In this document: positions 1 to 64,000 of the stretch, in pieces
Layout: each line of letters begins with the position of its first letter
How positions within the stretch are numbered: position 1 is the stretch's first letter
NCBI GenBank assembly: GCA_963836045.1
Contig: CAWIIC010000004.1
Span: 313,726 to 377,725, forward strand
Direction: 5' to 3'
Length of the DNA stretch: 64,000 nucleotides
Source of the DNA: an uncultured Pseudomonadota bacterium
GTDB lineage: Bacteria > Chloroflexota > UBA5177 > JAJPKF01
Notes under the pieces: generated by a model
Databases searched by the model: none
What the model was told of the DNA's origin: nothing
What the model saw: only the letters and a program-made list of their open reading frames with translations
Position numbers and translations under genes: made by a program

Positions 1-1120
1 GGCCAGCTGTCCCGCTTGCCGTACTCTGCCGTAGCAGCCTCCCACGCGTGACGGTCCTCCGGGTTGTCGAGCATCAACAAAAGGCAATTACATAGTGACT
101 CGGCGCTCCGGAACTCGCTGAGTAAGCCCCGGCCTTCGGCCAGCGCCTCAGTCGCATGCGGATAAGGTGTCGAGATTATGGCGCGCCCCGTGCCCACGGC
201 AAATGCAAGTGTGCCGCTGGTGATCTGATTGCGGTCAAGATAGGGCGTCATATACACATCGGTGGCTTGAAGGTAGTCGACCACCTCGCGATCCGAAAGA
301 TATTGGTTGACAAACCTGACGTTCCGCGCAACCCCAAGCTCCCGCGCCAGCGCCGTCAGCTCGTTTCGATACTGCTCTCCCGCCCGTTTGCGCAGCTCCG
401 GATGCGTCTCGCCGACTACAAGGTACAGCGCCTCCGGATGGTGCTCGACGACCTCAGGTAGTGCTTGGATGGCGTATTCGATACCCTTGCGCGGGTCGAG
501 TAACCCCATGGTGGTAATCAGCGTCCTGCCCTCGAGCCCCAACCGTTTCTTGAAGTATCGTCGCGGACGGTGCTCCACCACGGGCACACCATGCGGTATG
601 CGCACGAGCTTGTCGGGCGAAACCCCGTAATCGTCCATCAAAATCATGGCCCCGGTACGAACCATGACCACGGTTGCCGCCGACCCCTCGACGATTCCAT
701 GCATGATTTGACGTTCGTAGTCTGTTGGAACTGGACGGATGGTGTGGAGGGTTGAAACCACTGGAATCCCCTCCTTCTGTGCTGCTTCCAAAAAGGCTCC
801 GGTATGGTCGACCTCAGGTCCGGCATCCCCCCACTCGCCCCAGATGCCGTATTCATGCTGCACGCAGAGTACGTCTGCCCGCGCTTTCTTTGCTACTTTG
901 ACGGCATTCGAGTAAGCTTCCGGCTCGTCCTGCTCGATACGTGCCATGACCCGTGCTCCGTACGAGTAGCTTTCATCTGGAGGTTCGATAGCCACGACTT
1001 GCACGCTGATATTCCTGTCTGGAACCAGCGCTCGGCTGAGGTCGGCCGCGAACGTTGCCAGCCCGCATTGTCTCGGAGGGTAGCTGCTCACCATGACAAC
1101 ACGAAGGTGACCTAGGGCCA
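1..1120 (-). CDS. glycosyltransferase family 4 (GT1/GT4 fold), partial: C-terminus runs off the window start
   Basis: The reverse-strand translation from the ATG at 1120 reads MALGHLRVVMVSSYPPRQCGLATFAADL...GETHPELRKRAG...VYMTPYLDRNQITSGTLAFAVGTGRAIISTPYPHATE, a typical retaining GT-B glycosyltransferase. It is absent from the ORF track because its stop lies outside the window. Confidence 0.7.
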
Positions 1121-1184
1121 TTCGCCGTGCCCCAGGGTGCTGCTTGACATATTTCAATATAAGGCACAGGACGTGCCGCGAACC

Positions 1185-1345
1185 GCAGACCGACAGTCGT
1201 CTACCGTAACCGTCTACCGAAAGGGTCTATCGAAACCGTCTACGGAAAGGGTCTATCGTAAACTGTTAACTGCTTACCGTAAACTGTCTACCGTCTACCG
1301 TAAACCGTCTACCGTCTACTGTTTACCGTTTACGTATACGGCCTT
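1185..1345 (+). repeat. tandem heptanucleotide repeat array (TACCGTC/AACCGTC/AACTGTT heptads, about 20 units)
   Basis: Direct reading shows cgtctac|cgtaacc|gtctacc|... with strict 7-nt periodicity. The 170-aa + ORF at 1137..1649 is a translation artefact of this repeat. Confidence 0.8.
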
Positions 1346-1349
1346 CGGC

Positions 1350-1586
1350 CTACTGCCGCCGCGTCCCCTCAGACTCCTCGCGAGCCAGCAGCTCCTGGTA
1401 CTCTCGGGCGCGCGCCCTGAGATACGCCAAACTGTGCCGTTGACAGTAATAACCGCCATCCCACAGCTCATGGTCGTCGCCGTTGTATATGTCGCCCTTG
1501 CACACGACACACCGCGCCACGATCTTTGCTCCGTCTCTCCTGAGCATCTTCCCCCTGCCGCCCCGTTTTGGAATTCTACTCGCCAC
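1350..1586 (-). CDS. small zinc-ribbon protein (hypothetical)
   Basis: 78-aa ORF with a C-x2-C ... C-x2-H arrangement (CVVCKGD...YYCQRH). It sits between two heptad-repeat arrays. Confidence 0.35.
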   Translation of the reverse strand: MASRIPKRGGRGKMLRRDGAKIVARCVVCKGDIYNGDDHELWDGGYYCQRHSLAYLRARAREYQELLAREESEGTRRQ

Positions 1587-1597
1587 GCGTACTCGGT

Positions 1598-1690
1598 TGC
1601 CACCGACCCGACGACAACTGTAAACCGACTACCGTCAACCCTGAACTGACTAGCCGTTTTTACCGTCTACGGCCCACCGTCCCTTTAGAG
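1598..1690 (+). repeat. heptanucleotide repeat block (aactgta|aaccgac|taccgtc|aaccctg|aactgac...)
   Basis: 7-nt periodic units that bridge the TACCGTC and AACTGAC heptad variants. Confidence 0.6.
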
Positions 1691-1703
1691 CCAACACCCT
1701 GCA

Positions 1704-3173
1704 TCAGGCCGCTACCTTCGTACGAAGCAAGTTGTGGGCCTTGCTCAAGTAACCCGCAAAGCGGACCGGGCGGCCGAGCGCGACCTCGATGTCTGCCGGC
1801 GTCATGTTGTCAAGTAACTTTGTCCCCGTCTTGTCCAACATCACCTCGGGAAGCAGGATCAGGCTTCCACGAAGCCGGCCCTGGTTCTCGACGACGTCCC
1901 GTCCCGTCAGCAGGCCCGAGACCTTGACCCGCGGTCCAAAGAACGTATTACGAATCGGAACCACCTCGGCATCGACCCCCACCAAAGCCGCCCACTCCGC
2001 GACCAGCGGCTCGACGATCGGCGCCGCCAGCTCCCCACATACCACCGAAACCGACCGGTGTTCCATGCGCTCAACGGACTTCTCCAGCCGTCGCCTGGTT
2101 CGGGCCCAGTCGTCAATGAAATCTCGCACCATGCCGATGCCATTCTCGTACTGCGGATACCCATCGTAAGCTCGGGCCGCCGGAACCCGTGCGCCCGCCA
2201 GCAGGTAGAACTCGTCTGAAGCGTAGACCAATGTCTTGCCGTGCCGGCGACGGTTTGCCTGTTGCAGCGGTTGGACTTGCTCCAGGAGAGCCCTGGCCTC
2301 ACGCGGCTCGAATTGTCGCAGCCCGAGATTCGCGGCGCTCGGTAGTATTCTGCTGCACGATGGCTCCGGATCGGACAGAATTTCCTCGGGTGTTCGCGTC
2401 AGCCCGACGGGCACCACCCCGATCGACAGCACGTCCGGATAACGCTCGTTGAGGTCGTGCAGCGTGGCGTCAAGGGCGGCGCCATCGTTGATCCCGGGGC
2501 ACACGACCACTTGGCTGTGTATCTTGATGCCGATGTCGCGGAGCCGATCTAGCTGTCGCCGTATATCGGGAATGCGTTCGTTGCCCAAGAGCAAACGCCG
2601 GAGCTTCGGATCTGTCGCATGTATGGACACGTAGAGCGGGCTTAGCTTCTGCTCCTCCAGCCGCTGCCAGTCCTTCTCGTTGAGGTTCGTCAGCGTGACG
2701 AAGTTTCCGAACAGAAACGAGTAACGATAATCGTCGTCCCGAATATAGAGACTGCTTCGCATCTCGTGCGGCAGCTGGTCGATGAAACAGAATGGACAGT
2801 GATTGTTGCACTCTCTGATCGGTGCGAAAGTCGGCTGAGTAAAGGTAATTCCCAGAGATTCGCCCTCGTCCTTGACCACGTAGAGTGTCTCCGGCGTGTC
2901 CGGCGAGGAATGTCGCGCCGCCTCTAGAATGACAACTGCGTCGGCGGCATGGAATTGGTAGTCGATGACGTCCCGCAGTCGATGTCGATTGACGGTGAAA
3001 ATAACGTCCCCGGGAGCGATGCCCGCTGCGGCTGCAGGACTGCCCGGCGCCACCGACTCCACCACGCCACCGCGCCTCCCTCGAGACGTGGTCTGGCGGG
3101 CATGGGTTCCTGCGAGCTCGATGCCCTCGACGAGGTCACCGGGCGCACCTATCGGGCGAAGGCGGCTGGTCAT
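1704..3173 (-). CDS. radical SAM protein with N-terminal PDZ domain (DUF512/TIGR03279-like)
   Basis: 489 aa. The N-terminus looks like a PDZ domain (VVESVAPGSPAAAAGIAPGDVIFTVN). A CNNHCPFC (C-x3-C-x2-C) radical-SAM cluster motif follows. Confidence 0.8.
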   Translation of the reverse strand: MTSRLRPIGAPGDLVEGIELAGTHARQTTSRGRRGGVVESVAPGSPAAAAGIAPGDVIFTVNRHRLRDVIDYQFHAADAVVILEAARHSSPDTPETLYVVKDEGESLGITFTQPTFAPIRECNNHCPFCFIDQLPHEMRSSLYIRDDDYRYSFLFGNFVTLTNLNEKDWQRLEEQKLSPLYVSIHATDPKLRRLLLGNERIPDIRRQLDRLRDIGIKIHSQVVVCPGINDGAALDATLHDLNERYPDVLSIGVVPVGLTRTPEEILSDPEPSCSRILPSAANLGLRQFEPREARALLEQVQPLQQANRRRHGKTLVYASDEFYLLAGARVPAARAYDGYPQYENGIGMVRDFIDDWARTRRRLEKSVERMEHRSVSVVCGELAAPIVEPLVAEWAALVGVDAEVVPIRNTFFGPRVKVSGLLTGRDVVENQGRLRGSLILLPEVMLDKTGTKLLDNMTPADIEVALGRPVRFAGYLSKAHNLLRTKVAA

Positions 3174-3385
3174 GTTCGTGTGCCTCTTTCAGGCACGTCG
3201 CCGGCCTGAGGAAACTGATGTGGCCGTACAAGCGGGCGTCCGGACCTGAAAAGTTCCGGTGCCGTCCTAAAGCCGTCCTGTCATTATCGCAGGCCACGGA
3301 CGCAAGAACGGGAAGCGTCTCCGCTTCCCGCTCCAAAGTTCGCCAGCTAAGTTCGCCGGCTAGCCTCGTCAGCTACGTATGGCGA

Positions 3386-3802
3386 CTACTTCTTGACGTG
3401 ATACACGGCGTCGACCGTAGCGTGGTGTCCCATGATCTCAAAAACGAGCTTGCTTCCCATATGCATGGGCTTGTTGCCCATGGCGCCCATGACGTTCCAG
3501 TGCCCAAACGGCCAGGTCATCTTGTCGGTCGGCGTCTCGCTTAGATGCAGCTTGACCATGTGCGGGACCATGTATGTACACGATGCCGTCTTGCAGACGC
3601 CCGCCTTGTGCATCATTCCGTGGGCCATGTACTTGACGCTGACCATGCCCCATACGGTGCCGCTGGTGGTCGTGATGTTCACCGTCACCTTGTCCATCCC
3701 CATCGCCTTGTGTGCCGGAGCGGCCAAGCTGCTGCCGGCAGTAGCCAGGCCGATCGCGCCAATCGCCAGGAGCGCGAGAGCTGAGTTTCGGAGTTTCCGC
3801 AT
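3386..3802 (-). CDS. secreted Met/His-rich protein, possible Cu(I)-binding periplasmic protein
   Basis: Start taken at the internal MRKLRNSALALLAIGAIGLATAGSSLAAPA signal peptide. The mature part is dense in M and H (MGMDK, MAHGMMHKAG, MVPHMVK, MGNKPMHMG, MGHHATVDAVYHV). Confidence 0.5.
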   Translation of the reverse strand: MRKLRNSALALLAIGAIGLATAGSSLAAPAHKAMGMDKVTVNITTTSGTVWGMVSVKYMAHGMMHKAGVCKTASCTYMVPHMVKLHLSETPTDKMTWPFGHWNVMGAMGNKPMHMGSKLVFEIMGHHATVDAVYHVKK

Positions 3803-4231
3803 GAAGAATCCATTCCTTTCAGTGCACGTGTAAGTAACGGGTTCATCACCCATCCAGGATCAGTCTGACGGGTGAAGCTTACGAAACTATTACGAAGCTT
3901 GCCGGCTCGATCACCGCTTTCACACCGGATCCCTTGTATTCCGCCTATCGTAAGTTCAGGAAGTCCCAAGCACTGCCACGAGAATGGCATCGGAATCCTC
4001 CACGGCACGGCCGCCGCGACTGCTGTGGCCGTCTTCTAGCCAGTTCTCACCCACATATAAGGAAACCGATGCTGTCATGCGTCCGTCCGGCACGACAAAT
4101 GCAGACAAGAGGAAAGCTGCTCGGTCCGCGACGCTGAACCGGGCTCGAAGATTAACGCTAACTGTCGGCGGCGGCATGGAGGAGTCCGTGGCTCGGGCCA
4201 CCGCCTTTCGACAAGGGGAAAGGCAAAAGCA

Positions 4232-4495
4232 ATGAATGTTATTCGATCGGTGCCCCACATGGCTCTCCTCAGTGCGGCCGCCGTCTTTGGGTTAGGTGGC
4301 TTCCTGACCATCCTGGCCGGCCCACTCGATGGGTTTCATACCGTCATGGTTCTTGGTGTAGACATGGGACTGCTTTCTATGTTCCTGACGGCTTCGTGGC
4401 ACATGTCTAGTGATGATAGGAGCAAACCTCCCGGCCGATTGAAGCGCCTGGCCGCAGACCACCACTCTCAGGCCAGAAAACTCCTCGGCGTCTGA
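4232..4495 (+). CDS. small hypothetical membrane protein
   Basis: 87-aa ORF with two hydrophobic helices (ALLSAAAVFGLGGFLTILAG; VMVLGVDMGLLSMFL). No homology recognised. Confidence 0.25.
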   Translation: MNVIRSVPHMALLSAAAVFGLGGFLTILAGPLDGFHTVMVLGVDMGLLSMFLTASWHMSSDDRSKPPGRLKRLAADHHSQARKLLGV

Positions 4496-4892
4496 GCTGC
4501 CGTCCCGGAGACTCAAGAGACTCCGGACTCCGCTTGGAGGACACGGAATGCAGATGGCAATCATTTAACTCCGTACAAAAAGGTCGGCGCATATGGCAAA
4601 TTCACATGGAGCGACTCGTTCCAGAAACGCGCCGGGATCGCGGATCCAATCCTCTCACGCCGAGTTCGGAGGGTATGAGACCAATGTGCCTCGCGTAGAA
4701 ACCATGATTTCGGAAGGCAATGAGCTGCTCTCCAAAGCCGACGCCCTGGCGGACGGATGATGACGTAGGGGTGCTGGTCGGAGCGGGTTGCTGCATTGAG
4801 CCGGCCCTAACTCAGTTGCGATTGTGCTTTCGGGCGGACTGTCGTAGAGTATCGAGTAGGACCTTTCATCGGAGACTGCTCGCGATCAAGCG

Positions 4893-4960
4893 CTTCCGCT
4901 CTTCCGGTTTTACCGTCTAGCGTCCACCTCTATTCTTCTACCGTCTACCGTCTACCCCCT
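4893..4960 (+). repeat. TACCGTC heptad repeat block
   Basis: ttttaccgtctagcgtcc...ttctaccgtctaccgtctaccccc lies directly upstream of the RBS of the 4981 gene. Confidence 0.6.
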
Positions 4961-4980
4961 ATCAAGGAGGACAACCTGCT

Positions 4981-5715
4981 ATGTCGAGGACAAGAGCTTC
5001 CCTAGATGGCGCAATGGAAAGCAATGCGTCGCCCACGGGACGGATACCCCGATCGGGACTGCTTAAAGGCGCGATTGGTGCGCTGGCCGGAGTCCTTGGC
5101 GCCGGTCTGTTCGCCGGCGCCGGGTCACAAAATGCTGATGCCGCTGGCACTGCCGCCAGCAACTTCACCGCCTATGGCACCGACACAACCTTCACCGGCA
5201 ATCCACAGATCGGCTTTGACGCCTCAGACCAGAACGCAGGGTTCATAGAGGGCGTATATGGCACCGGTACCATTGCGGGAGTAATCGGCGTCGTCGGAAA
5301 TCCCGGTAAAGGCACACAGGCGGCAGGCGTACTCGGCCTCGCTCACAGCGGCCATCTGCCCGGAGGAATTCCGTACAAGGCTGGGACGGGCGTTTTCGCG
5401 GTCGCTGCGAAAGGAGCGATTGGAGTTGACGCGTATGGTTCTGGAGGCATCGCCGTGCACGGCACGACAAGAAGCGATTCTAGCCCCGGCATCCTTGGAC
5501 AGAACAACTCACGGGGCCCGGGCATTCGTGGAGCTAGCCAGCTCGGGCGGGGAGGCGTCTTTGAGGGCGGCCTGGCCGCCGTCCGCCTAGCGCCGTCGAC
5601 GGCTCCTACTCACCCCCGTGGTGGTCAGGTTGGCGATTTGATGGTTGACTCGGCCCACCGTCTGTGGTTCTGTAAGCGTGGGGGTAACCCCGCCCGCTGG
5701 AAGCAGTTGGCGTAA
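4981..5715 (+). CDS. secreted glycine-rich repeat protein (hypothetical)
   Basis: An AGGAGG RBS sits 8 nt upstream. The N-terminus has an RIPRSGLLKGAIGALAGVLGAGL signal or Tat-like region. The body carries long GxxG-type repeats and a conserved-looking C-terminal WFCKRGGNPARWKQLA. Confidence 0.55.
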   Translation: MSRTRASLDGAMESNASPTGRIPRSGLLKGAIGALAGVLGAGLFAGAGSQNADAAGTAASNFTAYGTDTTFTGNPQIGFDASDQNAGFIEGVYGTGTIAGVIGVVGNPGKGTQAAGVLGLAHSGHLPGGIPYKAGTGVFAVAAKGAIGVDAYGSGGIAVHGTTRSDSSPGILGQNNSRGPGIRGASQLGRGGVFEGGLAAVRLAPSTAPTHPRGGQVGDLMVDSAHRLWFCKRGGNPARWKQLA

Positions 5716-5791
5716 ATCAAAATTCTCGTCCACTAACCGGGCGTGGATGAGGTCCTTCCTTCGTCGGACGATCATACAACTGGAACGCCGG

Positions 5792-7177
5792 CTACGGCTG
5801 AACCGCAGGCGAGTACGCGTCGTGCAACAAGATGACCGGCCGCCTTCTATGCGCTACCTCCTCGATGGAAGGTACGGGTACGTAGCCTCCCGCTCGTAGC
5901 TGGGTCAGCCCTAGCTTGCGATGGCGCCATAAGTTCTGGTCGGACGGAATCGCGGTATACACCACTGCTCCGTTGTGCAGGACATTGAGGTCGGCAAATC
6001 CGTAGTTGTCGGCTGAAGTAATCAGCTGGCGGCCACCGCCGTCGGCGCGAACCCGGTAGATACGGCTGTGGTACAGCGCGGACTCGACGACTGCCCAGTA
6101 TGGAGAACTTCCTCCGAACTGCATGCGGAACCGCACCGAGCGATACGAGGAGCGCGAGACGAAGTACAGCCATTGACCGTCGCTCGACCACACGGGATCG
6201 TATCCCCAGCCAACACGAGCCAATCTCCCCGGTCTGCCTGGGCTCTCAACGTAGATGGGGCCTGAGGCGACCCGCTCCGTGCCCCAGGCGCTTTTGAAAG
6301 TCTTGGGGGCGCAGCCTGGCTTGCCATGCCCAAGCGCGACGAGACAGCTGGGAATGATGCCCGCTAGCTTTCCCGTCGGAGACAAGGCCACCTGGCTGAA
6401 TGCTGGAAATGCCAGCGAAGAGCTGCCTCCAGTCATGGTGTCGAGGCTCTGCCAGAAGTATGGCGGGCCGTCGATTGAGAAGGATGCGACTAAGATGCGA
6501 TGGGCCCTCGGCAGCCAGTAGCTCCGCCGATTGTCCTCTCGCCACGCGCGTAGCCAAATGTCTGCAGCCGGGTCCCGGGCGTCGCCGGAAAACTGTACGG
6601 TGTCGTCTGCCGGTATGAATTTTGGGTCAGTCCGAAGCTGCGTGACCTGGCCCCGTACAGTCTCTCCGAAGAAACCACCCCAGAACGAGCCGTTGTAGAG
6701 GCCCCGTCCGCTGAGCAGGATCTGCGTGGCGCCTGGGGCCCAGGTGGGATTGAAGCCTACCATTTCGCCTCCCCCTGGCGTCAGCGGTCGTATCAGCTTT
6801 CCCGATGGTCCAAGCAGCTGGATAGGGAGATACTGGCTGTCAAATCCGTTCGGGTCCAGGTTATCCAGTAGATATTTGCCGTCCGGAGACCAAGAGTAAG
6901 CACGGGGACGCTGATCGAACGACCCGCCGTTTTGGTCGACGAATCGAGGAAGCTGGTGCCAGCGCCCGCCACTAAGAGAGCGGACGTACGTCCAACCTCC
7001 ATGAAAGTCGTGCCAAGTCCAAGGAGACGTGAAGACGATCTGCGTGTCCGAGAACGGGGTGTGAGGGCTGGCTCGGCTAGTTGGCCCGAACTCCCAGGCC
7101 GTTCCGACGACGGTTGCGGAAAGCAGCAGAACGACGCCTGCGACGCGTCGAAGTCCAATCCTATCCACCCGCCTCAT
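5792..7177 (-). CDS. secreted TolB-like beta-propeller protein
   Basis: Signal peptide. WD40-like/TolB propeller repeats are present (SWSPDGKYLL, VWSSDGQWLYFVS). Confidence 0.6.
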   Translation of the reverse strand: MRRVDRIGLRRVAGVVLLLSATVVGTAWEFGPTSRASPHTPFSDTQIVFTSPWTWHDFHGGWTYVRSLSGGRWHQLPRFVDQNGGSFDQRPRAYSWSPDGKYLLDNLDPNGFDSQYLPIQLLGPSGKLIRPLTPGGGEMVGFNPTWAPGATQILLSGRGLYNGSFWGGFFGETVRGQVTQLRTDPKFIPADDTVQFSGDARDPAADIWLRAWREDNRRSYWLPRAHRILVASFSIDGPPYFWQSLDTMTGGSSSLAFPAFSQVALSPTGKLAGIIPSCLVALGHGKPGCAPKTFKSAWGTERVASGPIYVESPGRPGRLARVGWGYDPVWSSDGQWLYFVSRSSYRSVRFRMQFGGSSPYWAVVESALYHSRIYRVRADGGGRQLITSADNYGFADLNVLHNGAVVYTAIPSDQNLWRHRKLGLTQLRAGGYVPVPSIEEVAHRRRPVILLHDAYSPAVQP

Positions 7178-7439
7178 ACTCCCCCCAATGCCTGAAAAAC
7201 TCTTCCCCGCCAGGTAGCTCCTCCTCGAATGGTCCAGCTGCCGCTGCCAGTGCTATCCCCGATGCCGAACGTGATGGCCCAGCAGCATTCACCTCGACGC
7301 TGCCCTCACGCACTCTTGCGCGGAAGACGGCCCCAGCCAATCATGATAATCATCAGCCGAATACAGCTGCGTGCGTCACCGAGTCGGCAGGATTTCACCA
7401 CCGGAGTGCTATTCCTCGGACGATCCAGACTTCGTTCCG

Positions 7440-7715
7440 CCGCAAACGGCTTCATCCGCTGTCCCGAGCCCCTTTGTTCGAAAATGGCGTCGGACTCCTC
7501 CACGTTACTTTCGGCCGCGATCGCCGTGGCTCGTTCTTCCATCGCCCTTGTCCTCGCGGTCGCCTGGACTGAAAACTGAAACTTGAAGTGGCGTCGGAAG
7601 CCTAAATGGCGACGACCGCGCGAATACTGCGCTCCTGTTCGTCCAATGCCCGGGCGATGGCGGTCGCCTGGACTGACAACTGAAAACTGAAAACTGAAAA
7701 CTGAAAACTGAAAAC
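7440..7715 (+). repeat. two tandem copies of the dispersed heptad-tailed intergenic element (family 1)
   Basis: Each copy has a gttcgaaaatggcg module, a ccatcgccc..cgcggtcgcctgga core and a ctgaaaa/ctgacaa heptad tail. The 7306..7764 and 7505..7798 minus ORFs (FQFSVFSFQFSV) are repeat artefacts. Confidence 0.8.
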
Positions 7716-7848
7716 TTCCGACTGACCGGCCTCCCCTTTCCCCTGGAATACGAGTCTCCGGCATCGCAGTGAACCGTGCCTCTAATCGGTGTTGTCAATC
7801 GAGTACCTGCTTGGGTACCATGAGACGCAGAACAGGAGGGTTACGCTC

Positions 7849-9021
7849 ATGAAGCCGTCGTCTCCTCGCGCTTTCGCTCTGTTACTGATCCCGGTACTTG
7901 CTCTTGGGCTAGTCGGCATGGGCAATGGACCGTTCGCTGCTAACGCTGCCGCCTCGTCCCCGATTCGGCTCCAGCAGCTGCACATGGTCACTTCGAGGTA
8001 CGGCTGGGCCACCGCTGGTCACAGGGTGCTTCGAACCAGGGATGGTGGACGGAATTGGCATACGGTTCTCTCGATTTCTGTCGGCCCCAGGCCCCAGACA
8101 GCTCCCATTGCCTTGACCACGCTGGGCCTCTCCTCCGTGTGGCTGGCTGTGCCCGATACCGGCAAATACTGCGCTGTTTTCCGCAGCTTCGATGGCGGCT
8201 CTCGCTGGCAGCTCTTCTTCAAGACGATCGCGTCGACGGCGTGTGGAATGGGAGTCGTCTCTTCCTTCCAGTTCGTTACTCGCAGCCGCGGCTGGCTGAT
8301 GGCCACCTGTTGCGCCGCTGCCGGCCACGTCGGCCACATCCTCTTTCGCACGGGCGACGGTGGCGCCCACTGGAAAGCAGTCGAGTCCAATCTCCCTCGT
8401 CGTGTAACTCCGGGAGCCATTCCCAACTGCGACTTCCAGGCGAATGTGACGTTCCGGAGCTATATCGACGGTTGGGCGACCGGCCAGTGCGGTCCCGCTG
8501 CTCAGGCGGAGAGTCTCTACCGAACAACTGACGGCGGTCGAACCTGGGCCCCGCGACAGTTCCCCGCTCCGCCCGGCTGGCACATCTGCAGCTCGCTGGA
8601 CTGCAATGGGTACGTCTTCACCTACCCGCCCACGTTCTCCGGTAACTTCGGCTCTCTCCCCGTGAGCCTCGCACCCAAGCCCGCCCTCGTCCTCTATTCC
8701 ACCACGAACGGCGGCGCTACATGGCGTCCAGGAACGCCGCTGCGCGTGCACACCAGCTCTCCCCTCACTGGTCCCATGCCCGTCCTGGCATCACTTAACA
8801 GCAGCACCGTCTGGGCGCTGATGAATTCCCGGCTGTACATGACGTCGGACACCGGCCGCCACTGGCAGGTGGTGAAGAATCACCCCGGACTCGGCGCCAA
8901 TCCGGTAATTCAGTTCGTAACGTCAAGCTGTAGGCTTTGCTCTCTCTCCCGGCAAAAACTTCATCCGCGAAACCTCCGACGGCGGTCACAACTGGCACAA
9001 GGTGTTCACTCGATTCTCTGA
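7849..9021 (+). CDS. secreted BNR/Asp-box repeat protein (Ycf48/sialidase-like); probable frameshift near the 3' end
   Basis: An AGGAGG RBS precedes the MKPSSPRAFALLLIPVLALGLVG signal. Six S/T-x-D-G-G-x-x-W BNR motifs are present. A seventh BNR (ETSDGGHNWHKV) is encoded in the +1 frame at about 8940..9025. Confidence 0.65.
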   Translation: MKPSSPRAFALLLIPVLALGLVGMGNGPFAANAAASSPIRLQQLHMVTSRYGWATAGHRVLRTRDGGRNWHTVLSISVGPRPQTAPIALTTLGLSSVWLAVPDTGKYCAVFRSFDGGSRWQLFFKTIASTACGMGVVSSFQFVTRSRGWLMATCCAAAGHVGHILFRTGDGGAHWKAVESNLPRRVTPGAIPNCDFQANVTFRSYIDGWATGQCGPAAQAESLYRTTDGGRTWAPRQFPAPPGWHICSSLDCNGYVFTYPPTFSGNFGSLPVSLAPKPALVLYSTTNGGATWRPGTPLRVHTSSPLTGPMPVLASLNSSTVWALMNSRLYMTSDTGRHWQVVKNHPGLGANPVIQFVTSSCRLCSLSRQKLHPRNLRRRSQLAQGVHSIL

Positions 9022-9155
9022 CTGACAGCCCCTGTGGACACCGCCCCCCCCCACATGGAGCCCTAGAAGCCCAACTTACTGCCGGAGGGTCACAGCAACC
9101 TGCCGACTCCGAGTCAACCAAAGTGGTGCCTGTGTTCCCAGGCATCTTCTATGAC

Positions 9156-9605
9156 CTATACGTAAAGTCGAATAATCCGTTCCGCTACGCAAACCGGTTT
9201 GGACTGCCCGTCCCGCTCCACCGTCGAGGCGATGACCAGCTGCACTCCCCCCTCCAATTCGGTAACTTCACTGACGGCAAACCTCGCGCGCACCCGGCTC
9301 CCCACGGGAACCGGGGCCGGGAATCGCACTCGATTCAGACCGTAGTTTATGCTCGTGGCGAACCCTTCCAGAGTGATCGCTTGCTCCCAAAAATACGGCA
9401 GCAAAGACAGCGTGAGGAATCCGTGGGCAATGGTGCTGCCGAACGGTCCACCCTGAGCCCGCTTCGGATCGACGTGTATCCACTGAGGGTCGCTTGTGGC
9501 CTCGGCAAAAATGTCGATACGACTCTGATCGATCTCAAGCCACTCGGTTGGCGGGATGCTGGTATCCGCGAGTTGCTTCACCCCTTGAACACCCGTTACC
9601 TTCAT
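9156..9605 (-). CDS. MaoC-like (R)-specific enoyl-CoA hydratase / hot-dog dehydratase
   Basis: 149 aa with hot-dog fold signatures (DPQWIHVDPKRA...GSTIAHGFLT). Confidence 0.8.
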   Translation of the reverse strand: MKVTGVQGVKQLADTSIPPTEWLEIDQSRIDIFAEATSDPQWIHVDPKRAQGGPFGSTIAHGFLTLSLLPYFWEQAITLEGFATSINYGLNRVRFPAPVPVGSRVRARFAVSEVTELEGGVQLVIASTVERDGQSKPVCVAERIIRLYV

Positions 9606-9645
9606 GCCCTACGCCGAACGCGTACTCGGCATTCATCCCGATCCG

Positions 9646-10389
9646 TCATAACTGATATCCACCGCCGACGTTGATGACCTCACCCGTGACATAAGCGGCT
9701 TCGTCGGATGCCAGGAACGCCACGACGTTTCCCACATCTTTCGGATCGCCTGCCCGTCCGAGCGGTATCTTCGCAAGTTGCGCCTCCCGAATCTGATCCG
9801 GTATCCCACGCGTCATCTCCGTGTCGATGAACCCTGGGCAGATCGCATTGGCTCGCACTTGATACCGAGCCAGCTCCTTGGACGCCGTCTTGGTGAGCCC
9901 GACCACCCCTGCCTTCGCCGCGGCGTAGTTCGCTTGCCCGATGTTCCCCATCCAGCTCGCCGACGAGATGTTGACAATGCTCCCCGACCGTGCCTCCCGC
10001 ATCACCCTGCTGCCTGCCCTCGTCATGTAGAAGACGCCATTGAGGTCAACCGCAATCACGGCGTCCCACTGGTCGTTGTCCATCTTGTGCAGCATGGCGT
10101 CCCGATTGATCCCGGCATTGTTGACCATGACATCTAGCCGCCCAAATCGCTCCACGACTCGAGCGACCAGAGCATCGTCTTGCTCGGAGTCCGAAACATC
10201 GACCCGCTCCGCCCGCGACTCACCCCCACAAGTCCCGGCCACGCGCTCCGCATCCTCGATATTCTGGTCGGCGCAAACCACCGTAGCCCCCTCCGCCGCG
10301 AGAGTTAAGGCGATCCCCGCTCCGATCCCCCGCCCCGCCCCGGTAACAATAGCGACCCTATCCTGAAGCCTCAAGACAACTCCTCCCAA
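9646..10389 (-). CDS. SDR family oxidoreductase (FabG-like 3-oxoacyl reductase)
   Basis: TGAGRGIG Rossmann motif. NAG and YxxxK catalytic motifs (NNAG; YAAAKAG). Confidence 0.85.
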   Translation of the reverse strand: MGGVVLRLQDRVAIVTGAGRGIGAGIALTLAAEGATVVCADQNIEDAERVAGTCGGESRAERVDVSDSEQDDALVARVVERFGRLDVMVNNAGINRDAMLHKMDNDQWDAVIAVDLNGVFYMTRAGSRVMREARSGSIVNISSASWMGNIGQANYAAAKAGVVGLTKTASKELARYQVRANAICPGFIDTEMTRGIPDQIREAQLAKIPLGRAGDPKDVGNVVAFLASDEAAYVTGEVINVGGGYQL

Positions 10390-10492
10390 TCGAAATTACC
10401 GCCGATCAAACAGTCCCGCCTCCGAGCGCCGCCCGAAACCGAAAACCGAAAGGCTCATCACTGAGAAGTCAATTGACACCCACGTCACGACT

Positions 10493-11413
10493 ATGGTAAC
10501 ACTGTCCTATAGTGATCTAGAACAGCTTGAGGAACCAGTGCGCCCCTTCCAGTATCTGCGGCCTATGAGCGTAGCCGAAGCCTGTGAGTCATTGTCGGAA
10601 TGGGGCAGCGACGCCCAGGTGCTCGCCGGGGGAACCGACCTGGTACTGGCACTGAAAGAAGGCAGAAAGCGGCCCGCCTGTGTGATCGACGTGAAGGCGC
10701 TCCACGAGCTTCAATCGCCGGTCCAGCTCATCGATCACACCGTCACGTTCGGGGCCGGTGCTTCGATGCATACCCTCGCCACACAACTCCCGGAGTTCTG
10801 CCCAGCTTTGGCCGAGGCCGCCGGTGTGGTGGGCTCTCGACAGATCAGAAACCGGGCTACCGTCGGCGGCAACGTTATGCAGGCGTCGCCGGCGGCTGAA
10901 ACTATACCGCCCTTGGTAGTTCTTGGTGCGAGCGCAGAACTATGTTCGTCTCAAAGCTCTCGGGTCGCTCCGCTTGAGGATTTCTTTTCTGGTCCACAGA
11001 CGACAAACCGTCGACCGGACGAGATGCTTACTGGCATTCGCGTTCCTATCCCCGCTCGAGGCACCAGTGCGGCCTATCTTCGTTTCACGCCCCGTCGGGC
11101 GATGGATATAGCCGTCGTCAACGTCGCTGTCTCAGTCACGATCAATCTCACCGGCGAGTGCGGGGATTGCCGCATAGTGCTCGGAGCCGTCGGTCCGACC
11201 GTCCTCCGCTCGCGTCGGGCCGAAGAAAGGCTTCGTGGCAATATGCTGAGCCCCGGTTTAATCGACGAGGCGGCCATACTCGCCTCCAACGACGCCCAGC
11301 CGATCGACGACGTGCGGGCAACGGCCGGGTTCAGGCGAGATCTTGTAGCAGCTTTGGTCCGCCGGGCTACGGCAGTCGCCGTAACTCGCCAAACCCCGGG
11401 GGCACGCGAATGA
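10493..11413 (+). CDS. molybdenum hydroxylase FAD-binding (medium) subunit, CoxM/XdhB family
   Basis: AGGTDL FAD-binding motif and a CO-dehydrogenase flavoprotein C-terminal domain. Its TGA overlaps the next gene's ATG (ATGA). Confidence 0.85.
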   Translation: MVTLSYSDLEQLEEPVRPFQYLRPMSVAEACESLSEWGSDAQVLAGGTDLVLALKEGRKRPACVIDVKALHELQSPVQLIDHTVTFGAGASMHTLATQLPEFCPALAEAAGVVGSRQIRNRATVGGNVMQASPAAETIPPLVVLGASAELCSSQSSRVAPLEDFFSGPQTTNRRPDEMLTGIRVPIPARGTSAAYLRFTPRRAMDIAVVNVAVSVTINLTGECGDCRIVLGAVGPTVLRSRRAEERLRGNMLSPGLIDEAAILASNDAQPIDDVRATAGFRRDLVAALVRRATAVAVTRQTPGARE

Positions 11414-11880
11414 ACTGCGAACTCCAGCTCGAGGTCAATGGCGAGCCGCTTCGGCGTCTGGTTCCCGCAAACCGAACCCTGGCGGACTTTCTGCGTGAGG
11501 ACCTTGACTTGACCGGCACCAAGATAGCCTGCGGCACCGGAGATTGCGGTGCCTGTACCGTGATCCTCGACGGAGCCACGGTGACGTCTTGCTTGATTCT
11601 CGCCCTCGAAGCAGCCGGCGGTCGGGTGACAACCATTGAGGGCCTGACGCCTGACGGCGTCCCATCCGTCATCCAGGAGGAACTGGTCGCGTCAGGAGGT
11701 GTGCAGTGCGGGTTTTGTACCCCCGGCTTCGTGGTCGCCGCCCATGCGCTTCTGAACGAGAACGCCCGCCCTGACGAGCAGGAGATCCGGGCTGGTCTCG
11801 CTGGCAACATCTGCCGTTGCACCGGGTACATGAAGATCCTCGAAGCTGTGAAGAATGCCTCCCTGAGGCTGGCCTCGTGA
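11410..11880 (+). CDS. molybdenum hydroxylase (2Fe-2S)-binding small subunit, CoxS family
   Basis: Two 2Fe-2S cysteine clusters (CGTGDCGACTV; CGFCTPGF...CRCTGY). Start taken at MNCELQLEVNGE, overlapping the upstream stop. Confidence 0.85.
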   Translation: MNCELQLEVNGEPLRRLVPANRTLADFLREDLDLTGTKIACGTGDCGACTVILDGATVTSCLILALEAAGGRVTTIEGLTPDGVPSVIQEELVASGGVQCGFCTPGFVVAAHALLNENARPDEQEIRAGLAGNICRCTGYMKILEAVKNASLRLAS

Positions 11881-14165
11881 CCACCGGACCGATTGGCCAG
11901 CGCGTCAAGCGCCACGAGGTCATGGCAAAGGCCATGGGCCGCACGGAGTACACTGTCGACAAAACTGCCCGCAACATGCTCTGGGCTCGGCTCGTTCGCT
12001 CCACGGTTCCTCATGGGTACATCCGCGACGTATTCACCGAGGCGGCTCGTGCCGTTCCAGGAGTCAAGGCCGTGTTGACCGCCGCCGATGTCCCCGCAAC
12101 CAGATTCGGCCCCTTCGTACACGACCAGGAAATCATAGCAAGGGATAAGGTTCGCTTCGCGGGAGAAATTGTCGCTGCGATCGCGGCGACGTCTCTGGAG
12201 GCGGCCGACGAGGCGGCCGAGCTGGTGCGCCTGGAGATCGACCCCTTGCCCCCCATATACGACGTCGAGACGTCCATGGCCCCTGGTTCCGCGCCCATCC
12301 ACGAGAAGCTGCAGGACTATGAGAGCGCACCCGAAGGCCTCATCCGACACGGCAACGTGGGCTTCTTTACCCGCCTTGGACGAGGCGACGTGAACCAGGG
12401 ATTCGCCGAGGCAGATGTCGTTCTCGAACGCCGTTACACTGCTCAGGCTATTCATCAGTGCTCCTTGGAACCCCACGCGGTACTCGCGGAAACAGGCACC
12501 AACGGACAGGTGACCGTGTGGACGAGCGCGCAAGAGCCCTTCAAAGTGCGTTCGATTCTGGCCGGTATCTTGGGCCTGCCTCTAACGAAGATTCGTGTGG
12601 TCGCTCCTCCGCTCGGCGGCGGTTTTGGCGGCAAGGAGGAGCTCCTCGCCGAGCCGCTAGCAGTTCTGCTCGCTCAAGCGACGCATCGCCCAGTGAAACT
12701 GGTGTTCACGCGCGCCGAAGAGTTCGAGGGCGGATTCCCGCGGCCACCCTGCACTATGGACGTGAAGACCGGCGCCAAATTGAACGGCATGCTGACTGCT
12801 CGATCGGTCCGCCTTTTCTACGAGGCCGGTGCCTACATGCAGCACTGCATTGGCGAGGCCGCCTTTGGTGCCTGGACCGCTCCAGGCCCGTACAAAACCC
12901 CCAATCTCCTGGTCGAGTCCTACGCGATCTACACCAATAAAGTTCACTTCGGCTGCTACCGGGGCTACGGCTGCATGCAGCCCGCATTTGCCACCGAAAG
13001 TCAGCTCGACGAGCTCTCGCAGACCCTAAACATCGACCCGGTCGAGCTTCGTCTCATGAACGCGGTGGAGTCCGGCGACTGCGATATCACGGGCCAGGTC
13101 ATGACAAACGTCGCACTGAAGCAAACCATCCAAGCCGCTGCGGAACGCGTCGACTGGGACCATCGTGGTGACCGTGGTCCCGGACGTGGGTTCGGAATTG
13201 CCTGTGCGTATAAAGGAATTGGCGGCATTTCCTCGTCGGCAGTGCTGAAAGTGAATCAAGACGGCACCGCGACGATCTTGTCCGGGACCGCGGACATGGG
13301 TACCGGCGGCGACACCGCGCTGATCCAGATCGCCGCTGCCGAGCTTGGCCTGCGTTACGAGGATGTCAACATTCTCATCGCTGACACCGACGGCACGCCG
13401 TATGACTTTGGCAGCGTAGCTACTCGAGTAACCCACGACGTCGGCAACGCGGTGAGGCGGGCCGCCCGCGACGCCCGAAACCAGCTACTGAGCCTAGCCG
13501 CCGAACAGCTCCATTCCGATGTTGAGAACCTCGAGATCCACGATGGATTCGTGGTCGATTCGACTGATCCGGCCTCTCGTTTGTCGATCGCTCAGCTCGC
13601 GGACTCCAGCCACTTCACCCACCGCGGGCCCATCATCGGTCGGGGCTCCTACCTCGCCGAGGAGGATGTTCATCTCAATCCTTCGATCATGGAGGGCTTT
13701 CCCCTGGAGGCGGTGCCGACCCACGGCTTCGCTACTCAGATCGCGGAGGTTGAGGTGGACTCCGAGACGGGACAGGTGAACGTCGTCCAGGTAGTCGGCG
13801 CGCACGAGATCGGACGCGCCATCAACCCTACGGGCATCGAGGGTCAAATCGAGGGCGGCGTCTCCATGGGCATTGGCGGGGCGTTGACCGAAGAGATACG
13901 TTTTTGCGATGGCCGGATCGCTAATCCCAACTGGGTGGACTACCAGCTGCTGACTCCACTCGACATGCCCCACGTCGAATCCGTCATCGTTGAGGATCCT
14001 GATGCCTCCGGCCCTTTCGGTGCCAAGGGTTTGGGCGAACATACCGTTCTTCCGACCGCCGCGGCCATCGCAAATGCCGTCGATGACGCTACCGGAGTAC
14101 GTGTCCGCGACCTACCTATCACTCCCGAGCGCATGTTCAGAGCGACCCGTGCGCAAGGAAGATAG
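11877..14165 (+). CDS. molybdopterin-binding large subunit, xanthine dehydrogenase/aldehyde oxidase/CODH family
   Basis: About 760 aa. GTG start overlaps the small-subunit stop (GTGA). The active-site loop reads GCYRGYGCMQ. That matches neither form I (AYRCSFR) nor form II (AYRGAGR) CO dehydrogenase, so this is a generic Mo-hydroxylase. Confidence 0.85.
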   Translation: MTTGPIGQRVKRHEVMAKAMGRTEYTVDKTARNMLWARLVRSTVPHGYIRDVFTEAARAVPGVKAVLTAADVPATRFGPFVHDQEIIARDKVRFAGEIVAAIAATSLEAADEAAELVRLEIDPLPPIYDVETSMAPGSAPIHEKLQDYESAPEGLIRHGNVGFFTRLGRGDVNQGFAEADVVLERRYTAQAIHQCSLEPHAVLAETGTNGQVTVWTSAQEPFKVRSILAGILGLPLTKIRVVAPPLGGGFGGKEELLAEPLAVLLAQATHRPVKLVFTRAEEFEGGFPRPPCTMDVKTGAKLNGMLTARSVRLFYEAGAYMQHCIGEAAFGAWTAPGPYKTPNLLVESYAIYTNKVHFGCYRGYGCMQPAFATESQLDELSQTLNIDPVELRLMNAVESGDCDITGQVMTNVALKQTIQAAAERVDWDHRGDRGPGRGFGIACAYKGIGGISSSAVLKVNQDGTATILSGTADMGTGGDTALIQIAAAELGLRYEDVNILIADTDGTPYDFGSVATRVTHDVGNAVRRAARDARNQLLSLAAEQLHSDVENLEIHDGFVVDSTDPASRLSIAQLADSSHFTHRGPIIGRGSYLAEEDVHLNPSIMEGFPLEAVPTHGFATQIAEVEVDSETGQVNVVQVVGAHEIGRAINPTGIEGQIEGGVSMGIGGALTEEIRFCDGRIANPNWVDYQLLTPLDMPHVESVIVEDPDASGPFGAKGLGEHTVLPTAAAIANAVDDATGVRVRDLPITPERMFRATRAQGR

Positions 14166-14171
14166 GGGACG

Positions 14172-15180
14172 ATGCAGATCAAGATTGACCCTAAAGCCGA
14201 TGTAGCTCCGTACATCCAACTTCAGAGCGAGCTCGAGTATTTCATAGTCACCGGAATGCTGGGCCCCGGGGCACGCTTGCCATCAGTGCGCGAGCTGGCT
14301 CGGGAGTCTGGTCTCGCCCCGATGACCGTAACGAAATCCTTGCAGGGCCTTAATCGCAAGGGACTCATCCGGATCCAGCCAGGATTAGGTGCCTTTGTCC
14401 TCGGTGAGGAGGATGACGTCCGCGAAGCCGAGCGCGAGGTGGCTGATTCCATTCGCTCTGCACTACGGAGCGGGATGTCCCGTGATGATTTGAAGCGGGT
14501 GGTCTTCGACGCGCTGCTCGAAGACGTTGACCGCCATTCCAACCACTCGGTTGTGCTGATCGGTCCCGAGCGTGGCGGCCTATACGAGCGGGCGCGACTG
14601 CTCGAGTCGTATCTTGCCGACATCGGAGCCCTTGTCATTCCACTGAGCTTGGAGTCCCTGGAAGCAGACCCGGACGCAAGCCTGAGGAAGGTCGGCCCGG
14701 CTCAGGTCTTTGCCACCCTCATCTTTGATATTGCGGCCGTTCGCAGCATCCTGGCTCGCGCAGTCTGGGGGTCCTGCCATTGCTTGGCTTAATCAGGGAG
14801 GATGCGCGAAACAAGTCGGCTTCGTGGAACACAATGCCGCATCGCCATCGCCGCCAAAAGCCGCGAGAACTCAACGCCATGATGATCGCTCTCGAGATAT
14901 CGCTCGCTGAGCCAGAGATCGGACTGCGCTCCACTGAGGACATGGCTCTGTTCGCCGCGGTCCAAGCGGCCGACGTAGTTGTCAGGGCTCCGTGGCAAAG
15001 GACAAAATCAGATCGATCCTTCCATCCGGGACCCAGGCGATAGAGCCGCTGTACGATCTTGATCCACAATCGGTCAACTCGCATTCGGAAAGCGCTGAGC
15101 GTGTCGTCGGAGCGAGTCCTTGTAGCAAATGCAAGAGCGGGAGAGTGAGCTATGACCAGCCGACCTGATTAGAGGCGGTA
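14172..15180 (+). pseudogene. GntR-family regulator, C-terminal domain disrupted by frameshift(s)
   Basis: The N-terminal 206 aa are intact, with the GntR HTH (paralog of 33132..34106). Homology to the paralog's C-terminal domain then continues in other frames (GVLPLLGLIREDARNKS matches GLEIIPLLMTPSEEVRERI). Confidence 0.5.
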
Positions 15181-15639
15181 AATGTCGTGACCATGGACGG
15201 TGAGCGAGGCAAATCGAAGGCGGCGATGTGATCGAAGTGGCTTGATTGTTCAGGTAGGCACCGGCTTGGAGTCTGACAGCGGAGCCGCTGGCGCTACTGC
15301 ATCGACGCTGCCGGAAAGGCCGTGTCCAGGCCTTGTCGATGCTCAGGCATTCTCAAAACGGGCTGATTGAGCTACGGCCGACGACGCCTTGGGACTTCGC
15401 TGGCTGAACACGTTCATCAACCCAATGCATCGAGAGATCACCCTGAGGATGCGTATACCGCTCCCTGTCAGCATGGCGAGATCATCCAAGTCCGGCTCAG
15501 CGCGGCGTTGATATCGGGCGTCGTAGGCCTCGCTGTGCGGACGCCGCGAAAAGCTCGGCGTCCGCACTGATCCCTGACCCTACATCACCGATCGCCTCGC
15601 ATTTCATTACTTTGAAACCTTTGAGGACAATCCCACGTC

Positions 15640-16440
15640 TTGTCGAAGTCGCCACAACTCGGCCCGCGTCCGCGTCAAGTTTCGTATGGAATCGAGCCTC
15701 TCCCGTACTCCACTACAGATCTCTACCGGCGCGCCCGGAAAGGCGGGCCAAACACGGAGTTGGCATCCGTCTCCACGCGAACTGCGAGGCAGGCGAGGTC
15801 GCATACTCGATCGATCGTTCGCCAAACCTCCCATCATCTGTTCAACAATCGGGAAATCTCGGACATGGCTGCGGTGGTCGGGCACGGTGTTGTCTCACGA
15901 TCGCGAGATCGAGTTGTGGCGGCACGGACCTCGGCCATTCATTGTCCACAGACGGGCATGAAGGTAGCTTTGGGCATCGCATCCGTCCTCGAGCTCTCGT
16001 CGGGCTGGTGTTACTGTCGGCCGGGCAATGGATGGTACGGCTGAGAATGGCAACCTGGACATGGTTGATACATTGAAGTACGCGGCACTCCTGCAGAAGC
16101 TCAATAAAATGGACCCGACTGTCCTTCCCGCCTACGAGGTCCTGGAACTCGCGACCATCGGAGGTGCCAAAGCTCTCGGCCTTGACGAGGACATTGGCTC
16201 CATCGAGGTCGGCAAGCAAGGCTGACGTCGTCGTGATCGATCGCAGTGCCATCTTCGTATGACTCCGATCCATCTGGGAGAATACGACAACACCGTCACC
16301 TCCATCGTGTACTCGGTCTTTATCGGATGAACGAGAAATACGGTCATCATCGACGGCCAGCTCGTCCTCGCGGATCGTAAGCTGACCCGCAAGTCGGAGG
16401 AGGAGATCGTCGAGCGCGCGATGGTGTTGGTCGCGAGATG
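15640..16440 (+). pseudogene. amidohydrolase-family (MtaD/atrazine-chlorohydrolase-like) gene remnant, multiple frameshifts
   Basis: Fragments IHCPQTGMKVALGIASVLEL..., TAENGNLDMVDTLKYAALLQK..., ATIGGAKALGLDEDIGSIEVGKQ(A)DVVVIDRSAIF and VIIDGQLVLADRKLT are spread over three frames. Confidence 0.5.
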
Positions 16441-16505
16441 ATCGCTCGCCGAGAGCAGTGGGTTCAGTCCCGTGATCGCGAGCTGGATAAGGTGTTCTAA
16501 CCGGC

Positions 16506-17190
16506 ATGGCCTACGAGACCATCAATGACTCCGTAGAGTCAGGCGTTGCAACCATCGAACTGAACCGCCCCGATGCGCCCAATGTCATTACCCGTGAAAT
16601 GCACAACGAATGGGTCGGCCGCCTCGAAGCGGCGCGCCAGGAGGACGACGTCAGGGTGGTCGTGATCCAGGGAGCCGGGCGAGCCTTCCCTGCCGGCCAT
16701 GACCTTAAACAGGACGTCGAGCCCCCCTTGCGCAAGCCGAGGACGGCGGGCCGCCCTCGGCAATGAATCTCTTATCGCACTGCTATCTGGGACTTCGACA
16801 AGCCTGTCATCGCCGCGGTGCATGGCGACTGTCTCGGCAAAGGCATGTCAGGTCGCTCTGGGCCTGTGACTTTGTGATCGCCGCCGAGGATGCTGTGATT
16901 GGCGAGCGGGAAGTGCGATCCGCTAACTCAGCGACGCTTCCCGCTTTCCATAGCTCGTTGGTCTCCGAAGGGCCTAGCATCTGCGTACGCTGGGCAGGAC
17001 GGTGACGGGCCGGCGAAGCTGAGAGCATGGGCATGTCTCGGTTTGCCTGCCCGCCGGCCGAGCTTCGACCACGAACGAAGACCTTGCCGGCGAGGTGGCC
17101 TCTATTCCACCTGCTGCAATCCGTCTGAACAAACGCAGTGTCAATCATGCCTTTGAGCTCATGGGGTTGCGGTCGGCAAGCCTCTAAACA
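16506..17190 (+). pseudogene. enoyl-CoA hydratase/isomerase (crotonase) remnant with at least two frameshifts
   Basis: VATIELNRPDAPNVI...VVIQGAGRAFPAGHDLK in one frame, WDFDKPVIAAVHGDCLGKGM in a second, and ACDFVIAAEDAVIGEREVRS in a third. Confidence 0.55.
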
Positions 17191-17299
17191 ACTTGGAAAC
17201 GCTGTCGTTGACGATTGCCGCGAGCTTCCAGGTCAAGCCGAGTACCGAACTTCGACCGCATTCGTCGTGACAAGGGCCTGAAGGCGGCGATAGCTGACC

Positions 17300-19331
17300 G
17301 TGACCGGGCCTCGTGGACGGGGCAAGTCAACCCTTGAGGAACCCTCCTGCGCCCATCGTCGGTCGCGGTCGGTCGGCGTCTCTCCATCGTTTGAGCCCGG
17401 GCAGCCGCGTGATCCACAAATCTGCGCGATGGCGGATTCCCTGGAAATATATCCGGTCAACCCAAAATACTCAAACAGTCGCGGACCTCCCCTGTGACCC
17501 GTTCGGTGAACTCCATTGGCGCTCACGTCGACACGGTCGTCATCGCTGTAGCGGGTCGCCACGTTCCCGACATCGTTGGCGAAGCAGTCGAGTGCGGAGT
17601 GGCCCTCGCTGTGATCCTCCCGAGCGGATTCGGTGAGTCAGATGAGGAGGGCTGCTGTCTGGAGCTCAAGGCTTGTGGCTTTGCGCGGACAGATCAGCAT
17701 CGTAGGTCCAAACTGTATGGGCTTCTTCTCATGTTGACGACCGGGGTCGCTGCTGATAGCGGGCTGACTGAGGGCATTCGTTCTGGGCAGGCTCTGCCAT
17801 CGTGACGCAGAGCTGGAGTCAGAGGATGCTGGCTCGCGAACGCGGCTGAGTCACAGGGAATCGGCCTTAGCTATCGGATATCGAGTGGGGATTGTCTGGC
17901 AACCTCGGCACCGCTGCATATGTTGATTTCCTGGCGGAAGATCCGAACACGACCGTCATCGCGCTCTACCTGGAAAGCGTTGCTGATGGCCGGGCCTCGA
18001 TCCAGGCTTCACTCTGGCGCCGCGAAGCAGGCAAGGCGTTGGTCGCACTAAAACCAGGAATTTCAGAAGCCGGACGGCGCGCCTTGACTTCCCACACGGC
18101 CGCCCTCTCAGCAGGAACGACTGCAGCAGCTCTTGCGCTGCATTCAACGCAGGCAGGAAGTCCCGCTCGTGCTGGATGTCCATGAGCTGATACAGTGCCT
18201 ATCTCTCTTCTGCGGCGTTGTCGGCTTCCTCCAGGGCTCCGCGGCTATAACTCACTCGACCTCCGGAACCAAGGACCCGCGCCTGCTCGCCCATCTTCTC
18301 GCCGCTGAGGCGCACTTCCTGCTCTGCCGCCCTTCGCTCCCTATACCCGCATTGAAACTCTGGCAACAGGCCGCTCTCCCTGACTACGCCTTATTCGCGA
18401 ATCCTCTGGAATACCCACCTGGGCGGGGATTGTCTAGGGCTACACGGACGCGTACCGTCGCGCGCTCGAGATCACGGCTCTCGACCCCGACGTTGGCCTC
18501 GTAGTCGCCGCTCAGGACGCCTTTAATGGCCTCGACGTTCAAAGCCGGAAGTACGTCATGCTTCGATAGATTCCGCGGCAGCCGGGGTGGCTGTATCTGC
18601 TTCGACACACACCAATCCGAATCCTTGTCTACGTCGGCCGCGCCGATAGACGACGAGCCGCGGGCGATCCTGAGGGGTGGTCATGTCCCCGACCTTTATG
18701 GTGCTCGGCGCCGGGTCTGAGTGCTTTGGCTGATTTCGTCTCGTTCATCTTTACTCTCAGTCCACGGATTCCGCCCGCGAGCCTCCAATGGGGAACTGCT
18801 CTCTCAACCGGGGATCCTGGGTGAGCGCAGAGCCAAAGGCCTACTCCCAGACGACGGCATACCAACCATGGAAGCCACGCTGGCAAGGTCGTGAGATGCG
18901 GCCGTGGAAGCCGCCCGGAGGGCTCGGCTTCCCTGTCGCCTGAAAATAGAAGCCGAAGGCGTCTACACCACAAGAGCGACGTCGGCGGAGTCCGCCTAGG
19001 CTTGGAAGACGACGTGGCCGTGCGGCTCGCCTACGACGATATCATTGCTCGGCTCGGCATGAATTCTAGGTTTGGCGAACAAGGGCGCCAGGCAGCCTCG
19101 GCGGTGCAGCTGATGGCTCCGGCAGGCGTCGAGCTGATCTGCGGGGGCCCTCGAAGTTTGATCCGGCATTCGGCTAGACCTGTGTGGTTCGGGTTGGGCG
19201 GAGTATCAGCCGAAGTGCTCGACGACGAGTGTCTTCGACCCCATCCTCACCACCTTGACACGGCCTGTTTGATGATCCAGGAGATAAAAGGCGCCCCCAC
19301 GAATGGCTCCCCGCGGCGCTGCCCCCTGTGA
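17300..19331 (+). pseudogene. ADP-forming acetyl-CoA synthetase (acetate--CoA ligase family) remnant
   Basis: Pieces of the CoA-binding domain (VDTVVIAVAGRHVPDIVGEAVECG...GFGESDEEG), the linker (TVIALYLESVADGR...ALKPGISEAGRRALTSHTAAL) and the ATP-grasp domain (VGGVRLGLEDDVAVRLAYDDII) sit in different frames. All match the intact paralog at 25233..27365. Confidence 0.5.
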
Positions 19332-19678
19332 TATGGAGGCCATTGCCCTAATCCTGGTCGTCCCTTCTTGAAGCCTTGTGTTCTACTTTCATGGCTCCAT
19401 TCGTGAGATCGACATCAACCTGCTCGTGGTTGCACTTGACGGCGGAGGTGTAGCGGTCGTGGACGCCCTGATCGTATGCGCCGAAGAAGCCGCCGAACAG
19501 ATGGACCTGGAACACCTGTTCGGCACCTGTTCCGGCGGCTAACTGCTTGCAATGAACGCCCTTGCGTCCCCACGTGCCCGCGAAAGAGGAATCGAGTATC
19601 TTCAAAAAAAACTACTCACCGCTTTGAGTTTTGTTCGCCCACCCACCTCAGCTAATCACGCGCAAAAATAGGCTTGAT

Positions 19679-20700
19679 ATGAAAACCATCGCTTGCTTAT
19701 CGGCATGCGCCTTTGTCTTCCTCGCCAGCTCCCTGGTATCAGGCAATCAACCCAGCTTAAAAGTCCCCTCCTCTGAAACATGTTACGGCGATGTTCTATC
19801 GGGCTCCCGAACGCCGCCCACTCTGGCTCTGGGACGCGGCCATGGCCCGCGGTTACATGAAAGCAAAGGGAATTCTGCGGCAAAGGGTCGAAGTGCTCTT
19901 CGATAGGTCCGATCCCGCCAAGCTCGTCGGAGCAGGCTCCGTGACCTTCGCCGACGCTGATATCGGCGACGTCGTGACCGCTAAGAGTGCTGGAGTCGGC
20001 ATACCCGCGGCGATGGCCTTGGTCCAGCACCCTCTCGAGGCCATCCTGAGCCTGAAGACCTCATACATAACCCGTCCGTCGCAGCTTCCAAGGGCATACG
20101 ATCGGTATCTCAGGAGACCCGGCTGACTACGCTATCCTTGACTCTCATGGTGCTCGCCGATCACGGCACCGAAGGTCAAGACTGTTACGCTCGAGCATGA
20201 ACACCCTGGCGGCGCTCATCGCTGGTCGCGTGGATGCGATCATCGGCTTTTGGAGCGACGAAGGTGTGAACTCTCGCACTCCAGGGTCATAAGGCCTACG
20301 CGATGCGCGTGGACAAATACGGGGGCGCCGAACAGCAAACCAGGTCGTCCATAATAGCCTCCAACTGGACGGTGAAAGACAAACAGGCCAGCCGGTGATC
20401 CGTCGCAGCCTGGGTCAAGGGGCAGTAAGACGCGATCGCTCACCCCAAACAGGCAATTCATTACCTCGCTTCACAGGCCGGTGGCATTGACACGAAGACG
20501 AACCTGAAGCAGCTTGAAAACACGGATCCCGGTCATGCGAGACAAGCACGGGCGTGACTGCACTCTGCAGCCGGCTATGTGGCAGCGCTACGCGGATCGG
20601 CTGGCAAAAAACAAGCTGCTCAGCCATCTCTTTCAGCATCAGTCCTGCTGTCACCAAACAGTTCTTGCTGGAGTTTTCATGGCAGGGAGGATCTGTCCTC
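19679..20700 (+). pseudogene. NitT/TauT (NMT1-like) ABC substrate-binding protein remnant
   Basis: Lipoprotein-like signal MKTIACLSACAFVFLASSL. Further fragments (ALIAGRVDAIIGFWSDEGV; MWQRYADRLAKNKLL) in other frames match the substrate-binding protein at 29050..30108. Confidence 0.45.
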
Positions 20701-20850
20701 CCTGCCCGACCCTCTTTGCTCAATCGAGGACCGCAACGGCATCTGATAGCCCTTATAGTCCCTCAGGCAACTCCGTTGAAGCGGTGCGTAAGATCGTAAA
20801 CACGCTGGGTATGCCGTCTATTCAACCGGGGCAATGAACTCATTTCCGCC

Positions 20851-21555
20851 GTGGAAGACATTCACCTCCACGCTGATGATGGAGAGTTCGTCAGCGTGAT
20901 CGGTCCGAGCGGCTGCGGGAAGAGCACGCTGTTCAATATCTTGGCCGGGTTGGACATGCCGAGCAAGGGTCAGGTGCTCCTCGACGGGCGTGTGGAACAG
21001 CGTCGCATCGGCCGCGTCGGCTATATGCCCCAGAAAGACCTTCTGCTCCCATGGCTGACGGTTCTCGACAACACCGCGCTTGGTCCGCTCATGGCGGGCA
21101 TGAGCAAGGAGAAGGCGCGCGCCCAGGCGCTGCCATGGTTCGAACAGTTTGGGCTCGCGGGCTTCGAGAAACATTATCCCTTCACCATCTCGGGTGGCAT
21201 GCGGCAGCGAGCAGCGCTCCTCAGGACGTTCCTCGCTGACCGCGAGGTCCTTCTGCTGGACGAGCCTTTCGGAGCTCTTGACTCACTGACCCGGGGCGAA
21301 ATGCAGGAATGGCTCCTCGACGTCTGGAGCCAGTTCAGAAAAACTGTCGTGTTTGTGACTCACGACATCGACGAGGCAGTCCTACTGTCCGACCGCATTT
21401 ACGTGATGTCGCCACGGCCGGGGAGGGTCATCGAGGTGCTCCAGGTCGAGATGCCCCGTCCCCGCATAGCGGAAATGCTGGTGGAAGCGGAGGGCACAAG
21501 ACTCAAACAGCACATGATCGGCTTACTGAGACGCCGCAAGAAGGAACGACAGTGA
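20851..21555 (+). CDS. ABC transporter ATP-binding protein (NitT/TauT family)
   Basis: Walker A (GPSGCGKST), signature (SGGMRQR) and Walker B (LLLDEPFGALD). Paralog of 28197..29069. Confidence 0.85.
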   Translation: MEDIHLHADDGEFVSVIGPSGCGKSTLFNILAGLDMPSKGQVLLDGRVEQRRIGRVGYMPQKDLLLPWLTVLDNTALGPLMAGMSKEKARAQALPWFEQFGLAGFEKHYPFTISGGMRQRAALLRTFLADREVLLLDEPFGALDSLTRGEMQEWLLDVWSQFRKTVVFVTHDIDEAVLLSDRIYVMSPRPGRVIEVLQVEMPRPRIAEMLVEAEGTRLKQHMIGLLRRRKKERQ

Positions 21556-22391
21556 CGACGATAGCCGAGGCAGGAACCGACGACCTGATTCCGGCCGCGG
21601 GGCGACCAGCATGGCTTCGGCTCCTCGAGCGGTATCTCCCGCCTGCCGTCTTGATCTGTGCGGTCATTCTCCTGTGGCAGTGGGCAACGGGATTTTTTAA
21701 GATTCAGGCCTGGTTGCTGCCCTCTCCCAGCGAGATCTTTACGGCCTTCCACGTCGACTGGCCGCTGATCCAGTCGAACATTCTGCCGACCATCGAGGAG
21801 ACCCTCGTCGGGTTCTCGCTTGCCCTCGTTATCGGCATCGGGCTTGCGCTCGTTATCCACTACTCTCGGGTGATGGAGCACGCACTCTACCCGTGGATCA
21901 TAGCCTCTCAAACCATTCCCACGATCGCCATAGCTCCAATCTTGGTGGTCTGGTTCGGATATAATCTCACTCCGAAGATCCTCGTCGTAGCCTTGTTCTG
22001 CTTCTTTCCCATCGTCGTGAGCACCGTGGATGGTCTGAATGCGGCAGATGCCGACATGATGAACATGATGCGTACTCTTGGAGCATCGCGATGGAAGGTG
22101 TTTCGCTACGTGGAGTTCCCTGGCGCCCTGCCTGCCGTGTTTGCGGGCCTCAAAATCGCGATCACGTTTAGCGTTATCGGTGCGGTCCTCGGCGAGTGGG
22201 TTGGCTCTACGGAAGGACTCGGCTACCTACTGCTTCAATCCACCGCGCAGTTCCAGACGGCCCGCGGCTTTGCGATCCTGGCGGTGCTGTCCGCTATGGG
22301 TATCACTCTCTTCATTACGGTGTCACTGCTCCAGCGCCTGCTCATGCCGTGGTGGCGCGAAGAAACCAAGCGTCGCGCGAACGCGCGATGA
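21552..22391 (+). CDS. ABC transporter permease (NitT/TauT family)
   Basis: GTG start overlaps the ATPase stop. It has six TM segments and a binding-protein-dependent transport motif. The 21309 start in the ORF track is an overlap artefact. Confidence 0.8.
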   Translation: MTTIAEAGTDDLIPAAGRPAWLRLLERYLPPAVLICAVILLWQWATGFFKIQAWLLPSPSEIFTAFHVDWPLIQSNILPTIEETLVGFSLALVIGIGLALVIHYSRVMEHALYPWIIASQTIPTIAIAPILVVWFGYNLTPKILVVALFCFFPIVVSTVDGLNAADADMMNMMRTLGASRWKVFRYVEFPGALPAVFAGLKIAITFSVIGAVLGEWVGSTEGLGYLLLQSTAQFQTARGFAILAVLSAMGITLFITVSLLQRLLMPWWREETKRRANAR

Positions 22392-22482
22392 TGTCACGGT
22401 ATCTTTCCGGAAAGAGCCAAGGTTTGCAGACCCTCCCAATCTCAAGTCAGCCATAGAGTCAGCCGCAAGGAAAAGGAAAGAA

Positions 22483-23667
22483 GTGGATAAGAGCGACATT
22501 GTCATAGTCGGAGGAGCACGGACGCCAATAGGAAAGTATGGAGGCGCCTTCAAAGATACCCCCGCGCACGTCCTTGGCGCAGTCGCCATCAAGGCTGCTC
22601 TTGAGAGCTCGAGCGTCAGCCCGGACGACGTCGACGAGGTGATCATGGGTCAGGTCGGCCAAGTTGGGCCAGATGCGTTCAATGCCCGACGCTGCGCCCT
22701 CGAAGCCGGCATCCCGGAGACCAGTACCGCTCTGAACGTGAACCGGCTATGCGGCAGCGGGTTGCAGGCCATCTGGACCGCCGCCATGGAGATCATGACC
22801 GGGCAGGCGGGCGTTGTCGTGGCCGGCGGCGATGAGAACATGACGATGCAGCCTTTTCTCGACTATGACGGTCGGAAGGGCTATGCGCTGGCTAATAGAA
22901 CGCTGATTGATGGAACCCTCTCATTGGTCACCGATCCGTTTGGCTGCTACCCCATGGGAGCAACGGCCGAAAATGTAGCCGAGAAGCATCGCGTTACTCG
23001 CGAAGATCAGGATGCTTTCGCCCTTCGCAGCCAGCAGCGGGCGGCCCTCGCAATTGATGAACGTCGGTTCAGCGACCAGATCGTGCCTGTTATCGTGGCT
23101 GAGAAAAAGACCCAGCGAGAGATCACCGTCGATGAGCATGTCAGACGTGACGTTAGCCTGGAAGCCCTCGCCAAACTGCGGCCTACGTTTCGTGAAGGAG
23201 GCTCAGTAACCCCTGGCAACTCTTCCGGCATAAATGATGCTGCCGCAGCCGTCGTAGTGACAAGCGAGGAAAGAGCGGCGGCCGAGGGCTGGCAGCCTTG
23301 GCTGCGTTTAACCGCGGTAGCCGTCGCCGGTGTCGAGCCTGCGGTGATGGGGTACGCCCCTACCTTCGCCATACGAAAAGTGCTGGACCAGACAGGCATG
23401 ACCCCGAACGATATTCACCTCATGGAGTTGAACGAGGCCTTCGCGGCCCAGGCGGTACCCGTCATCCGCGACACTGGTTTCGATGAAGAGAAGGTGAACG
23501 TCAACGGAGGCGCGATAGCTCTCGGCCATCCTGTAGGCGCCACCGGCGCGATCCTGACCATCAAGCTAATGCACGAGCTCAGGCGCCGTAGTCAGGAATT
23601 CGGCCTCGTGACGATGTGCATCGGAGGAGGTCAGGCGATAGCGGCCATCTTCCAAAATGCCGCCTAG
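22483..23667 (+). CDS. acetyl-CoA C-acetyltransferase (thiolase II)
   Basis: GTG start after an aaggaaaagga RBS ([21 protein letters not shown]). Active-site Cys motif ([10 protein letters not shown]) and C-terminal GGGQAIA. The 529-aa ORF's N-terminal extension is an antisense artefact. Confidence 0.9.
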
Positions 23668-23674
23668 AGCTCAA

Positions 23675-24433
23675 CTAAGCCGCCCCATCACAAGGTTCTC
23701 CGCGACTTCCTCCATCTTCGCCAAAATACCACCGATGTGATCGCAATATCGGGTCGTGACCCGGCACCATCTCCCAGCCGGCACGTCGCGATCGTGCTTG
23801 AAATTCCCTAGTCTCATTGACATCGTGACAGGCTGGCGGAACCATCTCCGTGTTCGCCATCATCGGAATAATATCCGCACAAAGACACACCGGACCATCC
23901 TTTGTCTCCACGAGCACCGACTGATGCCCGGGCGTGTGCCCTCCATTTGGGAGAACGGTGACGCCGGATACAACTTCTTCCTCTCCCCCGATCTCGGTCA
24001 ACCTGCCTCTTTCAGCTTCCAGCCAGTGACCGATGTCTAGATAGAACCGATCGCCATTGGGAGAATTCGCCCACTCCACCTCCCTTCTCTGCACCAACAC
24101 TGCTGCTAGCGGAAACATGTCGTCATTCTGCATGTGGTCGTAATGCAGGTGACTATGGACTATCCTTCCGACAGCATCCGTGGCAAGCTTCCGGTAATCG
24201 AGCGCGGCGAGCAACGATCCAACCGGATCGCCCCGTATCAGTAGATGCGCCTTCGTGGCCTGCACGGGACTCGGTCCACTGTCGACCAGCACTGCGTGCC
24301 CGTCTCGCGACAGCAGATAGCAATAACAAGGAACGTCGAGCCTCGACTCGTCGGGCGCGTCCGGGATATACAGGTTGAGCGGCAGGTCGGGAATGACGCC
24401 GACTTCGATGATATCGACCGTCCACTCGCTCAT
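23675..24433 (-). CDS. MBL-fold metallo-hydrolase (lactonase-like)
   Basis: HSHLHYDH metal-binding motif. Start taken at MSEWTV; its ATG overlaps the upstream SDR stop (ATGA). Confidence 0.75.
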   Translation of the reverse strand: MSEWTVDIIEVGVIPDLPLNLYIPDAPDESRLDVPCYCYLLSRDGHAVLVDSGPSPVQATKAHLLIRGDPVGSLLAALDYRKLATDAVGRIVHSHLHYDHMQNDDMFPLAAVLVQRREVEWANSPNGDRFYLDIGHWLEAERGRLTEIGGEEEVVSGVTVLPNGGHTPGHQSVLVETKDGPVCLCADIIPMMANTEMVPPACHDVNETREFQARSRRAGWEMVPGHDPILRSHRWYFGEDGGSRGEPCDGAA

Positions 24434-25191
24434 GTCCGGGTCGTCAAGAGCATGCCACCATCGACAAAGAGCATTGACCCGGTGACGTAACCGGCGTCTT
24501 CGGAGCACAGGAACGAAACCGGTCCGGCGATATCCTCCGGCATGCCCGGCCTCCCGAACGGGATAGTCGGCACTACTTCGTTCAGGTAATCGGGGTCTGG
24601 TTTCCCAGTCAGATTGGTCAGCACCAGACCTGGCCCGATCGCGTTAACGGCTATGTCGTGCTGCGCAAGCTCCAGCGCGAGGTTTCGCGTCAGCATCCAC
24701 ACCCCGCCTTTCGCTGCATCGTAGTGCGCCAGTCCCCGCCCCGGAGCTATGGAATGGACGGACGCGATATTGACGATCCGCCCGCCACGGCCCGCGACGA
24801 CCATTACCCGAGCGGCTGCTTGACAGCAGAGAAACGTGCCCGTCAGATCGACGTCGAGCACCCGCTGCCAGTCCTCGTAACTCAGCTCGAGGGCAGGGCT
24901 GATGCTCAAAATTCCGGCGGAGTTTACCAATGCATAGATGTCCCCGACGTCGGTCGCAATCCAATCGAATGCCTCCTGAACCTCCTGAGGAGAACTCACG
25001 TCGACCACCCGCCCGAACGCGGTACCTCCCTTTTGGCGAATGCCCGCTACCGCCTCTCCGACACCAGCCTCGTTCCGGTCGAGCACGGCCACAGCGAATC
25101 CGTCCCGCGCGAGCCGTTCGGCGCAAGCTCTCCCTATCCCCGATGCCGCCCCCGTCACCGCGGCTACCCGTGCGCGAGCTGTCTCAGTCAC
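24430..25191 (-). CDS. SDR family oxidoreductase
   Basis: TGAASGIG Rossmann motif and NSAG/YxxxK catalytic motifs. Confidence 0.85.
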   Translation of the reverse strand: MTETARARVAAVTGAASGIGRACAERLARDGFAVAVLDRNEAGVGEAVAGIRQKGGTAFGRVVDVSSPQEVQEAFDWIATDVGDIYALVNSAGILSISPALELSYEDWQRVLDVDLTGTFLCCQAAARVMVVAGRGGRIVNIASVHSIAPGRGLAHYDAAKGGVWMLTRNLALELAQHDIAVNAIGPGLVLTNLTGKPDPDYLNEVVPTIPFGRPGMPEDIAGPVSFLCSEDAGYVTGSMLFVDGGMLLTTRT

Positions 25192-25232
25192 TTTCCACCT
25201 ATCATGCGCGATTCCCAGGAGTCCGGTCGCCG

Positions 25233-27365
25233 CTAGCGCGACACGAGCTTCGCATCGACGAGTGCCACCCCGTCATGTAATGCGATCAGCGGATTGATGT
25301 CCAGCGCTTCGACGTCCGGCTCTGCCGCCAGCTGCGAAATTGCCACCAGGTTCCTGTACAGCGAGTCCATGTCCGCCCCCGGTGCTCCTCGCCACCCTTG
25401 CAACAGCCGGAACGCTTTCGTACTCTCGACCATTCGTTGCGCCTGATGCAGGTCCATTGGCGCCAGTGCGACGCTGACGTCGTCGATGAGCTCCAGGAGT
25501 ACGCCTCCAGCTCCGCACATCACCACGGGCCCAAATTGCTCGTCTCGCATCGCCCCGACGAACAGCTCGACGCCACCCTCCACCATTCGCTGCACGAGGA
25601 CCGACCCGGCAGTAATCCCGCGAGCCAGAGCATTGGCCATCAGCTCACGCCACGCCGTCCGGACCTCTGATGGGGAATGAAGACCCAGGCGCACGCCATC
25701 AATCTCCGTCCGGTGCAAAATGCCCAATCCGTCGAGCTTCAGCGCAACCGGATAGCCCAGTAAGCTTGCTGCCAGAACTGCCTCGTCCTCGCTGCCGGCC
25801 CGCTCTGTTGCCCACACATCTGCTCCCGCGCGCTTCAATCGTTGCATGGCGTCATACCCGGTCGTCGACCTCAAGTTCCTCGCTGCGAGATATCGTGCCG
25901 CGCCGGCCCACGCCGGCTGCCCCGACCCGAATTGACGGTGAATGAACTGGGCCAGTGCGCTCATGCCCGGCTGCAGTCCGATAAGGAGCGGAAGACCATT
26001 ATCCTTGAGAAATCGCCGCGCTCGCTCGTCGAGCTGACCGGCAGACGGAGTGAGGACGACCACCGGCTTGCCTAAATCCGAGACCGCCTCCCAGGTAGCT
26101 GCGATGCCGTCGACGAACAGATCCGACTCTTGTCGCGCCTGCACCCACCCGTTCTTCGCGTCCTCGCAGATCAGTATCATGTCGACCTCGGGGTCGCTCG
26201 CCAGAATGCGGGAGGCCGTCGCATGGCCTGTCCCGTCCCCTTCGACCAACCCCATCCCCGTCGTGTCCAGTGGATTCGACGCCGATCCGAACACGGGAAG
26301 CGCCTCCGCCAGCTTCCGCGTTGTATCCTCTCCGAGCCTTGCCAGCGGGACGTTCACTCGCTCCGCGATATCCGCCAGTAGCAGCCGCTCCCCTCCCGAG
26401 ATGGTGATGACTCCGAGGTTGGGACCCGCCGGCTTCCGGAACAGCGAACACAGCTGAATGAGGGCGGAGAACTCCTCGAGATCGTTGGCGATCAGGACCC
26501 CAGATGAACGCCAGAGTGATTGTTGGACCACGTCCGACCCGGCCACGGCTCCCGTGTGCGTGAGGGCTGCCTCCCCACCCGCCTTGGTGCGCCCGGCTTT
26601 GAGCAGCACGACCATCTTATCGGCGGCCTGCGCGGTCTCCAGCGCTTCCAGCAAGCGCCGCCCATCCTGGAACCCCTCTACATAGCACGCGATCACCTGA
26701 ACCGCGGGCCTCGTGGACATGTAACTGACGTAGTCCTCGACGGAGAGGTCCATCTGGTTGCCCGTCGTAATGATGTGACTGAAGCGGATGTTCCGCTCCG
26801 CCGCTATGCCGGTCAACGTACAGGCGAGAGCGCCGCTATTGGAAATGAGAGCGACGTTACCGCATCCTTCCTGCTCCATCAGCGGACCACTGTACGGAGC
26901 GACCCGCTCTTCGAGATTGACGAATCCTAGGCAGTTCGGCCCCATGAGAGCCATTCCGCCGGACACCCTCCGTAAATGGTGGTCCAACTCCCGGCCGCGC
27001 GCGTCAGACTCCCCGAATCCCGCGCCGAGTAGCAGCCCCGCCATAGATCCGATCTCCCCGGCTTCCGCCATCGCCTCCACCGCGACCTCCCGATTGACTG
27101 CCACGACGACGAGATCGGGCCTGTCGGGCAGAGCGCTCAGAGACGGATATGTGTCTCTGCCGCCAACCGTGGCCCGTTTCGGGTTGATCAGGTATAGCTC
27201 ACCTGCGAATCCGACGGTCACGAGATTTGACAGCACCCGTTGCCCTGGACCCTGCCGGTCCGAGGCTCCCACTAACGCGATCGATCTCGGTTGCAGCAGC
27301 ATCGTGCATCTGTCGACCGCGTCTCCACGGACCGTTCCAGCGTCGCCGGGCAGAGTCTGAGTCAT
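25233..27365 (-). CDS. ADP-forming acetyl-CoA synthetase (acetate--CoA ligase family, fused alpha/beta), ACS#1
   Basis: CoA-binding domain (IALVGASDRQG), succinyl-CoA-synthetase-like domain and ATP-grasp domain. Start MTQTLPG at 27365, overlapping the permease stop. The first roughly 235 aa of the 945-aa track ORF is another frame of the permease gene. Confidence 0.8.
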   Translation of the reverse strand: MTQTLPGDAGTVRGDAVDRCTMLLQPRSIALVGASDRQGPGQRVLSNLVTVGFAGELYLINPKRATVGGRDTYPSLSALPDRPDLVVVAVNREVAVEAMAEAGEIGSMAGLLLGAGFGESDARGRELDHHLRRVSGGMALMGPNCLGFVNLEERVAPYSGPLMEQEGCGNVALISNSGALACTLTGIAAERNIRFSHIITTGNQMDLSVEDYVSYMSTRPAVQVIACYVEGFQDGRRLLEALETAQAADKMVVLLKAGRTKAGGEAALTHTGAVAGSDVVQQSLWRSSGVLIANDLEEFSALIQLCSLFRKPAGPNLGVITISGGERLLLADIAERVNVPLARLGEDTTRKLAEALPVFGSASNPLDTTGMGLVEGDGTGHATASRILASDPEVDMILICEDAKNGWVQARQESDLFVDGIAATWEAVSDLGKPVVVLTPSAGQLDERARRFLKDNGLPLLIGLQPGMSALAQFIHRQFGSGQPAWAGAARYLAARNLRSTTGYDAMQRLKRAGADVWATERAGSEDEAVLAASLLGYPVALKLDGLGILHRTEIDGVRLGLHSPSEVRTAWRELMANALARGITAGSVLVQRMVEGGVELFVGAMRDEQFGPVVMCGAGGVLLELIDDVSVALAPMDLHQAQRMVESTKAFRLLQGWRGAPGADMDSLYRNLVAISQLAAEPDVEALDINPLIALHDGVALVDAKLVSR

Positions 27366-28216
27366 GGCCGGCGACCTGCGTCTGCCCGCCAGGGAACTGC
27401 GATCCGTTCCAGCAGCGCCATCAATAAGAACGCCCCGAGAGCTAGCATCGTGGAAACGAAGACCGCCGCCCAAAGCTGTGGAGTCTTGAACTCGAAGGTG
27501 AAGTTGATGACCAGGTATCCCAGGCCCTTCGGAGCTCCAATCCATTCCGCGACGATCGCGCCGATCACACTCGTGGTGGCCGTGATCCGGAACGCGACGA
27601 ATATATACGGCAATGCGTTTGGCAGCCTGAGTTTCCACAATACCTTCCACGAAGAGGCGTGAACGCTCTGAAACAGATCGAGCAGCGACGGCTCGACAGC
27701 CTGCAGCCCTCGCACGGTGTTGACCAGAGTTGGGAAGAAGGCGATGATCGCCGTCAGCACTACTTTGGAGGAGTAGCCTTCGCCAAGCGTGTCCACCAGA
27801 ATCGGAGCGATGCACACGATCGGGATGCTCTGAACGGCGATCGCCAGAGGGTAGAAAGCGTGCCGGGCCGTCTTGAATTCGACGAACAGCACCGCCGACA
27901 CCAGCGCCGTTATGCTCCCTATCACGAACCCGCCGGCCGCTTCCTCGATCGTTGGAACGGCGTTGGACATGATGAGGTCCCAGTTGGCTCCCAGCGCCTG
28001 CGCCACGGCTACCGGCGATGGGATGAAGAACGACTGCCAGTGAAAGATTCTGGTCGCCGCCACTTGCCACGCCACGACCAGCGCGACCACTACCAGCACC
28101 GGTAATATGATCGCTGTGCTCGCCTTTGCCGCCTTGCGAGCCCAGCCGCGGCCCTCGATCCTCCTGCCTGCGTATCTGCTGCTTACCGCTTCGCGACTAT
28201 TGGAAGAGGAGGTCAC
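27362..28216 (-). CDS. ABC transporter permease (NitT/TauT family)
   Basis: Paralogous to 21552..22391. Six TM segments. Confidence 0.8.
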   Translation of the reverse strand: MTSSSNSREAVSSRYAGRRIEGRGWARKAAKASTAIILPVLVVVALVVAWQVAATRIFHWQSFFIPSPVAVAQALGANWDLIMSNAVPTIEEAAGGFVIGSITALVSAVLFVEFKTARHAFYPLAIAVQSIPIVCIAPILVDTLGEGYSSKVVLTAIIAFFPTLVNTVRGLQAVEPSLLDLFQSVHASSWKVLWKLRLPNALPYIFVAFRITATTSVIGAIVAEWIGAPKGLGYLVINFTFEFKTPQLWAAVFVSTMLALGAFLLMALLERIAVPWRADAGRRP

Positions 28217-29069
28217 GAAGATCCTGCCTGAGATGGAGAAATTCTGCCGACGACCTCACGCGTGGATCGCGCGGTCTGGGTAAATCAACATCAACCACGT
28301 TGACGATCCTTCCAGGGCGGACGCTCATGACCATCACTAGATCAGAGAGAAATACCGCTTCCTCGATGTTGTGCGTCACGAAAATCACGGAATTCTTCAG
28401 CTGCTCCCAAATCCGCAGCAGTTCGTTGTTCAATGTCTCGCGCTGGAACTCGTCCAGCGCCGCGAATGGCTCATCCATCAAAAGAATCGGCGGGTCGATC
28501 GCCAGAGCCCGAGCGATGGCGACTCGCTGGCGCATGCCTCCAGAAAGCTGGTGTGGCCTCGCCTGCTCGAACCCTGTGAGCCCGACCAGATCGATCAGCT
28601 CCTGCGTCCGTCTCCGTGCGTGGTTCCGGGACTGCCCGACCAATTCACACAGAAGCTGCACGTTCGCGCGAACGGATCGCCATGGCAGAAGCACCGGGTC
28701 CTGAAACACGAAACCGAACTCATGTCCGCGCTGCGCCGCCTCGGGACCGACGCCGTCCACCACGATCGATCCTGCAGTGGGCTTCAGAATTCCCGCGATC
28801 AACCGCAGCAGCGTTGACTTGCCGCAGCCGGATGGCCCTATCAAGCTGACGAATTGTCCGGGAGCGATTCTCAACGACACGTCGTCGAGGGCATGCACCG
28901 GTGGCCGGCCCGGATAGTCCAGGCACACGCTCTCGCACTGCACCCCCGATCGCTGTCCTTCCCAGGTGGGTTGGTTGCGGCGGGCGCCTAGGGCGCCCGC
29001 CACATCCTCAAGTCCGCCGTCCAGAGTACCCCCGGATTGAGGGACTGGATTAGTGGAGCTTGCTGGCAA
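28197..29069 (-). CDS. ABC transporter ATP-binding protein (NitT/TauT family)
   Basis: Walker A (GPSGCGKSTLL), signature (SGGMRQR) and Walker B (LLMDEPFAALD). Start uncertain (20-nt overlap with the substrate-binding protein gene). Confidence 0.8.
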   Translation of the reverse strand: MPASSTNPVPQSGGTLDGGLEDVAGALGARRNQPTWEGQRSGVQCESVCLDYPGRPPVHALDDVSLRIAPGQFVSLIGPSGCGKSTLLRLIAGILKPTAGSIVVDGVGPEAAQRGHEFGFVFQDPVLLPWRSVRANVQLLCELVGQSRNHARRRTQELIDLVGLTGFEQARPHQLSGGMRQRVAIARALAIDPPILLMDEPFAALDEFQRETLNNELLRIWEQLKNSVIFVTHNIEEAVFLSDLVMVMSVRPGRIVNVVDVDLPRPRDPRVRSSAEFLHLRQDLRDLLFQ

Positions 29070-30108
29070 GATTCAGGATCTTCTGCGTTTCCACGTCGGA
29101 GGGCTTCAGGTTCTTGGTGACCAGATGCTGCTTGAACAGGAAACTCAGTGAGCGCTTCCAGGTCGCCGTGTTCATCCACAGCAGGCCGTGCTGGCGCGTA
29201 TCTTTCGATACCAGTAGCTTGGCCTCAACGCCCATTTGCAGTTTCTGCTGCTTGGGGTCTTGCCCCGTGGAGTATTTCTTGAGGACCAGCTGCGTGACGG
29301 CTTTCTGGTGCGTCAGCGTGTACTTCCATCCCAGCTGCGTTGCCTTGAGGAAACCTGCCAGCACGTGCGGGTCGCTCTTTACCGTCGATTTCCGCGCGAT
29401 GAATACGTCCCCGTACGACGGCAGCCCCATCGAGGAGAACGACAGGCAATGCGTCTTGATTCCCTGAAGGGACATGGCGATTGGCTCGTTGAACGCGAAC
29501 GCGGTGTATGCGTCGACCTTGCCTACCGCGAAGGGCGTGGGATCGAACCCGACGATCTGGAGCTTTACCTTGTTTAAGGGGACGTGCTCGTAGTTCAGCA
29601 TGCCCTTCACCTGATCGCGTGCCTGCGTCTGCAGGCCGATTGTCTTGCCGATAAATCCCTTGGCGTTCTTTATGCCGGAGTTGGCCCGCACCATGAAACA
29701 GCCTGGATTCTGCTGGTAGATCGAGCCGAACACCGTCAGATTGGCGCCCTGCGCATCCGCGATCGCCTCGTCGGTCCCGACGGCTACGGTCCCGATTGTC
29801 GCCGCCCCGTTGGCTACCACCGAACGCGGGTCTATCGTTCCGCCCCCGGACATGACGTTGACCTTTAGGCCGTACTTCTTGAAAAATCCTCGTTCCTGTG
29901 CCACGTAGATTCCGGCGAATTCGACGTTGTTGAGCCAGCTTACCTGGACGCTTACAGAGGTTAGCTTGGCTGGTGCTGCGGCAGCAATCGAGCCGTAGCT
30001 CGGTACGACCGCGGCGCCAAGCATCGCCAGCGCCGCCACGCTGACCAGGCCCCTTCTGCCGATACCGGACATTGCTCCATTCACGGTGAACCCTAAACGC
30101 TCAATCAT
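29050..30108 (-). CDS. ABC transporter substrate-binding protein (NMT1/THI5-like, NitT/TauT family)
   Basis: Tat-like signal (SGIGRRGLVSVAALAMLGAA). Periplasmic binding fold. Confidence 0.8.
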   Translation of the reverse strand: MIERLGFTVNGAMSGIGRRGLVSVAALAMLGAAVVPSYGSIAAAAPAKLTSVSVQVSWLNNVEFAGIYVAQERGFFKKYGLKVNVMSGGGTIDPRSVVANGAATIGTVAVGTDEAIADAQGANLTVFGSIYQQNPGCFMVRANSGIKNAKGFIGKTIGLQTQARDQVKGMLNYEHVPLNKVKLQIVGFDPTPFAVGKVDAYTAFAFNEPIAMSLQGIKTHCLSFSSMGLPSYGDVFIARKSTVKSDPHVLAGFLKATQLGWKYTLTHQKAVTQLVLKKYSTGQDPKQQKLQMGVEAKLLVSKDTRQHGLLWMNTATWKRSLSFLFKQHLVTKNLKPSDVETQKILNLASKLH

Positions 30109-30148
30109 CGATCAGATCCTTTCTTGTGGGACGCTCTGTGCTGATCGG

Positions 30149-31080
30149 TTAACTCCGATCGCGCTTCCGTACGAACTCCTTGAACTCCATCTCCTGTCGG
30201 TCTTCTTCGAGCTTCCGGTACGCTTGGGTGCCGTTGGCGACCGTCGACATCATGTAGTTGTCCTGGATTGCCGCCAGCATTCCCTGCCGCTCGTAGGTCC
30301 GGTTTATCGCCAGCTTGTGAAGCTTCATTGCCTCCCGAGGCATCGCCCCCAGGCGACTCGCCAGCGCCACGGCATGATCGTCCAGTTCTATCTCAGATAC
30401 CACCTCCGTTACGAATCCCATACGCCATGCATCTGAGGCGTCGATCATATCCCCGGTCAGCAGGACCGCCTTCGCCGCCTTCATTCCCACCAGCCACGGC
30501 AGCATGCACGCCCCCGGCCCGGAAGGATGGCGTATCTCCGGGGATCCGAATTTTGCGCTCTCTGCCGCGATGGTGAAGTCGCATAGAAGGGACAGCTCTA
30601 GCGCAGCCTCCCAGGTTGTAGCCCCGCACTGCCGCTACATAGGGCTTGTCGCTCTGCCAGATGCGTAGAAAAACCTTCCAGTCCTCACGGAATCGGTCCA
30701 GCCACACTTCGACCGGCAGTGAGCCTTCCTCTGCCTCTGACTTCAGATCAAAGCCAGCCAAGAAGGCCCTTCCCGCCCCCGTGAAGAATCCACGCAGCTC
30801 ACCGAATCGTCGGCCTCCAGCTCCGAGAGTGCCGCGTCCAGCCCGTCAAGAAAATCTCGATTGATCGCGTTCAGGACCTTGGGTCTGTTGAACGTCACTC
30901 GAGCGACTCCGTCCGCCGGCCCGTCGACTACAATCGCGTCGATCGTGACACCTCCACCGTTTTCTGCGTGGCGTTCCTCGTCGTGTCGCGGTTCATGTCC
31001 CCGCCAGCCCAAGGTTCCTGGCGGTCCGGCGCGCGCACAGTGATCTTCGGCGTTGACCACGATGGCGCCGGCTGGCCCCA
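30149..31080 (-). pseudogene. enoyl-CoA hydratase (crotonase), frameshifted at about 30590 and about 30760 (and possibly near 30950)
   Basis: Three pieces lie in three frames: VTIDAIVVDGPADGVARVTFNRPKVLNAIN..., then GFDLKSEAEEGS...KPYVAAVRGYNLGG, then ELSLLCDFTIAAESAKFGSPEIRHPSGPGACMLPWLVGMKAAKAVLLTG...RKRDRS. Confidence 0.55.
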
Positions 31081-33129
31081 CGACCACTGGATTGAGGTCG
31101 AGAGTCGAAAAATCGCCGCCAAGATCCACCGCCACGAGCGTCCCGCGATGCGCCACCATAGCTAGCGACTCGAGATCCACCAGGCCGCGCACTGCCGGAG
31201 TGCTCAACCACCGTCCGGCCGCCGTTTCTCCGATCAGTCGTAAGATCGCATCCTGAGAAATCGGGCATCTGGCAATGGCCACATCAGACCGGTTCTCTAC
31301 CTCTGGACCACCCCCTCCCACGATGACCATGAGGCCGAATCGTTCGTCCACGATCACCCCGACGTAAAACTCTAGGCCGCCTCCGGCCTGCGCCTGTACC
31401 ATGACCACCCCATCTCGCTCGAGGTCATCATAAGCAGCCAATAATGCGTCTTCGGTCTCCAACCCTAAACGGACGCCCCCAGCTCCTGGTGCGCCGAGTT
31501 CGCTACCTTGACCACGACCGGATAGCCTATCTCGCCCGCGGCGCGGACAGCCTCGATCTGGGAGGTCGCCTGCCGCCAAGATGCCACGGGTATCCCAGCA
31601 CGCTCGAACAGGCGCATCGTTGGATCTGCCGCTATCTGGCTCGACCCGCGAGGCGCCGGCTCCGCAAGCCTTCGCGCGTCGGATGCCCGCTGGAGACCAC
31701 CCACAGCAGCCCGTCCCAATCGTCGACATAATGCCGTCCCGCCGCCACCCACCTGGACCATGCCTCGTTGCTCTGCAGGCTGCACTCCGACCCCACGATG
31801 AGTCGCCCGGCCGCTCGATCCCAAACCGGGCCAACGGCATCCAGCAGGGCCTCCAGTCCCGGCATATCGTTGACGAGAAGCAGCACCGCGTCCGCGCCGT
31901 CATCCTCGACCAGCGCCTGGATGGCGCCTGCCCTCTCTTGCATCGAGCCGTCCGCCGCCTCGAGGTCGAGTGGATTGGAAATCGGCTGGAACAGCGCAAC
32001 GGCATCGCTTCCGTTTGCCGATTCTTCCCGATCCGTCATCAGCGGGACTTCCTTGCGTGAAGATATGGCGGAAGCTGGGTCGCGCCGGTCCTCCCCGTTC
32101 ACGGCGTTGGTCCCTTGCGTTCCGAGGACCGCCGCCGGCTTCCCTACCCTCATACGCGACACCGCCGACGGTCCGGGCAGCTCCAACCCGAGCTCATCAG
32201 CTCTGTCTGCCGCGATAGCGGCCAGCCCGCCCGAAACTGTCACCAGGAACATCCGCCGTCCTGGTGCCCCCAGTGCTGGGAATGCCGCGAGAAGCTCGTG
32301 CGGATCGCTCACCGTCACGACGCCAAGCTCCTTGGCTAGCCGCCCGAACATCCGGCCGTCGCTCGTCAGCGCTTGTGTGTGCGCGCGGGTTGCCCGCTGC
32401 CCAGTGGCGCTGGCGCCGCTCTTCAGCACGACCAGACGTTTACCGCTTGCCCGTAGCGCGTTCGCAGCCATCTCGAAACGCTGGACATCTATGTCCTCCA
32501 TGTACGCGGCCACGACCTGCAGCGGCTCCATGCACGCGATCTCGGTCAGAAAGTCTTCCACCGAGAGCTGGGCCTGGCTCCCCGTGGACACGCACAGTCC
32601 CAAGCCGAGCCCCAGATCCGCAGCCCGTGCATGAAGCACCCCCATCAAGGCGCCGCTCTGACTGACCAGCGCGAACGGGCCCGGCCGGAGTGGGCGTTCC
32701 AGACTGATCGAGCTCGAAAGCGCGGTCGACACATTGGCGTGAATGAGCCCGAGGCAATTCGGACCGAGGAGCGTTACATGGCCCTCATCCGCGATGGACC
32801 GAAGCTCTCTCTCCTGACCCAGCGAATCGCGGGCTAACACGACGGCTGCACTGGACACCGATTTCACCGGCCTCCCGCAGAACGTCGGGCACGGCTCCGC
32901 TCGGAATGGCCAGCACGGCGACGTCGGGCACGACATCGAGTGCGCTGAGAGAGGTGGCACATGGTCCGGACGTCACCGCTCCGGATCGCCGGTTGACCCC
33001 CACCGCTACCCCGCGAAAGTCGCGCCTCAGGTAGCGCCACGCACGCCCCCCATAACTCGTAGCCTCGTCGCTTGCGCCAACCACCGCAACGGCCCGCGGA
33101 TAGAGCAGGGCGTCGAGATGCCGTGCCAC
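31000..33129 (-). pseudogene. ADP-forming acetyl-CoA synthetase paralog (ACS#2), with at least two frameshifts
   Basis: The three domains lie in three frames: CoA-binding N-terminus (AVAVVGASDEATSYGGRAW...) at 32785..33129, the middle domains at 31632..32960, and the ATP-grasp (DPTMRLFERAGIPVASW... / GGVRLGLETEDALLAAYDDL...LDLNPVVV). Confidence 0.5.
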
Positions 33130-33131
33130 CC

Positions 33132-34106
33132 CTATCCCCGTCCCTCTTCCAGCAGCATCGCGCGCAGGCGCTGGACCGAGGTCTCGTCAGGCACATACAT
33201 CAATTCGATTCCCTCGACGGAGTTCGGGAGGCACTCGTTAACCATCGCGCGCCCCAGCGTCCCGTAAATGACGCACTCGCACCTGTCTAGCAGCCGCTTC
33301 AGTCGTCGGCGGTCACGCGTGTCTGTTGTGCCCGTGATGACCACGTTGGGATTGAAGGTTGTGACTCCTGTGATCATCCCATCGACGAACTCGAGGGAGC
33401 TTGCCACAATGCCGACCTGCGTTCCAGGCGGCAGATGAATGATCCGCTCCCGAACCTCCTCGCTCGGAGTCATCAACAAAGGAATGATCTCGAGGCCCTG
33501 ACCGTGCAACAGCGCTCGGGCCTGCTTTATATCGAACAAAAGAGCCAGCACGTGAGAAGCCCGCCGTAGCCTGGGGATCCACGCTTCCCGGTCGTTGGCC
33601 AGGTCCTCGAGGGATAAACCGCTGACCTCGACATTGAGATCAGCCAGGGAGTGGCGTAGCCGCATGGCCAGCTCCTCGAGTCGACCGTCGCGTTTCGACA
33701 CCATGACGACTTCCGGCTTCGCCAGCGCGACCCTCATCTCCGCCACGGCCGCCATGAAGATCTGCGTGACCTGATCCAGCGACAGCTCGTTCTGAACGGC
33801 ACGGTGTAGCAGCTGTTGAATTTCGTCACGGACTTCCCCGTGACTCCCGTGCCGGGACAGGTCGTTCCCCAGTACGAAATACCCCACGCCACCATTCGGC
33901 ACTGCTAGACCCGCAGCCTCTAGCTCGCCGTAAGCGCGAACCATCGTCGCGGTTCCTATGCCAAGTGCGCGCGAAACCTCGCGAATCGAAGGAAGCTTTG
34001 AGCCCGGCGGTAGTTGCCCCGTGACGATCAGGTACTCAAACTGACTCTTGAGCTGCAGAAATCGCGGGATTGGAGAGTCGCGCGTAATGTGCAAGTTCTC
34101 GATCAC
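33132..34106 (-). CDS. GntR-family transcriptional regulator with C-terminal periplasmic-binding-like domain
   Basis: N-terminal GntR wHTH (KLPSIREVSRALGIGTATMVRAYGELEAAGL), 324 aa. Paralog of the 14172 pseudogene. Confidence 0.8.
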   Translation of the reverse strand: MIENLHITRDSPIPRFLQLKSQFEYLIVTGQLPPGSKLPSIREVSRALGIGTATMVRAYGELEAAGLAVPNGGVGYFVLGNDLSRHGSHGEVRDEIQQLLHRAVQNELSLDQVTQIFMAAVAEMRVALAKPEVVMVSKRDGRLEELAMRLRHSLADLNVEVSGLSLEDLANDREAWIPRLRRASHVLALLFDIKQARALLHGQGLEIIPLLMTPSEEVRERIIHLPPGTQVGIVASSLEFVDGMITGVTTFNPNVVITGTTDTRDRRRLKRLLDRCECVIYGTLGRAMVNECLPNSVEGIELMYVPDETSVQRLRAMLLEEGRG

Positions 34107-34332
34107 GTATCCTCACGAACTACCGCGTACTGATACAGGGTGATACGCCAACCATATCACACTCCGATTGCGCAGTCCACTGCTCAACTCGGCATCCAGC
34201 TAGGGCACCTGAGACGACCTAAACATTGGCTGTCAACTTAACTCGCCAGGTCGGCCTACCCGGCCATACGGATCCGTCCCGCTACCGCAGACCGCGCTCG
34301 ATGGCTACTTGGGACGCGATAACTCGTCTCCT

Positions 34333-34758
34333 CTAGTAAACATCGAACTCGTTTCCTTCCGGGTCGACCATCGCCACGGCATAGTGCTCCAGGCCCTCTT
34401 GCTCGAGGGCTCGTATCTTGACCGCTCCTAGTCCCGTAAGGCGCTGAACCTCCCCTTCCACCAGCCGTCTTCGAGTGGACATGTCGTTGGAGCGGCCCCC
34501 ACTAACACTGATGTCGAAGTGAATTCTGTTCTTGACCACCTTGCTCTCCGGCACCCACTGAAACCAGATCCTCGGTCCCGCACCAGCCGGATCGACGATT
34601 GAATCTCCCTCTGGCCCAGCTCCTCTTCTGGCACCCCCGACAGTCCTCCGGTAACTATCCCAACTGACAAAGCCTGCTGGCGGATCCTCGATCTTGTGGC
34701 CCAAGGCTTCGGCCCAGAAACTGGCCTGTCGTTCCGGATTCGCACAGTCTACGACCAA
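34333..34758 (-). CDS. VOC/glyoxalase-like domain protein
   Basis: VVDCANPERQASFWAEALG is a typical glyoxalase-like N-terminus. 141 aa. Confidence 0.6.
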   Translation of the reverse strand: MVVDCANPERQASFWAEALGHKIEDPPAGFVSWDSYRRTVGGARRGAGPEGDSIVDPAGAGPRIWFQWVPESKVVKNRIHFDISVSGGRSNDMSTRRRLVEGEVQRLTGLGAVKIRALEQEGLEHYAVAMVDPEGNEFDVY

Positions 34759-35043
34759 CCTGTAACCGTCCAGTCACGTGTTGCCTCCTCTAAGTTCCTC
34801 GCGTTGTCGAGCCTAATGTTATCCCTGGTTCGAGGAGAGTCGGACCCAGGGTGCCGACGAGAAAGACAGGTATCCATAACCTTAAGCAACATATTGGTAC
34901 GCTACCGCATCGCGTGGGTTCCCATGGCCACCACTATCCCCAGGTTCCTCATTCGCGGACGAGATAACCGCGAGATCGCGTTCGGATGTCGCGGCTCCTC
35001 GGATGGCGAATCACTCAGAAACCGCCGAGGTTTTCGCTGGAAC

Positions 35044-36204
35044 TTAGTGGCGAGCCGAAATCCGTCGCCACATGCGGCCGGAGTCGAAAGTCACGTAGAT
35101 GTCGTGGCCAATTCGTGGCAGAACGAAGCCAACCCTGGTGGTTACGAAGTCGATCTGTGGCAGGACACCAGGCTGCGGGCCGGACCCGAACGCCGTGTGA
35201 CCGCTCATCACCGACCAGCCGGCGCCGCCATTCGTCGTACGGCGCAGCACGTGCTTAATGAGCACCCAGCTGGTGGTGGAGCTCAGCGCGCCATAGCTGT
35301 ACGGTGGGCCAATGTCGGATACACACCCACCTCCAAAGGCAACTGCATGCTTGTGCTGGCAGCTGATCTTCACCTGAATTGACTTCGAGGCGTGCCAGGT
35401 CGAACCACCATCGCCCGATCGATACAGGACGAAGGCAGAGGGAGACATGAGTGAGACCGGCATGGACAGGCGCGACCCCGTCACCCACACCAATCCGGCA
35501 TCGAAGTAGCTTACCTTGAATCCTGGCGTTTTGACGGCAAACTTAGACCAGGTCCGTCCCCCGTCGTTCGTGCGATACAGTTCCTGTATCTGAGTGGCGG
35601 CGAAGCACATGCCGGTCTTGAATCCAACCTTTGGTCCGGTGAAGGACAGATTGTTCAAGGCACCGTTGCAGCTCCCACTCTTCTGCGTCACCCTCCAACT
35701 GCTGCCACCGTCGGCGGTCCGGAGGATCGTGTACGTAATGCTGCCCGCGCCGGGCTGGCCGTAGAGCAGAAGCCAGCCGTGCAGCGGGTCGGAGAACAGG
35801 AGTTGCGTGGGAGCATTGGCCCACGCCGAATCCGGTATCACCTGCTCGTGCTCCGACCATGACCCACCGGCGTTGGTGGTATGGTAGCTCCGCAGCTTCT
35901 TAGATCCGGCAGACGCGACCACCCAAGCCTGACGGGTTCCCATGGAGGCAAATGTGACCCTGGTGAACCCGGACTGCCCAGGACCCTGGCGGATCTGGAG
36001 GACTGTCTTCCAGACGTGGCCCCCATCTGCCGTTCGGAGAATGCCGTCGGCTCCGACAGCCCAACCTTGCGTCGCGCTCGTCATGACAAGGTGACTCAAC
36101 TGCGGTCCGTTCGACGCAGTCGCCGGTACTCCCAGCGCCGTGCCGACAGATCCAAACATTGTCAGTACCACTACCACAACGATCAACCGCGCCTTCAGTG
36201 CCAT
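35044..36204 (-). CDS. secreted BNR/Asp-box repeat protein (paralog of 7849..9021)
   Basis: Signal peptide MALKARLIVVVVVLTMFGSVGTALG. Six SxDGGxxW motifs (TADGGHVWKTV, TNAGGSWSE, TADGGSSWRV, TNDGGRTWSKF, SGDGGSTWHAS, TTNGGAGWSVM). Confidence 0.7.
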   Translation of the reverse strand: MALKARLIVVVVVLTMFGSVGTALGVPATASNGPQLSHLVMTSATQGWAVGADGILRTADGGHVWKTVLQIRQGPGQSGFTRVTFASMGTRQAWVVASAGSKKLRSYHTTNAGGSWSEHEQVIPDSAWANAPTQLLFSDPLHGWLLLYGQPGAGSITYTILRTADGGSSWRVTQKSGSCNGALNNLSFTGPKVGFKTGMCFAATQIQELYRTNDGGRTWSKFAVKTPGFKVSYFDAGLVWVTGSRLSMPVSLMSPSAFVLYRSGDGGSTWHASKSIQVKISCQHKHAVAFGGGCVSDIGPPYSYGALSSTTSWVLIKHVLRRTTNGGAGWSVMSGHTAFGSGPQPGVLPQIDFVTTRVGFVLPRIGHDIYVTFDSGRMWRRISARH

Positions 36205-36399
36205 GAGCTCACCTCTATCCACAACATAGTTCGAACGAGCCCGCATGTCCAGGACCACGTTCCCTTTCCACGTCGAGTTCTGCTCGTGGCGAGAGGCGTC
36301 TGGAGCAGGAGGACGGCCCAGACCCCTTGCCGGTTCTGTCGATCGTCACTACTACATGGCTTGACGGAGACCTTCCCGCGCCGCAGCTTCCTTCGCCCG

Positions 36400-36590
36400 C
36401 CCGACGCTTGACCCTGCCGCCCGAGTCCGAAGATGGCGTTGGAACCCCTCCACGGCGACCATCGCCGCGACCACTCTAGCCGGTCCTCCCTGGCCGGGGC
36501 GCGGATCCCGGTTGTGGCGCGGTCATCCACGGCTCGCTGGTAGCGGTCGCCTGAAACTGAAAACTGAAAACTGAAAACTGACCCAGCGTC
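36400..36590 (+). repeat. heptad-tailed intergenic element (family 1)
   Basis: ccacggcgaccatcgccgcgaccact...gcggtcgcctgaaactgaaaactgaaaactgaaaactga. Confidence 0.75.
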
Positions 36591-36635
36591 ACGCTGGCTC
36601 CCCAGGCTCAAGGGCTAACTTTACATGCTGGCTCG

Positions 36636-37307
36636 CTATGAACTGAGGTCCCAGAACGGCTCCCTGAGCCCAAGGCTTCGAAAAACAGACTGCGCGTCGG
36701 CGACGGTCCGGCGACGCCAATCGGGCCGCAGCCTATCCGAGTACCATATGTCGGCCAGTTGCCACATGGTCTCCAGAGGAATGGTGGCCCGGACGTCGAT
36801 ACCTACGTTCGCTGCCCACCTGCTCTCGTGCTCCTCCGACCGGAAGAGAAGCATGGTCGTTCAGGTGTAGATGATGTCATCCCACCAGTGGGTAGCCGGA
36901 ACGCCGACGGTCGCGACGCCAGTTCCCGAAACAATCGAGCCGGCGGCGACCTCCAGTGTCTGACTAGCTCCGCAATCGGCACACTCGGCCGCCATGGTTC
37001 CTGTCCCGCCCAGGCAGGCGATGATGCCGAGCCCATCCCACACACAATTGCCGAAGTAGGAGCGGTCGCCCACAGTCACGGAGAACGGAGTCGGCACCGC
37101 TGAGAATGGGTTGGCCATGCGCAAGCGGTCGTCAGTGCCAGGTTCGAGCACGAAAACGTGCTCGCGATGAAGCTCGTGGAACGCGGCTACAACTTCGTCT
37201 TTGCTGACTACGAGTGCCCCGGCCACAGTACTGGCGTCCGGCACCGTCCCACTGTCGCGGGTAGCCCTCATGACCGCCAAGCGAACACTTTCGATAAAAG
37301 GTTCCAT
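36636..37307 (-). CDS. MerB-like organomercurial lyase homolog with an in-frame TGA aligned to catalytic Cys159; candidate selenoprotein, or else a nonsense pseudogene
   Basis: The N-terminal part (36864..37307) aligns to MerB: TVAGALVVSKDEVVAAF matches TLAGILDWPAERVAAVL, GDRSYFGNCVWD matches DDRRLYAWCALD (Cys96/Asp99), and AECADCG matches SHCAATG. TGA is at 36861..36863. Downstream in-frame TTMLLFRSEEHESRW matches CHVHFFASVPTAEDW. Confidence 0.6.
36831..36848 (-). promoter_or_regulatory. candidate bacterial SECIS-like hairpin (CUCUUCC-GGUC-GGAGGAG) 12 nt downstream of the MerB-like TGA
   Basis: 7-bp stem with one G·U pair. The 4-nt GGUC apical loop resembles the SelB-binding loop of E. coli fdhF. 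Spacing from the UGA fits the bacterial SECIS range. Confidence 0.3.
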
Positions 37308-37363
37308 GCGCCGCCTCTCAAGAGAAGATTCGTCGTACTGCTACCATCCGCTTTCCTCGCGGG

Positions 37364-38767
37364 TCACTTGACATCCTCGCACCTCGCCCGGCTCGTGCAC
37401 TGACTGGGTATCCAGTCTGTCGCCCGGTAGTCCTTGGTCACTTTAAAGTCCAGAAACTTCAGCAGGGTGCCACCCGCGGCCGACGAGAATGCGAGATAGA
37501 GGTTGTAGTGTATCGCCGTGAGATTCTCGCCGCAATCGGCCTCGTGGAAAGCAAAGAAGTTCGCGGGGCGACCGCAGAAAGACGCCTCGTATAGCTTCAT
37601 GGTCATGTGCTGAGGACTCTTGTGCGGAACGACGGCCAGATTGGTGGCATACGTGCCGAGCAGCTCACTCAGCTTGTCCGCGTATGGCACCTCTCCAAGC
37701 CACTGCTGGAGATGTGAGCCCACTTCATTGCTGAGGATGGGGTTGCTTATGTAGTGGGTGATGAGATCGGCGAGGCCCGGACTGTGGAAGTCGGTGAGGC
37801 CGTGATCGGCGATGTGGAACTTGCCCTGAAACCACTCGACCAGCGCGAAGCTCGCAATGGGTCCGTACAACGGTACACCCTTGGCCAGCGCATGCAGGGC
37901 GCCCCTGAGAGGCGCGTCGCTGGTCACGGCCGCCACTCGATCGAGCATCCTGTCGATCGCCTTCAGGTGCACCTTGTTGGTGATGGAGGGGACCCGATTG
38001 TCGTGCCATTCGACCAGCGCGCCTTCTTCGTCCGGGGCCAGCGAGATGTTGTGAACCGCGTAGAAGAGGTGGGGCTCAACGGGCAAAGGCTGTTCGCCGT
38101 ATCCATTCGCGGCAGGACAAGAGTTCAGACACTTGCTGGCTTTCGCCGAGATGGTCGTCGTAACCTCGGCTCTGACTCCCGGAGCCCAGTACCGGAGAAA
38201 AGCCATTCCCTGACCATCGGTAGTGGCCTTGGTAATCCCGGTGGTGCACTTGCGGCTTCCAGCCTCAAAGATGGAGCCCACGTCGCACAGGTAGCCACCA
38301 CCCTGAGCTCCGTTGACGACCTCTGCGCCTCCGAGGTGCGTGACGCTTGCCTCAACCTGCGCGCCATCGACCGCCTGCCCTTGGCTATCCTTGACGGTCA
38401 CGAGCACGTTGGTGCAACCGGAGACGCACGTATCCTCGAAGTCGCTCTGGTGAAGTCCCTTCTTCAGGAAGCCCGCCTGAGGCGAATCCCCGGGCAGATA
38501 CGAGGCGCCTGACGTGAGAGGACTGGTCAGCGGCGTTACGGTAACATCCAGACTGCACTCGTCTTGCGCCGCCTGGCCGTGGGGAGTCCCAGAGCGCAGC
38601 GAGTTGCCTGAGGACCCGGTAGTGCATCCGTAGGTGTAGTTGTCTGCTGAAGAAGCTGCGCTTGTGATGCCTCCCGCATTCACCCGCACGTCCGTGAGCA
38701 GCTTGGAGATGCTACTCATCTGAGGCCGCGCGTCGGCAGTCACGGCGGTGATGCGTGTGTCGCTCAC
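37364..38767 (-). CDS. hypothetical Cys-rich protein (467 aa)
   Basis: Long ORF with no recognisable domain. Its last roughly 55 codons are duplicated at 39860..40030. Confidence 0.5.
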   Translation of the reverse strand: MSDTRITAVTADARPQMSSISKLLTDVRVNAGGITSAASSADNYTYGCTTGSSGNSLRSGTPHGQAAQDECSLDVTVTPLTSPLTSGASYLPGDSPQAGFLKKGLHQSDFEDTCVSGCTNVLVTVKDSQGQAVDGAQVEASVTHLGGAEVVNGAQGGGYLCDVGSIFEAGSRKCTTGITKATTDGQGMAFLRYWAPGVRAEVTTTISAKASKCLNSCPAANGYGEQPLPVEPHLFYAVHNISLAPDEEGALVEWHDNRVPSITNKVHLKAIDRMLDRVAAVTSDAPLRGALHALAKGVPLYGPIASFALVEWFQGKFHIADHGLTDFHSPGLADLITHYISNPILSNEVGSHLQQWLGEVPYADKLSELLGTYATNLAVVPHKSPQHMTMKLYEASFCGRPANFFAFHEADCGENLTAIHYNLYLAFSSAAGGTLLKFLDFKVTKDYRATDWIPSQCTSRARCEDVK

Positions 38768-38811
38768 GACGGCGATGTTGCTCGCCGGGAGGGCCGTGCC
38801 TCCTGGCGGCG

Positions 38812-39733
38812 TCAGGGCGACGCCGACGTTGTCACCCGGGGAGCCGAAGCCGGTCCCGCTGATAGTGATTGCCGTTCCTCCCTTCGACGGGCCATCCGTC
38901 GGGCTAACACTGGAAACGGTAGGACCCGGGCGATGTGTATGGCCATGGTGAACCCGGCTCCATCGCTCGTGAGGTTGGAGGTGGCGATGGTGATGACGTT
39001 TGCTCCATCCAGGTTCACCTGAGCAAGGTCGTTCACGTGGGCAAGTGATTCGCCATCGACGGTCACGCTGCTGAACGAAACCTGACTAAACTCGCCCAGG
39101 CCATATCCCGGATCAGGGAATCCGCCAATCTGCGTCGAGACGACTGTCGCCCCCGAACCCGCGAAGGCCTGAGCTTGCCCATCCGTGTGATCGTCGTACG
39201 AAACCGTGGTCCCCGATGGCGTGACGTTGTCCGTGAGCGTGATGACGTCACCGGGGTATGCCCTGCCGAAACCGTAGCGGTTGTACCGAATGCCTGGAAT
39301 CTCGAAGTCAAACCGGTAGATCGGCTGATATGCTCCGCACAGGTTCTGGCTATAGACGGTCGACTGTCCTCCGACCGAGGTCGACTCGAGAATGCCAACG
39401 TCGAGGGAGCCCACGTAGGATGCCTTGCAGGTAAGAGCGGGCTCGACGAAAGTGACGGACACGCTGCTGGAGGTCTCGGTCCTTGTCCACGCGTACCCGG
39501 CCGAGTTGCTGCTCGGCACGATCCCAACCCTGACGTTGGGAAGCTGGTTGGAGCGAATGACCGTTGGGCGCGGGTTTCGGTGCGAAGAAAGCGGTGGCCG
39601 GCCCAGCGTTGGTGGAGGTGGGCAGCCATACCGAGAGGAAGGCAACCAGAAGCGCCGCGATCCAGCCGACGACCCTGAGAGGGAACCCGGCGTGAGTATC
39701 TGCTTCACTTCCTTCGGACAGGTGATGAGTCAT
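38812..39733 (-). CDS. hypothetical membrane-anchored/secreted protein, frameshift near 39570
   Basis: N-terminus MTHHLSEGSEADTHAGFPLRVVGWIAALLVAFLSVWLPTSTNAG in one frame. It continues as ...IRSNQLPNVRVGIVPSSNSAGYAWTRTETSSSVSVTF... in the -1 frame. Confidence 0.4.
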
Positions 39734-40055
39734 CGCGTTTCCTTTCGTGGCATGTCTTCAATGATGCGGTTCGATCGCAGGCGCCGAGGGCGCTCAACTG
39801 CCGCGTGCCCAGAGCGCGGACGCCCGGCCGGTGCTCCGTCCCGGCTGGGCGCCGCGGTCGCGTGACATCCTCGCACTTTGCGCGGCTCGTGCACTGACTG
39901 GGTATCCAGTCTGTCGCCCGGCAGTTCCTGGTCGCTTTGAAGTCCAGATACTTCAGAACGGCGCCACCCGCGGCCGACGAGAATGCGAGATAGAGGTTGT
40001 AGTGCATCGCCCTAAGATCGTGAGCAGGCGTCGGTCTGGTCATGGTTTGACTCAC
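39705..40055 (-). CDS. hypothetical ORF carrying a duplicated 3' fragment of gene 37364..38767
   Basis: HYNLYLAFSSAAGGAVLKYLDFKATRNCRATDWIPSQCTSRAKCEDV is near-identical to the C-terminus of the 467-aa protein. Confidence 0.3.
   Translation of the reverse strand: MSQTMTRPTPAHDLRAMHYNLYLAFSSAAGGAVLKYLDFKATRNCRATDWIPSQCTSRAKCEDVTRPRRPAGTEHRPGVRALGTRQLSALGACDRTASLKTCHERKRDDSSPVRRK
39860..40030. repeat. about 170-bp near-identical duplicate of 37364..37540 (3' end of the 467-aa hypothetical gene)
   Basis: Nucleotide identity is over 85% by eye (gacatcctcgca...ggctcgtgcactgactgggtatccagtctgtcgcccgg...gccgacgagaatgcgagatagaggttgtagtg). Confidence 0.8.
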
Positions 40056-40117
40056 AGTAGATACGCGCGACTTTGAAGAATCCTCGGTTCGGTGCCCATG
40101 TCTTGCAACGAGTTTAG

Positions 40118-40144
40118 ACGGATGTCCACGACTTGTCTATGCAG
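40118..40144. promoter_or_regulatory. perfect 10-bp inverted repeat ATGAACATGA-n7-TCATGTTCAT in an AT-rich intergenic stretch (possible operator)
   Basis: Read directly from the sequence (atgaacatgaattgaaatcatgttcat). AT-rich island in a GC-rich genome, upstream of the 39705..40055 ORF. Confidence 0.3.
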
Positions 40145-40839
40145 AATGAACATGAATTGAAATCATGTTCATTGGGCCGCTCGTCGGCGGGCAACTGAAG
40201 AAAACTCCCACCTAATCCCGCCGAGAAGCGGACGTATTCGACACCCAAGACGCTTTCGGGACGTGACTAGCGGGAGGCGAGCCGACCCATGCTCACGCTA
40301 GAGTCGGCTTCCCTGTGTCTCGGCGCTGCTGTCCTCCGGTGAAATCTCTCCACTCGTCGGTCAAAGAGAGAACCTCCATAACGTGGCCTTCTTGACTTCA
40401 GGCCCGAACACGTTTGCGCTCCCCAACGGCTCGTGCTCGTCCAGGCCTGGCAGCGTCCCTGTCCTCCCGCGTCTCGACCCGATCGTGTATCGCCGCGTGC
40501 GACCTTTTGCACCCCGCAGTCAACCACCACCTCCTAGCAAACCGGCCGTAGGCAACCACCTCTTCCGACCAAACCAAGCGCAGCCAGCTGTTTCAGCCAA
40601 AAAGTAGACCCGCGTTTTTCAGCCTTACCCAAAGTTCGCGGGACTGCTTTTCTAGCACCGGCGCGGCTCGCCAGCCGGGTACAAAAAGTTACAACGACAC
40701 ATCCTTGATATCCTGCCACTCAACTCCGGTGCCCAAAGGCGACCTTCCCGGATACGGTAGTCCAGTCCTCCACCGCCGGTCGCCCCTCAGGAGCCGTCTC
40801 TACCCCCGACTTCCCGACGACGCAGCCAGCCCTAACTTT

Positions 40840-41480
40840 CAGGTGGTTGACTGAGCCCAACCCGCGTCTGTGCGCCGGCCCCCGACGACCGCAGCCGGGC
40901 TTCCCCTTTCCGAAGACTGACCCCAGTCCGCGCCCGTCCGCCAACTCTCGACAACATCCGCTTGGTCCTCCGTGGCTCTGGGCGGTCGACACGTCTGTGC
41001 GCCGCTCCCCCGACAACCCCCAGCCTCCCGTGCCCAGCCGGTCGCGCCCGTGCGCCAACCGCCGACAACGTCTGCCCCACACTCCGCGAACCGGTCGCAG
41101 CGTCTGTGCGCCGGCCTCGCTAACGTCGCCACGGTTTTCCGTCCCCAGGCGGTTGCCGCGTCTCTGCGCTGACCGCCGACAACGTCCGCCCGATATTCCG
41201 TACTCAGGCGGTCACGGCGTCTGCGCCCCCTCCCCCGACAAACCCGCCCAGCCTTCTGCGCCCGGGCGGTTGCCGCGTTCTGCACTGACTGCCGACAACG
41301 TCCGCCCGATATTCCGTGCTCAGGCGGTCACGGCGTCTGCGCGGCCCTCCCCGACAACCCCAGGCCAACCTACCGTGCGCTGGGCGGTTGCCGCGTCTCT
41401 GCGCTGACCGCCGACAACGCCCGCCCGACATTCCGTGCTGAGACGGTCACGGTGTCTGTGCGCCGCCCCTCCCCGACAAC
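40840..41480 (+). repeat. degenerate tandem array, about 5.5 copies of a roughly 120-nt unit made of two roughly 60-nt sub-repeats
   Basis: Sub-repeat A is ggcggtcacggcgtctgcgc..ccccgacaaccc.gcccagcctaccgtgc.cgggc. Sub-repeat B is ggttgccgcgtctctgcgctgaccgccgacaacgtccgcccgatattccgtgctcag. There are no unique spacers. The array merges into a family-1 element. Confidence 0.8.
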
Positions 41481-41562
41481 CCCGCCCAGCCTACCGTGCC
41501 CGGGCGATCGCGGTCGCTGGAACTGAAAACTGACAACTGAAAACTGACAACTCCCTACCGTG
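41480..41562 (+). repeat. heptad-tailed intergenic element (family 1), abutting the stop of the LCP gene
   Basis: ccgggcgatcgcggtcgctggaactgaaaactgacaactgaaaactgacaact. Confidence 0.75.
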
Positions 41563-43609
41563 TCCACACAATCGGTGACGTCGGATCGAGATTCGGCATC
41601 GAGAACATCTCATGTCGAGCTCCCGTTGGCCAGCCGTTGTGCAGCTCGGCCACCCATAGTTGGAAGTCGTTGCCTACGAGCTTGTAGTATGCCAGATGCC
41701 GCCCGTCAGGCGAGTACGACGGCATCGAAACCACCCCGTAGTCCACGGCTTTAGCCGTGGAGGTCTTGAGATGGCCATTGGTGTAGTTTGCTATGAAAAT
41801 CTTGGAGCCCGCATTGCCATTCGTCTGAACATACGCGATCCTGTGCCCCCACGGCTGCCAGGCCGGTTGAGAATCGTTCTGGCTGTAGGGGGAGAGCGGC
41901 GTCGTTTGATCCGTCGTCAGGTTGAGGAGTGTCAGCTGCGACATCACCGACTCGTCATTGCGGTATGAGTAGGCAGTGTAGACGAGCTGTTGTTGGTTGA
42001 CCGGATCGAAGCGCGGATCCGTGTCGCCGCCCGCCCCCGCCGCTGGGTACGTAACCTGGGTCGTGTTTCCGGTCGTCCGATCTTGTGCGTACAGTCCGAG
42101 ATCGATGTTTCCCGTCGGGTTCGTCAGCTTGTACGCGTCGGACGAGTAAACTATCGTGTTTCCGTTCGGTGAGATCTCAGGGTTGAACGCCCAGAGGTTG
42201 TCCTGCACGACTCCGTCAGTCGCCCGGTCGTGGGTAATCTGCCCGTGTTGACCGGTCTGTAGATTTAACGTGAATATGTCCGAAACGACCGGGCTCCAGC
42301 GCCGGGCGTACGTCAGCCAGCGTCCGTTCCCCGTCACCGATACTCCCGAAACGTCATGCGTGTTCGTCAGACGCGCGGTCGACGTGCCGTCGTACGTCCA
42401 AACATTGCCATTGGACACGAAGTAGACATGACCCCGAAAAGGAGCTGGAGCGACGGTTGGAGTTGGCTTCGGTGGTTTGGGTGGGGGTGCCTGAGTGTTC
42501 ACGGCCACTATCTTTGAGAGGCGGGCTCGAACTTCGGCCGCGGTCGGCGGATGATACGTTTTGGGGGATTTCGGTCGGTACGGATGTGACCCCGAGATCG
42601 GAGCAAACATCTTTTTCACTGCTGGGTCGATAGCCGACCAGAATGGCGTAACCGCCGACTCGCCGTCAGCCTCGGTGGCGCCCGTGGAGTACCTCGGCGG
42701 TGAAAGCACCAATTGGTGTATCTCCGATGGGTTGAGCGAGCGGGCAAACGAGACCATCGCCGGCAGCTGCCCCGTACCTACGTCGCTTTTTACGAATCCC
42801 GATAAGTCGTTGACTAAAGGGTTGAGCTGCTGAATACTGGTCAAAGTGTTCATGCTGTCCACCCGCCGGCGTAAGCCGAGTAGCATCTGCTCCTGCCTCG
42901 CGCCTCGGCCGAAGTCGCCGATCAGATCAGCGTGACGTGATCTGACATACTGCAGCGCCGTCTCGCCGTTCATGTACTGTGGTCCCGGCGCGATATATAC
43001 CCGGGTATAGGAGAAGGGATCGGCACCCTTCGTCATATCATTTGGATAGTTGTCGTCGACGATCGGGTGCGAGGCGTCGATGACGACTCCGTGAAACGTC
43101 TTTATGACGTTGACGAAGCCCTGGAGTCCCACCCAGGCATAGTAGTCGATCGGGATCTTGAAGTTGGCTTCGACGGTCGCCTCTGCGAGTGCCACCCCGC
43201 CCGCGAATCCGCCCTTCCCTCCATCCATGCCCGCTGTCCCGTACGACATGGCCGCGTCGATCTTGGCGTACGTGTTCACACCCGGAATCCATACCCAGAA
43301 GTCGCGCGGAATCGACAGCAGTCCGACCCTTTTGTGAACTGGGTCAATGGTCACGACCATCATGGTCTGGCTGAGCTTGGGTATGCCCTTCTTGTCCGTG
43401 TCGGTGCCCAGAAGCAAGATGTTGATCCGCTTGTTGCCCGTCAGCGTCGGTAGCGTGCCTTTGGGGTCGTACTTCGTCTTGATGTGATGGGGCACATAGA
43501 CGCCCACGATCTGCTGAACCCCTCTGTAGAGGCTATACGCCTCTAAGCCGCCTGCGGCGAGAACCAGCAGCACGAGTACGCCGACTGCGATCAGGACCTT
43601 ACGAAGCAT
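41555..43609 (-). CDS. LytR-CpsA-Psr (LCP) family protein with C-terminal TolB-like beta-propeller
   Basis: N-terminal TM anchor and LCP domain (INILLLGTDTD...MMVVTIDPVHKRVGLLSIPRD). C-terminal propeller repeats (SPNGNTIVYSSDA; SPDGRHLAYY). Confidence 0.8.
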   Translation of the reverse strand: MLRKVLIAVGVLVLLVLAAGGLEAYSLYRGVQQIVGVYVPHHIKTKYDPKGTLPTLTGNKRINILLLGTDTDKKGIPKLSQTMMVVTIDPVHKRVGLLSIPRDFWVWIPGVNTYAKIDAAMSYGTAGMDGGKGGFAGGVALAEATVEANFKIPIDYYAWVGLQGFVNVIKTFHGVVIDASHPIVDDNYPNDMTKGADPFSYTRVYIAPGPQYMNGETALQYVRSRHADLIGDFGRGARQEQMLLGLRRRVDSMNTLTSIQQLNPLVNDLSGFVKSDVGTGQLPAMVSFARSLNPSEIHQLVLSPPRYSTGATEADGESAVTPFWSAIDPAVKKMFAPISGSHPYRPKSPKTYHPPTAAEVRARLSKIVAVNTQAPPPKPPKPTPTVAPAPFRGHVYFVSNGNVWTYDGTSTARLTNTHDVSGVSVTGNGRWLTYARRWSPVVSDIFTLNLQTGQHGQITHDRATDGVVQDNLWAFNPEISPNGNTIVYSSDAYKLTNPTGNIDLGLYAQDRTTGNTTQVTYPAAGAGGDTDPRFDPVNQQQLVYTAYSYRNDESVMSQLTLLNLTTDQTTPLSPYSQNDSQPAWQPWGHRIAYVQTNGNAGSKIFIANYTNGHLKTSTAKAVDYGVVSMPSYSPDGRHLAYYKLVGNDFQLWVAELHNGWPTGARHEMFSMPNLDPTSPIVWTR

Positions 43610-43772
43610 CTACACCATCCGCATGGCTCAGCGTGCGAGCCAACGTCCATGCTCGCACATCCAGCTAGAGTACCCATTCCCTTGACTAACTGTCAACACT
43701 CCTGCCCCTCTTATACGATACGCTAGGCTGGTTTGACGACCGTTAGAATGTCATCCTCTAAGTTGAGGCAGC

Positions 43773-44480
43773 ATGCAATTCGAGAACACCTTTTCCGTTG
43801 ACGCTCCGATCGACAGGGTCTGGAGCTACCTCCTTGACGTGCAAGCGGTCGCCCCTTGTGTCCCCGGAGCAGAACTGACCGAGATAGTGAGTGACACGGA
43901 GTTCAAGGGCACGGTCAAGGTCAAACTCGGCGCCGTCCAGGTTTCCTACAAAGGAACACTAGCCTTGAAGGAGGTGGACGAAGCTGCGAGGAAGGTCGTG
44001 TTGGTCGCCAGCGGCAACGAAACCCGCGGGTCCGGCAGCGCCTCCGGAACGGTCACCTCGCATCTGGTTGCCGAAAGCGCCGCGCGCACCTCCGTCCGCA
44101 TAGTCTCGGAAGTCAACATCACGGGCCGTGTCGCTCAATTCGGCCGCAACATCATGCAGGACGTCTCCAACCGTCTCATCCGTGAGTTCGCCAAGTGCGT
44201 GGAGAGCAATCTGGTTGCTCGTGAGGCCCAGCTTCCCCCATCCCTCGGGGCGACTGCTGACGGCAACGATGAGTCCCCGGCCACACCTAACGCCCCCGAG
44301 CAGCCTGTCGGCTCAAGTGCGACGCCGCAGGCGGAGGCTGAACTCCGCCCTCCCTCCGCGAACCCCGAATTCGGCGCTCCCTCCGCGAACCCTGATTCTG
44401 CCGCTCGCTCCGCGAACCTGATTCAGGCGCTCGCTCCACGAACCCTCAGTTCGGCGAGCCCTCCACCAACCCTGATTTAG
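43773..44480 (+). CDS. SRPBCC-family CoxG-like protein with C-terminal low-complexity repeat tail
   Basis: MQFENTFSVDAPIDRVWSYLLDVQAVAPCVPGAELTEI is a CoxG family signature. The tail runs into the 27-nt tandem repeat. Confidence 0.7.
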   Translation: MQFENTFSVDAPIDRVWSYLLDVQAVAPCVPGAELTEIVSDTEFKGTVKVKLGAVQVSYKGTLALKEVDEAARKVVLVASGNETRGSGSASGTVTSHLVAESAARTSVRIVSEVNITGRVAQFGRNIMQDVSNRLIREFAKCVESNLVAREAQLPPSLGATADGNDESPATPNAPEQPVGSSATPQAEAELRPPSANPEFGAPSANPDSAARSANLIQALAPRTLSSASPPPTLI

Positions 44481-44600
44481 ACGCTCGCTCCACCGACCCT
44501 GAACTCGGCGGGCCATCCACCAACCCTGGATTCGGCTCTCGCTCTGAATTCGGCGGGTCCTCCACCAACCCTGAATTCGGCGCTAGCTCCGCGAACCGAC
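44340..44600 (+). repeat. tandem 27-nt repeat (about 9 copies, consensus cctgaattcggcgctcgctccgcgaac) at and after the 3' end of the CoxG-like gene
   Basis: It encodes PEFGAPSANP-like nonapeptides in the gene frame. Repeat copies differ by indels, so the frame breaks. Confidence 0.75.
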
Positions 44601-44789
44601 CCGTTTCTTCGTCGACGGACACAGGCTCCGTCCCCAGCCCTGCGACCCCACCCAGTCCGCCCTACTCGGAGGCCGAGCCGCTGAAACTGATGCCCTTGTT
44701 GATGGACATCGCACGCTCCCGCCTGGCCGCTGCCCTACGCGCCCTCGCCAAGCTGGTTGAACCGCCGCCCCAAGAGTAGCCTGAGGTCC

Positions 44790-45100
44790 GAAAGCGCCGT
44801 CGGAATCCACCACGGCGACTGTCGCCACCACTATCGTGGCCCCAGCCCTCCGTTTCCGTGGGGCGGGTCGCGGTCGTGCCTTGTTCTTCCATCGCCCGGG
44901 CGATCGCGGTCGCCTGGAACTGAAACCTAAAACTACTTTTCATGCTTCGTGACGCGTCAAGGGCATGGGAGGCTGTTCGAAAATGCGTCGCAATCCAGCC
45001 ACGGCGACCACCGTCGCGACCACTGTGGCCCGTTCGTCCATCGCCCGTGCGCTTGCGGTCGCTGGAACTGAAAACTGAAAACTGAAAACTGACAACTTAA
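44790..45100 (+). repeat. two tandem copies of the heptad-tailed intergenic element (family 1)
   Basis: Both copies contain catgcttcgtg / gttcgaaaatg / ccaccacggcgac..tcgcc.c.accact / ccatcgcccgggcgatcgcggtcgc(c)tggaactgaaa... modules. The 44662..44943 minus ORF is an artefact. Confidence 0.8.
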
Positions 45101-47550
45101 ATCTTCTTCGTCACTCGCTTATCCAGATAGTCCAACAGAACGTGCTCCCCGAGGTGATACGGACCCGTGAGAAATGCGCGTCCCCGGTTGACCGCCGTCA
45201 TCCGCTCTACAAACGATACGAGTGCCTGGTCGGCGTCGAGCATGAACGTGTTGATGACGATGCCCTCCCGGTAACAGCGTGCAGCCTCCGTGAGCGCGGC
45301 CCGCCGTACAAACCCCGGAGCGGGGTAATTGACGTAAATCCCCCCATTCGGTACGCAACACGCGGTCGGCTCCCCATCGGTGACGAAGAGAATCTGGCGG
45401 TTTCCTCCCCGATGGCGAGCGAGCAGCCGGCGTGACAGCGCCAGAGCCATCTCGTAGTTGGTGCCCTGCACCATGTAGTTCTCCGCCAGTGCCGGCAGAT
45501 CGTCTCTCGTCAGTTCGTAAGCCACGTCGGCGAACCCGATAATCTGCAAGACGTCGTGCGGGAACTGTCCCCGGATCAGGCTGTCGAGCGCGAGAGCGGT
45601 CTTCTTGGCCTCTAAGAACAATCCCCTCAAAAACATCGATCGTGACGTGTCAATCGCCAGCACCGTGGCGTGCCGCACCGCCCGCTCTGTCTCGAAAACG
45701 TCGAAATCTGAAGGCATGAGTCGGAGCGGAGACCGTGCTCCTCGACGCACGCCGTTCATCAGAGTGCTCCTAAGGTCAACGTGAAACGGGTCGCCAAAGT
45801 TGTACGGCTTGCTGTGGGCGGCTAGATCGCCGCCCTGCCCTCTTCGGTGCGTCTGGTGTCCACCCTGACGGTCGTCCTTGAGCTTCTGAAAAATCTCCTT
45901 GAGTGCGCTGTCGCCGAGTTTGCGAATAGCCCGTGGAGTCAATTCCAACCGCTCGCCGTTGCGCTTGAGGTACCCCGCCTCGAGGAGGGACTCGGCCATG
46001 TCCTTCACCGCCTCGATCTGAGCCCCCATTCGCCGTCCGAATAACGAGCTCGGGCTGAGCCCGCTGGTGTTGTTGGCAGCGTCGCTAAGTGCCGACAACG
46101 GGTCTCGCGCCAGCGCTTCCTCCAGCTGCTCCATGGCTTGGAGCCTGCGCATCATGTCCAAAGACTCGCCGAACCCGGGCGCGTCCGACCCTTCGAAGGG
46201 AAAGCCCCCTCCCTGAATCGGGTATCCCATGGCTTCGAGGTTCGCGCCCAGCTGCGCCAGGTCGAGCTGCAACCGGTCGTCCCGCAGCAGCTCGCTCATC
46301 ATGTCAAGCAGCTCTTGTCGAGATTGCGGGTCCATGCTGTCCAGCAGGGCCTGTACCTGTGACGCCTGTTGCTGCAAGTAGCTCAAGAGGTCGTCCAGCG
46401 TCTCGATGTCGGGCGGAAAGTTCTGACCCCATTTGTTCATGAACTCTTGAAAAGCGTGCCGATCACCCTGGCGGCTTGCCTCGATCATCTGATTGAGGTC
46501 CTGGACCATCTGCCGCGTCGCGTCCAGCATCTCGGGCGTTATCTGCCCGACGCCGTCCTTCAAAGATTGGGAATACTGCTGCAGCAATCGACGCTGCAGA
46601 TCGCCGACCAGGCTCTCGAAAGCCTCTCGAGCCTCTGCCGACATAAAGTCATACTCGCGCAGGCTGCGTATCCGTCCCGCGTTGTCCGGCGGCAGTTGAT
46701 CTAGCTGCGATCGCTTACGTTCCAGCATGCGCTCGAGCATGGCTTCGAGCTCGCGTACATCGCCTCCTGAACCGTCTGCACCTCCGTCGCCGGCGTGCTC
46801 ACCGCCCTGCTGCGGCGCCGATCCGCCCGGCTGAGAACCCTGCGGACCTCCGTCGCCGGCACGCTCACTGCCCTGCTGCGGCGCCGATCCGCCCGGCTGA
46901 GAACCCTGTGAACGTCCGTCGCCGGCACGCCCACCGCCCTGCTGCGGCGCCGATCGGCCCGGCTGAGAACCCTGTGAACGTCCGTCGCCGGCACGCTCAC
47001 TGCCCCTCTGCCGCCCCCCGTCGGACTGAGAACCGTCTGCGAAGCCGCCTGCCCTCTGTTGCCCCGCCTGCCCCTGCTCCCGGCCCGGCTCAGAACCCCC
47101 GGGAAGACCAGCCGTCTGTTGCCCTGCTTGCCCCTGCTCCCTGCCCGACTCGCCTTCCCCTGGCTTGGATGGGCTCTCGCCCGTCGAGCTCCCGTCTGAT
47201 CCTTCCGTGCTGCTCCGATTCGTGCCTCGACTCTCGATGCTCTCCCGCTCCATCTGGATGATCTCGTCCAGCTTCTCTCGGATGGCATCGATGGTTCGCG
47301 ACGGATCGTAACGGTCCAGCATGGCTTCGCGCTCGCGCTGCATCTGCTGCAGCAGCCGCCTGAGGCCGTCAAAACGGCGACCGTCAGGCAGCGTAAAGCC
47401 CCGCTGCAGCAGGTTCCGCAAAGCCTTGCGCGGATCTCCCGCGCGAAGCAGGTCGTCGGCTAGCTGGTCGAGTATGTCGTCGGCAGAGAAGTCCGGCACT
47501 TCTTGCGTGCCGTCCCAAGCCGAGTACTGATAGGGCTGTCGTGCCTCCAT
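45097..47550 (-). CDS. VWA domain-containing protein (CoxE-like C-terminal vWA) with long acidic N-terminal region and internal tandem repeats
   Basis: The C-terminus (VLAIDTSRSMF...ILFVTDGEPTA) matches the VWA_CoxE pattern. The central region holds about 4.5 copies of a 60-nt repeat encoding QGSQPGGSAPQQG(G/S)ERAGDGR. Confidence 0.75.
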   Translation of the reverse strand: MEARQPYQYSAWDGTQEVPDFSADDILDQLADDLLRAGDPRKALRNLLQRGFTLPDGRRFDGLRRLLQQMQREREAMLDRYDPSRTIDAIREKLDEIIQMERESIESRGTNRSSTEGSDGSSTGESPSKPGEGESGREQGQAGQQTAGLPGGSEPGREQGQAGQQRAGGFADGSQSDGGRQRGSERAGDGRSQGSQPGRSAPQQGGGRAGDGRSQGSQPGGSAPQQGSERAGDGGPQGSQPGGSAPQQGGEHAGDGGADGSGGDVRELEAMLERMLERKRSQLDQLPPDNAGRIRSLREYDFMSAEAREAFESLVGDLQRRLLQQYSQSLKDGVGQITPEMLDATRQMVQDLNQMIEASRQGDRHAFQEFMNKWGQNFPPDIETLDDLLSYLQQQASQVQALLDSMDPQSRQELLDMMSELLRDDRLQLDLAQLGANLEAMGYPIQGGGFPFEGSDAPGFGESLDMMRRLQAMEQLEEALARDPLSALSDAANNTSGLSPSSLFGRRMGAQIEAVKDMAESLLEAGYLKRNGERLELTPRAIRKLGDSALKEIFQKLKDDRQGGHQTHRRGQGGDLAAHSKPYNFGDPFHVDLRSTLMNGVRRGARSPLRLMPSDFDVFETERAVRHATVLAIDTSRSMFLRGLFLEAKKTALALDSLIRGQFPHDVLQIIGFADVAYELTRDDLPALAENYMVQGTNYEMALALSRRLLARHRGGNRQILFVTDGEPTACCVPNGGIYVNYPAPGFVRRAALTEAARCYREGIVINTFMLDADQALVSFVERMTAVNRGRAFLTGPYHLGEHVLLDYLDKRVTKKI
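46780..47110. repeat. in-frame 60-nt tandem repeat (about 4.5 copies) inside the VWA gene
   Basis: ccgcccggctgagaaccctgcggacctccgtcgccggcacgctcactgccctgctgcggcgccgat repeated with minor variation. Confidence 0.75.
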
Positions 47551-47589
47551 GAGGGCTCCTGAGGTTGGGTCGCGTGGTCCCTCATTCTA

Positions 47590-47922
47590 GTAGGCGGACT
47601 TCTGCCAAGAAGATGGCCTCGGAATCCACCACGTCCCCCGTGGCCACGACTACTGCAGTCCGGCCCTCGGTGGTCGGGAGGAGAATCGCGGTCGTGGCCC
47701 GTCTTTAATGGCCCGAGCGGTCGCGGTCGCCTGCAGCTGACGCATGACAACTAAGAGCTATTTTTCCATGCTGCGCGGTAGCCCCGCGCATGGGTGGCTA
47801 GTGGGAAAATAGCACCGGATTCCGCACCGCGATCCCCGCAGCGACACTGGCCCGGTCTTCCACCGCTCGCGCGCTAGCGGTCGCTGGAACTGAAAACTGA
47901 CAACTGAAAACTGACAACTCCG
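47590..47922 (+). repeat. two tandem copies of the heptad-tailed element (the first has a degenerate tail)
   Basis: ccaccacgtcccccgtggccacgactact...gcggtcgcggtcgcctgcagctgacgcatgacaact and tttttccatgctgcgcgg...gcggtcgctggaactgaaaactgacaactgaaaactgacaact. Confidence 0.75.
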
Positions 47923-47924
47923 GC

Positions 47925-48287
47925 CTACTGATCGCCCGCCAGCCCCACAAAGTGCAGAAGTGTCCTCAGCGTGAAGGGCTTGGGCAGCCACCCTTCAAAG
48001 CACGCCTGCGCTCGTCCGCGCACGGCCATTGGGTCGGCGGTGGACATGGCGATGATGGGCACCTCGCTGCAGGCCCCTAACTTGAGCTCCTCCGCCATAC
48101 CGATTCCTGCCTCGACCGGCAGCACCAGATCCATGAGTACGAGATCGGGTTTCTGTTCTTCGGCCAGCCTCAGAGCTTCAACAGTGCTGCGAGCCGCCCG
48201 AACCCCATATCCCTCCTCACCCAGAACCAGCGTGAGCATGCGGAGCATTTCAACATCGTCGTCTACGACGAGGATGTCGTATGCCAT
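47925..48287 (-). CDS. stand-alone response regulator receiver (CheY-like)
   Basis: MAYDILVVDDDVEMLRML...KPDLVLMDLVLP carries the conserved Asp pocket. 120 aa. The 314-aa track ORF has a spurious N-terminal extension. Confidence 0.7.
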   Translation of the reverse strand: MAYDILVVDDDVEMLRMLTLVLGEEGYGVRAARSTVEALRLAEEQKPDLVLMDLVLPVEAGIGMAEELKLGACSEVPIIAMSTADPMAVRGRAQACFEGWLPKPFTLRTLLHFVGLAGDQ

Positions 48288-48425
48288 GGCCACCTCTTCC
48301 GTCTCCCTGCTGAAGAGTACCACTCCGATTGCGGTGTCGTGCTCGGAATACGCGGCCGGTGCCGGCGGTAGACTGGATCGGAATTTAACCGCCTGGCTGG
48401 CCCTACGAAAGGGATGACAGTAATG

Positions 48426-49364
48426 AAAGTAATCGTGACGGGTGCTACCGGTTTTGTCGGTTCCGCCCTCGTGAGGAGGCTGCTGTCGCGGGGCGATCGC
48501 GTCGTCGCCGTCTCCCGCAATCCCGACAAGGCAGCAGTAGTGCTTGGGAACGATGTAACGGCCGTCCCCTGGTCCCCCCCGGCTTCGAACGCCGCCCTGG
48601 TAGACGAGGTCAACGGCGCGGACGCTATCGTCAACCTCGCCGGTGAGCCTCTGGCCGATAAACGCTGGACCCCGGAGGAGAAGGATCGCATCCTGCGCAG
48701 CCGCGTTGATGCCGGCCGTTCCATTCTTGAGGCCGTGCGTATGGCGACTTCGCGGCCCGGCGTCCTGATCAACGCCTCCGCGATCGGGTATTACGGCGAC
48801 CGGGGCGACGAGCGCTTGGTCGAGTCGAGTCCTCCGGGACATGACTTCCTCGCTGATGTGGTTCGGCAATGGGAGGCTTCAGTCGGGCCCGTAATCGAGT
48901 TGGGAGTGCGCCTCGTCCTGCTTCGCACCGGATTTCCGGTTCTCGGCTCGTCCGGCGGCGCACTGCCCCGGTTTGCGTTGCCGTTCAGATTCTTTGGCGG
49001 CGGCGTGCTCGGCCCTCGCGACCAGTGGGTTTCCTGGATCCACATCGAAGACGAGGTCGACCTCATACTCTTCGCCCTGGACTCGGACGTCGTATCCGGC
49101 CCCGTCAACGCCACCGCGCCGAACCCCGTTACTATGGCAGAGTTCTCCAACGGCATCGGGCACGCGCTCAAACGCCCTGTCTGGGTACCGGCGGTCCCAA
49201 CGTTCCTGCGGTTAGTGTTGGGCGAGAGGGCCGAGCCTCTGTTCACGAGTCAGCGTGTCTTCCCCGATCGCGCGCTAGGCCTAGGATTCCAATTCAAATA
49301 CGTGAACGCCAACCAAGCCCTGGACTCTCTCCTAGGAAACCCCCATCCCCAGCCCTCCCGGTAA
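48426..49364 (+). CDS. TIGR01777/DUF1731 family NAD-dependent epimerase/dehydratase (YfcH-like)
   Basis: MKVIVTGATGFVGSALVRRLL Rossmann motif and a C-terminal DUF1731-like region. Confidence 0.75.
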   Translation, partial: KVIVTGATGFVGSALVRRLLSRGDRVVAVSRNPDKAAVVLGNDVTAVPWSPPASNAALVDEVNGADAIVNLAGEPLADKRWTPEEKDRILRSRVDAGRSILEAVRMATSRPGVLINASAIGYYGDRGDERLVESSPPGHDFLADVVRQWEASVGPVIELGVRLVLLRTGFPVLGSSGGALPRFALPFRFFGGGVLGPRDQWVSWIHIEDEVDLILFALDSDVVSGPVNATAPNPVTMAEFSNGIGHALKRPVWVPAVPTFLRLVLGERAEPLFTSQRVFPDRALGLGFQFKYVNANQALDSLLGNPHPQPSR

Positions 49365-49369
49365 TCGCC

Positions 49370-49560
49370 TGCCTACCACCGGACAGCTTACCGTCTACAG
49401 TCCCTCCCGGTAATCTCAGTCTTAACATCCGACAGCTTACCGTCTACAGTCCGTCGTCAACCGGTCTACCGTCGACCGACTTCCCCGGTGGTCTATTTTC
49501 ACTCAATCGTCAATCAACCACTGAAAAACTGACAACTGATAACTGACAACTGAAAACTTA
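49370..49560 (+). repeat. composite heptad block: TACCGTC-type units followed by AACTGAC/AACTGAA units
   Basis: cagcttaccgtctacagtcc...cagcttaccgtctacagtccgtcgtcaaccggtctaccgtcgacc...ccactgaaaaactgacaactgataactgacaactgaaaactta. Confidence 0.7.
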
Positions 49561-50643
49561 GAAAACGATGACCGACCGCAACACCTCTCCCCTATGCATC
49601 GCCGCGAACGCCTCGTCCGTGTCCTCGAGCCCGATTCGTCGAGTTACCACTTCGTCGAGCAGCAGATCCCCCTTGAGGTACAGATCACAGAGAAGCGGGA
49701 AGTCCCGAGACGGCAGGCAGTCTCCGTACCATGACACCCGCAGCGAGCCGCCAAGGCCGAAGTAGCGCTGCAGCGGAAGCTCTATCGCTGCCGCCGCCCC
49801 GTGCACTCCGATCATGACGCATGTCCCGGCCAGGTCTCGCGACCATAACGCCTGTTCGACGGTGTCCGGCCTCCCGGCCGACTCAAACGAGTAGTCGACC
49901 CCCAATCCGTCAGTGAGTTCCTTGATCCGTTCAACCGGATCAGTGTTTCGTGCGTCGACCGTGTCCGTTGCCCCGAATTGCTTTGCCCACGCAAGCTTGT
50001 TGTCCGCGACGTCGACCGCAATGATCCGCCGTGCGTGGGCTAGGCGCGCCCCTTGGATCACGCTTACTCCGACACCTCCACACCCGTAAACGGCAACTGT
50101 GCTGCCGGCTCGGACGTTGGCCGCATACAACGCGGCGCCAACGCCGGTCATTACCCCACACCCAATGAGAGATGCCTGAGCCGGCGGGACGCTCCGCGGG
50201 ACCACGACCGCCTGCTGCGCCGCGACTACCGTGTGGGTGGCAAATGTTCCAATTCCCAACGCCGGTGACAATAGCTTCCCGTCGCTGGTTCTCATTTTCG
50301 GCGCCGCGTTGAGACTGTCGGCACAGAGGTTTGGCTGCCCGATCGAGCAGAAGCGGCATCGTCCGCATGGCGCTCGCCACGCCAGGATGACGTAGTCTCC
50401 CGCCATCGGCTCCGCGACGTTCGGGCCTACCGCCTCGACGATCCCCGCTCCCTCGTGTCCCAGGAGGTAAGGGAAATCGTTCCCGACGTCGCCGTCGATG
50501 TACATCAGGTCTGTGTGGCAGACGCCGCTGGCTTCTAGCCGGACCAGAACCTCGCCTGGCCCCGGATCGTCAATCGTAAAATCCTCCACCGTGGTGGGGC
50601 CGCCGGCCGTCCGAACAATGACTCCGCGGGCCTGTGTGGTCAC
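49558..50643 (-). CDS. zinc-dependent alcohol dehydrogenase, class III-like (S-(hydroxymethyl)mycothiol/glutathione dehydrogenase family)
   Basis: GHEGAGIVEAVG, structural-zinc cysteines C-x2-C-x2-C-x7-C (CGRCRFCSIGQPNLC), and GCGGVG nucleotide motif. Confidence 0.85.
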   Translation of the reverse strand: MTTQARGVIVRTAGGPTTVEDFTIDDPGPGEVLVRLEASGVCHTDLMYIDGDVGNDFPYLLGHEGAGIVEAVGPNVAEPMAGDYVILAWRAPCGRCRFCSIGQPNLCADSLNAAPKMRTSDGKLLSPALGIGTFATHTVVAAQQAVVVPRSVPPAQASLIGCGVMTGVGAALYAANVRAGSTVAVYGCGGVGVSVIQGARLAHARRIIAVDVADNKLAWAKQFGATDTVDARNTDPVERIKELTDGLGVDYSFESAGRPDTVEQALWSRDLAGTCVMIGVHGAAAAIELPLQRYFGLGGSLRVSWYGDCLPSRDFPLLCDLYLKGDLLLDEVVTRRIGLEDTDEAFAAMHRGEVLRSVIVF

Positions 50644-50721
50644 GGTTTCCTCCCTTGGCAGCGATAGTTTACCTGCGCCGATTCTACAATTGGTGGCGTA
50701 CCACTACGAGGAGAATAGCCA

Positions 50722-51765
50722 ATGGTCCTGGCCACCGATACTGACTCGCCTCCAGCAAAGTCCCGGACGGCTGAGAAACCCGTGGTTTTTTCGGGGATTC
50801 AGCCCTCCGGCTACCTGACGTTGGGAAACTACTTAGGCGCGATCAGGAATTGGGTAAACGACCAGGATCAGTTCGCTAACATCTTTGCCATCGTCGATCT
50901 TCACGCTATTACTGTTCCCCAAGATCCGAAGGAACTGTCGAACGCCATCCGCACGCTTGCCACTCTCTATCTCGCTGCCGGCATCGACCCCAACAAATCG
51001 GCGATCTTCGTCCAGTCGGAAGTCGATGAGCATGCCGTGCTGGCCTGGATCTTGAACTCCGTAACGCCGATTGGCTGGCTGAACCGCATGACTCAGTTCA
51101 AGACAAAGTCGGCCAAGCAGCGCGAGCAGACCTCGGCCGGCTTGTTCGACTATCCTGTCCTAATGGCCGCCGACATCCTCCTCTACAACGCTCGGTATGT
51201 GCCCGTCGGCGAAGACCAGAAGCAGCACGTCGAGCTCACCAGAGACATCGCCGAGCGCTTCAATGGCATGTTCGGCGAGACATTCGTTATTCCGCAGCCC
51301 GCAATCCGGGAGGTGGGTGCGCGGATCATGTCCCTGACCAATCCTGACGCCAAGATGAGCAAGAGCGAGCCCGAGGGAGCTATCGGCCTTCTCGATTCTC
51401 CCGACTTGACCCGGAAGAAGATCATGCGCGCCCAGACCGATTCATTCCGAGATATCGTGTTTGACGCGTCCCGTCCCGGTCTGTACAACCTGCTGTCGAT
51501 ATTCGAGTTGCTCAGCGCGATGAGTCGCCCCGAGATCGAAGACCACTTTGCTGGGAAGGGGTACGGAGATCTCAAACGTGAGCTGGCCGACCTCGTCGTG
51601 GCCTCACTCCAGCCCCTGCAAGAACGCTACCGGCAGCTCGACGCCGCGCCCGACTATGTCCAATCTATCCTGCGGAACGGTGCAAGCCAGGTAAGGCCGA
51701 CTGCTAAACGAACCGTTTCGACGGTGCGGGAGCGGGTGGGACTGGGCGCTGGTACAATCGGCTGA
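50722..51765 (+). CDS. trpS: tryptophan--tRNA ligase
   Basis: SGIQPSG...TLGNY (HIGH-class motif) and KMSKS (KMSKSEPEG). Confidence 0.9.
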   Translation: MVLATDTDSPPAKSRTAEKPVVFSGIQPSGYLTLGNYLGAIRNWVNDQDQFANIFAIVDLHAITVPQDPKELSNAIRTLATLYLAAGIDPNKSAIFVQSEVDEHAVLAWILNSVTPIGWLNRMTQFKTKSAKQREQTSAGLFDYPVLMAADILLYNARYVPVGEDQKQHVELTRDIAERFNGMFGETFVIPQPAIREVGARIMSLTNPDAKMSKSEPEGAIGLLDSPDLTRKKIMRAQTDSFRDIVFDASRPGLYNLLSIFELLSAMSRPEIEDHFAGKGYGDLKRELADLVVASLQPLQERYRQLDAAPDYVQSILRNGASQVRPTAKRTVSTVRERVGLGAGTIG

Positions 51766-51771
51766 TCAAAC

Positions 51772-52113
51772 ATGCACCAGGATGCCGACTGTCTCTGCCC
51801 CAAGTATTGTCGTGCTATTGACGTACTTGGGAAGCGCTGGACGTGTCTCATCCTCAGTGTTCTTCTCCAAGGGCCGAGGCGGTTCTCGGAAATCGAGCAC
51901 GCGGTGCCGGGAATCGGAGGACGGATGTTGACGGAGCGTCTCAAAGATCTCGAGGTGCACGGTATTGTGGAGCGCCATGTCTCTGCCTCTCCCGCGAGGA
52001 TGGAGTATGGGCTTACGGCGAAAGGACACGCGTTGCACCGTGTCGTCTACGAGATTGAGCTGTGGGCTGATCAATGGGAGTCAACAACGCCCGGGGCGGT
52101 GGTTACCGCATAG
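51772..52113 (+). CDS. HxlR-family winged-helix transcriptional regulator
   Basis: CPKYCRAIDVLGKRWTCLILSVLLQGPRRFSEIEHAVPGIGGRMLTERLKDLEVHGIVER is the canonical HxlR pattern. Confidence 0.8.
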   Translation: MHQDADCLCPKYCRAIDVLGKRWTCLILSVLLQGPRRFSEIEHAVPGIGGRMLTERLKDLEVHGIVERHVSASPARMEYGLTAKGHALHRVVYEIELWADQWESTTPGAVVTA

Positions 52114-52287
52114 CTAGGGGTTGTCAGAAGAGGTAAAACCCTTTAGGATGGTATGGCGTCCCGCCACGGACGCTTACGGGTATGGAGATTGCACTACGGC
52201 TACCCATCGGGCTTGCCGCTGAGTCCCGATGCGGGGCGGGCGCCGTCGACAGGCTCCACTTTCTTTTGTGCGCTAGGGGAAGATCGG

Positions 52288-52620
52288 ATGCTGAGACGAA
52301 AGAAACAAAAACGCGTCGTCGACATGACCAACGAAGAGGCCGCGGCGTTTTACGTGCGGCGCGCAGTAATGGCGGAGAACAGCGGGAACTACGGCCGGGC
52401 GAACCACCTGTTCCACACTGCTGCGCTGCATGACCCAGCCAACGTCGACGCCAGTGCCGGCATCGAGCGGACTGGGCCGATCTGCGAGCAGCAGCAAAAA
52501 GCGGCCGCCGCGGCTCCCGCCACGACTACGTATACTCACCAGCACTCGCCTGGTCGTCGCCGCCGAACTCGTCGCCCCTGGTGGAAGAAAGCCCTCAGCT
52601 CGGTGAAGCTCGGGAGCTAA
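52288..52620 (+). CDS. hypothetical protein
   Basis: ORF with a basic N-terminus (MLRRKKQKR) and a TPR-like segment. No RBS seen. Weak call. Confidence 0.3.
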   Translation: MLRRKKQKRVVDMTNEEAAAFYVRRAVMAENSGNYGRANHLFHTAALHDPANVDASAGIERTGPICEQQQKAAAAAPATTTYTHQHSPGRRRRTRRPWWKKALSSVKLGS

Positions 52621-52699
52621 CCGCGACATCTGACGCTTCGGCCCAGCCTCCAAACTCGCTGACTTTCCGGTTTGAAAAGGCTGTTTCATTAGGCTGCTT

Positions 52700-53085
52700 A
52701 CGCCTTAACCGGCAGGGGGATCCCCATGCTTCGTGGTGCCTGAAAGTCATACTGATCCCGTTCGACCATGGCCGTCGTAATCCTCCCCGCCGACCATTGC
52801 CGCGACTACACCAACCCTGACTTCCATACCCCGGGCGGGTGCGGTCGCTGGAACTGACAACTGAAAACTGACAACTGAAAACTGACAACCATTTTCTCCA
52901 TGCTTCGTGGTGTCCAACGCCCTGGGAGGCCAGTTCGAAAATGGAAACGGATCGAGGAGAGCCTCCCCGCCGACCATCGCCGCGACTACAGCAACCCTGG
53001 CTTCCATGCCCCGGGCGGTTGCGGTCGCTGGAACTGAAAACTGAAAACTGACGACTGAAAACTGAATCATGTACCATGATGTGCT
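52700..53085 (+). repeat. two tandem copies of the heptad-tailed intergenic element (family 1)
   Basis: catgcttcgtggtg...ccgccgaccat(t/c)gccgcgactaca..aaccctg(a/g)cttccat(a/g)ccccgggcgg(g/t)tgcggtcgctggaactga(c/a)aactgaaaactga... repeated twice. The 52595..53077 and 52747..53211 minus ORFs are artefacts. Confidence 0.8.
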
Positions 53086-53154
53086 GACCCTATTGCGGGT
53101 AGGGCTGCCGCGACTTCGTCGTCGCACATGACCCGGGAGTATGCACCTGTCCTC

Positions 53155-54174
53155 ATGAAGCTGTTGGTCACCGGCGGTGCCGGTTTCATCGGATCGAATT
53201 TCGTACGCCATGCCTTAGAGCGTTGGCCCGACTGCCGTATCACCGTGCTCGACAAGCTTACCTATGCGGGAAATCTCGAGAACCTCACCGGTGTTAGCGC
53301 CGACCCCCGCTTCGCCTTTGTCCACGGAGACATTTGTGACTCAACCCTTGTCCGTGCCGGCGCCGCCGGCTGCGATGCAATTCTCAATTTTGCGGCCGAA
53401 ACGCACGTCGACAGGTCGATCCACTCCTCCGGTGACTTTGTGCGCACCGACGTGGAGGGCACGAGAACGCTGCTCGACGCCGCTCTTGAGTGCGGCGTCG
53501 GTCGCTACATTCAAGTGAGCACCGATGAGGTCTACGGAGACATGCCTCCAGGTCGTCGTGCGGCCGAGGAGTCTCCACTGCGACCGCGCAGCCCTTACTC
53601 GGCATCGAAGGCTGGCGGCGACCTGATGGTTCAGGCATATCATGTGACGTACGGGCTCGACACTGTAATCACGCGCTCGTCCAACAATTACGGCCCCTAT
53701 CAGTTCCCCGAGAAGCTAATCCCTCTCTTCGTCACGAACGCTTTTCAGGGAGCTCCTCTCCCTGTCTATGGCGATGGCCTGCAGTATAGGGACTGGATCT
53801 ACGTCGACGATCACTGTCGAGCCCTATGCTTGATTCTGGAGAAGGGCGCAACCGGCGAGTCCTACAACGTGGGCACCGAGGTCGAGCGGCCTAACATCGA
53901 TGTTGTCGACGAGATCGTGCGTCTCACTGGAGCCGATCGGTCCACGGTCACTTACGTCGAAGATCGCCCTGGCCACGATCGTCGGTATGCTCTGGATTGC
54001 ACCAAGCTGCGGAAGCTAGGCTGGCAGCCTGAAACTAGCTTTGCTGAGGGACTGGCCGCCACCGTCGCTTGGTACCAAGCGAATGAGCCGTGGTGGCGCT
54101 CTTCCCGCGATGGGGCCTTTCAGCAATTCTACGAACTTCAATACGGAAATAGACTACAGAAAGCATCAACATGA
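53155..54174 (+). CDS. rfbB: dTDP-glucose 4,6-dehydratase
   Basis: MKLLVTGGAGFIGSNFVRH, catalytic YSASKAG, and the characteristic C-terminus. Its stop overlaps the rmlD start (ATGA). Confidence 0.9.
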   Translation: MKLLVTGGAGFIGSNFVRHALERWPDCRITVLDKLTYAGNLENLTGVSADPRFAFVHGDICDSTLVRAGAAGCDAILNFAAETHVDRSIHSSGDFVRTDVEGTRTLLDAALECGVGRYIQVSTDEVYGDMPPGRRAAEESPLRPRSPYSASKAGGDLMVQAYHVTYGLDTVITRSSNNYGPYQFPEKLIPLFVTNAFQGAPLPVYGDGLQYRDWIYVDDHCRALCLILEKGATGESYNVGTEVERPNIDVVDEIVRLTGADRSTVTYVEDRPGHDRRYALDCTKLRKLGWQPETSFAEGLAATVAWYQANEPWWRSSRDGAFQQFYELQYGNRLQKAST

Positions 54175-55037
54175 AAGCCTTTATCACCGGTGCCGGAGGG
54201 CAAGTAGGCTCGGAGCTCCGAGCACTCCTTCCCAGCGCCATTGCCGCCGATCACGCCACCCTCGACGTCTCTGACGAGGACAGCGTCTGGCGAGCCCTGA
54301 CTAACAAGAAGATAGATGTCGTGTTCCACACGGCTGCTATGACGGATGTGGATGCCTGTGAGCGAAGCCCGGCTTCGGCCCGTCGCGTGAATGCGCTGGG
54401 TGCTCGCAACCTCGCTTGCGTGTGCGGAACCCTCGGAATATACCTTGTTGCCCTGAGCACCGATTACGTATTCGATGGTCGAGGACACATCGACCATGAT
54501 GAGGACGCGACTACTAAGCCCATCTCCGTCTACGGCAAGTCAAAGCTCGAGGGGGAGATCGCCGTAGCCGAGAATTGCCCTCAGGCCGCTGTGGTCAGAA
54601 CCTCGTGGGTGTACGGCTCCGGCCGCCGCAACTTCGTTCGGAAAGTGCTTGAACGAGCATCGACTGGAGAAAACATCTCGATGGTGACTCATCAGGTGTC
54701 AACCCCTACCTGGGCACGAGATCTCGCTCCTGCCCTGATCAAGCTTGCGCGACGTAGACCCGCCGGCACGTTTCATCTGACGAACGAGGGACATGCCTCT
54801 CGGTGTGAGTGGGCTCGGGCTATTGTCGAGCTTGTCGGTCTCGATCCCGATAGAGTTCAGCCCGTCGAAAGCGTTCCCACCTTCGCTCGGCGCCCCGCCT
54901 ACTCCGTGCTCGCCAACCGTCGCGCTCGTGCATTAGGAATTTCACTCCGCCCGTGGCAGGAGTCGCTTGCCGACTTCATCGAGGTGGACGGCGACATCAG
55001 AACTATGCTCGCTAATGCCAGAGAGCCCGTTGCCTGA
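54171..55037 (+). CDS. rfbD: dTDP-4-dehydrorhamnose reductase
   Basis: MKAFITGAGGQVGSEL, STDYVFDG and YGKSKLEGE motifs. Confidence 0.85.
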   Translation: MKAFITGAGGQVGSELRALLPSAIAADHATLDVSDEDSVWRALTNKKIDVVFHTAAMTDVDACERSPASARRVNALGARNLACVCGTLGIYLVALSTDYVFDGRGHIDHDEDATTKPISVYGKSKLEGEIAVAENCPQAAVVRTSWVYGSGRRNFVRKVLERASTGENISMVTHQVSTPTWARDLAPALIKLARRRPAGTFHLTNEGHASRCEWARAIVELVGLDPDRVQPVESVPTFARRPAYSVLANRRARALGISLRPWQESLADFIEVDGDIRTMLANAREPVA

Positions 55038-55159
55038 CGACCTCAAGCGGCGACGCGGCTAACATCAGCCGCGTCGTGACCTTCCTTACAACGTCAAACT
55101 ACACCCGTTCTTCGGTGGTAGTGGACCGGAAAGGCTAAGCGGCTCCTCGGCGGTTCACC

Positions 55160-55447
55160 CTACGCCTCTACCGGCTGCAGATAACCCTCGTCTGTAAACA
55201 AACGCTTCGCCTCGATAACGGAAATGTCCGACGGCGGGAGGATGAGGTCGGACGGGACGACTCTGTCGTTCGGCACCTTCGTGCCTCGCTCTTCAATCAG
55301 ATCCACCAAAGCCTTCAGCACCTTGTGGAAGTTCGGCGAGTCCTGCGTATCGACGGCCTTGAACAGCTGGCCGTCGAGCTCGTCGAGACGCTGGCGCGCG
55401 TCGTCGTCAAGCTCGTACTGTCCCTCGCCCTGAATTCGAACGATCAC
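55160..55447 (-). CDS. small PspA-associated protein (PspAA-like), hypothetical
   Basis: 95-aa acidic protein immediately downstream of and overlapping pspA. MIVRIQGEGQYELDDD is a typical start for the PspA-adjacent family. Confidence 0.5.
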   Translation of the reverse strand: MIVRIQGEGQYELDDDARQRLDELDGQLFKAVDTQDSPNFHKVLKALVDLIEERGTKVPNDRVVPSDLILPPSDISVIEAKRLFTDEGYLQPVEA

Positions 55448-56208
55448 GCTTCCCCCTTCGCCGGCGGTGTGGCTTCGCTGTCAGGCAGCTGGCCCTGGGG
55501 AGCCGGAGAAGGCAATCCCATCTGTTGCTTCATCTGCTCCAGCTGCAGGTCTACCGCTGATCCTCCCGAAACTTGCTTGAGTTTCCTGTCGAGGTCGTCT
55601 TCCGTACTCGTGTAATCGGTCAACGCCCCCGAGTCCATCAGCTCATCCATGGCGCCTGCTCTGGCCTGGAGTTGCTGCGTTTTGTCCTGAGCCCTCTGCA
55701 CCGCCATGCCGACGTCGGCGAACTCTTCCGAGATACCGGTAGCCGCTTCGCTGACCTTCACCTGCGCAGAAGCCGCTGTGTACTGGGCCTTGATGACCTC
55801 CTTCTGGCTTCGGAAGGCCTCGATCTTCGCCTGCAGGCGCTGCTGGGCGTCGGTCAGCTTCGCTTGTTGGTCTTCGAGTCCTGCAATCTGCTGGCTGAGG
55901 CTCGCCAGGCTGTCGTCGATGACCTGCTTCCGCTGCAAAGCCTCCCTCGCGATATCTTCGTGACCCGAGGCAAGCGCCTGTCGTGCTTGATCCTCTCGCT
56001 TCTGCGACTCCGCCCGAAGCTTATCCGCCTCTAGCTGCGTTCGACGCTTCGACGTCACCAGCTCCGCTAACCCTCGCTTGACGTTTTGCAGGAGCTCCAG
56101 CTGCTTCTCGTAGGAGTAGTCAAGAGTTTCGTTGGGGTTCTCGGCGCGATCAAGCACCTTGTTCATCTTCGCGCCGAAGATGGTGTTCATTCGTCTGAAT
56201 ACGCTCAT
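55444..56208 (-). CDS. pspA: PspA/IM30 family protein
   Basis: MSVFRRMNTIFGAKMNKVLDRAENP...LDYSYEKQLELLQNVKRGLAELVT is the canonical PspA N-terminus. Coiled-coil throughout. Confidence 0.85.
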   Translation of the reverse strand: MSVFRRMNTIFGAKMNKVLDRAENPNETLDYSYEKQLELLQNVKRGLAELVTSKRRTQLEADKLRAESQKREDQARQALASGHEDIAREALQRKQVIDDSLASLSQQIAGLEDQQAKLTDAQQRLQAKIEAFRSQKEVIKAQYTAASAQVKVSEAATGISEEFADVGMAVQRAQDKTQQLQARAGAMDELMDSGALTDYTSTEDDLDRKLKQVSGGSAVDLQLEQMKQQMGLPSPAPQGQLPDSEATPPAKGEA

Positions 56209-56311
56209 GGAAATTAGTCCACCCTGTTGTGTCAATTACCTGGAGAAAGGAAGACCTGACTCTCTGAGTTAGACTACTCGCTAAGACTCATGGTGTCAAT
56301 CGAGAACAGGC

Positions 56312-57199
56312 TTATCCTGGGCTCGAAAGTGGTCGGCTCGGCACCAGGCTCCGAACCATGCTAACTGTCCTTCCGGCCGCTGTGAGAAGTATCGCCGCCA
56401 GTGCCACCGTAACCACCGCACCGACTGCGTCGAGAATCCAGTGATTAGCTGAGATCAACACCACCGCTAGCATGACGAAGGGGTAGATTCCACCCAGAAT
56501 TCGTAGCCAGAGGTGCCTGCCCAACACTACTAAACTTGCACCTACGATGATGGCATACACCAGATGCAGGCTGGGCATCGCTGCAAATGGATTGTACGTG
56601 TACGAGGTGAGCTGAGCTCCCCCGGACTGCGTCAAGCCGATCGCCTGGCTGGGATCGACAAACCCGAAGTTCGGGAAGTAGCGAGGCGGTGCCGTGGGGA
56701 AGGTCATGTACACGATAAGCGCAATGCCCGTCGACATATAAAGCAGGTTCCGGACGAACCCGAACGCCTCGTTCCGGCGCACGTACAACCATATGAGAAA
56801 TCCAAGCGTGACGAACAAGTGAGCCAAAGCATAGAATCCGTCGATCGCATGCATCAGAAGGTTATCGGGCAAAAACAGCTGTTGAATGCGCGACTCTATA
56901 AAGAAGCCGTGTCCGATCTCGAAATCCAGTAGCTTATACCCGTTCGAATACGCCACCGCGGTAAGTTGCGCGACCGTCACGTGAGCCCGAGAGAACTCAT
57001 ACAGCCGCTCCAGCATCAGCGTCATCCCGATCTGAAGCACGAGCCCAAAGAATCGTGGGAACCGGGGCGCTTGCCCAGCCGAGTAAAAGCGAGTATACAG
57101 CCGCCACACTGCCCAGGCGGCGAGCAGCGACAGCGCGACGATGAACAGATAATCGCCTTGGGCGATGTCGCTCAGAAGATCGAAAAGCCAGCCGAACAT
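56312..57199 (-). CDS. PAP2-superfamily integral membrane protein
   Basis: Multi-pass membrane protein with PSLH and HWILD, matching the PAP2 C2/C3 motifs. Confidence 0.6.
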   Translation of the reverse strand: MFGWLFDLLSDIAQGDYLFIVALSLLAAWAVWRLYTRFYSAGQAPRFPRFFGLVLQIGMTLMLERLYEFSRAHVTVAQLTAVAYSNGYKLLDFEIGHGFFIESRIQQLFLPDNLLMHAIDGFYALAHLFVTLGFLIWLYVRRNEAFGFVRNLLYMSTGIALIVYMTFPTAPPRYFPNFGFVDPSQAIGLTQSGGAQLTSYTYNPFAAMPSLHLVYAIIVGASLVVLGRHLWLRILGGIYPFVMLAVVLISANHWILDAVGAVVTVALAAILLTAAGRTVSMVRSLVPSRPLSSPG

Positions 57200-57616
57200 G
57201 GGCCTTCCCCGCAGGTGTCTCGCCCTAAGTCTACCGCGCAAGCAGCCCCTTGAGCTTTGCCCGTACCGTAAGTCCAGGCCTCGATCAACCCGCTAAAACG
57301 CTCCGGTATGCGCGATTGCTCGCGCACAATGCGGCTCTGCCTGCCCCAGCTCGGCTCACATCACAGTTACATCACGCTCAGGCTGATTCTGCGTTCGAAG
57401 CATGAGTGTGAATCTCATCACACCGCCCGCGTATGACGCCAGGTTTGAGAGATCGAGGGCCGAGTGGCCTAAGCGCTATCACCCCTTGTCGCGCCGCCGT
57501 CAGGCCTCGGCATGCTTCCGTGTGGCATTCAGCTTAACGCGATCGAACGTCGCAGATTGCGGCACAAAAAGACAAATGCCGGGCCGTCCTCGCTTGGACA
57601 GCCCGGCACTCTTGAG

Positions 57617-59002
57617 CTACTCGCTCCCGAAGGGTCCCGAGGTGTCCGGCTCCGTGTTGACGATGGCGTCGGTGACTTCCATGAGATGGTCGTTCAGCTG
57701 ACGGTGCTGATCGATGTTCTTGATGACCTCTGACCCAAGCCGTCTCGCAGTCTCGGCTGCCTGTCGCAAGATGTGGTCATGACGGGATCGGCCCTCGGCA
57801 ATGATCCGCCTGGCCTCCTGTTGGGCCCGATCTCGAGTCGCCGCGGCCTGCTGCTCGGCTTCCGTCCTGATCTGATCGGCAATCGTGTCCGCCGCTTTGA
57901 TTGTCTGCTCGCCATAACGACGCATACTGTCAAGATGAGACACGCTGTCGCTCAGCTCCGAAAGCTGGGCTTCCAAAGCTTGAGATCGTTTGGTCAGTTG
58001 TGCGAGGACCGCGACGACCTCATTTTCCCGCAGCCCGCCATCCGAAGTCCTCGCGAATGTAAAACCGAGCACCTCGAGTGACGGTGGGACAGTCTGTCGA
58101 GGGGGCACTTCGGCAGGGGTCGTTGGCAAAGGCGCGGAAGCAGCAACTGTCGGCGGCATAGGTGCGGGATCCGGGACCGTCGCCGGCATAGGCGCGGGGT
58201 CCGGGACCGTCGATGGCTGAGAAAAAGCCTGCGCAGGTGGAGTCGGAGCTGCCTCATAGGTAGGAGCGGGTGGCACCGGGACGCGATCGTTCGGTGACTG
58301 AACGGAAGCAGGCTGCGGCACCCTCGTCGGCTCCGACGTTTGGGTGGGAGGTGGCGCCGATACCTCTTGCTCTGTAACGCTCGAAGCAGGTGCAAGCGCC
58401 CCCTCGATGTCGGCGGTCTCCGAACCCAGAGATTGCCGTTTCGTTACAAATTCCTGGGCGTCTGGCTTCGGAGTCGCCTGCTGGCGCTCTGGTTCCGGTG
58501 CCTGGGCCCCAACTGATGGCGCGGTGGGCTGCTGCTCGTTCTCCTCTAATGGAGCTGCCTGGCTGGGCCACGCCTCCGGTGCTGGTTCTTGACCAATTGC
58601 CTCAAACTCGAAGGCGGATGACTCGATTACCGGCTCACTGGCGTCCACCGGCCCGGCTGGCTGCTGTCGGTCGGGTGTATGGTGTCCGTTTGTGTACTCG
58701 GACGGCTGAGCTGGTGCTTCTGAGCTGGGTGCGCTCCTGAAGGGGGCCCAATCCGCCTCTGATCCAAGAGATACGCTTCCTTCATCAAGTCGCTGTCGCA
58801 AGATAACTGCCTCCAGACTCTGACGGTCGATCGCGCCCATTTCCTCGAGAATTGTCCCCAGGAGAACGTGGAATCCCGCCTTGCTCATTCTCTTCTGTCG
58901 ATTCAGTGCCTCATCCAGCTGTTCGGCTTTCAGCACCCCCGCGTCAATCAGGTACTGGCCGACCCGTTTCGCTGAAAGTGCATTTTCTGCTGAGTTAGTC
59001 AT
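57617..59002 (-). CDS. hypothetical protein with N-terminal T2SSE_N/MshEN-like domain, Pro/Thr-rich linker and C-terminal DivIVA-like coiled coil
   Basis: VGQYLIDAGVLKAEQLDEALNRQKR...LGTILEEMGAIDRQSLEAVI resembles the GspE N-terminal domain. The linker carries PDPAPMP repeats. The C-terminus is a coiled coil. Confidence 0.55.
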   Translation of the reverse strand: MTNSAENALSAKRVGQYLIDAGVLKAEQLDEALNRQKRMSKAGFHVLLGTILEEMGAIDRQSLEAVILRQRLDEGSVSLGSEADWAPFRSAPSSEAPAQPSEYTNGHHTPDRQQPAGPVDASEPVIESSAFEFEAIGQEPAPEAWPSQAAPLEENEQQPTAPSVGAQAPEPERQQATPKPDAQEFVTKRQSLGSETADIEGALAPASSVTEQEVSAPPPTQTSEPTRVPQPASVQSPNDRVPVPPAPTYEAAPTPPAQAFSQPSTVPDPAPMPATVPDPAPMPPTVAASAPLPTTPAEVPPRQTVPPSLEVLGFTFARTSDGGLRENEVVAVLAQLTKRSQALEAQLSELSDSVSHLDSMRRYGEQTIKAADTIADQIRTEAEQQAAATRDRAQQEARRIIAEGRSRHDHILRQAAETARRLGSEVIKNIDQHRQLNDHLMEVTDAIVNTEPDTSGPFGSE

Positions 59003-59111
59003 GATGTCCCCGTTGTTTCTCCAGGCAGTTCAAGATCGTTGGCGAAGTTACTAGGCAGTTTGCTGGTCTTAACAAGCAACACAATAGGATTTTATGGCTA
59101 GCTGGGAAGGG

Positions 59112-60485
59112 TCAGCCCTTCACGCGTTTTCTCACCTTGAGCAGCAGCTCAGATGGTTTCGGTCGCTGCTTCGACTTGGACTCCGGTCGGCTGACTGCGA
59201 ATGCCAGGTCCTCGATCGCGCGTGATACCGGCAAGTCCGGATCCACCATGACAAGCGGCGTGCCCCGGTTGATGGAGTCCATCATTTTCCCACCTCCCGA
59301 TGGAACCGGTGTGACGAACCGGTGCAAACCCGCCTCGACGTGCTTTCGCGAAAGCCCTACCTTGGGAAATACTTCGTTGAGAACAGGTATGACGCGTTCA
59401 TCCTGGATAGATAGCGCTCGGAAGATGTCGAGCGCGGTGTTCGCGGCCCTCACCGACGATATGTCGGAGATGAGCGGAAGTATGATCACGTCTGCCATCT
59501 CCAGCGCGACCAGCGTGTGCTCGGAGAAGTTGGAGGCGGTGTCGATGACCACATAGTCGAATGCGTCCCGCAACAATCCCAGCACGTTTCTCACGGTTGA
59601 TGCTTGAATGAGCTCCGCTCGCTCCGGTGATTGAGGAGCCGCTAGGAGACTGACTCCGGACTTGTGACGGCCCAGATACTGGGCCGCTATCTCCGCCGTG
59701 AGCCGCCCATTCTGACGAGCTAGGTCGTCAAGGGTTGATGTCGGCAGCATGTCGAGCAATATGTTGAGCGACCCTGACTCCAGACTGAGGTCGATGAGCG
59801 CCGTTGGCTCGCCCCAGAGCTGCTGCAAGGATATGGCGAGATTGGTCGCGATAGATGTGGTGCCCACCCCGCCTTTCAGGCTGAACACGGTAATGATCTT
59901 CCCGCCTGTAACTGATCGCGAGAGGGCGAGTGATGGGGCTGCCGCGTCGAACGACGCCTCCATTACGGCGGTAGCCGAGGTCGCGCTTAGCGCGGATCGA
60001 GTCGCCGCGGATGACTGATCTCCCGTTGGTGGATCTGTCACCTGGGAAACGGCTAAGTTTGCCGAATTGGTAGACTCCTCGCGATCAGGTGCCGCTACAT
60101 TTTCTTTACCGGACACCTTGAGCCTGCGTTTGACTCGCGCGATCAGATCGACTGGGTCTATCGGCTTTATAAGGTATGCGTCGGCGGGTACCTCTGAAGC
60201 GCCGGCGCGTGCCTTGCCCTCGAGTTCTTTTGTTCTAAGCATGAGCGTTGGAATGTCGGGCGAGCCTGGAAGCGACCGTACGCGGCGCAGCAGCTCGTAG
60301 CCATCCATGTGCGGCATGTCGACATCGATGATCGCGAGATCAAATGTTTGCGATGCCAAAATGCTGAGGGCCTCCGCGCCTGACAAAGCCTGTACCACGC
60401 CAAAGCCCGCGGCCTGTAGCACGTCCCGCACGACGTCGTTCACCAGGCAGCTGTCGTCGACAACGAGGATCGTATGGTCCGCCAT
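59112..60485 (-). CDS. CpaE/TadZ-like protein: N-terminal response-regulator receiver plus C-terminal ParA/MinD-type ATPase
   Basis: Receiver domain (ILVVDDS...DLAIIDVDMP...YLIKP). Deviant Walker A (SLKGGVGTTSIATNLA). Start taken at MADHTILVV. Confidence 0.75.
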   Translation of the reverse strand: MADHTILVVDDSCLVNDVVRDVLQAAGFGVVQALSGAEALSILASQTFDLAIIDVDMPHMDGYELLRRVRSLPGSPDIPTLMLRTKELEGKARAGASEVPADAYLIKPIDPVDLIARVKRRLKVSGKENVAAPDREESTNSANLAVSQVTDPPTGDQSSAATRSALSATSATAVMEASFDAAAPSLALSRSVTGGKIITVFSLKGGVGTTSIATNLAISLQQLWGEPTALIDLSLESGSLNILLDMLPTSTLDDLARQNGRLTAEIAAQYLGRHKSGVSLLAAPQSPERAELIQASTVRNVLGLLRDAFDYVVIDTASNFSEHTLVALEMADVIILPLISDISSVRAANTALDIFRALSIQDERVIPVLNEVFPKVGLSRKHVEAGLHRFVTPVPSGGGKMMDSINRGTPLVMVDPDLPVSRAIEDLAFAVSRPESKSKQRPKPSELLLKVRKRVKG

Positions 60486-60673
60486 TACTCTCTCAATGCG
60501 TGCAATCGACTGAAGGGAGACGCCATCGGCTCTGCTCTTTGACTTCGTCCCTAGTATGAGCGCGGATGGCGGCGCCATTGTTAGTACTTTTCGGCTGCGC
60601 CTCATGGGCCATTTCTCACGCCTGTCAAGTGAGTCACTATATGCCCAGTGTGAAGTAGCACGGGAAGGGCAAC

Positions 60674-61141
60674 ATGAAAACGCTGAGCACCCTGTCTCAC
60701 GAGGAGTGGGAGGAGATCAGGGAGCGGTACCGGGTTTCTAAGGTACTGATCTGGCGGGCTCCCACAGTAGAGGAGAGCAAACGGCATCAAGGCATGCCCG
60801 TCGGCATGCGCCTCCTTGAAGATGGAACCTATGAGGTCCAGATCAATGCCGATGCCATACGCTGCAGGCCGCGTGCCGTCGCTCGCGAACAGTACACCTT
60901 GTACTGTCTGTTCTGCTGCCTCGCTCATATCGAGCTCGGCCATCTGGATGAACGTCGACAGCAGCAGTGGCTTAAATCACGCATCCGCAACGGACGGCGG
61001 AAGGGCCTGAAAACCCTACGTGCGGAGCTGGACCGCGAGGCCTCCCAGTGGGCCCTCCAGCAGTTGAGTAGAGCTTCGCTGACACCATCTATTGCAGCAC
61101 CCGAACCGCTGCGCCTGGACCGCATAAGCGCGGTTAGCTAA
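60674..61141 (+). CDS. hypothetical protein
   Basis: 155-aa ORF with no recognised domain. Confidence 0.35.
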   Translation: MKTLSTLSHEEWEEIRERYRVSKVLIWRAPTVEESKRHQGMPVGMRLLEDGTYEVQINADAIRCRPRAVAREQYTLYCLFCCLAHIELGHLDERRQQQWLKSRIRNGRRKGLKTLRAELDREASQWALQQLSRASLTPSIAAPEPLRLDRISAVS

Positions 61142-61224
61142 GCCCAACACCTCTCTAACGCACAGCTTTCGTACGATAGACTTAAGGGGTGTGCGGCAGA
61201 GCCGCGCCCAGCGAGGGCGTGCAA

Positions 61225-61881
61225 ATGGAGATCAGCTACCTCGGTCATTCCTGCTTTCGTATCCGCGGACGCGAAGCCAGCATCTTGACCGATCCCTTTC
61301 CCCCGACCTATGGCCTGTCCATGGGTCGGCCGTCGGCCGCCGTGGTGACCGTCAGCAACCACGATCCCAATCACGAGTTTTCTGCGGGCGTTAGCGGCGA
61401 GTACCGCTTGATCACGGGACCCGGCGAGTATGAGATCGCCGACGTGTTGATAAACGGCGTGCAAACGTACCGCAATCTCGACGGCGGCTCCGGAAACGGG
61501 TCTCGCCCCAAACCCAACACAGCCTACGTGTTTGAGGTAGATGACCTACGCGTGTGTCACCTCGGAGATCTAGCGCAGAGGCTCAACGACGATCAGATCG
61601 AGGGCCTGGGCACGATCAACATTTTGATGGTCCCGGTGGGAGGCCACGGAGCTATAGGTCCGAATATGGCCTCTGACGTCGTGAGCAAACTCGAGCCGTC
61701 AGTCGTGATACCTATGAGGTTCCGCATCGAAAAAACTCAGGGCGAAAACCTCGAGCCGGTCGATCGCTTCGTGCGGGAGATGGGGGTCAAAGAGTGGAGT
61801 CCCATCCCGAAAGTCAGTATCACGAAATCGTCGTTGCCCAGTGAAATTCAAGTCATGGTGATGGAGCCAAGAAAAGCGTGA
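61225..61881 (+). CDS. MBL-fold metal-dependent hydrolase (UPF0173 family)
   Basis: [25 protein letters not shown] and [10 protein letters not shown]. Its stop overlaps the pyrG start. Confidence 0.75.
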
Positions 61882-63614
61882 CCAGATCAGAAACTCCCGA
61901 CACGAAGTACATTTTCGTCACCGGCGGAGTAGTGAGCTCTCTAGGTAAGGGGATCGCTGCCGCGTCGATCGGACGCGTGCTGAAGAGTCGGGGGATAGAA
62001 GTCTCCATTCAAAAGCTCGATCCGTACATCAACGTCGATCCCGGCACGATGGCACCAAATCAGCATGGCGAGGTCTTCGTAACCGAAGACGGAGCCGAAA
62101 CTGATCTGGACCTTGGGCATTACGAGCGCTTTATAGACGAGAACCTGACCAGAAACAGCAATGTGACCACCGGCCAGATCTACGCCTCGGTAATCGCCAA
62201 GGAGCGACGCGGCGAGTACCTCGGCGGCACCATTCAGGTCATTCCCCACATTACCGACGAGATGAAGGATCGCATCAAGCGGGTTGCCCGCCAGAGTAAG
62301 GCACAAGTCGTCATCGTTGAGGTTGGCGGCACCGTGGGCGACATCGAGGGACTGCCTTTCCTGGAAGCGATTCGCCAAATGCGCAAGGATGTCGGCCGTA
62401 ACAACGTGCTGTACATCCATGTGACCTTGTTGCCTCACATAGGGGCCACCGACGAGTTGAAGACTAAGCCCACTCAGCACAGCGTCAACGAGCTGCGCCG
62501 CATCGGCATCCAGCCCGATGTCTTGATCTGTCGTGCCGACTACGAGGTGACTCGGGAGCTTCGCGAGAAGATATCCCTGTTCGGAGACGTGCGCGAAGAG
62601 GCAGTCATCCCCTTACCCACCAGCGACACCATCTACGAAGTCCCCTTGGTGCTGGAGAAGACCGGCTTGGGTCGGCTGATTGTTAGCGAGCTTGGCCTCG
62701 AAGCCGGTCCCCCCGATCTGATTAGCTGGGCCGAGCTCGTCCGTCAAATCAAACGACAAAAGCCCGTCCTTCCCATCGCCATAGTCGGCAAATACGTGAA
62801 GAGCCCCGACGCCTACATGAGCATTGTCGAGGCCCTGAAACATGCCGGACTCAACAGTGACACGGACATACGCATCAATTGGGTCGATTCGGAGGATCTC
62901 GAGGGAGACGCGGACGTGGCCGAGTTGTTGGGGGATGTGCGCGGGATCGTGATAGGTCCTGGATTCGGCCCCCGTGGAGTCGAGGGAAAGATTCGAGCGG
63001 CGAGATACGCCCGCGAGAACAAGATCCCTTATTTGGGCCTCTGTCTGGGTATGCAGGTTGCCGTTATCGAGTTTGCGCGACATGTGTTCCAATCTGATGC
63101 GCCCAACAGCACAGAGTTCGACGAGTACACTGATCGGCCCGTGATCGACATCATGCCCGATCAGCGAGACGTCGCCGATAAGGGCGGAACGATGCGACTC
63201 GGTGTCTGGGCGTGCAAGCTGACTCCCGACACGAAGGCGGCCGAAGCCTACGATCAACCGGTGATCTATGAGCGCCACCGTCACCGCTATGAATTCAATA
63301 ACGAGTACCGCGAGAAACTGACTGAAGCCGGCATGATCCTCAGTGGCCTCTCCCCGGACGGCCGTCTCGTCGAGGTGATCGAGCTCCAGGATCACCCTTG
63401 GTTCGTGGGCACTCAGTTCCACCCCGAGTTCAAGTCACGGCCGGACCGGCCGCATCCCTTGTTCTGCGATTTCTTGAAGGCGGCGCAATCTACGAAAGTA
63501 GCCCGCGATTTCGACTCTCCGACCTTTGAGCCTCCGTTTGAAGAAGCAGCTTCCGCCGCCTCTGTTTCCGAAGCTGACGAGTCACTACTTGGAGTCAGCG
63601 TCACCTCCACGTGA
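61878..63614 (+). CDS. pyrG: CTP synthase
   Basis: [18 protein letters not shown]-terminus. Glutamine amidotransferase triad region (GLCLGMQ; ...H..E). Confidence 0.92.
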
Positions 63615-64000
63615 CAGGCTATGCCGGCGTGGTGCCCTTGACCCGGTTGGGCCGGGCCGGCACCGCCTATACCTACGCTATTCCAGACTGTCTGAATGAC
63701 GTCCGCGCCGGCACTCTAGTGGCGATTCCGTTTATCAATCGCAGGATCACGGGAATCGTGCTGGACGTTTCAGAGCACGCAGACCGCGATAACCTCAAGC
63801 ACATTATTGAGATCGTAGATCCCGAGCCGTCTCTCGTCGCGTACCAGCTCGAGCTTGCTCGATGGATTAGCTCCGAGTACGCGGCCCCGCTGGGTGCCAC
63901 AATTTCCGCCATGGTCCCTCCGGGATACGCGGCGAAGGGTGCTGTAGAGCCCACTCGACGCCGGCCGGTCCGGACCGTGCGCCTCCTTCCGCTGGGGCTG
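63611..64000 (+). CDS. priA: primosomal protein N' (PriA), N-terminal part; continues beyond the window
   Basis: GTG overlaps the pyrG stop. [26 protein letters not shown]...[18 protein letters not shown] is the PriA 3'-DNA-binding N-terminal pattern. Confidence 0.6.

Follow-up and report, generated by a model that had tools for sequence, protein, structure and literature searches.

Heptad repeats comparable to those analyzed here include the STRR heptamers of Calothrix and Anabaena, and on inc18 plasmids the ribbon-helix-helix omega protein cooperatively reads heptad operator iterons (5'-WATCACW-3'). Long simple sequence repeats (SSRs) with heptanucleotide units were described in prokaryotic genomes by Mrazek, Guo and Shah (2007), who, as far as their work is outlined in PMC4679880 and PMC4692102, proposed polymerase slippage as the origin. 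Such repeats are over-represented in the intergenic DNA of scattered lineages, and close relatives vary widely in their length and sequence (PMC4679880, PMC4692102). TAACTGA direct repeats occur in Beggiatoaceae, Cyanobacteria and Bacteroidetes (MacGregor 2015, PMC4679880), GGGAATC repeats in Xanthomonas and GGGGA(C/T)T repeats in Nostoc (Rehm et al. 2015, PMC4692102). Heptad arrays between promoter and start codon tune expression through copy number at H. influenzae hmw1A/hmw2A (PMC8262952, PMC12721329) and, with TTTTGAT units, at V. cholerae ctxAB (10.1101/2021.05.14.444153), which is the mechanism that an earlier note proposed for the DNA studied here.

The TACCGTC-type blocks (family 2) of the window, i.e., the whole 64,000-nt stretch analyzed, from an uncultured Chloroflexota, belong to this known class of bacterial heptanucleotide repeats (Mrazek 2007; TAACTGA repeats; STRRs). 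Like the SSRs of the 2007 study, in so far as the two later papers outline it, the window arrays are tandem 7-nt units with a strong intergenic excess in scattered non-pathogen lineages, several unit families per genome and fast length and sequence change between relatives; measured against the same outline, the lineage and the unit TACCGTC/GTCTACC are new, and the arrays are mostly degenerate and lie all on one strand over ~72 kb. Shared with the TAACTGA repeats are intergenic heptads often a few bases from a start codon in forward orientation (block 3), mixing with other heptads, 7-nt-step indels between strains and same-orientation sets (Microcystis). The (A/C)AACTGA of the other heptad family of the window (family 1) matches TAACTGA at 6/7 positions, but no conserved head as in family 1 is described for those repeats, the family-2 unit differs, and three of the four family-2 blocks follow other-strand stop codons instead of preceding start codons. 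The Xanthomonas, Nostoc and STRR heptads are similar in that some positions of the consensus are fixed and others free, arrays have 2 to 26 units, inverted pairs occur, and related species carry arrays at the same intergenic sites with extensively varying length and sequence; however, the Xanthomonas and Nostoc units are G-rich and G-quadruplex-capable, which TACCGTC is not, and the + strand RNA of family 2 is unstructured. The hmw1A/hmw2A and ctxAB tracts are perfect, change by whole units from one isolate to another and during infection, and occupy defined positions in virulence-gene promoters, whereas family 2 is imperfect, lacks whole-unit variation and lies mostly outside promoter positions. 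Contiguous 7-bp units, direct or inverted, also characterize the omega iterons, where a small protein reads them, but no cognate regulator gene was identified in the window, family-2 sites are not conserved in orthologous spacers, and the arrays are dispersed genome-wide rather than confined to a few operators.

Structure and location of the arrays

The earlier note had described a second heptad family beside a CTGAAAA family, with the 7-nt period and the strand in common. This was borne out: Tandem Repeats Finder, a regex search and shuffles identified the TACCGTC-type blocks as real tandem 7-mers roughly where claimed, each heptad type it had named is present, and both families read in the same direction, on the + strand of the window. 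Family 2 comprises four blocks of imperfect (N)ACCG(N)(N) heptads, all of them intergenic, while family 1 (CTGAAAA/AACTGAM) consists of dispersed elements in which a heptad tail follows a conserved ~80-nt head (Table 1).

Table 1. Heptad arrays and neighboring genes in the window
Feature	Position	Strand	Remarks
Group-1 glycosyltransferase gene	3..1121	-	Pfam; runs past window start
Glycosyltransferase leader or promoter segment, 48 nt	1134..1181	-	alignment; terminator-like site
Family-2 block 1	1198..1340	+	~21 degenerate heptads of GTCTACC/GTAAACC/GTTTACC types (Tandem Repeats Finder, heptad phases, alignment with L122/L123/L124)
Small Cys-rich ORF, 65 aa	1350..1547	-	CxxC...CxxH; gene call in L120-L124
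Family-2 block 2	1612..1681	+	weak degenerate array, CGACAAC TGTAAAC CGACTAC CGTCAAC CCTGAAC TGACTAG ... TACCGTC
DUF512 gene	1704..3173	-	PDZ + radical-SAM-like (Pfam); homologues named Chloroflexota
Family-2 block 3	4906..4960	+	TACCGTC TAGCGTC, 19 non-repeat bases, then CTACCGTCTACCGTCTACC
Gly-rich protein	4981..5715	+	N-terminal signal-like region; ORF list; 244-aa gene likewise called in L122
Two family-1 elements	7540..7716	+	heads 7556, 7660; arrays 7567-7587, 7671-7712
Family-1 element	36520..36582	+	- strand: GC hairpin (36597-36583), array directly after
Family-1 element	41485..41552	+	head CCCGGGCGATCGCGGTCGCTGG + array; flush with LytR-family gene stop (41555)
Two tandem family-1 elements	44880..45101	+	second array flush with vWA-domain gene stop (45097)
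Family-1 element	47850..47919	+	ends ~10 nt before response-regulator gene stop (47925)
Family-2 block 4	49353..49478	+	49-nt unit x2, GCTTACCGTCTACAGTC in each, then CAACCGGTCTACCGTCGACCGAC
Family-1 array (AACTGAM)5	49520..49558	+	flush with dehydrogenase stop codon; spacer common with block 4
Two tandem family-1 elements	52800..53066	+	~180-nt duplication

Tandem Repeats Finder reported period 7 at 1275-1333 (8.4 copies, TACCGTC consensus, 76% matches) and 4911-4956 (6.6 copies, 73% matches, 9% indels), period 26 at 1199-1263 (2.5 copies, 89% matches), period 21 at 1253-1319, a weak period 14 at 1612-1640 (2.1 copies) and two copies of a 49-nt (7x7) unit at 49353-49452, the family-2 arrays being degenerate, with tract matches of 70-86%. 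The left half of block 1 consists of 13/26-nt super-units with 6-nt and 13-nt steps and the right half of 7/21-nt units. The pattern [AT]AC[CT]G[TA][CAT] retrieved 13 units at 1202-1330 (the final nine sharing one phase), five at 1616-1667 (four in phase) and three, in phase, at 4911-4952. TACCGTC was found 14 times against 5.5 expected, a count reached by none of 100 shuffles, and ACCGTNNACCGTNNAC with ≤ 1 mismatch gave 11 matches against 0.28 expected, all on the + strand and within blocks 1-3; the strand counts (+:-) were 14:0 for TACCGTC, 25:1 for AACTGAA and 19:2 for AACTGAC. All four blocks have stops in the three - strand frames and are essentially devoid of ATG/GTG. The - strand RNA of block 1 folds (z = -3.1) via GUAAAC/GUUUAC pairing, which is not kept in the strain L123.

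Block 1 is flanked by the stop of the small Cys-rich ORF (1350) and the conserved glycosyltransferase leader, in which a hairpin (1177-1163) is followed by TTATATTG; the glycosyltransferase start was transferred from the L122 gene call (410 aa) by coordinate map. Block 2 lies between the small-ORF start (1547) and the DUF512 stop (1704), which is 23 nt from its end, so the bracketing of what the earlier note called a zinc-ribbon ORF was confirmed. This ORF has no Pfam match; it is a real gene, since 56 of its 65 aa are identical to an ORF beside DUF512 in a distant relative (L120). Block 3 is situated in sense orientation directly upstream of AAGGAGG (4965-4971) and the ATG at 4981, from which its end is 8 and 24 nt away, respectively, and the Gly-rich protein downstream of it has no Pfam match. 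Block 4 occupies the spacer of convergent genes, with the epimerase stop at 49364 and the dehydrogenase stop at 49558. Among the family-1 elements, the pair at 7540-7716 lies upstream of a + strand BNR-repeat gene (7789), the pair at 52800-53066 lies 60-85 nt upstream of an epimerase gene, and the array at 36520-36582, on the - strand, serves as the U-rich tail of the GC hairpin.

Descent of both families from one ancestral heptad, as had been suggested, is not demonstrable. TACCGTC and AACTGAA, their consensus units, have different bases at 4/7 positions (a difference of 1-2 positions holds for rare intermediates only), the ~80-nt head belongs to family 1 only, and it is routine for a heptad-rich genome to contain many units unrelated to each other (130 in 825 kb). 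The mixed run reported at 1598-1690 comes down to a single AACTGAC (1644) in phase with four family-2-type units, and the supposed single run at 49370-49560 consists of two arrays in one spacer, ~50 nt apart and out of register (49467 to 49527 = 60 nt, i.e., 4 mod 7). Arrays of both families also share a spacer just beyond the window start in L122.

Variation among strains and occurrence in other lineages

Between 98-99% identical strains, family 2 differed by 1-, 5- and 10-nt indels and substitutions, with no indels in multiples of 7, and family 1 by +28, -7 and +6 nt, with one site of 4/8/12 units; the change in unit number that the earlier note had looked to strains for was thus found in family 1 and not in family 2. 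Over 13 kb of 98.9% identical strains, 5/9 indels fell within heptad blocks. The family-1 element at 41485-41552 has 4 units in the window, 8 in L125 and 12 in L127. At 49520-49558 L125 has one heptad fewer and L129 is without the array, the site at 44880-45101 holds a single element of 6 units in L127, the pair at 52800-53066 is one copy in L125, and the pair at 7540-7716 differs in L122 by +6 nt and four substitutions. In family 2, L122 has 10 nt inserted in block 2 and L123/L124 have 20 nt deleted from it, and a 5-nt deletion plus substitutions gave block 3 of L122 one extra perfect unit. Block 4 is identical to the window in L125; in L129 its whole spacer measures 42 nt and is essentially a clean (TACCGTC)4, while that of the window measures 193 nt, with a 49-nt duplication and the added family-1 array.

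In a 90-95% identical strain the arrays are rewritten, with the 7-nt register and the ACCG core retained, and at 90% identity block 1 shows 26 different units in perfect register beside nearly unchanged coding DNA. Within the rewritten L123 array, C-G (unit positions 1-2) and A-C (6-7) are retained in 22-24 of 26 units and positions 3 and 5 vary freely; identical variant units run together locally (CGTATAC x3, CGCCTAC pairs), which shows that units were duplicated. Both spacers are free of heptads in a relative that has a 76% aa-identical DUF512 and has conserved the small ORF, and 19.6 kb of its DNA contained no period-7 array. Over ~72 kb, in the window and its relatives, at least 18 arrays of both families are all on the + strand.

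Exact (TACCGTC)2.6 was found in at least 119 DNA stretches from assemblies labelled with ~12 phyla. In the loci bearing it (825 kb) the commonest tandem-repeat period is 7 (355 arrays, 130 different units), and viral contigs carry composition-matched scrambled heptads just as often as TACCGTC (12 vs 11 and 8). Given this breadth, the equal frequency of scrambled heptads and the 130 units, the window arrays are part of a general heptanucleotide-SSR phenomenon. Across phyla the arrays are polar: convergent stops lie a median of 2 nt (n = 61) and co-directional starts 22 nt (n = 27) from the 3' end, against 56-72 nt on the 5' side, and close inverted array pairs favor one arrangement 29:0. At many loci of other phyla the array is followed by AAGGAGG and ATG, as in block 3, and arrays provide the stop codon (VDGRR* tails) of genuine TsaD, DAHP-synthase, amidohydrolase and Wzy genes.

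Origin of the arrays and competing readings

The blocks are probably degenerate heptanucleotide SSR arrays, generated by slippage or duplication, intergenic and subject to rapid turnover. Two heptad families would recently have spread in the intergenic DNA of one Chloroflexota lineage, the four blocks being one of them. Arrays may arise and turn over via local replication slippage, unequal exchange and block duplication, giving 7-nt units plus 13-, 21-, 26- and 49-nt super-units, and point mutation would degrade them afterwards. They survive in untranslated DNA only, typically with the 3' end (GTCTACC sense) flush with a coding region, a side on which reverse-strand GGTAGAC puts a TAG into each of the three frames and on which ATG and GTG are absent from the sense strand. 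Effects on neighboring genes, through UTR length or composition, would be incidental rather than a programmed switch. Family 2 is probably the older, decayed family and family 1 (AACTGAM plus conserved head) the one active at present. Slippage and duplication are ongoing in this sister family (4/8/12 units, -7 nt, whole-element duplications); in family 2, with its indels of 1, 5 and 10 nt and no unit-step polymorphism, slippage is deduced from structure, not observed. Simple slippage does not account for the complete + strand uniformity of at least 18 arrays, the retained C-G/A-C core of the rewritten L123 array or the cross-phylum 3'-end polarity.

It is rather unlikely, if conceivable, that the arrays function as UTR modules, recognized as a single strand of nucleic acid by a putative protein that has a ~7-nt footprint and binds side by side (a cold-shock-domain protein, ribosomal protein S1, Rho or similar). 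Here (GUCUACC)n would act in 5' leaders, just upstream of the ribosome-binding site, and (GGUAGAC)n as the first part of the 3' UTR, also offering UAG in all three frames; translation initiation might be tuned, read-through ribosomes caught or transcript ends set. The arrays do lie in transcribed positions beside coding regions with strict polarity, blocks 1, 2 and L129 block 4 directly follow stop codons of - strand genes, the block-3 layout and the array-supplied stop codons recur as described above, the ACCG core survives turnover, and the arrays are unstructured and C-rich/G-poor on the + strand. MacGregor (2015, PMC4679880) suggested that S1/Csp/CsrA bind the TAACTGA repeats that closely precede start codons, and a Nostoc preprint reported reporter effects upon heptamer-repeat deletion (10.1101/2022.06.06.494920). 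However, the two contexts contain different RNAs, GUCUACC and GGUAGAC, which a single RNA-binding factor cannot account for; arbitrary scrambled heptads are equally common and 130 units co-occur, which argues against a conserved reader. Moreover, arrays are missing in a relative with the same genes and rewritten within the species, and family 1 is flush with the same stop-codon type yet gives no stop codons in that direction.

Uniform direction over ~72 kb would also follow if arrays were made or tolerated on one template strand only, as a chromosome-strand-specific DNA signal or a by-product of replication direction, and both families are indeed all + in the window and L122/L125/L127/L129. 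GC skew is negative over the whole window, so no origin or terminus lies inside, and MacGregor noted same-orientation sets in Microcystis (PMC4679880). This explanation is nevertheless improbable, as at 68 loci of other phyla orientation is unrelated to local GC skew (31 negative vs 37 positive, p = 0.96) and to coding-strand bias, and 27 loci have both orientations inside 8 kb, often inside 100 nt.

A very improbable alternative derives the blocks from a small non-autonomous mobile element built, as in family 1, of a head and a heptad tail: an enzyme would have carried it to new intergenic sites, and the blocks would be its decayed tails or fragments. Family 1 is a dispersed head and tail with presence/absence and tandem-duplication polymorphism between strains, and the two families share spacers (49.4-49.6 kb and beyond the window start in L122), but family 2 is without a conserved head and its flanks are further degenerate heptads. 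Neither terminal inverted repeats nor consistent target-site duplications were found, the CCTACCGTG repeat that surrounds the 41521 array was not seen at other copies, and Pfam showed no transposase near any block.

Nothing in this analysis shows the TACCGTC-type blocks acting as an expression switch. On the slipped-strand proposal of the earlier note, the blocks would be contingency loci: reversible heptad gain or loss would alter promoter/leader spacing, and with it the on/off state of neighboring genes, here the glycosyltransferase, the small ORF and the secreted Gly-rich protein. This is very unlikely. In its favor, block 3 abuts a ribosome-binding site, that of a secreted-type protein, the glycosyltransferase gene has block 1 upstream of it, hmw1A/hmw2A and ctxAB are precedents and unit-number polymorphism exists in family 1. 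Against it, the imperfection of family-2 tracts suppresses slippage, close strains show no multiple-of-7 change in them, and the blocks are not consistently associated with promoters: a scan of 1000-5100 found no promoter-like site, a single block of the four precedes a start codon in sense orientation, and the other three are antisense to or downstream of adjacent genes (block 4 between two convergent stop codons). The 48-nt leader, 100% identical in strains whose adjacent heptad block is rewritten, also separates block 1 from the glycosyltransferase gene.

Structure and setting of the family-2 blocks

Tandem heptads of the TACCGTC/GTCTACC type (family 2), described in the earlier note, were recovered with Tandem Repeats Finder, by pattern searches and in comparison with dinucleotide-preserving shuffles, which supplied the expected heptad counts. 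In the window (G+C ~60%), the pattern [AT]AC[CT]G[TA][CAT] was matched 128 times on the + strand and 36 times on the - strand, with clusters of at least three units on the + strand only. TACCGTC itself occurred 14 times (5.5 expected), in all cases on the + strand, and the two-unit periodic pattern ACCGTNNACCGTNNAC had 11 matches against 0.28 expected, every one on the + strand and within blocks 1-3. As the blocks stand far above chance in these tests they are real, and they are also degenerate. Their tracts, at 70-86% matches, are short of near-perfect and include steps of 6 nt and 13 nt as well as an interruption of 19 nt: the left half of block 1 advances in steps of 13/26 nt, 19 unrelated bases split block 3, and block 4 is composed of two copies of a 49-nt unit (about two heptads per copy) followed by three further units.

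Heptad arrays, motif clusters and neighbouring genes, with positions in the window
Feature	Position	Strand	Description	Source
Group-1 glycosyltransferase gene	start 1121	-
Block 1	1198-1340
Block 1, left part	1199-1263		period 26, 2.5 copies	Tandem Repeats Finder
Block 1, inner array	1253-1319		period 21	Tandem Repeats Finder
Block 1, right part	1275-1333		period 7, 8.4 copies, consensus TACCGTC, 76% matches	Tandem Repeats Finder
[AT]AC[CT]G[TA][CAT] cluster	1202-1330	+	13 units, final nine share phase	pattern search
65-aa Cys-rich ORF	1350-1547	-	CxxC...CxxH, C-terminal AREYQELLAREESEGT, without Pfam family
Block 2	1612-1681
Block 2 array	1612-1640		period 14, weak	Tandem Repeats Finder
[AT]AC[CT]G[TA][CAT] cluster	1616-1667	+	5 units	pattern search
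DUF512 gene	1704-3173	-	PDZ/radical-SAM-like
Block 3	4906-4960
Block 3 array	4911-4956		period 7, 6.6 copies, 73% matches	Tandem Repeats Finder
[AT]AC[CT]G[TA][CAT] cluster	4911-4952	+	3 units	pattern search
Gly-rich protein gene	4981-5715	+	signal-like N-terminus
Block 4	49353-49478
Block 4 array	49353-49452		49-nt unit, two copies	Tandem Repeats Finder
Family-1 elements	7540-7716, 36520-36582, 41485-41552, 44880-45101, 47850-47919, 52800-53066

Called genes stand on either side of all four blocks, which carry - strand stops in all three frames and are nearly devoid of ATG/GTG on both strands. Blocks 1 and 2 occupy two spacers in a row of - strand genes and bracket the small Cys-rich ORF, just as the earlier note had it; on their 3' sides (+ sense), the stop of the small ORF is ~10 nt from block 1 and that of the DUF512 gene 23 nt from block 2. 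Block 4 lies where two genes converge, between the epimerase stop and the dehydrogenase stop, and shares this spacer with a family-1 array (49520-49558). Blocks 1, 2 and 4 all come after stops of - strand genes. Block 3 is the sole one to precede a ribosome-binding site closely and in sense (AAGGAGG starts 8 nt past the block, the ATG of the Gly-rich gene 20-24 nt past it). The same note had set this block on a promoter/ribosome-binding-site region; a scan of 1000-5100 for sigma-70-like promoters found none. Rfam covariance models at gathering score had no match across the whole window.

Between block 2 and block 3, a secreted-type 155-aa protein unusually rich in Met and His (3386-3853, - strand; e.g., HGMMHK, KPMHMG; no Pfam match) may bind metal.

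Turnover of the arrays between strains

Exact matching of two window proteins and of protein P0001 led to no contig, and DNA of relatives was obtained via 90% cluster members. It comprised a sister strain (L122 and L125, one 349-kb ENA contig, 98-99% identical to the window), a second strain (L123, L124, and L127-L129, identity 90-95%) and, further removed, a relative (L120 and L121) in which the DUF512 protein is 76% identical in amino acids. The best named homologues of the DUF512 protein are from Chloroflexota MAGs. The recurrence of the arrays in independent assemblies means that they are not assembly artefacts.

The window and L122 showed 127 differences over 13,170 nt, and five of the nine indels fell inside heptad blocks. 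Those in family 2 were +1 nt at 1232, +1 nt at 1332, +10 nt at 1656 and, at 4928, -5 nt plus substitutions that give L122 one extra perfect GTCTACC unit; block 4 was unchanged in L125. None of these lengths is a multiple of 7, which for family 2 does not support the slipped-strand length variation suggested in the earlier note. In the second strain, the place of block 1 is taken by 26 heptads that keep perfect register and whose units mostly differ (CGACAAC, CGTATAC three times, CGCCTAC and others), in which positions 1, 2, 4, 6 and 7 are near-fixed (C, G, C, A, C) and positions 3 and 5 variable, and beside it the 48-nt glycosyltransferase leader is 100% identical and the small ORF nearly unchanged. 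A conserved RNA structure in block 1 was considered and rejected, as the - strand folds (z = -3.1) by way of GUAAAC/GUUUAC units that are missing from L123. In L129 (2677-2713, corresponding to window 49365-49557), the convergent genes for epimerase and dehydrogenase stand only 42 nt apart, and the spacer contains no family-1 array; it is essentially (TACCGTC)4, flush to both stops, and leaves no room for a hairpin terminator. In the distant relative L120, no heptads were found in either orthologous spacer and no period-7 array over 19.6 kb. Since family 2 is rewritten in the 90% strain and missing from the distant relative, it is lineage-specific and evolves faster than its flanks by far, keeping its period without conservation of sites.

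The 65-aa Cys-rich protein, by comparison, is identical at 56 of 65 residues in L120 (9743-9940), and with this conservation beside DUF512 the ORF is a real gene. It lies immediately downstream of the DUF512 radical-SAM-like gene both in the window and in L120, and its conservation, higher than that of DUF512, suggests a functional pair. The spacer between the two genes holds in L120 (9653-9682) a perfect 13-nt repeat (AAGGAATCACCTG, 2.3 copies) in place of heptads; this spacer gathers different repeats from one lineage to another. Two IS110-family transposase genes are found upstream in L120.

Family 1, the (AACTGAM)n arrays with a conserved head, is polymorphic among strains in the presence, absence and tandem duplication of its elements. 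At the LytR gene stop, the three strains have arrays of 4, 8 and 12 units; the array at 49527 has exactly one unit fewer in L125, that at 45066 has 4 vs. 6 units, and only some strains carry whole elements in tandem duplicate at 44.9-45.1 kb and 52.8-53.07 kb. Whole-unit changes between close genomes are therefore seen in family 1 but not in family 2.

The arrays turn over, come and go, and concentrate indels. The explanation we favour, with moderate confidence, is that such arrays would be generated by slippage and duplication, be tolerated in untranslated DNA only, be replaced rapidly and lack any programmed role, family 2 being presumably the older, decayed family and family 1 the active one. 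For family 2, slippage is inferred from its own structure and from family 1. Annotating its blocks as promoters, switches or RNA genes would be a mistake; they would be fast-evolving repeat filler around a conserved cluster of DUF512, small Cys protein and glycosyltransferase. Slippage and duplication leave unexplained the total strand uniformity, the retained ACCG core and the polarity seen across phyla.

Orientation of arrays relative to coding regions

Exact TACCGTCTACCGTCTACC was present in at least 119 DNA stretches, against ~17 expected by chance (estimated from the database size). By their assembly labels, the matches listed belong to Gemmatimonadota, Chloroflexota, Bacteroidota, Acidobacteriota, Planctomycetota, Verrucomicrobiota, Pseudomonadota and others, the G+C of their stretches ranges from 34 to 71%, and the window's own genome is not among them. 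Polarity was analyzed in these loci (L001-L119) with a crude ORF caller, and unambiguous cases alone were retained. In the matches listed, which span at least a dozen phyla, (GTCTACC)n has its 3' end up against a coding region: 61 arrays adjoin an opposite-strand gene at its stop (median 2 nt, with the stop inside the array in 27) and 27 arrays lie before a co-directional start (median 22 nt), the nearest gene on the 5' side being 56-72 nt off. Many ORFs in these matches end in VDGRR*, the translation of GTAGACGGTAGACGGTAG, and Pfam confirmed as genuine four of the five tested (TsaD, amidohydrolase, DAHP synthase, Wzy-type ligase). Inverted pairs within 300 nt, mostly between convergent genes, are, among the matches listed, arranged as (GGTAGAC)n...(GTCTACC)n in 29 cases and in the reverse way in none. 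The four window blocks fit this rule.

Such polarity could be expected if the arrays were modules of untranslated regions recognized by a protein whose footprint is 7 nt, an unlikely alternative to which we nevertheless give some weight. Operator and iteron arrays have sites conserved at orthologous promoters and a regulator nearby, whereas family-2 heptads are missing from the orthologous L120 spacers and no DNA-binding domain was found among the neighbours of blocks 1 and 2 (glycosyltransferase, small Cys ORF, DUF512). It is doubtful that heptad arrays at large are orientation-specific modules that separate coding regions from their transcription signals, and not neutral microsatellites. If they were such modules, (GGUAGAC)n would form the very start of 3' UTRs, even providing housekeeping genes with a stop codon and a VDGRR tail, and (GUCUACC)n the final stretch of 5' leaders. 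Either single-stranded nucleic acid with a 7-nt period would then have a conserved reader, or the arrays would come from a directional mechanism, which could also account for 7 as the favoured bacterial period. In 825 kb of the matches listed, 7 was the commonest tandem-repeat period (355 arrays vs. 139 for period 9) and 130 different heptad units co-occurred. Viral contigs contained TACCGTC in 12 stretches and two scrambled heptads of the same composition in 11 and 8; given scrambled heptads of like frequency and 130 co-occurring units, (TACCGTC)n was rejected as a conserved cross-phylum motif. Polar decay, with old units at the 5' and new ones at the 3' end, was likewise dropped (a weak trend of 2.43 vs. 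1.66 degenerate units, 59 vs. 44 cores).

We regard a replication-strand effect as quite improbable. Both families are on the + strand wherever checked, including 8 kb past the window start in L122, and GC skew is negative along the entire window; across phyla, array orientation had no relation to GC skew or coding strand in the matches listed.

Family 1 and known classes of repeats

The AACTGAM heptads of family 1 were found at no fewer than nine sites, and on the + strand a conserved head, ...TTCGTCCATCGCCCGGGCGRTNGCGGTCGC(C)TGG, comes before each array. This head, which family 2 lacks, reaches over ~80-100 nt up to a CATTTTCGAAC box and is made up of the box, a GC-rich hairpin-prone core and GCGGTCGC(C)TGG, followed by the (AACTGAM)n tail. 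Four of the arrays lie 3-10 nt from stops of - strand genes (41555, 45097, 47925, 49558). The head has no Rfam match or conserved reading frame and folds no better than shuffles, except for one copy at z = -1.95; encoded peptides on either strand were discarded (frames and stops vary between copies), as were intrinsic terminators (terminator-like sites are fewer than in shuffles). A metagenome scan for the head plus array GCGGTCGCTGGAACTGAMAACTGA, which is specific to this lineage, gave 0 matches and thus no additional loci from it. That the blocks are remnants of a head-and-tail mobile element seems very unlikely: REP and MITE elements have a conserved body, a palindrome or terminal inverted repeats, and a target-site duplication, family 2 has no conserved flank, and the 9-nt candidate duplication around the 41521 family-1 element (41491/41551) is absent at other copies.

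The earlier note had taken both families for expansions of one ancestral heptad, from the likeness of their units and from hybrid runs. One AACTGAC unit does lie in phase within block 2, in a part deleted in L123/L124, but at 49.4-49.6 kb the families are neighbours and not a single run; the consensus units are unlike at 4 of 7 positions, and common descent is possible. We consider its phase-variation switch highly improbable, since contingency loci combine near-perfect tracts with whole-unit variation, while the family-2 tracts are imperfect, do not vary by whole units between the strains compared, and in three of four blocks are not placed in sense within a promoter or leader.

Heptanucleotide repeats have been known in bacteria since 1990, and family 2 is a new instance of this class, itself unexplained. 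It belongs with the LSSR class in its intergenic, head-to-tail 7-nt units above chance, in its several loci and the several unit families per genome, and in lengths and sequences that shift quickly among close relatives, with absence from the 76% relative. As Mrazek 2007 is cited in PMC4679880 and PMC4692102, heptanucleotide SSRs are over-represented in intergenic DNA of scattered lineages. TAACTGA repeats occur just 5' of start codons in Beggiatoaceae, Cyanobacteria and Bacteroidetes (PMC4679880; MacGregor 2015); family-1 (A/C)AACTGA agrees with this unit at 6 of 7 positions, whereas TACCGTC differs, and among family-2 blocks only block 3 has the forward placement within a few bases of a start codon. 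Xanthomonas GGGAATC and Nostoc GGGGAYT repeats form inverted pairs and vary much among close species (PMC4692102), and Nostoc heptamer repeats had reporter effects (10.1101/2022.06.06.494920). A literature search for the string (TACCGTC)2 found no paper. With an apparently active and a decayed family, strains at 99% and 90-95%, a distant relative and a polarity rule, this lineage is useful for studying heptad origin and function, and the polarity rule together with the two-family, three-strain comparison is most worth pursuing.

Other repeats were observed in the window. A 116/59-nt tandem repeat (41139-41506, 3-5 copies) built of family-1 head copies (CCGTGCCCGGGCGGTTGCCGCG...CGACAAC...) lies directly left of the array at the LytR gene stop, where the sequence of L127 (92% strain) is unrelated. 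Tandem repeats at 44338-44597 (27 nt, 10 copies) and 46769-47005 (66 nt, 3.6 copies, 91% matches), in or beside COXG-domain and vWA-domain genes, probably encode repeated peptide segments. At 36583-36597 (- strand), a GC hairpin (CCAGCGTGACGCTGG) runs directly into a family-1 array read as GUCAGUUUUCAGUUUU; the array could here provide an intrinsic terminator of - strand transcription with its U-rich tail.

Follow-up and report, generated by a model that had tools for sequence, protein, structure and literature searches.

The 64-kb window analysed here, by which we mean the whole stretch of DNA, contains between its genes short repeats that end in runs of an AACTGA-type heptanucleotide and all point the same way, which raises the question of what these repeats are and why their direction is so uniform. 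The original prediction had described them as a dispersed heptad-tailed family, and this family is real, as confirmed by pattern statistics, + strand profile matches, and modular alignments. The AACTGAMAACTGAM pattern (at most one mismatch) has 30 matches, on the + strand only, against 0.02 expected by chance, and nine (AACTGAA/AACTGAC)n arrays are found in the window, every one on the + strand. An nhmmer profile built from 8 copies recovers every copy listed earlier, on the + strand, with parts of the upstream module present in ten copies (E 5.1e-11 to 3.8e-29; 3.8e-29 to 2.1e-15 for nine of them and 5e-11 for the partial copy 41497-41540), and also reveals a new, tail-less partial copy (Table 1). 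Since the elements recur in an independent 349-kb ENA contig as well as in a short-read Logan contig, an assembly artefact is ruled out.

The full unit is ~160-190 nt long, within an element range of 110-190 nt. It starts with a prefix (T-run/CCATGC...GCATGGGAGG), continues through a core (GTTCGAAAATGG-CGTCGGAATCC-CCACGGCGACCATCGCCGCGACTAC) to a 3' module (TTCCATCGCCCGGGCGATCGCGGTCGC(C)TGG), may include a 38-nt hairpin insert, and has the heptanucleotide microsatellite (AACTGAA/AACTGAC)n as its 3' end. The modules are not common to all copies, as had been proposed: the first one (ccatgcttcgtg) occurs only in four downstream or full-length units (44940, 47757, 52715, and 52890), copy c41552 has the 3' part only, and the array at 49527 consists of heptads alone. 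The number of heptads varies from 2 to 6, not from 3 to 5, and the cgcccgggcg palindrome, described for every copy, is intact in some of them but not in all. The elements are purely intergenic and their loci, of 110-330 nt, are clustered, with six in 17 kb and none in 9-35 kb. A second heptad family is represented by the ACCGTMWACCGT pattern, with 13 matches, on the + strand only, against 0.63 expected.

Table 1. Copies, heptad arrays, and related repeats in the window (TRF, Tandem Repeats Finder).
Feature	Position	Strand	Evidence	Composition	Surroundings
(T/A)ACCGT(C/A)/AAACTGT-type heptad array	1198..1333	+	TRF		ends ~10 nt before stop of small - strand ORF (~1348-1548)
(T/A)ACCGT(C/A)/AAACTGT-type array	1612-1640	+	ACCGTMWACCGT pattern, sequence
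Partial copy	3979..4038	+	nhmmer E 9.5e-7, profile positions 5-67	5' half of module alone, no 3' module, no heptads
(T/A)ACCGT(C/A)/AAACTGT-type array	4911-4956	+	ACCGTMWACCGT pattern, sequence		24 nt upstream of 4981 + gene
Copy c7583	7476..7583	+	nhmmer E 8.4e-26, sequence, alignment	module + short heptad tail GACTGAAAACTGAAAC (7567-7583)	upstream member of head-to-tail pair with c7716, in divergent spacer between PD40 protein gene 5792-7177(-) and BNR protein gene 7789-9021(+)
Copy c7716	7587..7716	+	nhmmer E 2.1e-15; TRF 7672-7716, 6.4 copies	5'-shortened module (profile positions 9-112) + 6 heptads (7671-7716)	begins immediately 3' of c7583 tail
AAACCGA array	10436-10451		sequence
Copy c36582	36425..36582	+	nhmmer E 4.1e-24; TRF 36554-81	long type, 38-nt internal hairpin insert (CCGGTCCTCCCTGGCCGG...), 4 heptads (36555-36582)	upstream of BNR gene 35044-36258(-)
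Tandem array, 59/116-nt units	40850..41510	+	TRF 41137-41506, periods 59 and 116; repeat families D9, D10, D13	units from 3' module (TTCCGTGCCCGGGCGGTTGCCGCGTC...; similarity z = 4.7-5.6 against shuffles) + GC-enriched degenerate heptads	gene-free spacer of ~1.45 kb
Copy c41552	41497..41552	+	nhmmer E 5.1e-11, profile positions 69-112; TRF 41521-52	last ~44 nt (3' module) + 4 heptads (41521-41552)	ends 2 nt before stop codon of LytR-family gene 41555-43609(-)
Copy x44940	44786..44940	+	nhmmer E 9.4e-24; sequence	long type, degenerate tail AACTGAAACCTAAAACTAC	upstream unit of doublet with c45101; starts 9 nt past CoxG-like gene stop
Copy c45101	44940..45101	+	nhmmer E 3.8e-29; TRF 45066-101; sequence	full-length: prefix TTTTCATGCTTCGTG...GCATGGGAGGC, core, 3' module, 5 heptads (45066-45101)	last heptad overlaps stop codon of VWA gene 45097-47550(-)
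Copy x47750	47606..47757	+	nhmmer E 2.4e-21; sequence	long type, degenerate tail	upstream unit of doublet with c47919; ~40-55 nt from VWA gene start codon (47550)
Copy c47919	47757..47919	+	nhmmer E 1.2e-23; TRF 47888-919	full-length, 4 heptads (47888-47919)	ends 5 nt before response-regulator gene stop codon (47925)
(T/A)ACCGT(C/A)/AAACTGT-type array	49390-49450	+	ACCGTMWACCGT pattern, sequence
Heptad array without module	49527..49558	+	TRF 49527-58; no module similarity by alignment or nhmmer	AACTGAC/AACTGAT/AACTGAA x4	different repeat on 5' side, 49-nt tandem + ACCGT-type heptads (49353-49452); adjoins stop codon of ADH gene 49558-50643(-)
Copy c52889	52715..52889	+	nhmmer E 1.8e-25; repeat family D2; TRF 52852-89	full-length, 5 heptads (52852-52889), 93% identical to c53066	tandem pair with c53066, 180-nt period, between two + strand genes
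Copy c53066	52890..53066	+	nhmmer E 2.3e-28; TRF 53032-66	full-length, 5 heptads (53032-53066)	62-87 nt upstream of sugar dehydratase/epimerase gene (53128/53153 +)

The elements are interspersed repeats, neither coding nor autonomous, and form a family specific to the lineage. Reading frames vary between copies on both strands, and a protein gene is rejected because they differ even between the sister copies c52889 and c53066, which have an 8-nt indel directly after the ATG. ORFs of the elements have no significant match in Pfam (the best, GEVED, E 0.0012, reaches 20.1 bits against a cut-off of 24.4 bits). The structured sRNA family suggested originally is left unsupported, since there are no Rfam matches either at the gathering threshold or at E<=5, no covariation (at most one predicted pair changed on both sides), and no fold signal, the consensus fold amounting to only -4 to -5.5 kcal/mol and the single-copy z-scores to -1.0 to +0.7. 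As anticipated, the elements have no excess of hairpin-plus-U terminators and no terminal inverted repeats common to the copies; there is no excess of promoters either. Neither target-site duplications nor a conserved flank motif were found at the element flanks. The frequent ...AACT end of the arrays may be a mere decayed heptad. Strong palindromes and inverted pairs are absent from the elements, as is a RAYT gene from the window, and no HUH transposase, reverse transcriptase, or recombinase is encoded in the 64-kb window and 9.6 kb beyond, in line with the lack of transposase remnants noted before. A terminator, a REP palindrome, a TIR-bearing MITE, and an integron site were each considered and rejected, and fragments of known IS or integron sequences, named earlier as an alternative origin, were not found in the collections searched.

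Comparison with related DNA bears on how the copies reached their present positions. Relatives with ~76% identical VWA orthologues retain the gene order and lack both heptads and modules. Their spacer between the response regulator and VWA genes is 51 nt (L005/L006) versus 375 nt in the window, that between the VWA and CoxG genes 28 nt versus 319 nt, and that between the ADH and epimerase genes 6-18 nt (L005/L007) versus ~190 nt. Because the relatives keep the genes with element-free spacers of 6-51 nt, the copies are insertions into formerly short intergenic spacers. Tail length shifts in 7-nt steps among near-identical strains: in a 98-99% identical contig the heptad number differs at most arrays (4 in the window versus 3 at 36555, 4 versus 8 at 41521, and 4 versus 3 at 49527). 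The copies multiplied through dispersal as well as through head-to-tail tandem duplication, the latter seen in the doublets at four loci, also reported originally, and in the 59/116-nt array made from the 3' module; moreover, region 52700-53066 contains two units in the window versus one in this near-identical ENA contig (L009/L010; BLAST, one 180-nt unit fewer). Between the two strains, the element regions are 93-99% conserved, only slightly lower than the background of 98%. Two other MAGs (titled Acidobacteriota and 'uncultured bacterium') carry co-oriented module blocks that are ~85-90% identical, and the BNR protein beside them is only 34% identical to that of the window. Such block-wise conservation across genomes could reflect function instead of recent transfer and, like the small difference in conservation between the two strains, counts against a selfish nature. 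The proposal of a mobile small element thus holds in a general sense, given the absence from syntenic spacers of relatives, the doublet/singlet polymorphism, and the copies in other MAGs, whereas its REP/BIME-like part does not, with no strong palindromes, inverted pairs, or RAYT.

Strict co-orientation, the property stressed in the original prediction, was found for both heptad families. Seven independent AACTGA loci and four related-heptad loci are all co-oriented on the + strand over 52 kb (P only ~0.016 for 7/7, ~0.001 counting the related arrays), and the genes around them include divergent, convergent, and, in either direction, tandem arrangements, again as described. GC skew of the + strand is negative throughout the window, with the elements on the C-rich strand, and the cumulative skew is monotonic, so that all copies lie in one replichore. 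In the two other MAGs (L001, L002), the elements are on the - strand and the + strand skew is positive, which corresponds to the C-rich strand again. Since orientation ignores gene direction, is constant on the replichore, and follows the C-rich strand in three genomes, we infer strand-specific insertion. Coupling to replication is weakly tested by these data, which comprise one replichore segment and two 7-8-kb loci with noisy local GC skew.

Taken together, the evidence points to a young family that spread by a strand-specific route. The explanation that we prefer, and to which we would give about an even chance, is a selfish non-autonomous interspersed repeat that combines strand-specific insertion and tandem duplication with a slippage-prone tail. 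Insertion would be linked either to replication or to an intermediate in single-stranded form, for which HUH-type ssDNA/rolling-circle elements and reverse-transcription-primed elements are precedents. Recognition or priming would take place at the constant heptad end, and tail length would then drift via slipped-strand mispairing. Effects on the host, such as altered spacing 5' of + strand genes and the TGA stops that the heptad tail provides in all three + frames, would probably be a by-product. HUH-type elements normally have strong subterminal hairpins, and the fit to them is weak because such hairpins are not matched by fold z-scores of -2 to +0.7.

Three other explanations compete with the selfish repeat. 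A small RNA or small protein gene with its own promoter, such as a type I toxin-antitoxin-like repeat, in which the prefix hairpin sequesters a GGGAGG Shine-Dalgarno 10 nt before the ATG of a ~31-codon ORF that ends in the heptads, is suggested by full-length units with GGGAGG-N10-ATG whose reading frame has no stop until the tail supplies its first TGA in frame (c7583 and c45101 yield MAS(D)SST...ARSSIA..AVAGTEN*), by possible pairing between T-run/CCATGC and GCATGGGAGG in four copies that differ somewhat in sequence, by the 38-nt insert hairpin with CCCTCC in its loop in five copies, and by the tandem arrangement, which is typical of the E. coli LDR and Sib repeats. We consider it highly improbable, since c47919 and x44940 lack the ATG, c52889, c53066, and c36582 have it in a frame other than the conserved 3' one (with a TAA in frame in c52889 as well), the peptides do not resemble hydrophobic toxins, and the fold, pair-change, promoter, terminator, Rfam, and Pfam results given above all speak against it. 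Strand-polar motifs of chromosome organisation or replication (KOPS-, Chi-, or Ter-like), among the options of the original prediction and kept by selection in one orientation per replichore, would account for the co-orientation over 52 kb of both heptad families, for the C-rich strand in three genomes, and for the position of all copies in one replichore with monotonic cumulative skew. Known polar motifs, however, have a length of just 8 nt, often occur within genes, and show conservation across relatives, and the G-rich leading strand is where KOPS and Chi are enriched, whereas the elements occupy 110-330 nt on the C-rich strand, are purely intergenic and clustered, vary in copy number between 98%-identical strains, and are missing in relatives whose proteins are 76% identical, which makes this explanation improbable.

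Alone or together with the module, the heptad arrays could also be functional cis-acting binding platforms, the heptad number tuning adjacent gene expression. At the RNA level, they would serve either as a ribosome standby site or as a leader, A-rich and unstructured, to which S1, Csp, or another protein binds, a role of the kind proposed for TAACTGA repeats (PMC4679880); at the DNA level, as in the iteron option of the original prediction, they would be 7-bp iteron arrays bound cooperatively by a small DNA-binding protein. Arrays of (AACTGAM)>=4 in 28 viral contigs often lie right before a start codon or Shine-Dalgarno, which matches the forward TAACTGA repeats immediately 5' of start codons in Beggiatoaceae (PMC4679880). 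Four window arrays likewise lie 24-87 nt before + strand genes (4957, 10453, 7716, 53066), in Enterobacter plasmids (AACTGAA)n lies in the spacer that separates an AAA ATPase gene from a DUF1778/GNAT toxin-antitoxin pair, and the heptad number varies among strains. Binding of ribbon-helix-helix proteins to 7-bp iteron arrays is established (omega, pSM19035). In turn, 5-6 window arrays face a convergent gene stop or lie in doublets without a downstream + gene, so that not all arrays here can act as leader or operator; orientation tracks the chromosome and not the genes; the elements are not required for the neighbouring genes, since close relatives keep these genes and lack the elements; and the search yielded no candidate binding protein. 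On balance, we regard such platforms as rather unlikely.

The elements resemble several known systems in part. Pneumococcal BOX and other bacterial mosaic repeats are likewise modular, contain a tandem sub-repeat, internal or terminal, whose copy number varies, and are intergenic, lineage-specific, and non-coding, but BOX has strong secondary structure, both orientations, a repeat unit of 45 nt rather than 7 nt, and no sequence similarity to the elements. Eukaryotic SINEs and non-LTR retroposons offer an analogy only: they share the constant 3' end that carries short tandem repeats in varying number, the varying 5' extent (here module lengths of ~44, 104, 112, or 157 nt, or the tail alone), the head-to-tail arrangements, and the non-coding, non-autonomous nature. 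They differ in that the elements have no target-site duplications, no reverse transcriptase is seen here, and some copies are 3'-truncated (3979-4038 in the window and 5812-5896 in L001); we know of no bacterial precedent for a SINE-like tailed element. REP/BIME, REPIN (RAYT, HUH Y1), and IS200/IS605-derived PATEs are also small, non-coding, high-copy, and intergenic, lie near gene ends, often clustered or in tandem mosaics, and lack classical terminal inverted repeats, and transposition of the IS200/IS605 type shows strand specificity and is tied to the replication fork, resulting in orientation bias. Unlike them, the elements lack strong palindromes and hairpins as well as a GTAG/CGTC-type head, their copies are all direct, without inverted REP pairs, the window has no Y1 transposase or TnpB, and the microsatellite tail is foreign to those families.

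The earlier likening to cyanobacterial STRR repeats was apt. The nearest described repeat is TAACTGA, and the heptad tail belongs to this known class of intergenic AACTGA-type heptamer repeats (PMC4679880). Both have the AACTGA core, here as (A/C)AACTGA, in 2-8 purely intergenic tandem copies with related heptamers mixed in the arrays, TGA stops in three forward frames and none in reverse, 7-nt-step indels among close strains, and shorter, repeat-free spacers in relatives; in Microcystis, arrays between stop codons all have one chromosomal orientation, as is the case here (PMC4679880). The differences are that the arrays described here tail a conserved 110-190-nt module, undescribed for TAACTGA, that most of them are not before a start codon, that they are oriented by chromosome and not by downstream gene, and that the host is a soil member of the Chloroflexota with 60% GC, a phylum outside the published list of carriers (PMC4679880). 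The TAACTGA class falls, with the cyanobacterial STRR and others, within the wider group of heptanucleotide simple-sequence repeats, and it is to this group that the heptads of the elements belong.

Nine arrays of the heptads AACTGAA and AACTGAC are distributed over the window, which has 60% G+C and contains no tRNA and, at the gathering threshold, no Rfam family. The heptad pattern is matched 30 times, compared to 0.02 matches expected, and all 30 of these matches are on the + strand. The AACTGA arrays have a period of 7 in Tandem Repeats Finder, with 4-6.4 copies and 85-100% matches, and all of them lie outside called genes. Only four of about 12 arrays precede a + strand gene, 24-87 nt away, and in five to six cases the array points towards a convergent gene, at its stop codon. 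The 3' end is AACT in five of the nine arrays, as well as in the first array of L002 (a locus in another MAG), with flanks that are otherwise heterogeneous.

Alignment of the DNA located 5' of the arrays reveals a common modular element. A full unit consists of a prefix, TTTT(C)CATGCTTCGTG...GCATGGGAGGC, followed by a core, GTTCGAAAATGG-CGTCGGAATCC-CCACGGCGACCATCGCCGCGACTAC, a 3' module, (C)TTCCATCGCCCGGGCGATCGCGGTCGC(C)TGG, and a tail of 2-6 heptads; the original prediction described such a tandem heptad tail correctly, but its count of 3-5 heptads per copy was too narrow. A profile HMM built from eight copies matches the window on the + strand exclusively. It recovers on that strand every copy previously listed (E 3.8e-29 to 5e-11), except for the heptad-only site at 49500-49560, as well as a partial copy lacking the tail. 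The starts of the matches vary (profile positions 2, 5, 9 and 69), with the 3' module and tail in common. The 3' end is thus constant, and the copies differ in how far they reach in the 5' direction, the exceptions without the 3' part being 3979-4038 in the window and 5812-5896 in L001, a locus in a further MAG. Head-to-tail doublets are present at four loci, and their upstream unit tends to have a shorter or decayed tail. Tandem 59/116-nt units with significant similarity to the 3' module (z about 5) make up the gene-free spacer at 40.85-41.5 kb. A second degenerate unit suspected by eye at 36583-36760 is unsupported (z < 1).

Positions of the heptad arrays and element copies in the window
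Feature	Position	Strand	Composition	Basis
Array 1	7567-83	+	AACTGAA/AACTGAC	Tandem Repeats Finder, pattern search
Array 2	7671-7716	+	AACTGAA/AACTGAC	Tandem Repeats Finder, pattern search
Array 3	36555-82	+	AACTGAA/AACTGAC	Tandem Repeats Finder, pattern search
Array 4	41521-52	+	AACTGAA/AACTGAC	Tandem Repeats Finder, pattern search
Array 5	45066-101	+	AACTGAA/AACTGAC	Tandem Repeats Finder, pattern search
Array 6	47888-919	+	AACTGAA/AACTGAC	Tandem Repeats Finder, pattern search
Array 7	49527-58	+	AACTGAA/AACTGAC	Tandem Repeats Finder, pattern search
Array 8	52852-89	+	AACTGAA/AACTGAC	Tandem Repeats Finder, pattern search
Array 9	53032-66	+	AACTGAA/AACTGAC	Tandem Repeats Finder, pattern search
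Full unit	44940-45101	+	prefix, core, 3' module, tail	
Full unit	47757-47919	+	prefix, core, 3' module, tail	
Full unit	52715-52889	+	prefix, core, 3' module, tail	
Full unit	52890-53066	+	prefix, core, 3' module, tail	
Long copy	36425		no prefix; 38-nt insert (small hairpin, CCCTCC in loop)	
Long copy	44786		no prefix; 38-nt insert (small hairpin, CCCTCC in loop)	
Long copy	47606		no prefix; 38-nt insert (small hairpin, CCCTCC in loop)	
5'-shortened copy	7587-7716		begins at profile position 9	
3'-only copy	41497-41552		last 44 nt and tail	
Tail-less partial copy	3979-4038	+		profile HMM
Tail-only site	49527		heptads, no module	
Second heptad family	1198-1333, 1612-40, 4911-56, 49390-450	+	(T/A)ACCGT(C/A)/AAACTGT	pattern search
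AAACCGA array	10436-51			

The second heptad family is also found on the + strand exclusively, with 13 matches to its pattern compared to 0.63 expected in the window. Two of its ACCGT-type arrays (1198-1333 and 1612-1640) are located on either side of a small - strand ORF (1348-1548, ~66 codons) with CxxC...CxxH spacing (MLRRDGAKIVARCVVCKGDIYNGDDHELWDGGYYCQRH...). Directly 5' of the heptad array at 49527, a 49-nt tandem repeat with CTTACCGTCTACAGT (49353-49452, two copies, 84%) is present, and the repeat and the array jointly occupy a spacer that is only 6-18 nt long in relatives.

The strict co-orientation of the copies, reported earlier as independent of the flanking genes, is confirmed for all copies at seven independent loci (P about 0.016, or about 0.001 when four related heptad loci are added). 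The genes flanking these seven loci diverge, converge or follow one another in either direction, and since the copies face the same way in every spacer type, their orientation is not set by the neighbouring genes. The GC skew of the + strand is negative across the whole window (cumulative -1.83). The heptad-sense strand is the C-rich one in the window (skew -0.058), as well as in L001 and L002 (+0.039 and +0.030), where the elements are found on the - strand. Between 35 and 57 kb, the opposite, G-rich strand carries 14 of the 22 called genes, which is consistent with this strand being the leading one. The placement on the C-rich strand is suggestive, though not proof, of polarity relative to replication.

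Source-named homologues of the VWA protein encoded at 45097-47550 (-) are labelled as Chloroflexota. The contig of the window itself is a 559-kb NCBI/ENA record. A 349-kb contig from another sample (ERZ25039590 contig_19768; L009/L010), 98-99% identical, covers 34.9-64 kb of the window and a further 9.6 kb beyond its right end, in which no additional copies are present. It carries the same elements in the same places, although the number of heptads differs at most arrays (4 in the window vs 3, 4 vs 8, and 4 vs 3). One tail decayed in the window consists there of two heptads, and the doublet at 52700-53066 is a single unit. In the more distant relatives (L005/L006 and L007/L008, with VWA orthologues ~76% identical), the local gene order is kept, with neither heptads nor the module in 17-22 kb. 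The spacer between the response regulator and VWA genes is 51 nt long in these relatives and 375 nt in the window, that between VWA and CoxG is 28 and 319 nt, respectively, and that between ADH and epimerase is 6-18 and about 190 nt. Thus, the empty, short spacers of the relatives identify the elements as recent insertions filling short spacers, and for that reason several tails end only 0-6 nt from a neighbouring stop codon.

Several genes in the window contain repeats or are interrupted. The VWA-domain gene includes a 66-nt tandem repeat (46769-47005, 3.6 copies, 91% matches) encoding a Gly/Ser/Gln/Pro-rich 22-residue repeat, which is probably an expansion, since the orthologues have 704-747 aa compared to 817 aa here. 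The part of the CoxG-like gene that encodes the C-terminus contains a 27-nt tandem repeat (44338-44597, 10 copies), and the ORF of this gene stops at 44480 (235 aa) in the window, whereas it extends to about 44777 (335 aa) in the 98%-identical contig; this suggests a frameshift, a difference in repeat length or an assembly error. The TIG-domain gene, single in the related contig (790 aa), is represented by two ORFs (37364-38767 and 38812-39708), and a 163-nt direct repeat of 90% identity is found at the ends of its region (37362-37524 and 39856-40018, 2.5 kb apart). The segment 16500-21300 contains only short ORFs, including an ATP-grasp_5 fragment (18891-19331), and the ATP-grasp_5 and Succ_CoA_lig ORFs that overlap at 30743-32960 look like a disrupted paralogue of the gene at 25233-28070 (945 aa). 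Both regions are either pseudogenes or the result of long-read frameshift errors.

A scan of 185,579 species genomes with an exact 24-25-nt pattern, which undercounts, matched only L001 (titled Acidobacteriota) and L002 (titled 'uncultured bacterium'). The former has three module copies and the latter one, with a second heptad array nearby, all on one strand. The blocks common to the genomes are far more similar than the adjoining BNR proteins, which are 34% identical. A metagenome scan yielded only a chance match in AT-rich DNA. BNR/Asp-box (YCF48/sortilin-like) propeller proteins adjoin copies in all three genomes (genes at 7789-9021 and 35044-36258 in the window, 5990-7138 in L001, and 850-2595 in L002), possibly by coincidence, as such genes are common in soil bacteria.

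We consider the chances about even that the element is an interspersed repeat, selfish and non-autonomous, whose heptad tail is prone to slippage and which spreads by strand-specific insertion and tandem duplication. That it would instead be the gene for a small RNA or peptide is highly improbable. Peptide-like strings do recur on both strands of the copies, but neither start codons nor frames are conserved. The ATG is missing or out of frame in five of nine copies, the near-identical sister copies ending at 52889 and 53066 differ by an 8-nt indel just 3' of the ATG, and the former contains an in-frame TAA. The - frame FSVPATA.ARAMEERAT... and the + frame ..ARSSIARALAVAGTEN* owe their conserved look solely to the scarcity of indels in the block. 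With no significant Pfam match for the element ORFs, a family of small proteins or type I toxins was also rejected, and the - strand peptides, compared with 5.8 billion proteins, matched nothing but the two spurious ORFs of the window itself and led to no further genomes. As for RNA, the consensus folds from RNAalifold reach -4.0 (+ strand) and -5.6 kcal/mol (- strand), with zero and one pairs changed on both sides, the folds of ten single copies have z between -1.0 and +0.7, and a permissive Rfam scan of the elements gave no matches; the option of a structured sRNA family was thus dropped. For four copies, a hairpin that closes the prefix (T-run/CCATGC with GCATGGGAGG) is plausible, but the pairing register shifts and a sample of four is too small. 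The elements show no excess of intrinsic terminator-like sites, in agreement with the earlier exclusion of terminators, and none of sigma-70 promoter-like sites.

A polar chromosome motif, which the uniform orientation would suit, is improbable, and a functional platform for protein binding, for which tandem heptads could serve, is somewhat less so, but still unlikely. Between these two in probability, and doubtful, is the reading of the family as a bacterial mobile element of a new kind. It would insert with a fixed orientation to the replication fork, by way of an intermediate that is single-stranded or reverse-transcribed, with the heptad tail as the primed or recognised end, and could cross phylum boundaries (Chloroflexota, Acidobacteriota). 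Such an element would be a prokaryotic counterpart of tailed, SINE-like retroposons, or else a rolling-circle element of HUH type that lacks hairpins. Signatures of neither an ssDNA/HUH-like nor a reverse-transcription-primed mechanism were found. A genome-wide flip of the orientation at the origin and terminus would show that insertion is coupled to replication in Chloroflexota, without a recognisable transposase signature; such a flip, or a novel mobilising enzyme, if shown, would raise the significance greatly. Of practical use as strain markers, the hypervariable tails and the doublet/singlet polymorphisms also cause mis-assembly in soil MAGs.

Comparison with the known classes of mobile elements shows that REP/BIME, MITE, attC and PATE each fail at least one defining feature tested. 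MITEs are defined by terminal inverted repeats and target-site duplication. In the element, a search of five loci found only copy-specific internal pairs and no common terminal inverted repeats, and the junctions of filled and empty sites show no target-site duplication. The genes of the window are ordinary metabolic and envelope genes, with no transposase, integrase or reverse transcriptase among them, so that the predicted lack of terminal inverted repeats and transposase is borne out. REP, BIME and REPIN sequences are imperfect palindromes of 20-40 bp that form stable hairpins and occur as inverted pairs or in both orientations, whereas the DNA folds of the end modules have z of -2.0 to +0.7, mostly near 0, in a register that is not conserved, and every copy is direct and found on the same strand. 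No linked RAYT (Y1_Tnp-type protein) is present in the window or among the called genes of L009/L010, and the REP/BIME-like option of the original prediction was discarded on these grounds. PATE/HUH elements derived from IS200/IS605 have subterminal hairpins at both ends, a conserved target oligonucleotide at one flank and a cognate TnpA, whereas here hairpins are inconsistent and flanks heterogeneous, with no TnpA/TnpB in the window. An origin as an integron fragment finds no support either, as the element sequences contain no R''-L''/L'-R' palindrome ending in GTTRRRY and the window no IntI/integrase; in place of short, co-oriented, promoterless cassettes, housekeeping genes of conserved synteny lie between the copies, on either strand. 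SINE-like retroposons have a constant 3' end with a simple-repeat tail and variable 5' truncation. In the element, the tail and 3' module are common to the copies and the 5' extent varies, but two copies are 3'-truncated. The compared junctions lack target-site duplication, and the window lacks a reverse transcriptase. Known plasmid or phage sequence was rejected as a source; the module has no matches in plasmid, phage and viral collections, and among known plasmid and phage sequences only the heptads match, in Enterobacter plasmids.

Heptads alone are found in 28 viral contigs with (AACTGAM)>=4 arrays, often right before a start codon and in no case with the module. In high-GC IMG/VR contigs (L011, L012, L013, L021, L035 and L036), (AACTGAA)4 or (AACTGAC)4 ends 0-15 nt before an ATG, sometimes with AGGAG in between. 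An array of the (AACTGAA)4-8 type with GAAAAACTGAAAATC repeats 5' of it is located at 35779-35814 of the Enterobacter hormaechei plasmid NZ_CP030078.1 (L039), and the same layout is seen in viral loci L016-L018, L020, L024, L032, L034 and L037. Plasmids with such arrays are about 108 kb long, and the heptad copy number varies between records. The array, perhaps a set of centromere or operator iterons, has an AAA-family (ParA-like?) ATPase gene on one side and a DUF1778/GNAT toxin-antitoxin pair on the other. Their occurrence in viral contigs and Enterobacter plasmids thus makes the heptads a widespread motif. To our knowledge, heptanucleotide intergenic repeats such as STRR, TAACTGA and GGGAATC have been known for decades with no accepted origin or function. 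The tie of AACTGA arrays to an insertion-polymorphic module offers a testable origin and way of spreading, namely that the arrays would be tails of a strand-specifically inserting element.

The TAACTGA repeats of Beggiatoaceae, Cyanobacteria and a few Bacteroidetes carry stops in all forward frames, differ by 7-nt indels between strains, and are absent from the shorter spacers of relatives (MacGregor 2015, PMC4679880). In Microcystis, arrays between stop codons have one chromosomal orientation, and in Beggiatoaceae the repeats are forward and immediately 5' of start codons, a feature that varies between species (PMC4679880). The latter arrangement is that of the IMG/VR arrays, but not of the arrays in the window, only about a third of which precede a + strand gene. 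The tail of the element fits the AACTGA-type class, as its predicted likeness to STRR implied, with head-to-tail 7-nt units of intergenic location, polymorphism in 7-nt steps, and none in L005-L008. The finding combines known kinds, heptamer microsatellites and bacterial interspersed repeats; new here are the joining of the heptads to a conserved, proliferating module, the chromosome-polar orientation, and the high-GC Chloroflexota host.

Follow-up and report, generated by a model that had tools for sequence, protein, structure and literature searches.

The minus strand of positions 36636..37307 very probably holds one intact gene for a selenocysteine-containing enzyme of the MerB family, whose 149th codon, a UGA, would specify selenocysteine (Sec). 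Positions are those of the window, i.e. the whole 64-kb stretch of DNA that was analysed. We favour this reading because the UGA is conserved, the codons on its flanks are translated, Sec and Cys forms pair at the same column, the downstream hairpin is conserved as RNA, and both the catalytic residues and the fold match those of MerB.

A MerB-family reading frame with one internal UGA

Translation of the minus strand from 37307 to 36636 gives 223 sense codons and a terminal TAG (36638..36636), with exactly one internal stop, the TGA of codon 149 (36861..36863). This retranslation agrees with the preliminary description, which had reported a continuous MerB homologue broken by a single TGA. Apart from TGA149, the complete recoded CDS (36636..37307) contains neither frameshifts nor further stops. 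It encodes an N-terminal winged-helix-like region followed by the MerB catalytic domain, and a candidate Shine-Dalgarno-like GAGAGG (37314..37319, minus strand), read off the sequence, lies 6 nt upstream of the ATG at 37307. The public annotation splits this DNA between a 148-aa product named 'alkylmercury lyase family protein' and an orphan ORF of ∼72 aa. The 148-codon N-terminal ORF (36861..37307, minus strand) is identical to database protein P0001 and the 72-codon C-terminal ORF (36636..36854, minus strand) to P0123, both of which come from one NCBI contig; the latter ORF starts at Met152, three codons past the UGA. That the 148 codons are listed as an ORF of their own is an artefact of annotation, which halts at the UGA.

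Alignment of the joined protein to the Pfam MerB model (PF03243), as had been suggested at the outset, produced a match that spans the TGA (residues 68–189, E = 1.5e-18, 67.4 bits; cutoff 27). The NCBIfam MerB equivalog models, with cutoffs of 193 and 200, were not reached by the window protein (∼23 bits). Profile comparison with the PDB retrieved MerB2 (5C17, E = 1.4e-20) and MerB (3F2G, E = 1.8e-9). In these profile-to-PDB alignments, the TGA column pairs with Cys159 of MerB, which is the first Cys of 'sfCS' in structure 3F2G (C160S), and with its counterpart in MerB2 5C17, so that the earlier placement of the TGA on this catalytic residue holds. The register of the earlier MerB alignment was also right: GNCVWD aligns to AWCALD, which makes Cys88 (codon TGT, 37044..37046, minus strand) the equivalent of MerB Cys96 and Asp91 (codon GAT, 37035..37037, minus strand) that of the proton donor Asp99. 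Both residues are invariant in clade alignments. The MerB triad Cys96/Asp99/Cys159 is thus matched by Cys88, Asp91 and residue 149, with UGA instead of the Cys159 codon. A further motif, C109-x-D-C112 (TGT GCC GAT TGC, 36972..36983, minus strand; clade form C-[PA]-D-C-G), is invariant in one clade alignment and nearly invariant in another. Its Cys109 pairs with MerB Cys117, while Cys112 is without counterpart in MerB of R831b.

The fold was modelled with AF2 on the Cys-form homologue P0036, which is 41% identical to the window protein and stands in for it. With the orphan C-terminal fragments added to the input, such that both halves of the protein were represented, the model reached a pLDDT of 93.5; the truncated database sequences alone gave pLDDT values < 50 at residues 137–173. 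The top 11 PDB matches of the P0036 model were all MerB or MerB2 (Foldseek probability 1.00, TM 0.58–0.73). On the strength of this model, the joined protein is confidently predicted to adopt a complete MerB fold.

The UGA column and its downstream hairpin in homologues

The clade to which the gene belongs occurs in at least 590 species-level genomes, and its members form 199 clusters at 50% identity; of the top 150 of these 199 clusters, nearly all stop at profile position 150. Carriers of the gene include the complete chromosomes OY970205.1 and OY969474.1 as well as GCA_037025585.1. Likewise, 114 of the 120 best database homologues (to ∼50% identity) stop at the TGA column, after W-W-D-D-I-x-x-T. 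The preliminary description had proposed inspecting this column in orthologues, and among the species-level genomes retrieved, which represent at least 10 phyla, the codon was TGA in 80/80, never TAA or TAG, with 69–92 conserved in-frame codons following it in each genome. By recorded taxon, these genomes are 21 Actinomycetota, 20 Acidobacteriota, 14 Chloroflexota, 14 Gemmatimonadota, 3 Dormibacterota and others. Since only ∼46% of the predicted window ORFs terminate in TGA, its exclusive use at this column is unexpected for ordinary stops. In the wider set of 84 loci that includes these genomes, 83 have TGA, and the lone exception is a Cys form with TGC. Rare homologues with Cys at exactly the TGA column are P0036/L004, L089-L093, P0188, P0197, P0241, P0268, P0269 and P0278. 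The clade motif around the column reads [YFH]-T-U-x-T-M-L-L-F-R-S-E-E-H, where U denotes the predicted Sec.

Twelve nucleotides past the UGA, there begins the 7-bp GGUC hairpin that had been pointed out before (36831..36848, minus strand). It consists of a 5′ arm CUCUUCC (36848..36842), the tetraloop GGUC (36841..36838) and a 3′ arm GGAGGAG (36837..36831), and lies within codons Leu154-Phe-Arg-Ser-Glu-Glu159. A 48-nt stretch containing it has a folding energy of −18.9 kcal/mol, with z = −2.1 relative to dinucleotide shuffles. The TGA, the continuation of the frame and the hairpin recur together in 80/80 species-level genomes, which is far beyond chance. Synonymous-codon entropy drops at codons +5 to +10 (Leu 0.45 of 2.58 bits; Phe is TTC in 82/82) and stays high in flanking codons (Leu+4 1.95 of 2.58 bits, Arg+14 2.06 of 2.58 bits), although part of the nucleotide conservation is protein constraint, as the stem sits within a conserved protein motif. 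In the proposed stem register, 88% of cells are paired, compared with 38–59% in slid registers. Compensatory changes were found at four pairs (10 cells), including C-G to G-C in three sequences and C-G to U-A in four; this covariation is modest because of the same overlap with the protein motif. The old Cys clade uses other synonymous codons (Phe is TTT in 3/3) and is devoid of the hairpin, and the Cys-form locus L004 folds at z = +0.97. An Rfam scan of the region returned chance-level matches only and no matching model.

The previously suggested resemblance of the loop to that of E. coli fdhF is borne out by this comparison. Both hairpins lie immediately 3′ of the UGA inside the CDS and have an identical apical tetraloop GGUC. 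Counted from the U of UGA, this loop occupies nt 22–25 in fdhF and nt 23–26 here, i.e. a spacing that differs by 1 nt. In contrast, the stem sequence is unrelated to that of fdhF, and in the window copy the upper stem of 7 bp is without an evident bulged U; in many homologues of the window gene, the lower stem is extended and has a bulged C.

Three sense-codon variants, L087 (TGG), L088 (GGA) and L092 (TGT), retain the hairpin, and for this reason its presence alone is no proof of Sec insertion. We read these codons as recent one-nucleotide changes or read errors; the TGG and GGA variants are each one nucleotide off TGA, with the hairpin intact. That the 'full-length' homologues with W or G at this position might be TGA translated under genetic code 4 or 25 was considered and rejected, as their DNA is TGG and GGA.

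The natural TGG (Trp), GGA (Gly) and TGT (Cys) variants could also be taken to mean that the UGA is decoded as another amino acid, either as Cys through a tRNA-Sec-like tRNA(Cys) and a SelB-like factor, or as Trp or Gly by hairpin-stimulated near-cognate read-through. SelC*-type tRNA(Cys) opal suppressors are indeed known in some bacteria, but they have been reported only in anaerobic Firmicutes, Thermodesulfobacteria, Nitrospirae and Proteobacteria (PMC5389517), not in the phyla that carry the present clade. Furthermore, neither Trp nor Gly would be functional at a catalytic position that binds metal, other parts of the window use UGA as an ordinary stop (e.g. the TrpRS gene ends in TGA, with a separate HxlR gene next), and the loop is of the canonical SelB-binding type. 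Decoding as an amino acid other than Sec hence strikes us as improbable.

Probable continuity of translation across the UGA

If the UGA were a genuine stop, it would end a 148-residue subunit, and translation would restart at the AUG three codons on to give a second chain, the two halves assembling without residue 149. Gene callers do annotate the halves separately, 18 orphan C-terminal fragments are present in databases, and codon +3 is ATG in 87% of members. However, it is Ile (ATT/ATC/ATA) in the other ∼13%, and so cannot always be the restart codon. Codon +2, which falls between the TGA and the ATG that follows, encodes Thr in 89% of members, with all four synonymous codons used; such amino acid conservation combined with synonymous variation at codons +1 and +2 indicates that the spacer after the UGA is translated. 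A split would also leave unexplained why the stop is exclusively TGA and why the Cys-form homologues are single chains with Cys at exactly that column; it would remove the equivalent of the essential Cys159, and the conserved GGUC hairpin would be left without a role. We therefore regard a two-subunit arrangement as very unlikely.

A recent nonsense mutation, by which the TGA would have inactivated a former MerB-like gene, might seem plausible from the surroundings, given that the window has some fragment-like ORFs, e.g. one of 118 aa whose match to the ECH_1 profile is confined to the C-terminal part of that profile, and an ATP-grasp_5 fragment of 146 aa. Against this stand the same-column TGA in 80/80 species genomes of at least 10 phyla, with a downstream frame that is intact and under amino-acid-level selection, and the absence of frameshifts and additional stops; independent nonsense mutations would neither coincide nor all be TGA. 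A pseudogene is thus extremely improbable, and the original preference for Sec recoding over nonsense mutation is strongly supported by the comparative sequence evidence, namely the invariant TGA, the Cys homologues, the constraint on the hairpin and the fdhF-like loop. A sequencing or assembly error at 36861..36863, such as a TGC or TGT miscalled as TGA, has a vanishingly small chance of being the cause, as identical 148-aa and 72-aa products are recorded from two sources (NCBI and ENA), the same codon occurs in hundreds of independent assemblies, and the window copy shows the hairpin of the Sec form without the codon pattern seen in the Cys clade.

Under the Sec reading that we prefer, a ribosome arriving at UGA149 in translation would meet the GGUC loop, nt 23–26 from the U of the UGA, as a candidate bacterial SECIS that recruits SelB-GTP-Sec-tRNA(Sec), and Sec would be inserted in place of termination. 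The 223-residue product would take the full MerB fold, with Cys88, Asp91 and Sec149 in the triad places Cys96/Asp99/Cys159. By analogy with MerB, the soft metal of an organometallic substrate may then be bound between thiolate and selenolate, and the carbon-metal bond cut by protonolysis with a proton from Asp91. It is from that analogy that a lyase reaction, on a compound of mercury or another metal, is proposed here.

Genomic context and relation to known MerB-type proteins

Genes for selA, selB, selD and tRNA-Sec were found neither in the 64-kb window nor in ∼1.2 Mb of flanks of related loci. A SelD-like tblastn match in L056 proved to be a HypE/AIR-synthase-type protein that lacks the SelD N-terminal Cys/Sec-Lys motif. 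Sec decoding has been documented for Actinobacteria, Chloroflexi and Acidobacteria (PMC1794560, PMC5389517). The source genome presumably encodes SelB and tRNA-Sec, and the inserted residue would be Sec. In two Dormibacterota-type carrier genomes, a CMD/AhpD-like gene located 5–6 kb from the MerB-like locus has a TGA at its CxxU active site together with a hairpin; CMD/AhpD-like (CxxU) proteins are a known selenoprotein family. A motif-based scan of the window for further TGA-bridged ORFs was too permissive to discriminate. The TrpRS and HxlR genes, considered as a TGA-bridged in-frame pair, are two ordinary genes.

The gene is flanked in the window by a glyoxalase-like protein, a GntR regulator, a BNR-repeat protein and unannotated ORFs. 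Conserved neighbours were not detected, no partner family being common to more than 9 of the 80 loci, and MerA, MerR, MerT or MerP were seen neither near the gene in the window nor recurrently across the 80 loci.

The preliminary description had not counted MerB among the established selenoprotein families; this is out of date, since SaoL has Sec at the same position. SaoL, a selenoprotein and the MerB-like organometallic lyase within the SAO system, was described in 2022/2023 (Haft & Gwadz, bioRxiv 10.1101/2022.07.06.499078) and is the sole entry under MerB in the table of a 2026 review (PMC13188914). It was reported from strict anaerobes only, in 0.3% of species (bioRxiv 10.1101/2022.07.06.499078). 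SaoL (NF040728) and the window clade share the PF03243 family, a single UGA-encoded Sec, predicted in our case, at the position of MerB Cys159, the equivalents of Cys96 and Asp99, and rare Cys-form members. The window gene is, however, part of a clade distinct from SaoL. The window protein scores 32.2 bits against a SaoL model cutoff of 140 bits, which was reached by 0/30 clade members (best E-value 1.7e-14). SaoL has a C-U dipeptide at the metal site, whereas the window clade has T-U-x-T, the residue preceding the predicted Sec being Thr (89%) or Ser, Asn, Ala or Pro, but never Cys. Moreover, SaoL sits in a nine-gene SAO neighbourhood and occurs in anaerobes, while the window clade is without an SAO locus and is found in MAGs, largely from soil, of Actinomycetota, Acidobacteriota, Chloroflexota, Gemmatimonadota and Dormibacterota. 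We did not find this clade described in the literature searched.

With MerB (plasmid R831b; PDB 1S6L, 3F0P) and MerB2 (PDB 5C17), the window clade has in common a helical N-terminal region ahead of the MerB core, as well as the fold and the positions of the catalytic triad. It differs from both in the predicted Sec for Cys159, in an identity of only ∼18–20%, in the extra conserved Cys112 and in its location outside any mer operon.

The clade would constitute a second MerB-type group with a predicted Sec at a metal-binding catalytic position, separate from the rare SaoL of anaerobes, far more widespread and spanning dominant soil phyla; a large family would thus be missed by annotation pipelines and selenoprotein catalogues. 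Tentatively, its members could be major overlooked selenium-dependent carbon-metal lyases of aerobic soil bacteria, acting as mer-operon-independent demethylases for methylmercury or another organometal, a possibility that we consider rather doubtful at present. If it were true, the clade would have been hidden by surveys in which Cys159 is required and by gene callers that terminate at UGA. Mercury-resistance gene surveys demand Cys96/Asp99/Cys159 (PMC8261052), and would by inference discard these proteins, so the capacity of soils for organomercurial or organometal cleavage may be under-counted. The natural Sec/Cys pair at a mercury-binding site would also allow the contribution of selenium to carbon-metal cleavage to be tested. 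As for mobile elements, a plasmid collection yielded distant homologues only, ∼30% identical and mostly on a Ralstonia megaplasmid.

A MerB-family gene interrupted by one UGA

The MerB-family gene on the minus strand (37307..36636) comprises 223 sense codons followed by a terminal TAG. Translation revealed a sole internal stop, the TGA at codon 149 (36863..36861, minus strand), and mechanical ORF listing returned the two sides as a 148-aa N-terminal ORF (36861..37307) and a 72-aa C-terminal ORF (36636..36854), both on the minus strand and in the same frame. The Pfam MerB domain (PF03243) spans the TGA (residues 68–189, E = 1.5e-18), which bears out the preliminary description of an otherwise continuous MerB homologue with a single in-frame TGA. 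The best NCBIfam model for the window protein was that of SaoL, the MerB-like selenoprotein of the SAO system (NF040728), but its score of 32 bits falls below that model's cutoff of 140. In a single-sequence PDB search, GNCVWD of the window protein paired with AWCALD of MerB, so that Cys88/Asp91 correspond to MerB Cys96/Asp99. The TGA had been assigned to Cys159 with the reservation that the register might be off by one. This assignment stood when a profile of 30 full-length members, with selenocysteine (Sec) entered as C, was aligned to the PDB: it matched MerB2 (5C17, E = 1.4e-20) and MerB (3F2G and others, ~1e-9), and the family stretch 'f-t-C-s-t-m-l-l-F-r-s-E-e-h' fell on 's-f-C-S-h-v-h-f-F-a-s' of the MerB C160S structure, which places the UGA column at Cys159.

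With the C-terminal 74 residues as query, 18 proteins were recovered, all of them orphan fragments of 67–75 aa and all beginning at a Met three codons past the UGA. One (P0123) is the window gene's own C-terminal fragment and shares its NCBI contig (559,313 bp) with the 148-aa N-terminal half (P0001); public annotation thus cuts the gene in two. Structure prediction for P0036, a homologue with Cys at the column, was poor at residues 137–173 when only truncated sequences were supplied; with the C-terminal fragments added, the model reached a mean pLDDT of 93.5 and a pTM of 0.89. The top 11 Foldseek matches of this model in the PDB were all MerB2 or MerB (probability 1.00, TM 0.58–0.73), and the two halves together are predicted to form one MerB fold.

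Conservation of the UGA and its replacements

Among 5.8 billion clustered proteins, 1076 relatives were identified; 114 of the best 120 stop at the column, after W-W-D-D-I-x-x-T, even at ~50% identity. Likewise, when 1.84 billion cluster representatives were searched exhaustively with an HMM, 199 clusters passed E ≤ 1e-30, 1108 passed E ≤ 1e-10 and 2439 passed E ≤ 1e-3, and nearly all of the top 150 terminate at the last profile position. At least 590 species have a relative in GTDB (one genome per species), and the best 80 loci were used for codon analysis. By record title these comprise 21 Actinomycetota, 20 Acidobacteriota, 14 Chloroflexota, 14 Gemmatimonadota, 3 Dormibacterota, one each of Myxococcota, Planctomycetota, Calditrichota, Neomarinimicrobiota and Krumholzibacteriia, and 3 unclassified. 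Local tblastn read TGA at the column in 80/80 species loci and in 83 of 84 loci overall, with neither TAA nor TAG among the 84, and with 69–92 conserved in-frame codons after each TGA. Such exclusive use is unexpected for ordinary stops, because ~46% of predicted window ORFs end in TGA.

Could the gene be split, with the UGA stopping translation and the next ATG restarting it? The codons that follow argue against this reading. Codon +2 after the UGA, which precedes that ATG, is Thr in 89% and uses all four synonymous codons, the signature of a translated codon, and codon +3 is Ile instead of Met in ~13% of members. A recent nonsense mutation, the alternative raised in the preliminary description, is contradicted by the TGA and the conserved downstream frame at every species locus; on this comparative evidence the UGA is family-wide and the window gene is not a pseudogene.

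The orthologue comparison proposed at the outset also uncovered a minority of Cys forms. The column codon is TGC at L004, the locus of P0036. A metagenome scan with the pattern W-W-D-[DN]-I-x-x-T-C-x-T-M, from which the hairpin codons were left out on purpose, found five more Cys-form loci, three of them unique, and among the top 150 cluster representatives there are another six with Cys and one with Trp. Sec forms outnumber Cys forms roughly 20 to 1, which is the classic selenoprotein pattern. Trp and Gly also occur at the column, in L087 (659-1261, TGG) and L088 (68-775, GGA), both a single base away from TGA and with the SECIS-like (SelB-binding type) hairpin intact; in P0220, Trp is known from the protein sequence alone. 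That L087 and L088 read TGA by another genetic code was ruled out by the TGG and GGA in their DNA. All three members represent either recent point changes, perhaps inactivating, or read errors on short contigs.

The downstream hairpin and the proposed decoding of the UGA

The hairpin CUCUUCC-GGUC-GGAGGAG was found as previously described, beginning 12 nt past the UGA (36848..36831, minus strand). A 48-nt stretch containing it folds at -18.9 kcal/mol (z = -2.1). Its GGUC loop lies at nt 23-26 counted from the U of the UGA, compared with nt 22-25 for the GGUC tetraloop of the Escherichia coli fdhF SECIS (UGA at codon 140, read from the K-12 genome). Across 82 Sec-form sequences, CTC TTC CGG TCG GAA GAG is near-invariant, including third codon positions. 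Synonymous-codon entropy within the hairpin was 0.45 bits for Leu+5, 0.67 for Arg+7 and 0.48 for Ser+8 (maximum 2.58 each) and 0 for Phe+6 (maximum 1; TTC in 82/82), compared with 1.95 for Leu+4 and 2.06 for Arg+14 (maximum 2.58) and 1.83 for Val+12 (maximum 2.0) in the flanks. When a 12-pair structure is scored in register, 88.1% of cells are paired, a share that drops to 38–59% once the 3′ partners are slid by 1–3 columns. Two-sided changes preserve pairing at four of these pairs, e.g. C18-G31 to G-C in three Acidobacteriota sequences and C22-G27 to U-A in four sequences; covariation is limited because the stem sits within a conserved peptide motif. RNAalifold recovered the core stem independently, and in the folds of several homologues the stem is longer and carries a bulged C. 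Rfam held no matching model for the region.

The old Cys clade (L004, L089, L090/91/93) has the motif T-C-T-T-M-N-L-F-R-S-E and encodes L-F-R-S-E by other synonymous codons (Phe is TTT in 3/3 unique sequences); the hairpin is absent from this clade, and the L004 fold scored z = +0.97. L092, a Cys form (TGT) nested among Sec-type sequences, retains the hairpin, as expected of a recent Sec-to-Cys conversion. These patterns mark the hairpin as an element conserved at the RNA level, its nucleotide conservation being in part protein-driven.

Neither tRNA-Sec, SelA nor SelB was found in the window, which has no tRNA genes of any kind, or in ~1.2 Mb of flanks of related loci; a single SelD-like hit was rejected as a HypE/AIR-synthase-type protein. 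Indirect support for Sec decoding comes from three sides. In two genomes, a CMD/AhpD-like gene 5–6 kb from the MerB-like gene (L001:15228-15806 of GCA_037025585.1, annotated as 77-aa and 105-aa ORFs; L007:12663-13220 of a Dormibacterota MAG) reads C-R-Y-[TGA]-L-S-S-H, the AhpD CxxCxxxH active site with Sec (CxxU), and has a conserved CCUGCAGUUGCAGG hairpin after the TGA. Both tRNA-Sec and the decoding of Sec have been reported from Actinobacteria, Chloroflexi and Acidobacteria (PMC1794560, PMC5389517). Finally, UGA serves elsewhere in the window as a normal stop, as at the end of the TrpRS gene, whose TGA precedes a separate HxlR gene.

Collectively, the conserved TGA, the Cys homologues and the RNA-level hairpin support the suggested Sec recoding at the family level. 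SelB/SECIS recoding of the UGA would yield a Cys-Asp-Sec MerB-type lyase, a mechanism well supported as far as the chemistry; which substrate the enzyme acts on, and what becomes of the metal it binds, are inferred.

Known relatives and genomic surroundings

MerB had been thought not to be an established selenoprotein family, which would have made the present one wholly new. This does not hold: the MerB-like protein SaoL carries Sec in the position that aligns with Cys159 and was described in 2022 from strict anaerobes, with a C-U motif and a SAO locus of nine genes, in 0.3% of species (Haft and Gwadz, bioRxiv 10.1101/2022.07.06.499078), and is the sole entry under MerB in a 2026 review (PMC13188914). 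The present clade, however, failed all SaoL-specific tests (HMM score, motif, neighbourhood and taxa) and amounts to a new form of the kind first described then, far larger and organised in another way. NCBIfam release 20 holds no model for it, a truncated member is named 'alkylmercury lyase family protein' at NCBI, and no paper describing it was found in the openly available literature searched. A broad mer-gene survey discusses strict conservation of Cys96/Asp99/Cys159 and nowhere mentions selenocysteine (PMC8261052); truncated Sec forms would presumably escape such surveys. Separately, a plasmid search found a full-length MerB-like 'hypothetical protein', ~30% identical, on Ralstonia solanacearum megaplasmids (98 records, e.g. 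AP024102.1:751143-751790), and one match on a Rubrobacter plasmid.

Neither a mer operon nor a SAO locus surrounds the MerB-like gene in the window, nor does either recur across the 80 neighbourhoods, where no accompanying gene family is present in >9/80. Near it in the window are genes for a GntR regulator and for glyoxalase-like and BNR/Ycf48-like proteins, along with unannotated ORFs; the wider window carries ordinary housekeeping genes. Partial ECH_1 (30149-30505, minus strand; profile positions 140-229 of 251 only) and ATP-grasp_5 ORFs (18891-19331, plus strand; positions 57-165 of 221 only) may be gene fragments and a possible source of the earlier remark that the window is rich in pseudogenes.

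Heptamer arrays of 4–6 copies (minus-strand unit CAGTTTT or CAGTTGT) occupy ~9 intergenic window sites (7672-7716, 36554-36581, 41521-41552, 45066-45101, 47888-47919, 49527-49558, 52852-52889 and 53032-53066, with a degenerate copy at 7569-7585), sharing one orientation regardless of flanking-gene strand; one sits 55 nt past the stop of the MerB-like gene. A 17-mer of the repeat has 26 matches with at most 2 mismatches, where chance predicts 0. A second intergenic family of short tandem repeats, with TACCGTC / CGTCTACCGTAAC units, lies at 1198-1333, 1612-1640, 4911-4956 and 49353-49452. Longer tandem repeats fall within or beside predicted ORFs at 41139-41506 (116 nt, 3.1 copies), 44338-44597 (27 nt, 10 copies) and 46769-47005 (66 nt, 3.6 copies). 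The ~50 C-terminal residues (...HYNLYLAFSSAAGGTLLKFLDFKVTKDYRATDWIPSQCTSRARCEDVK) of a 467-aa ORF (37364-38767, minus strand) are repeated nearly unchanged in a 116-aa ORF two genes away (39705-40055, minus strand); both ORFs lack a Pfam match, and the pair appears to be either a duplicated module or a truncated paralogue.
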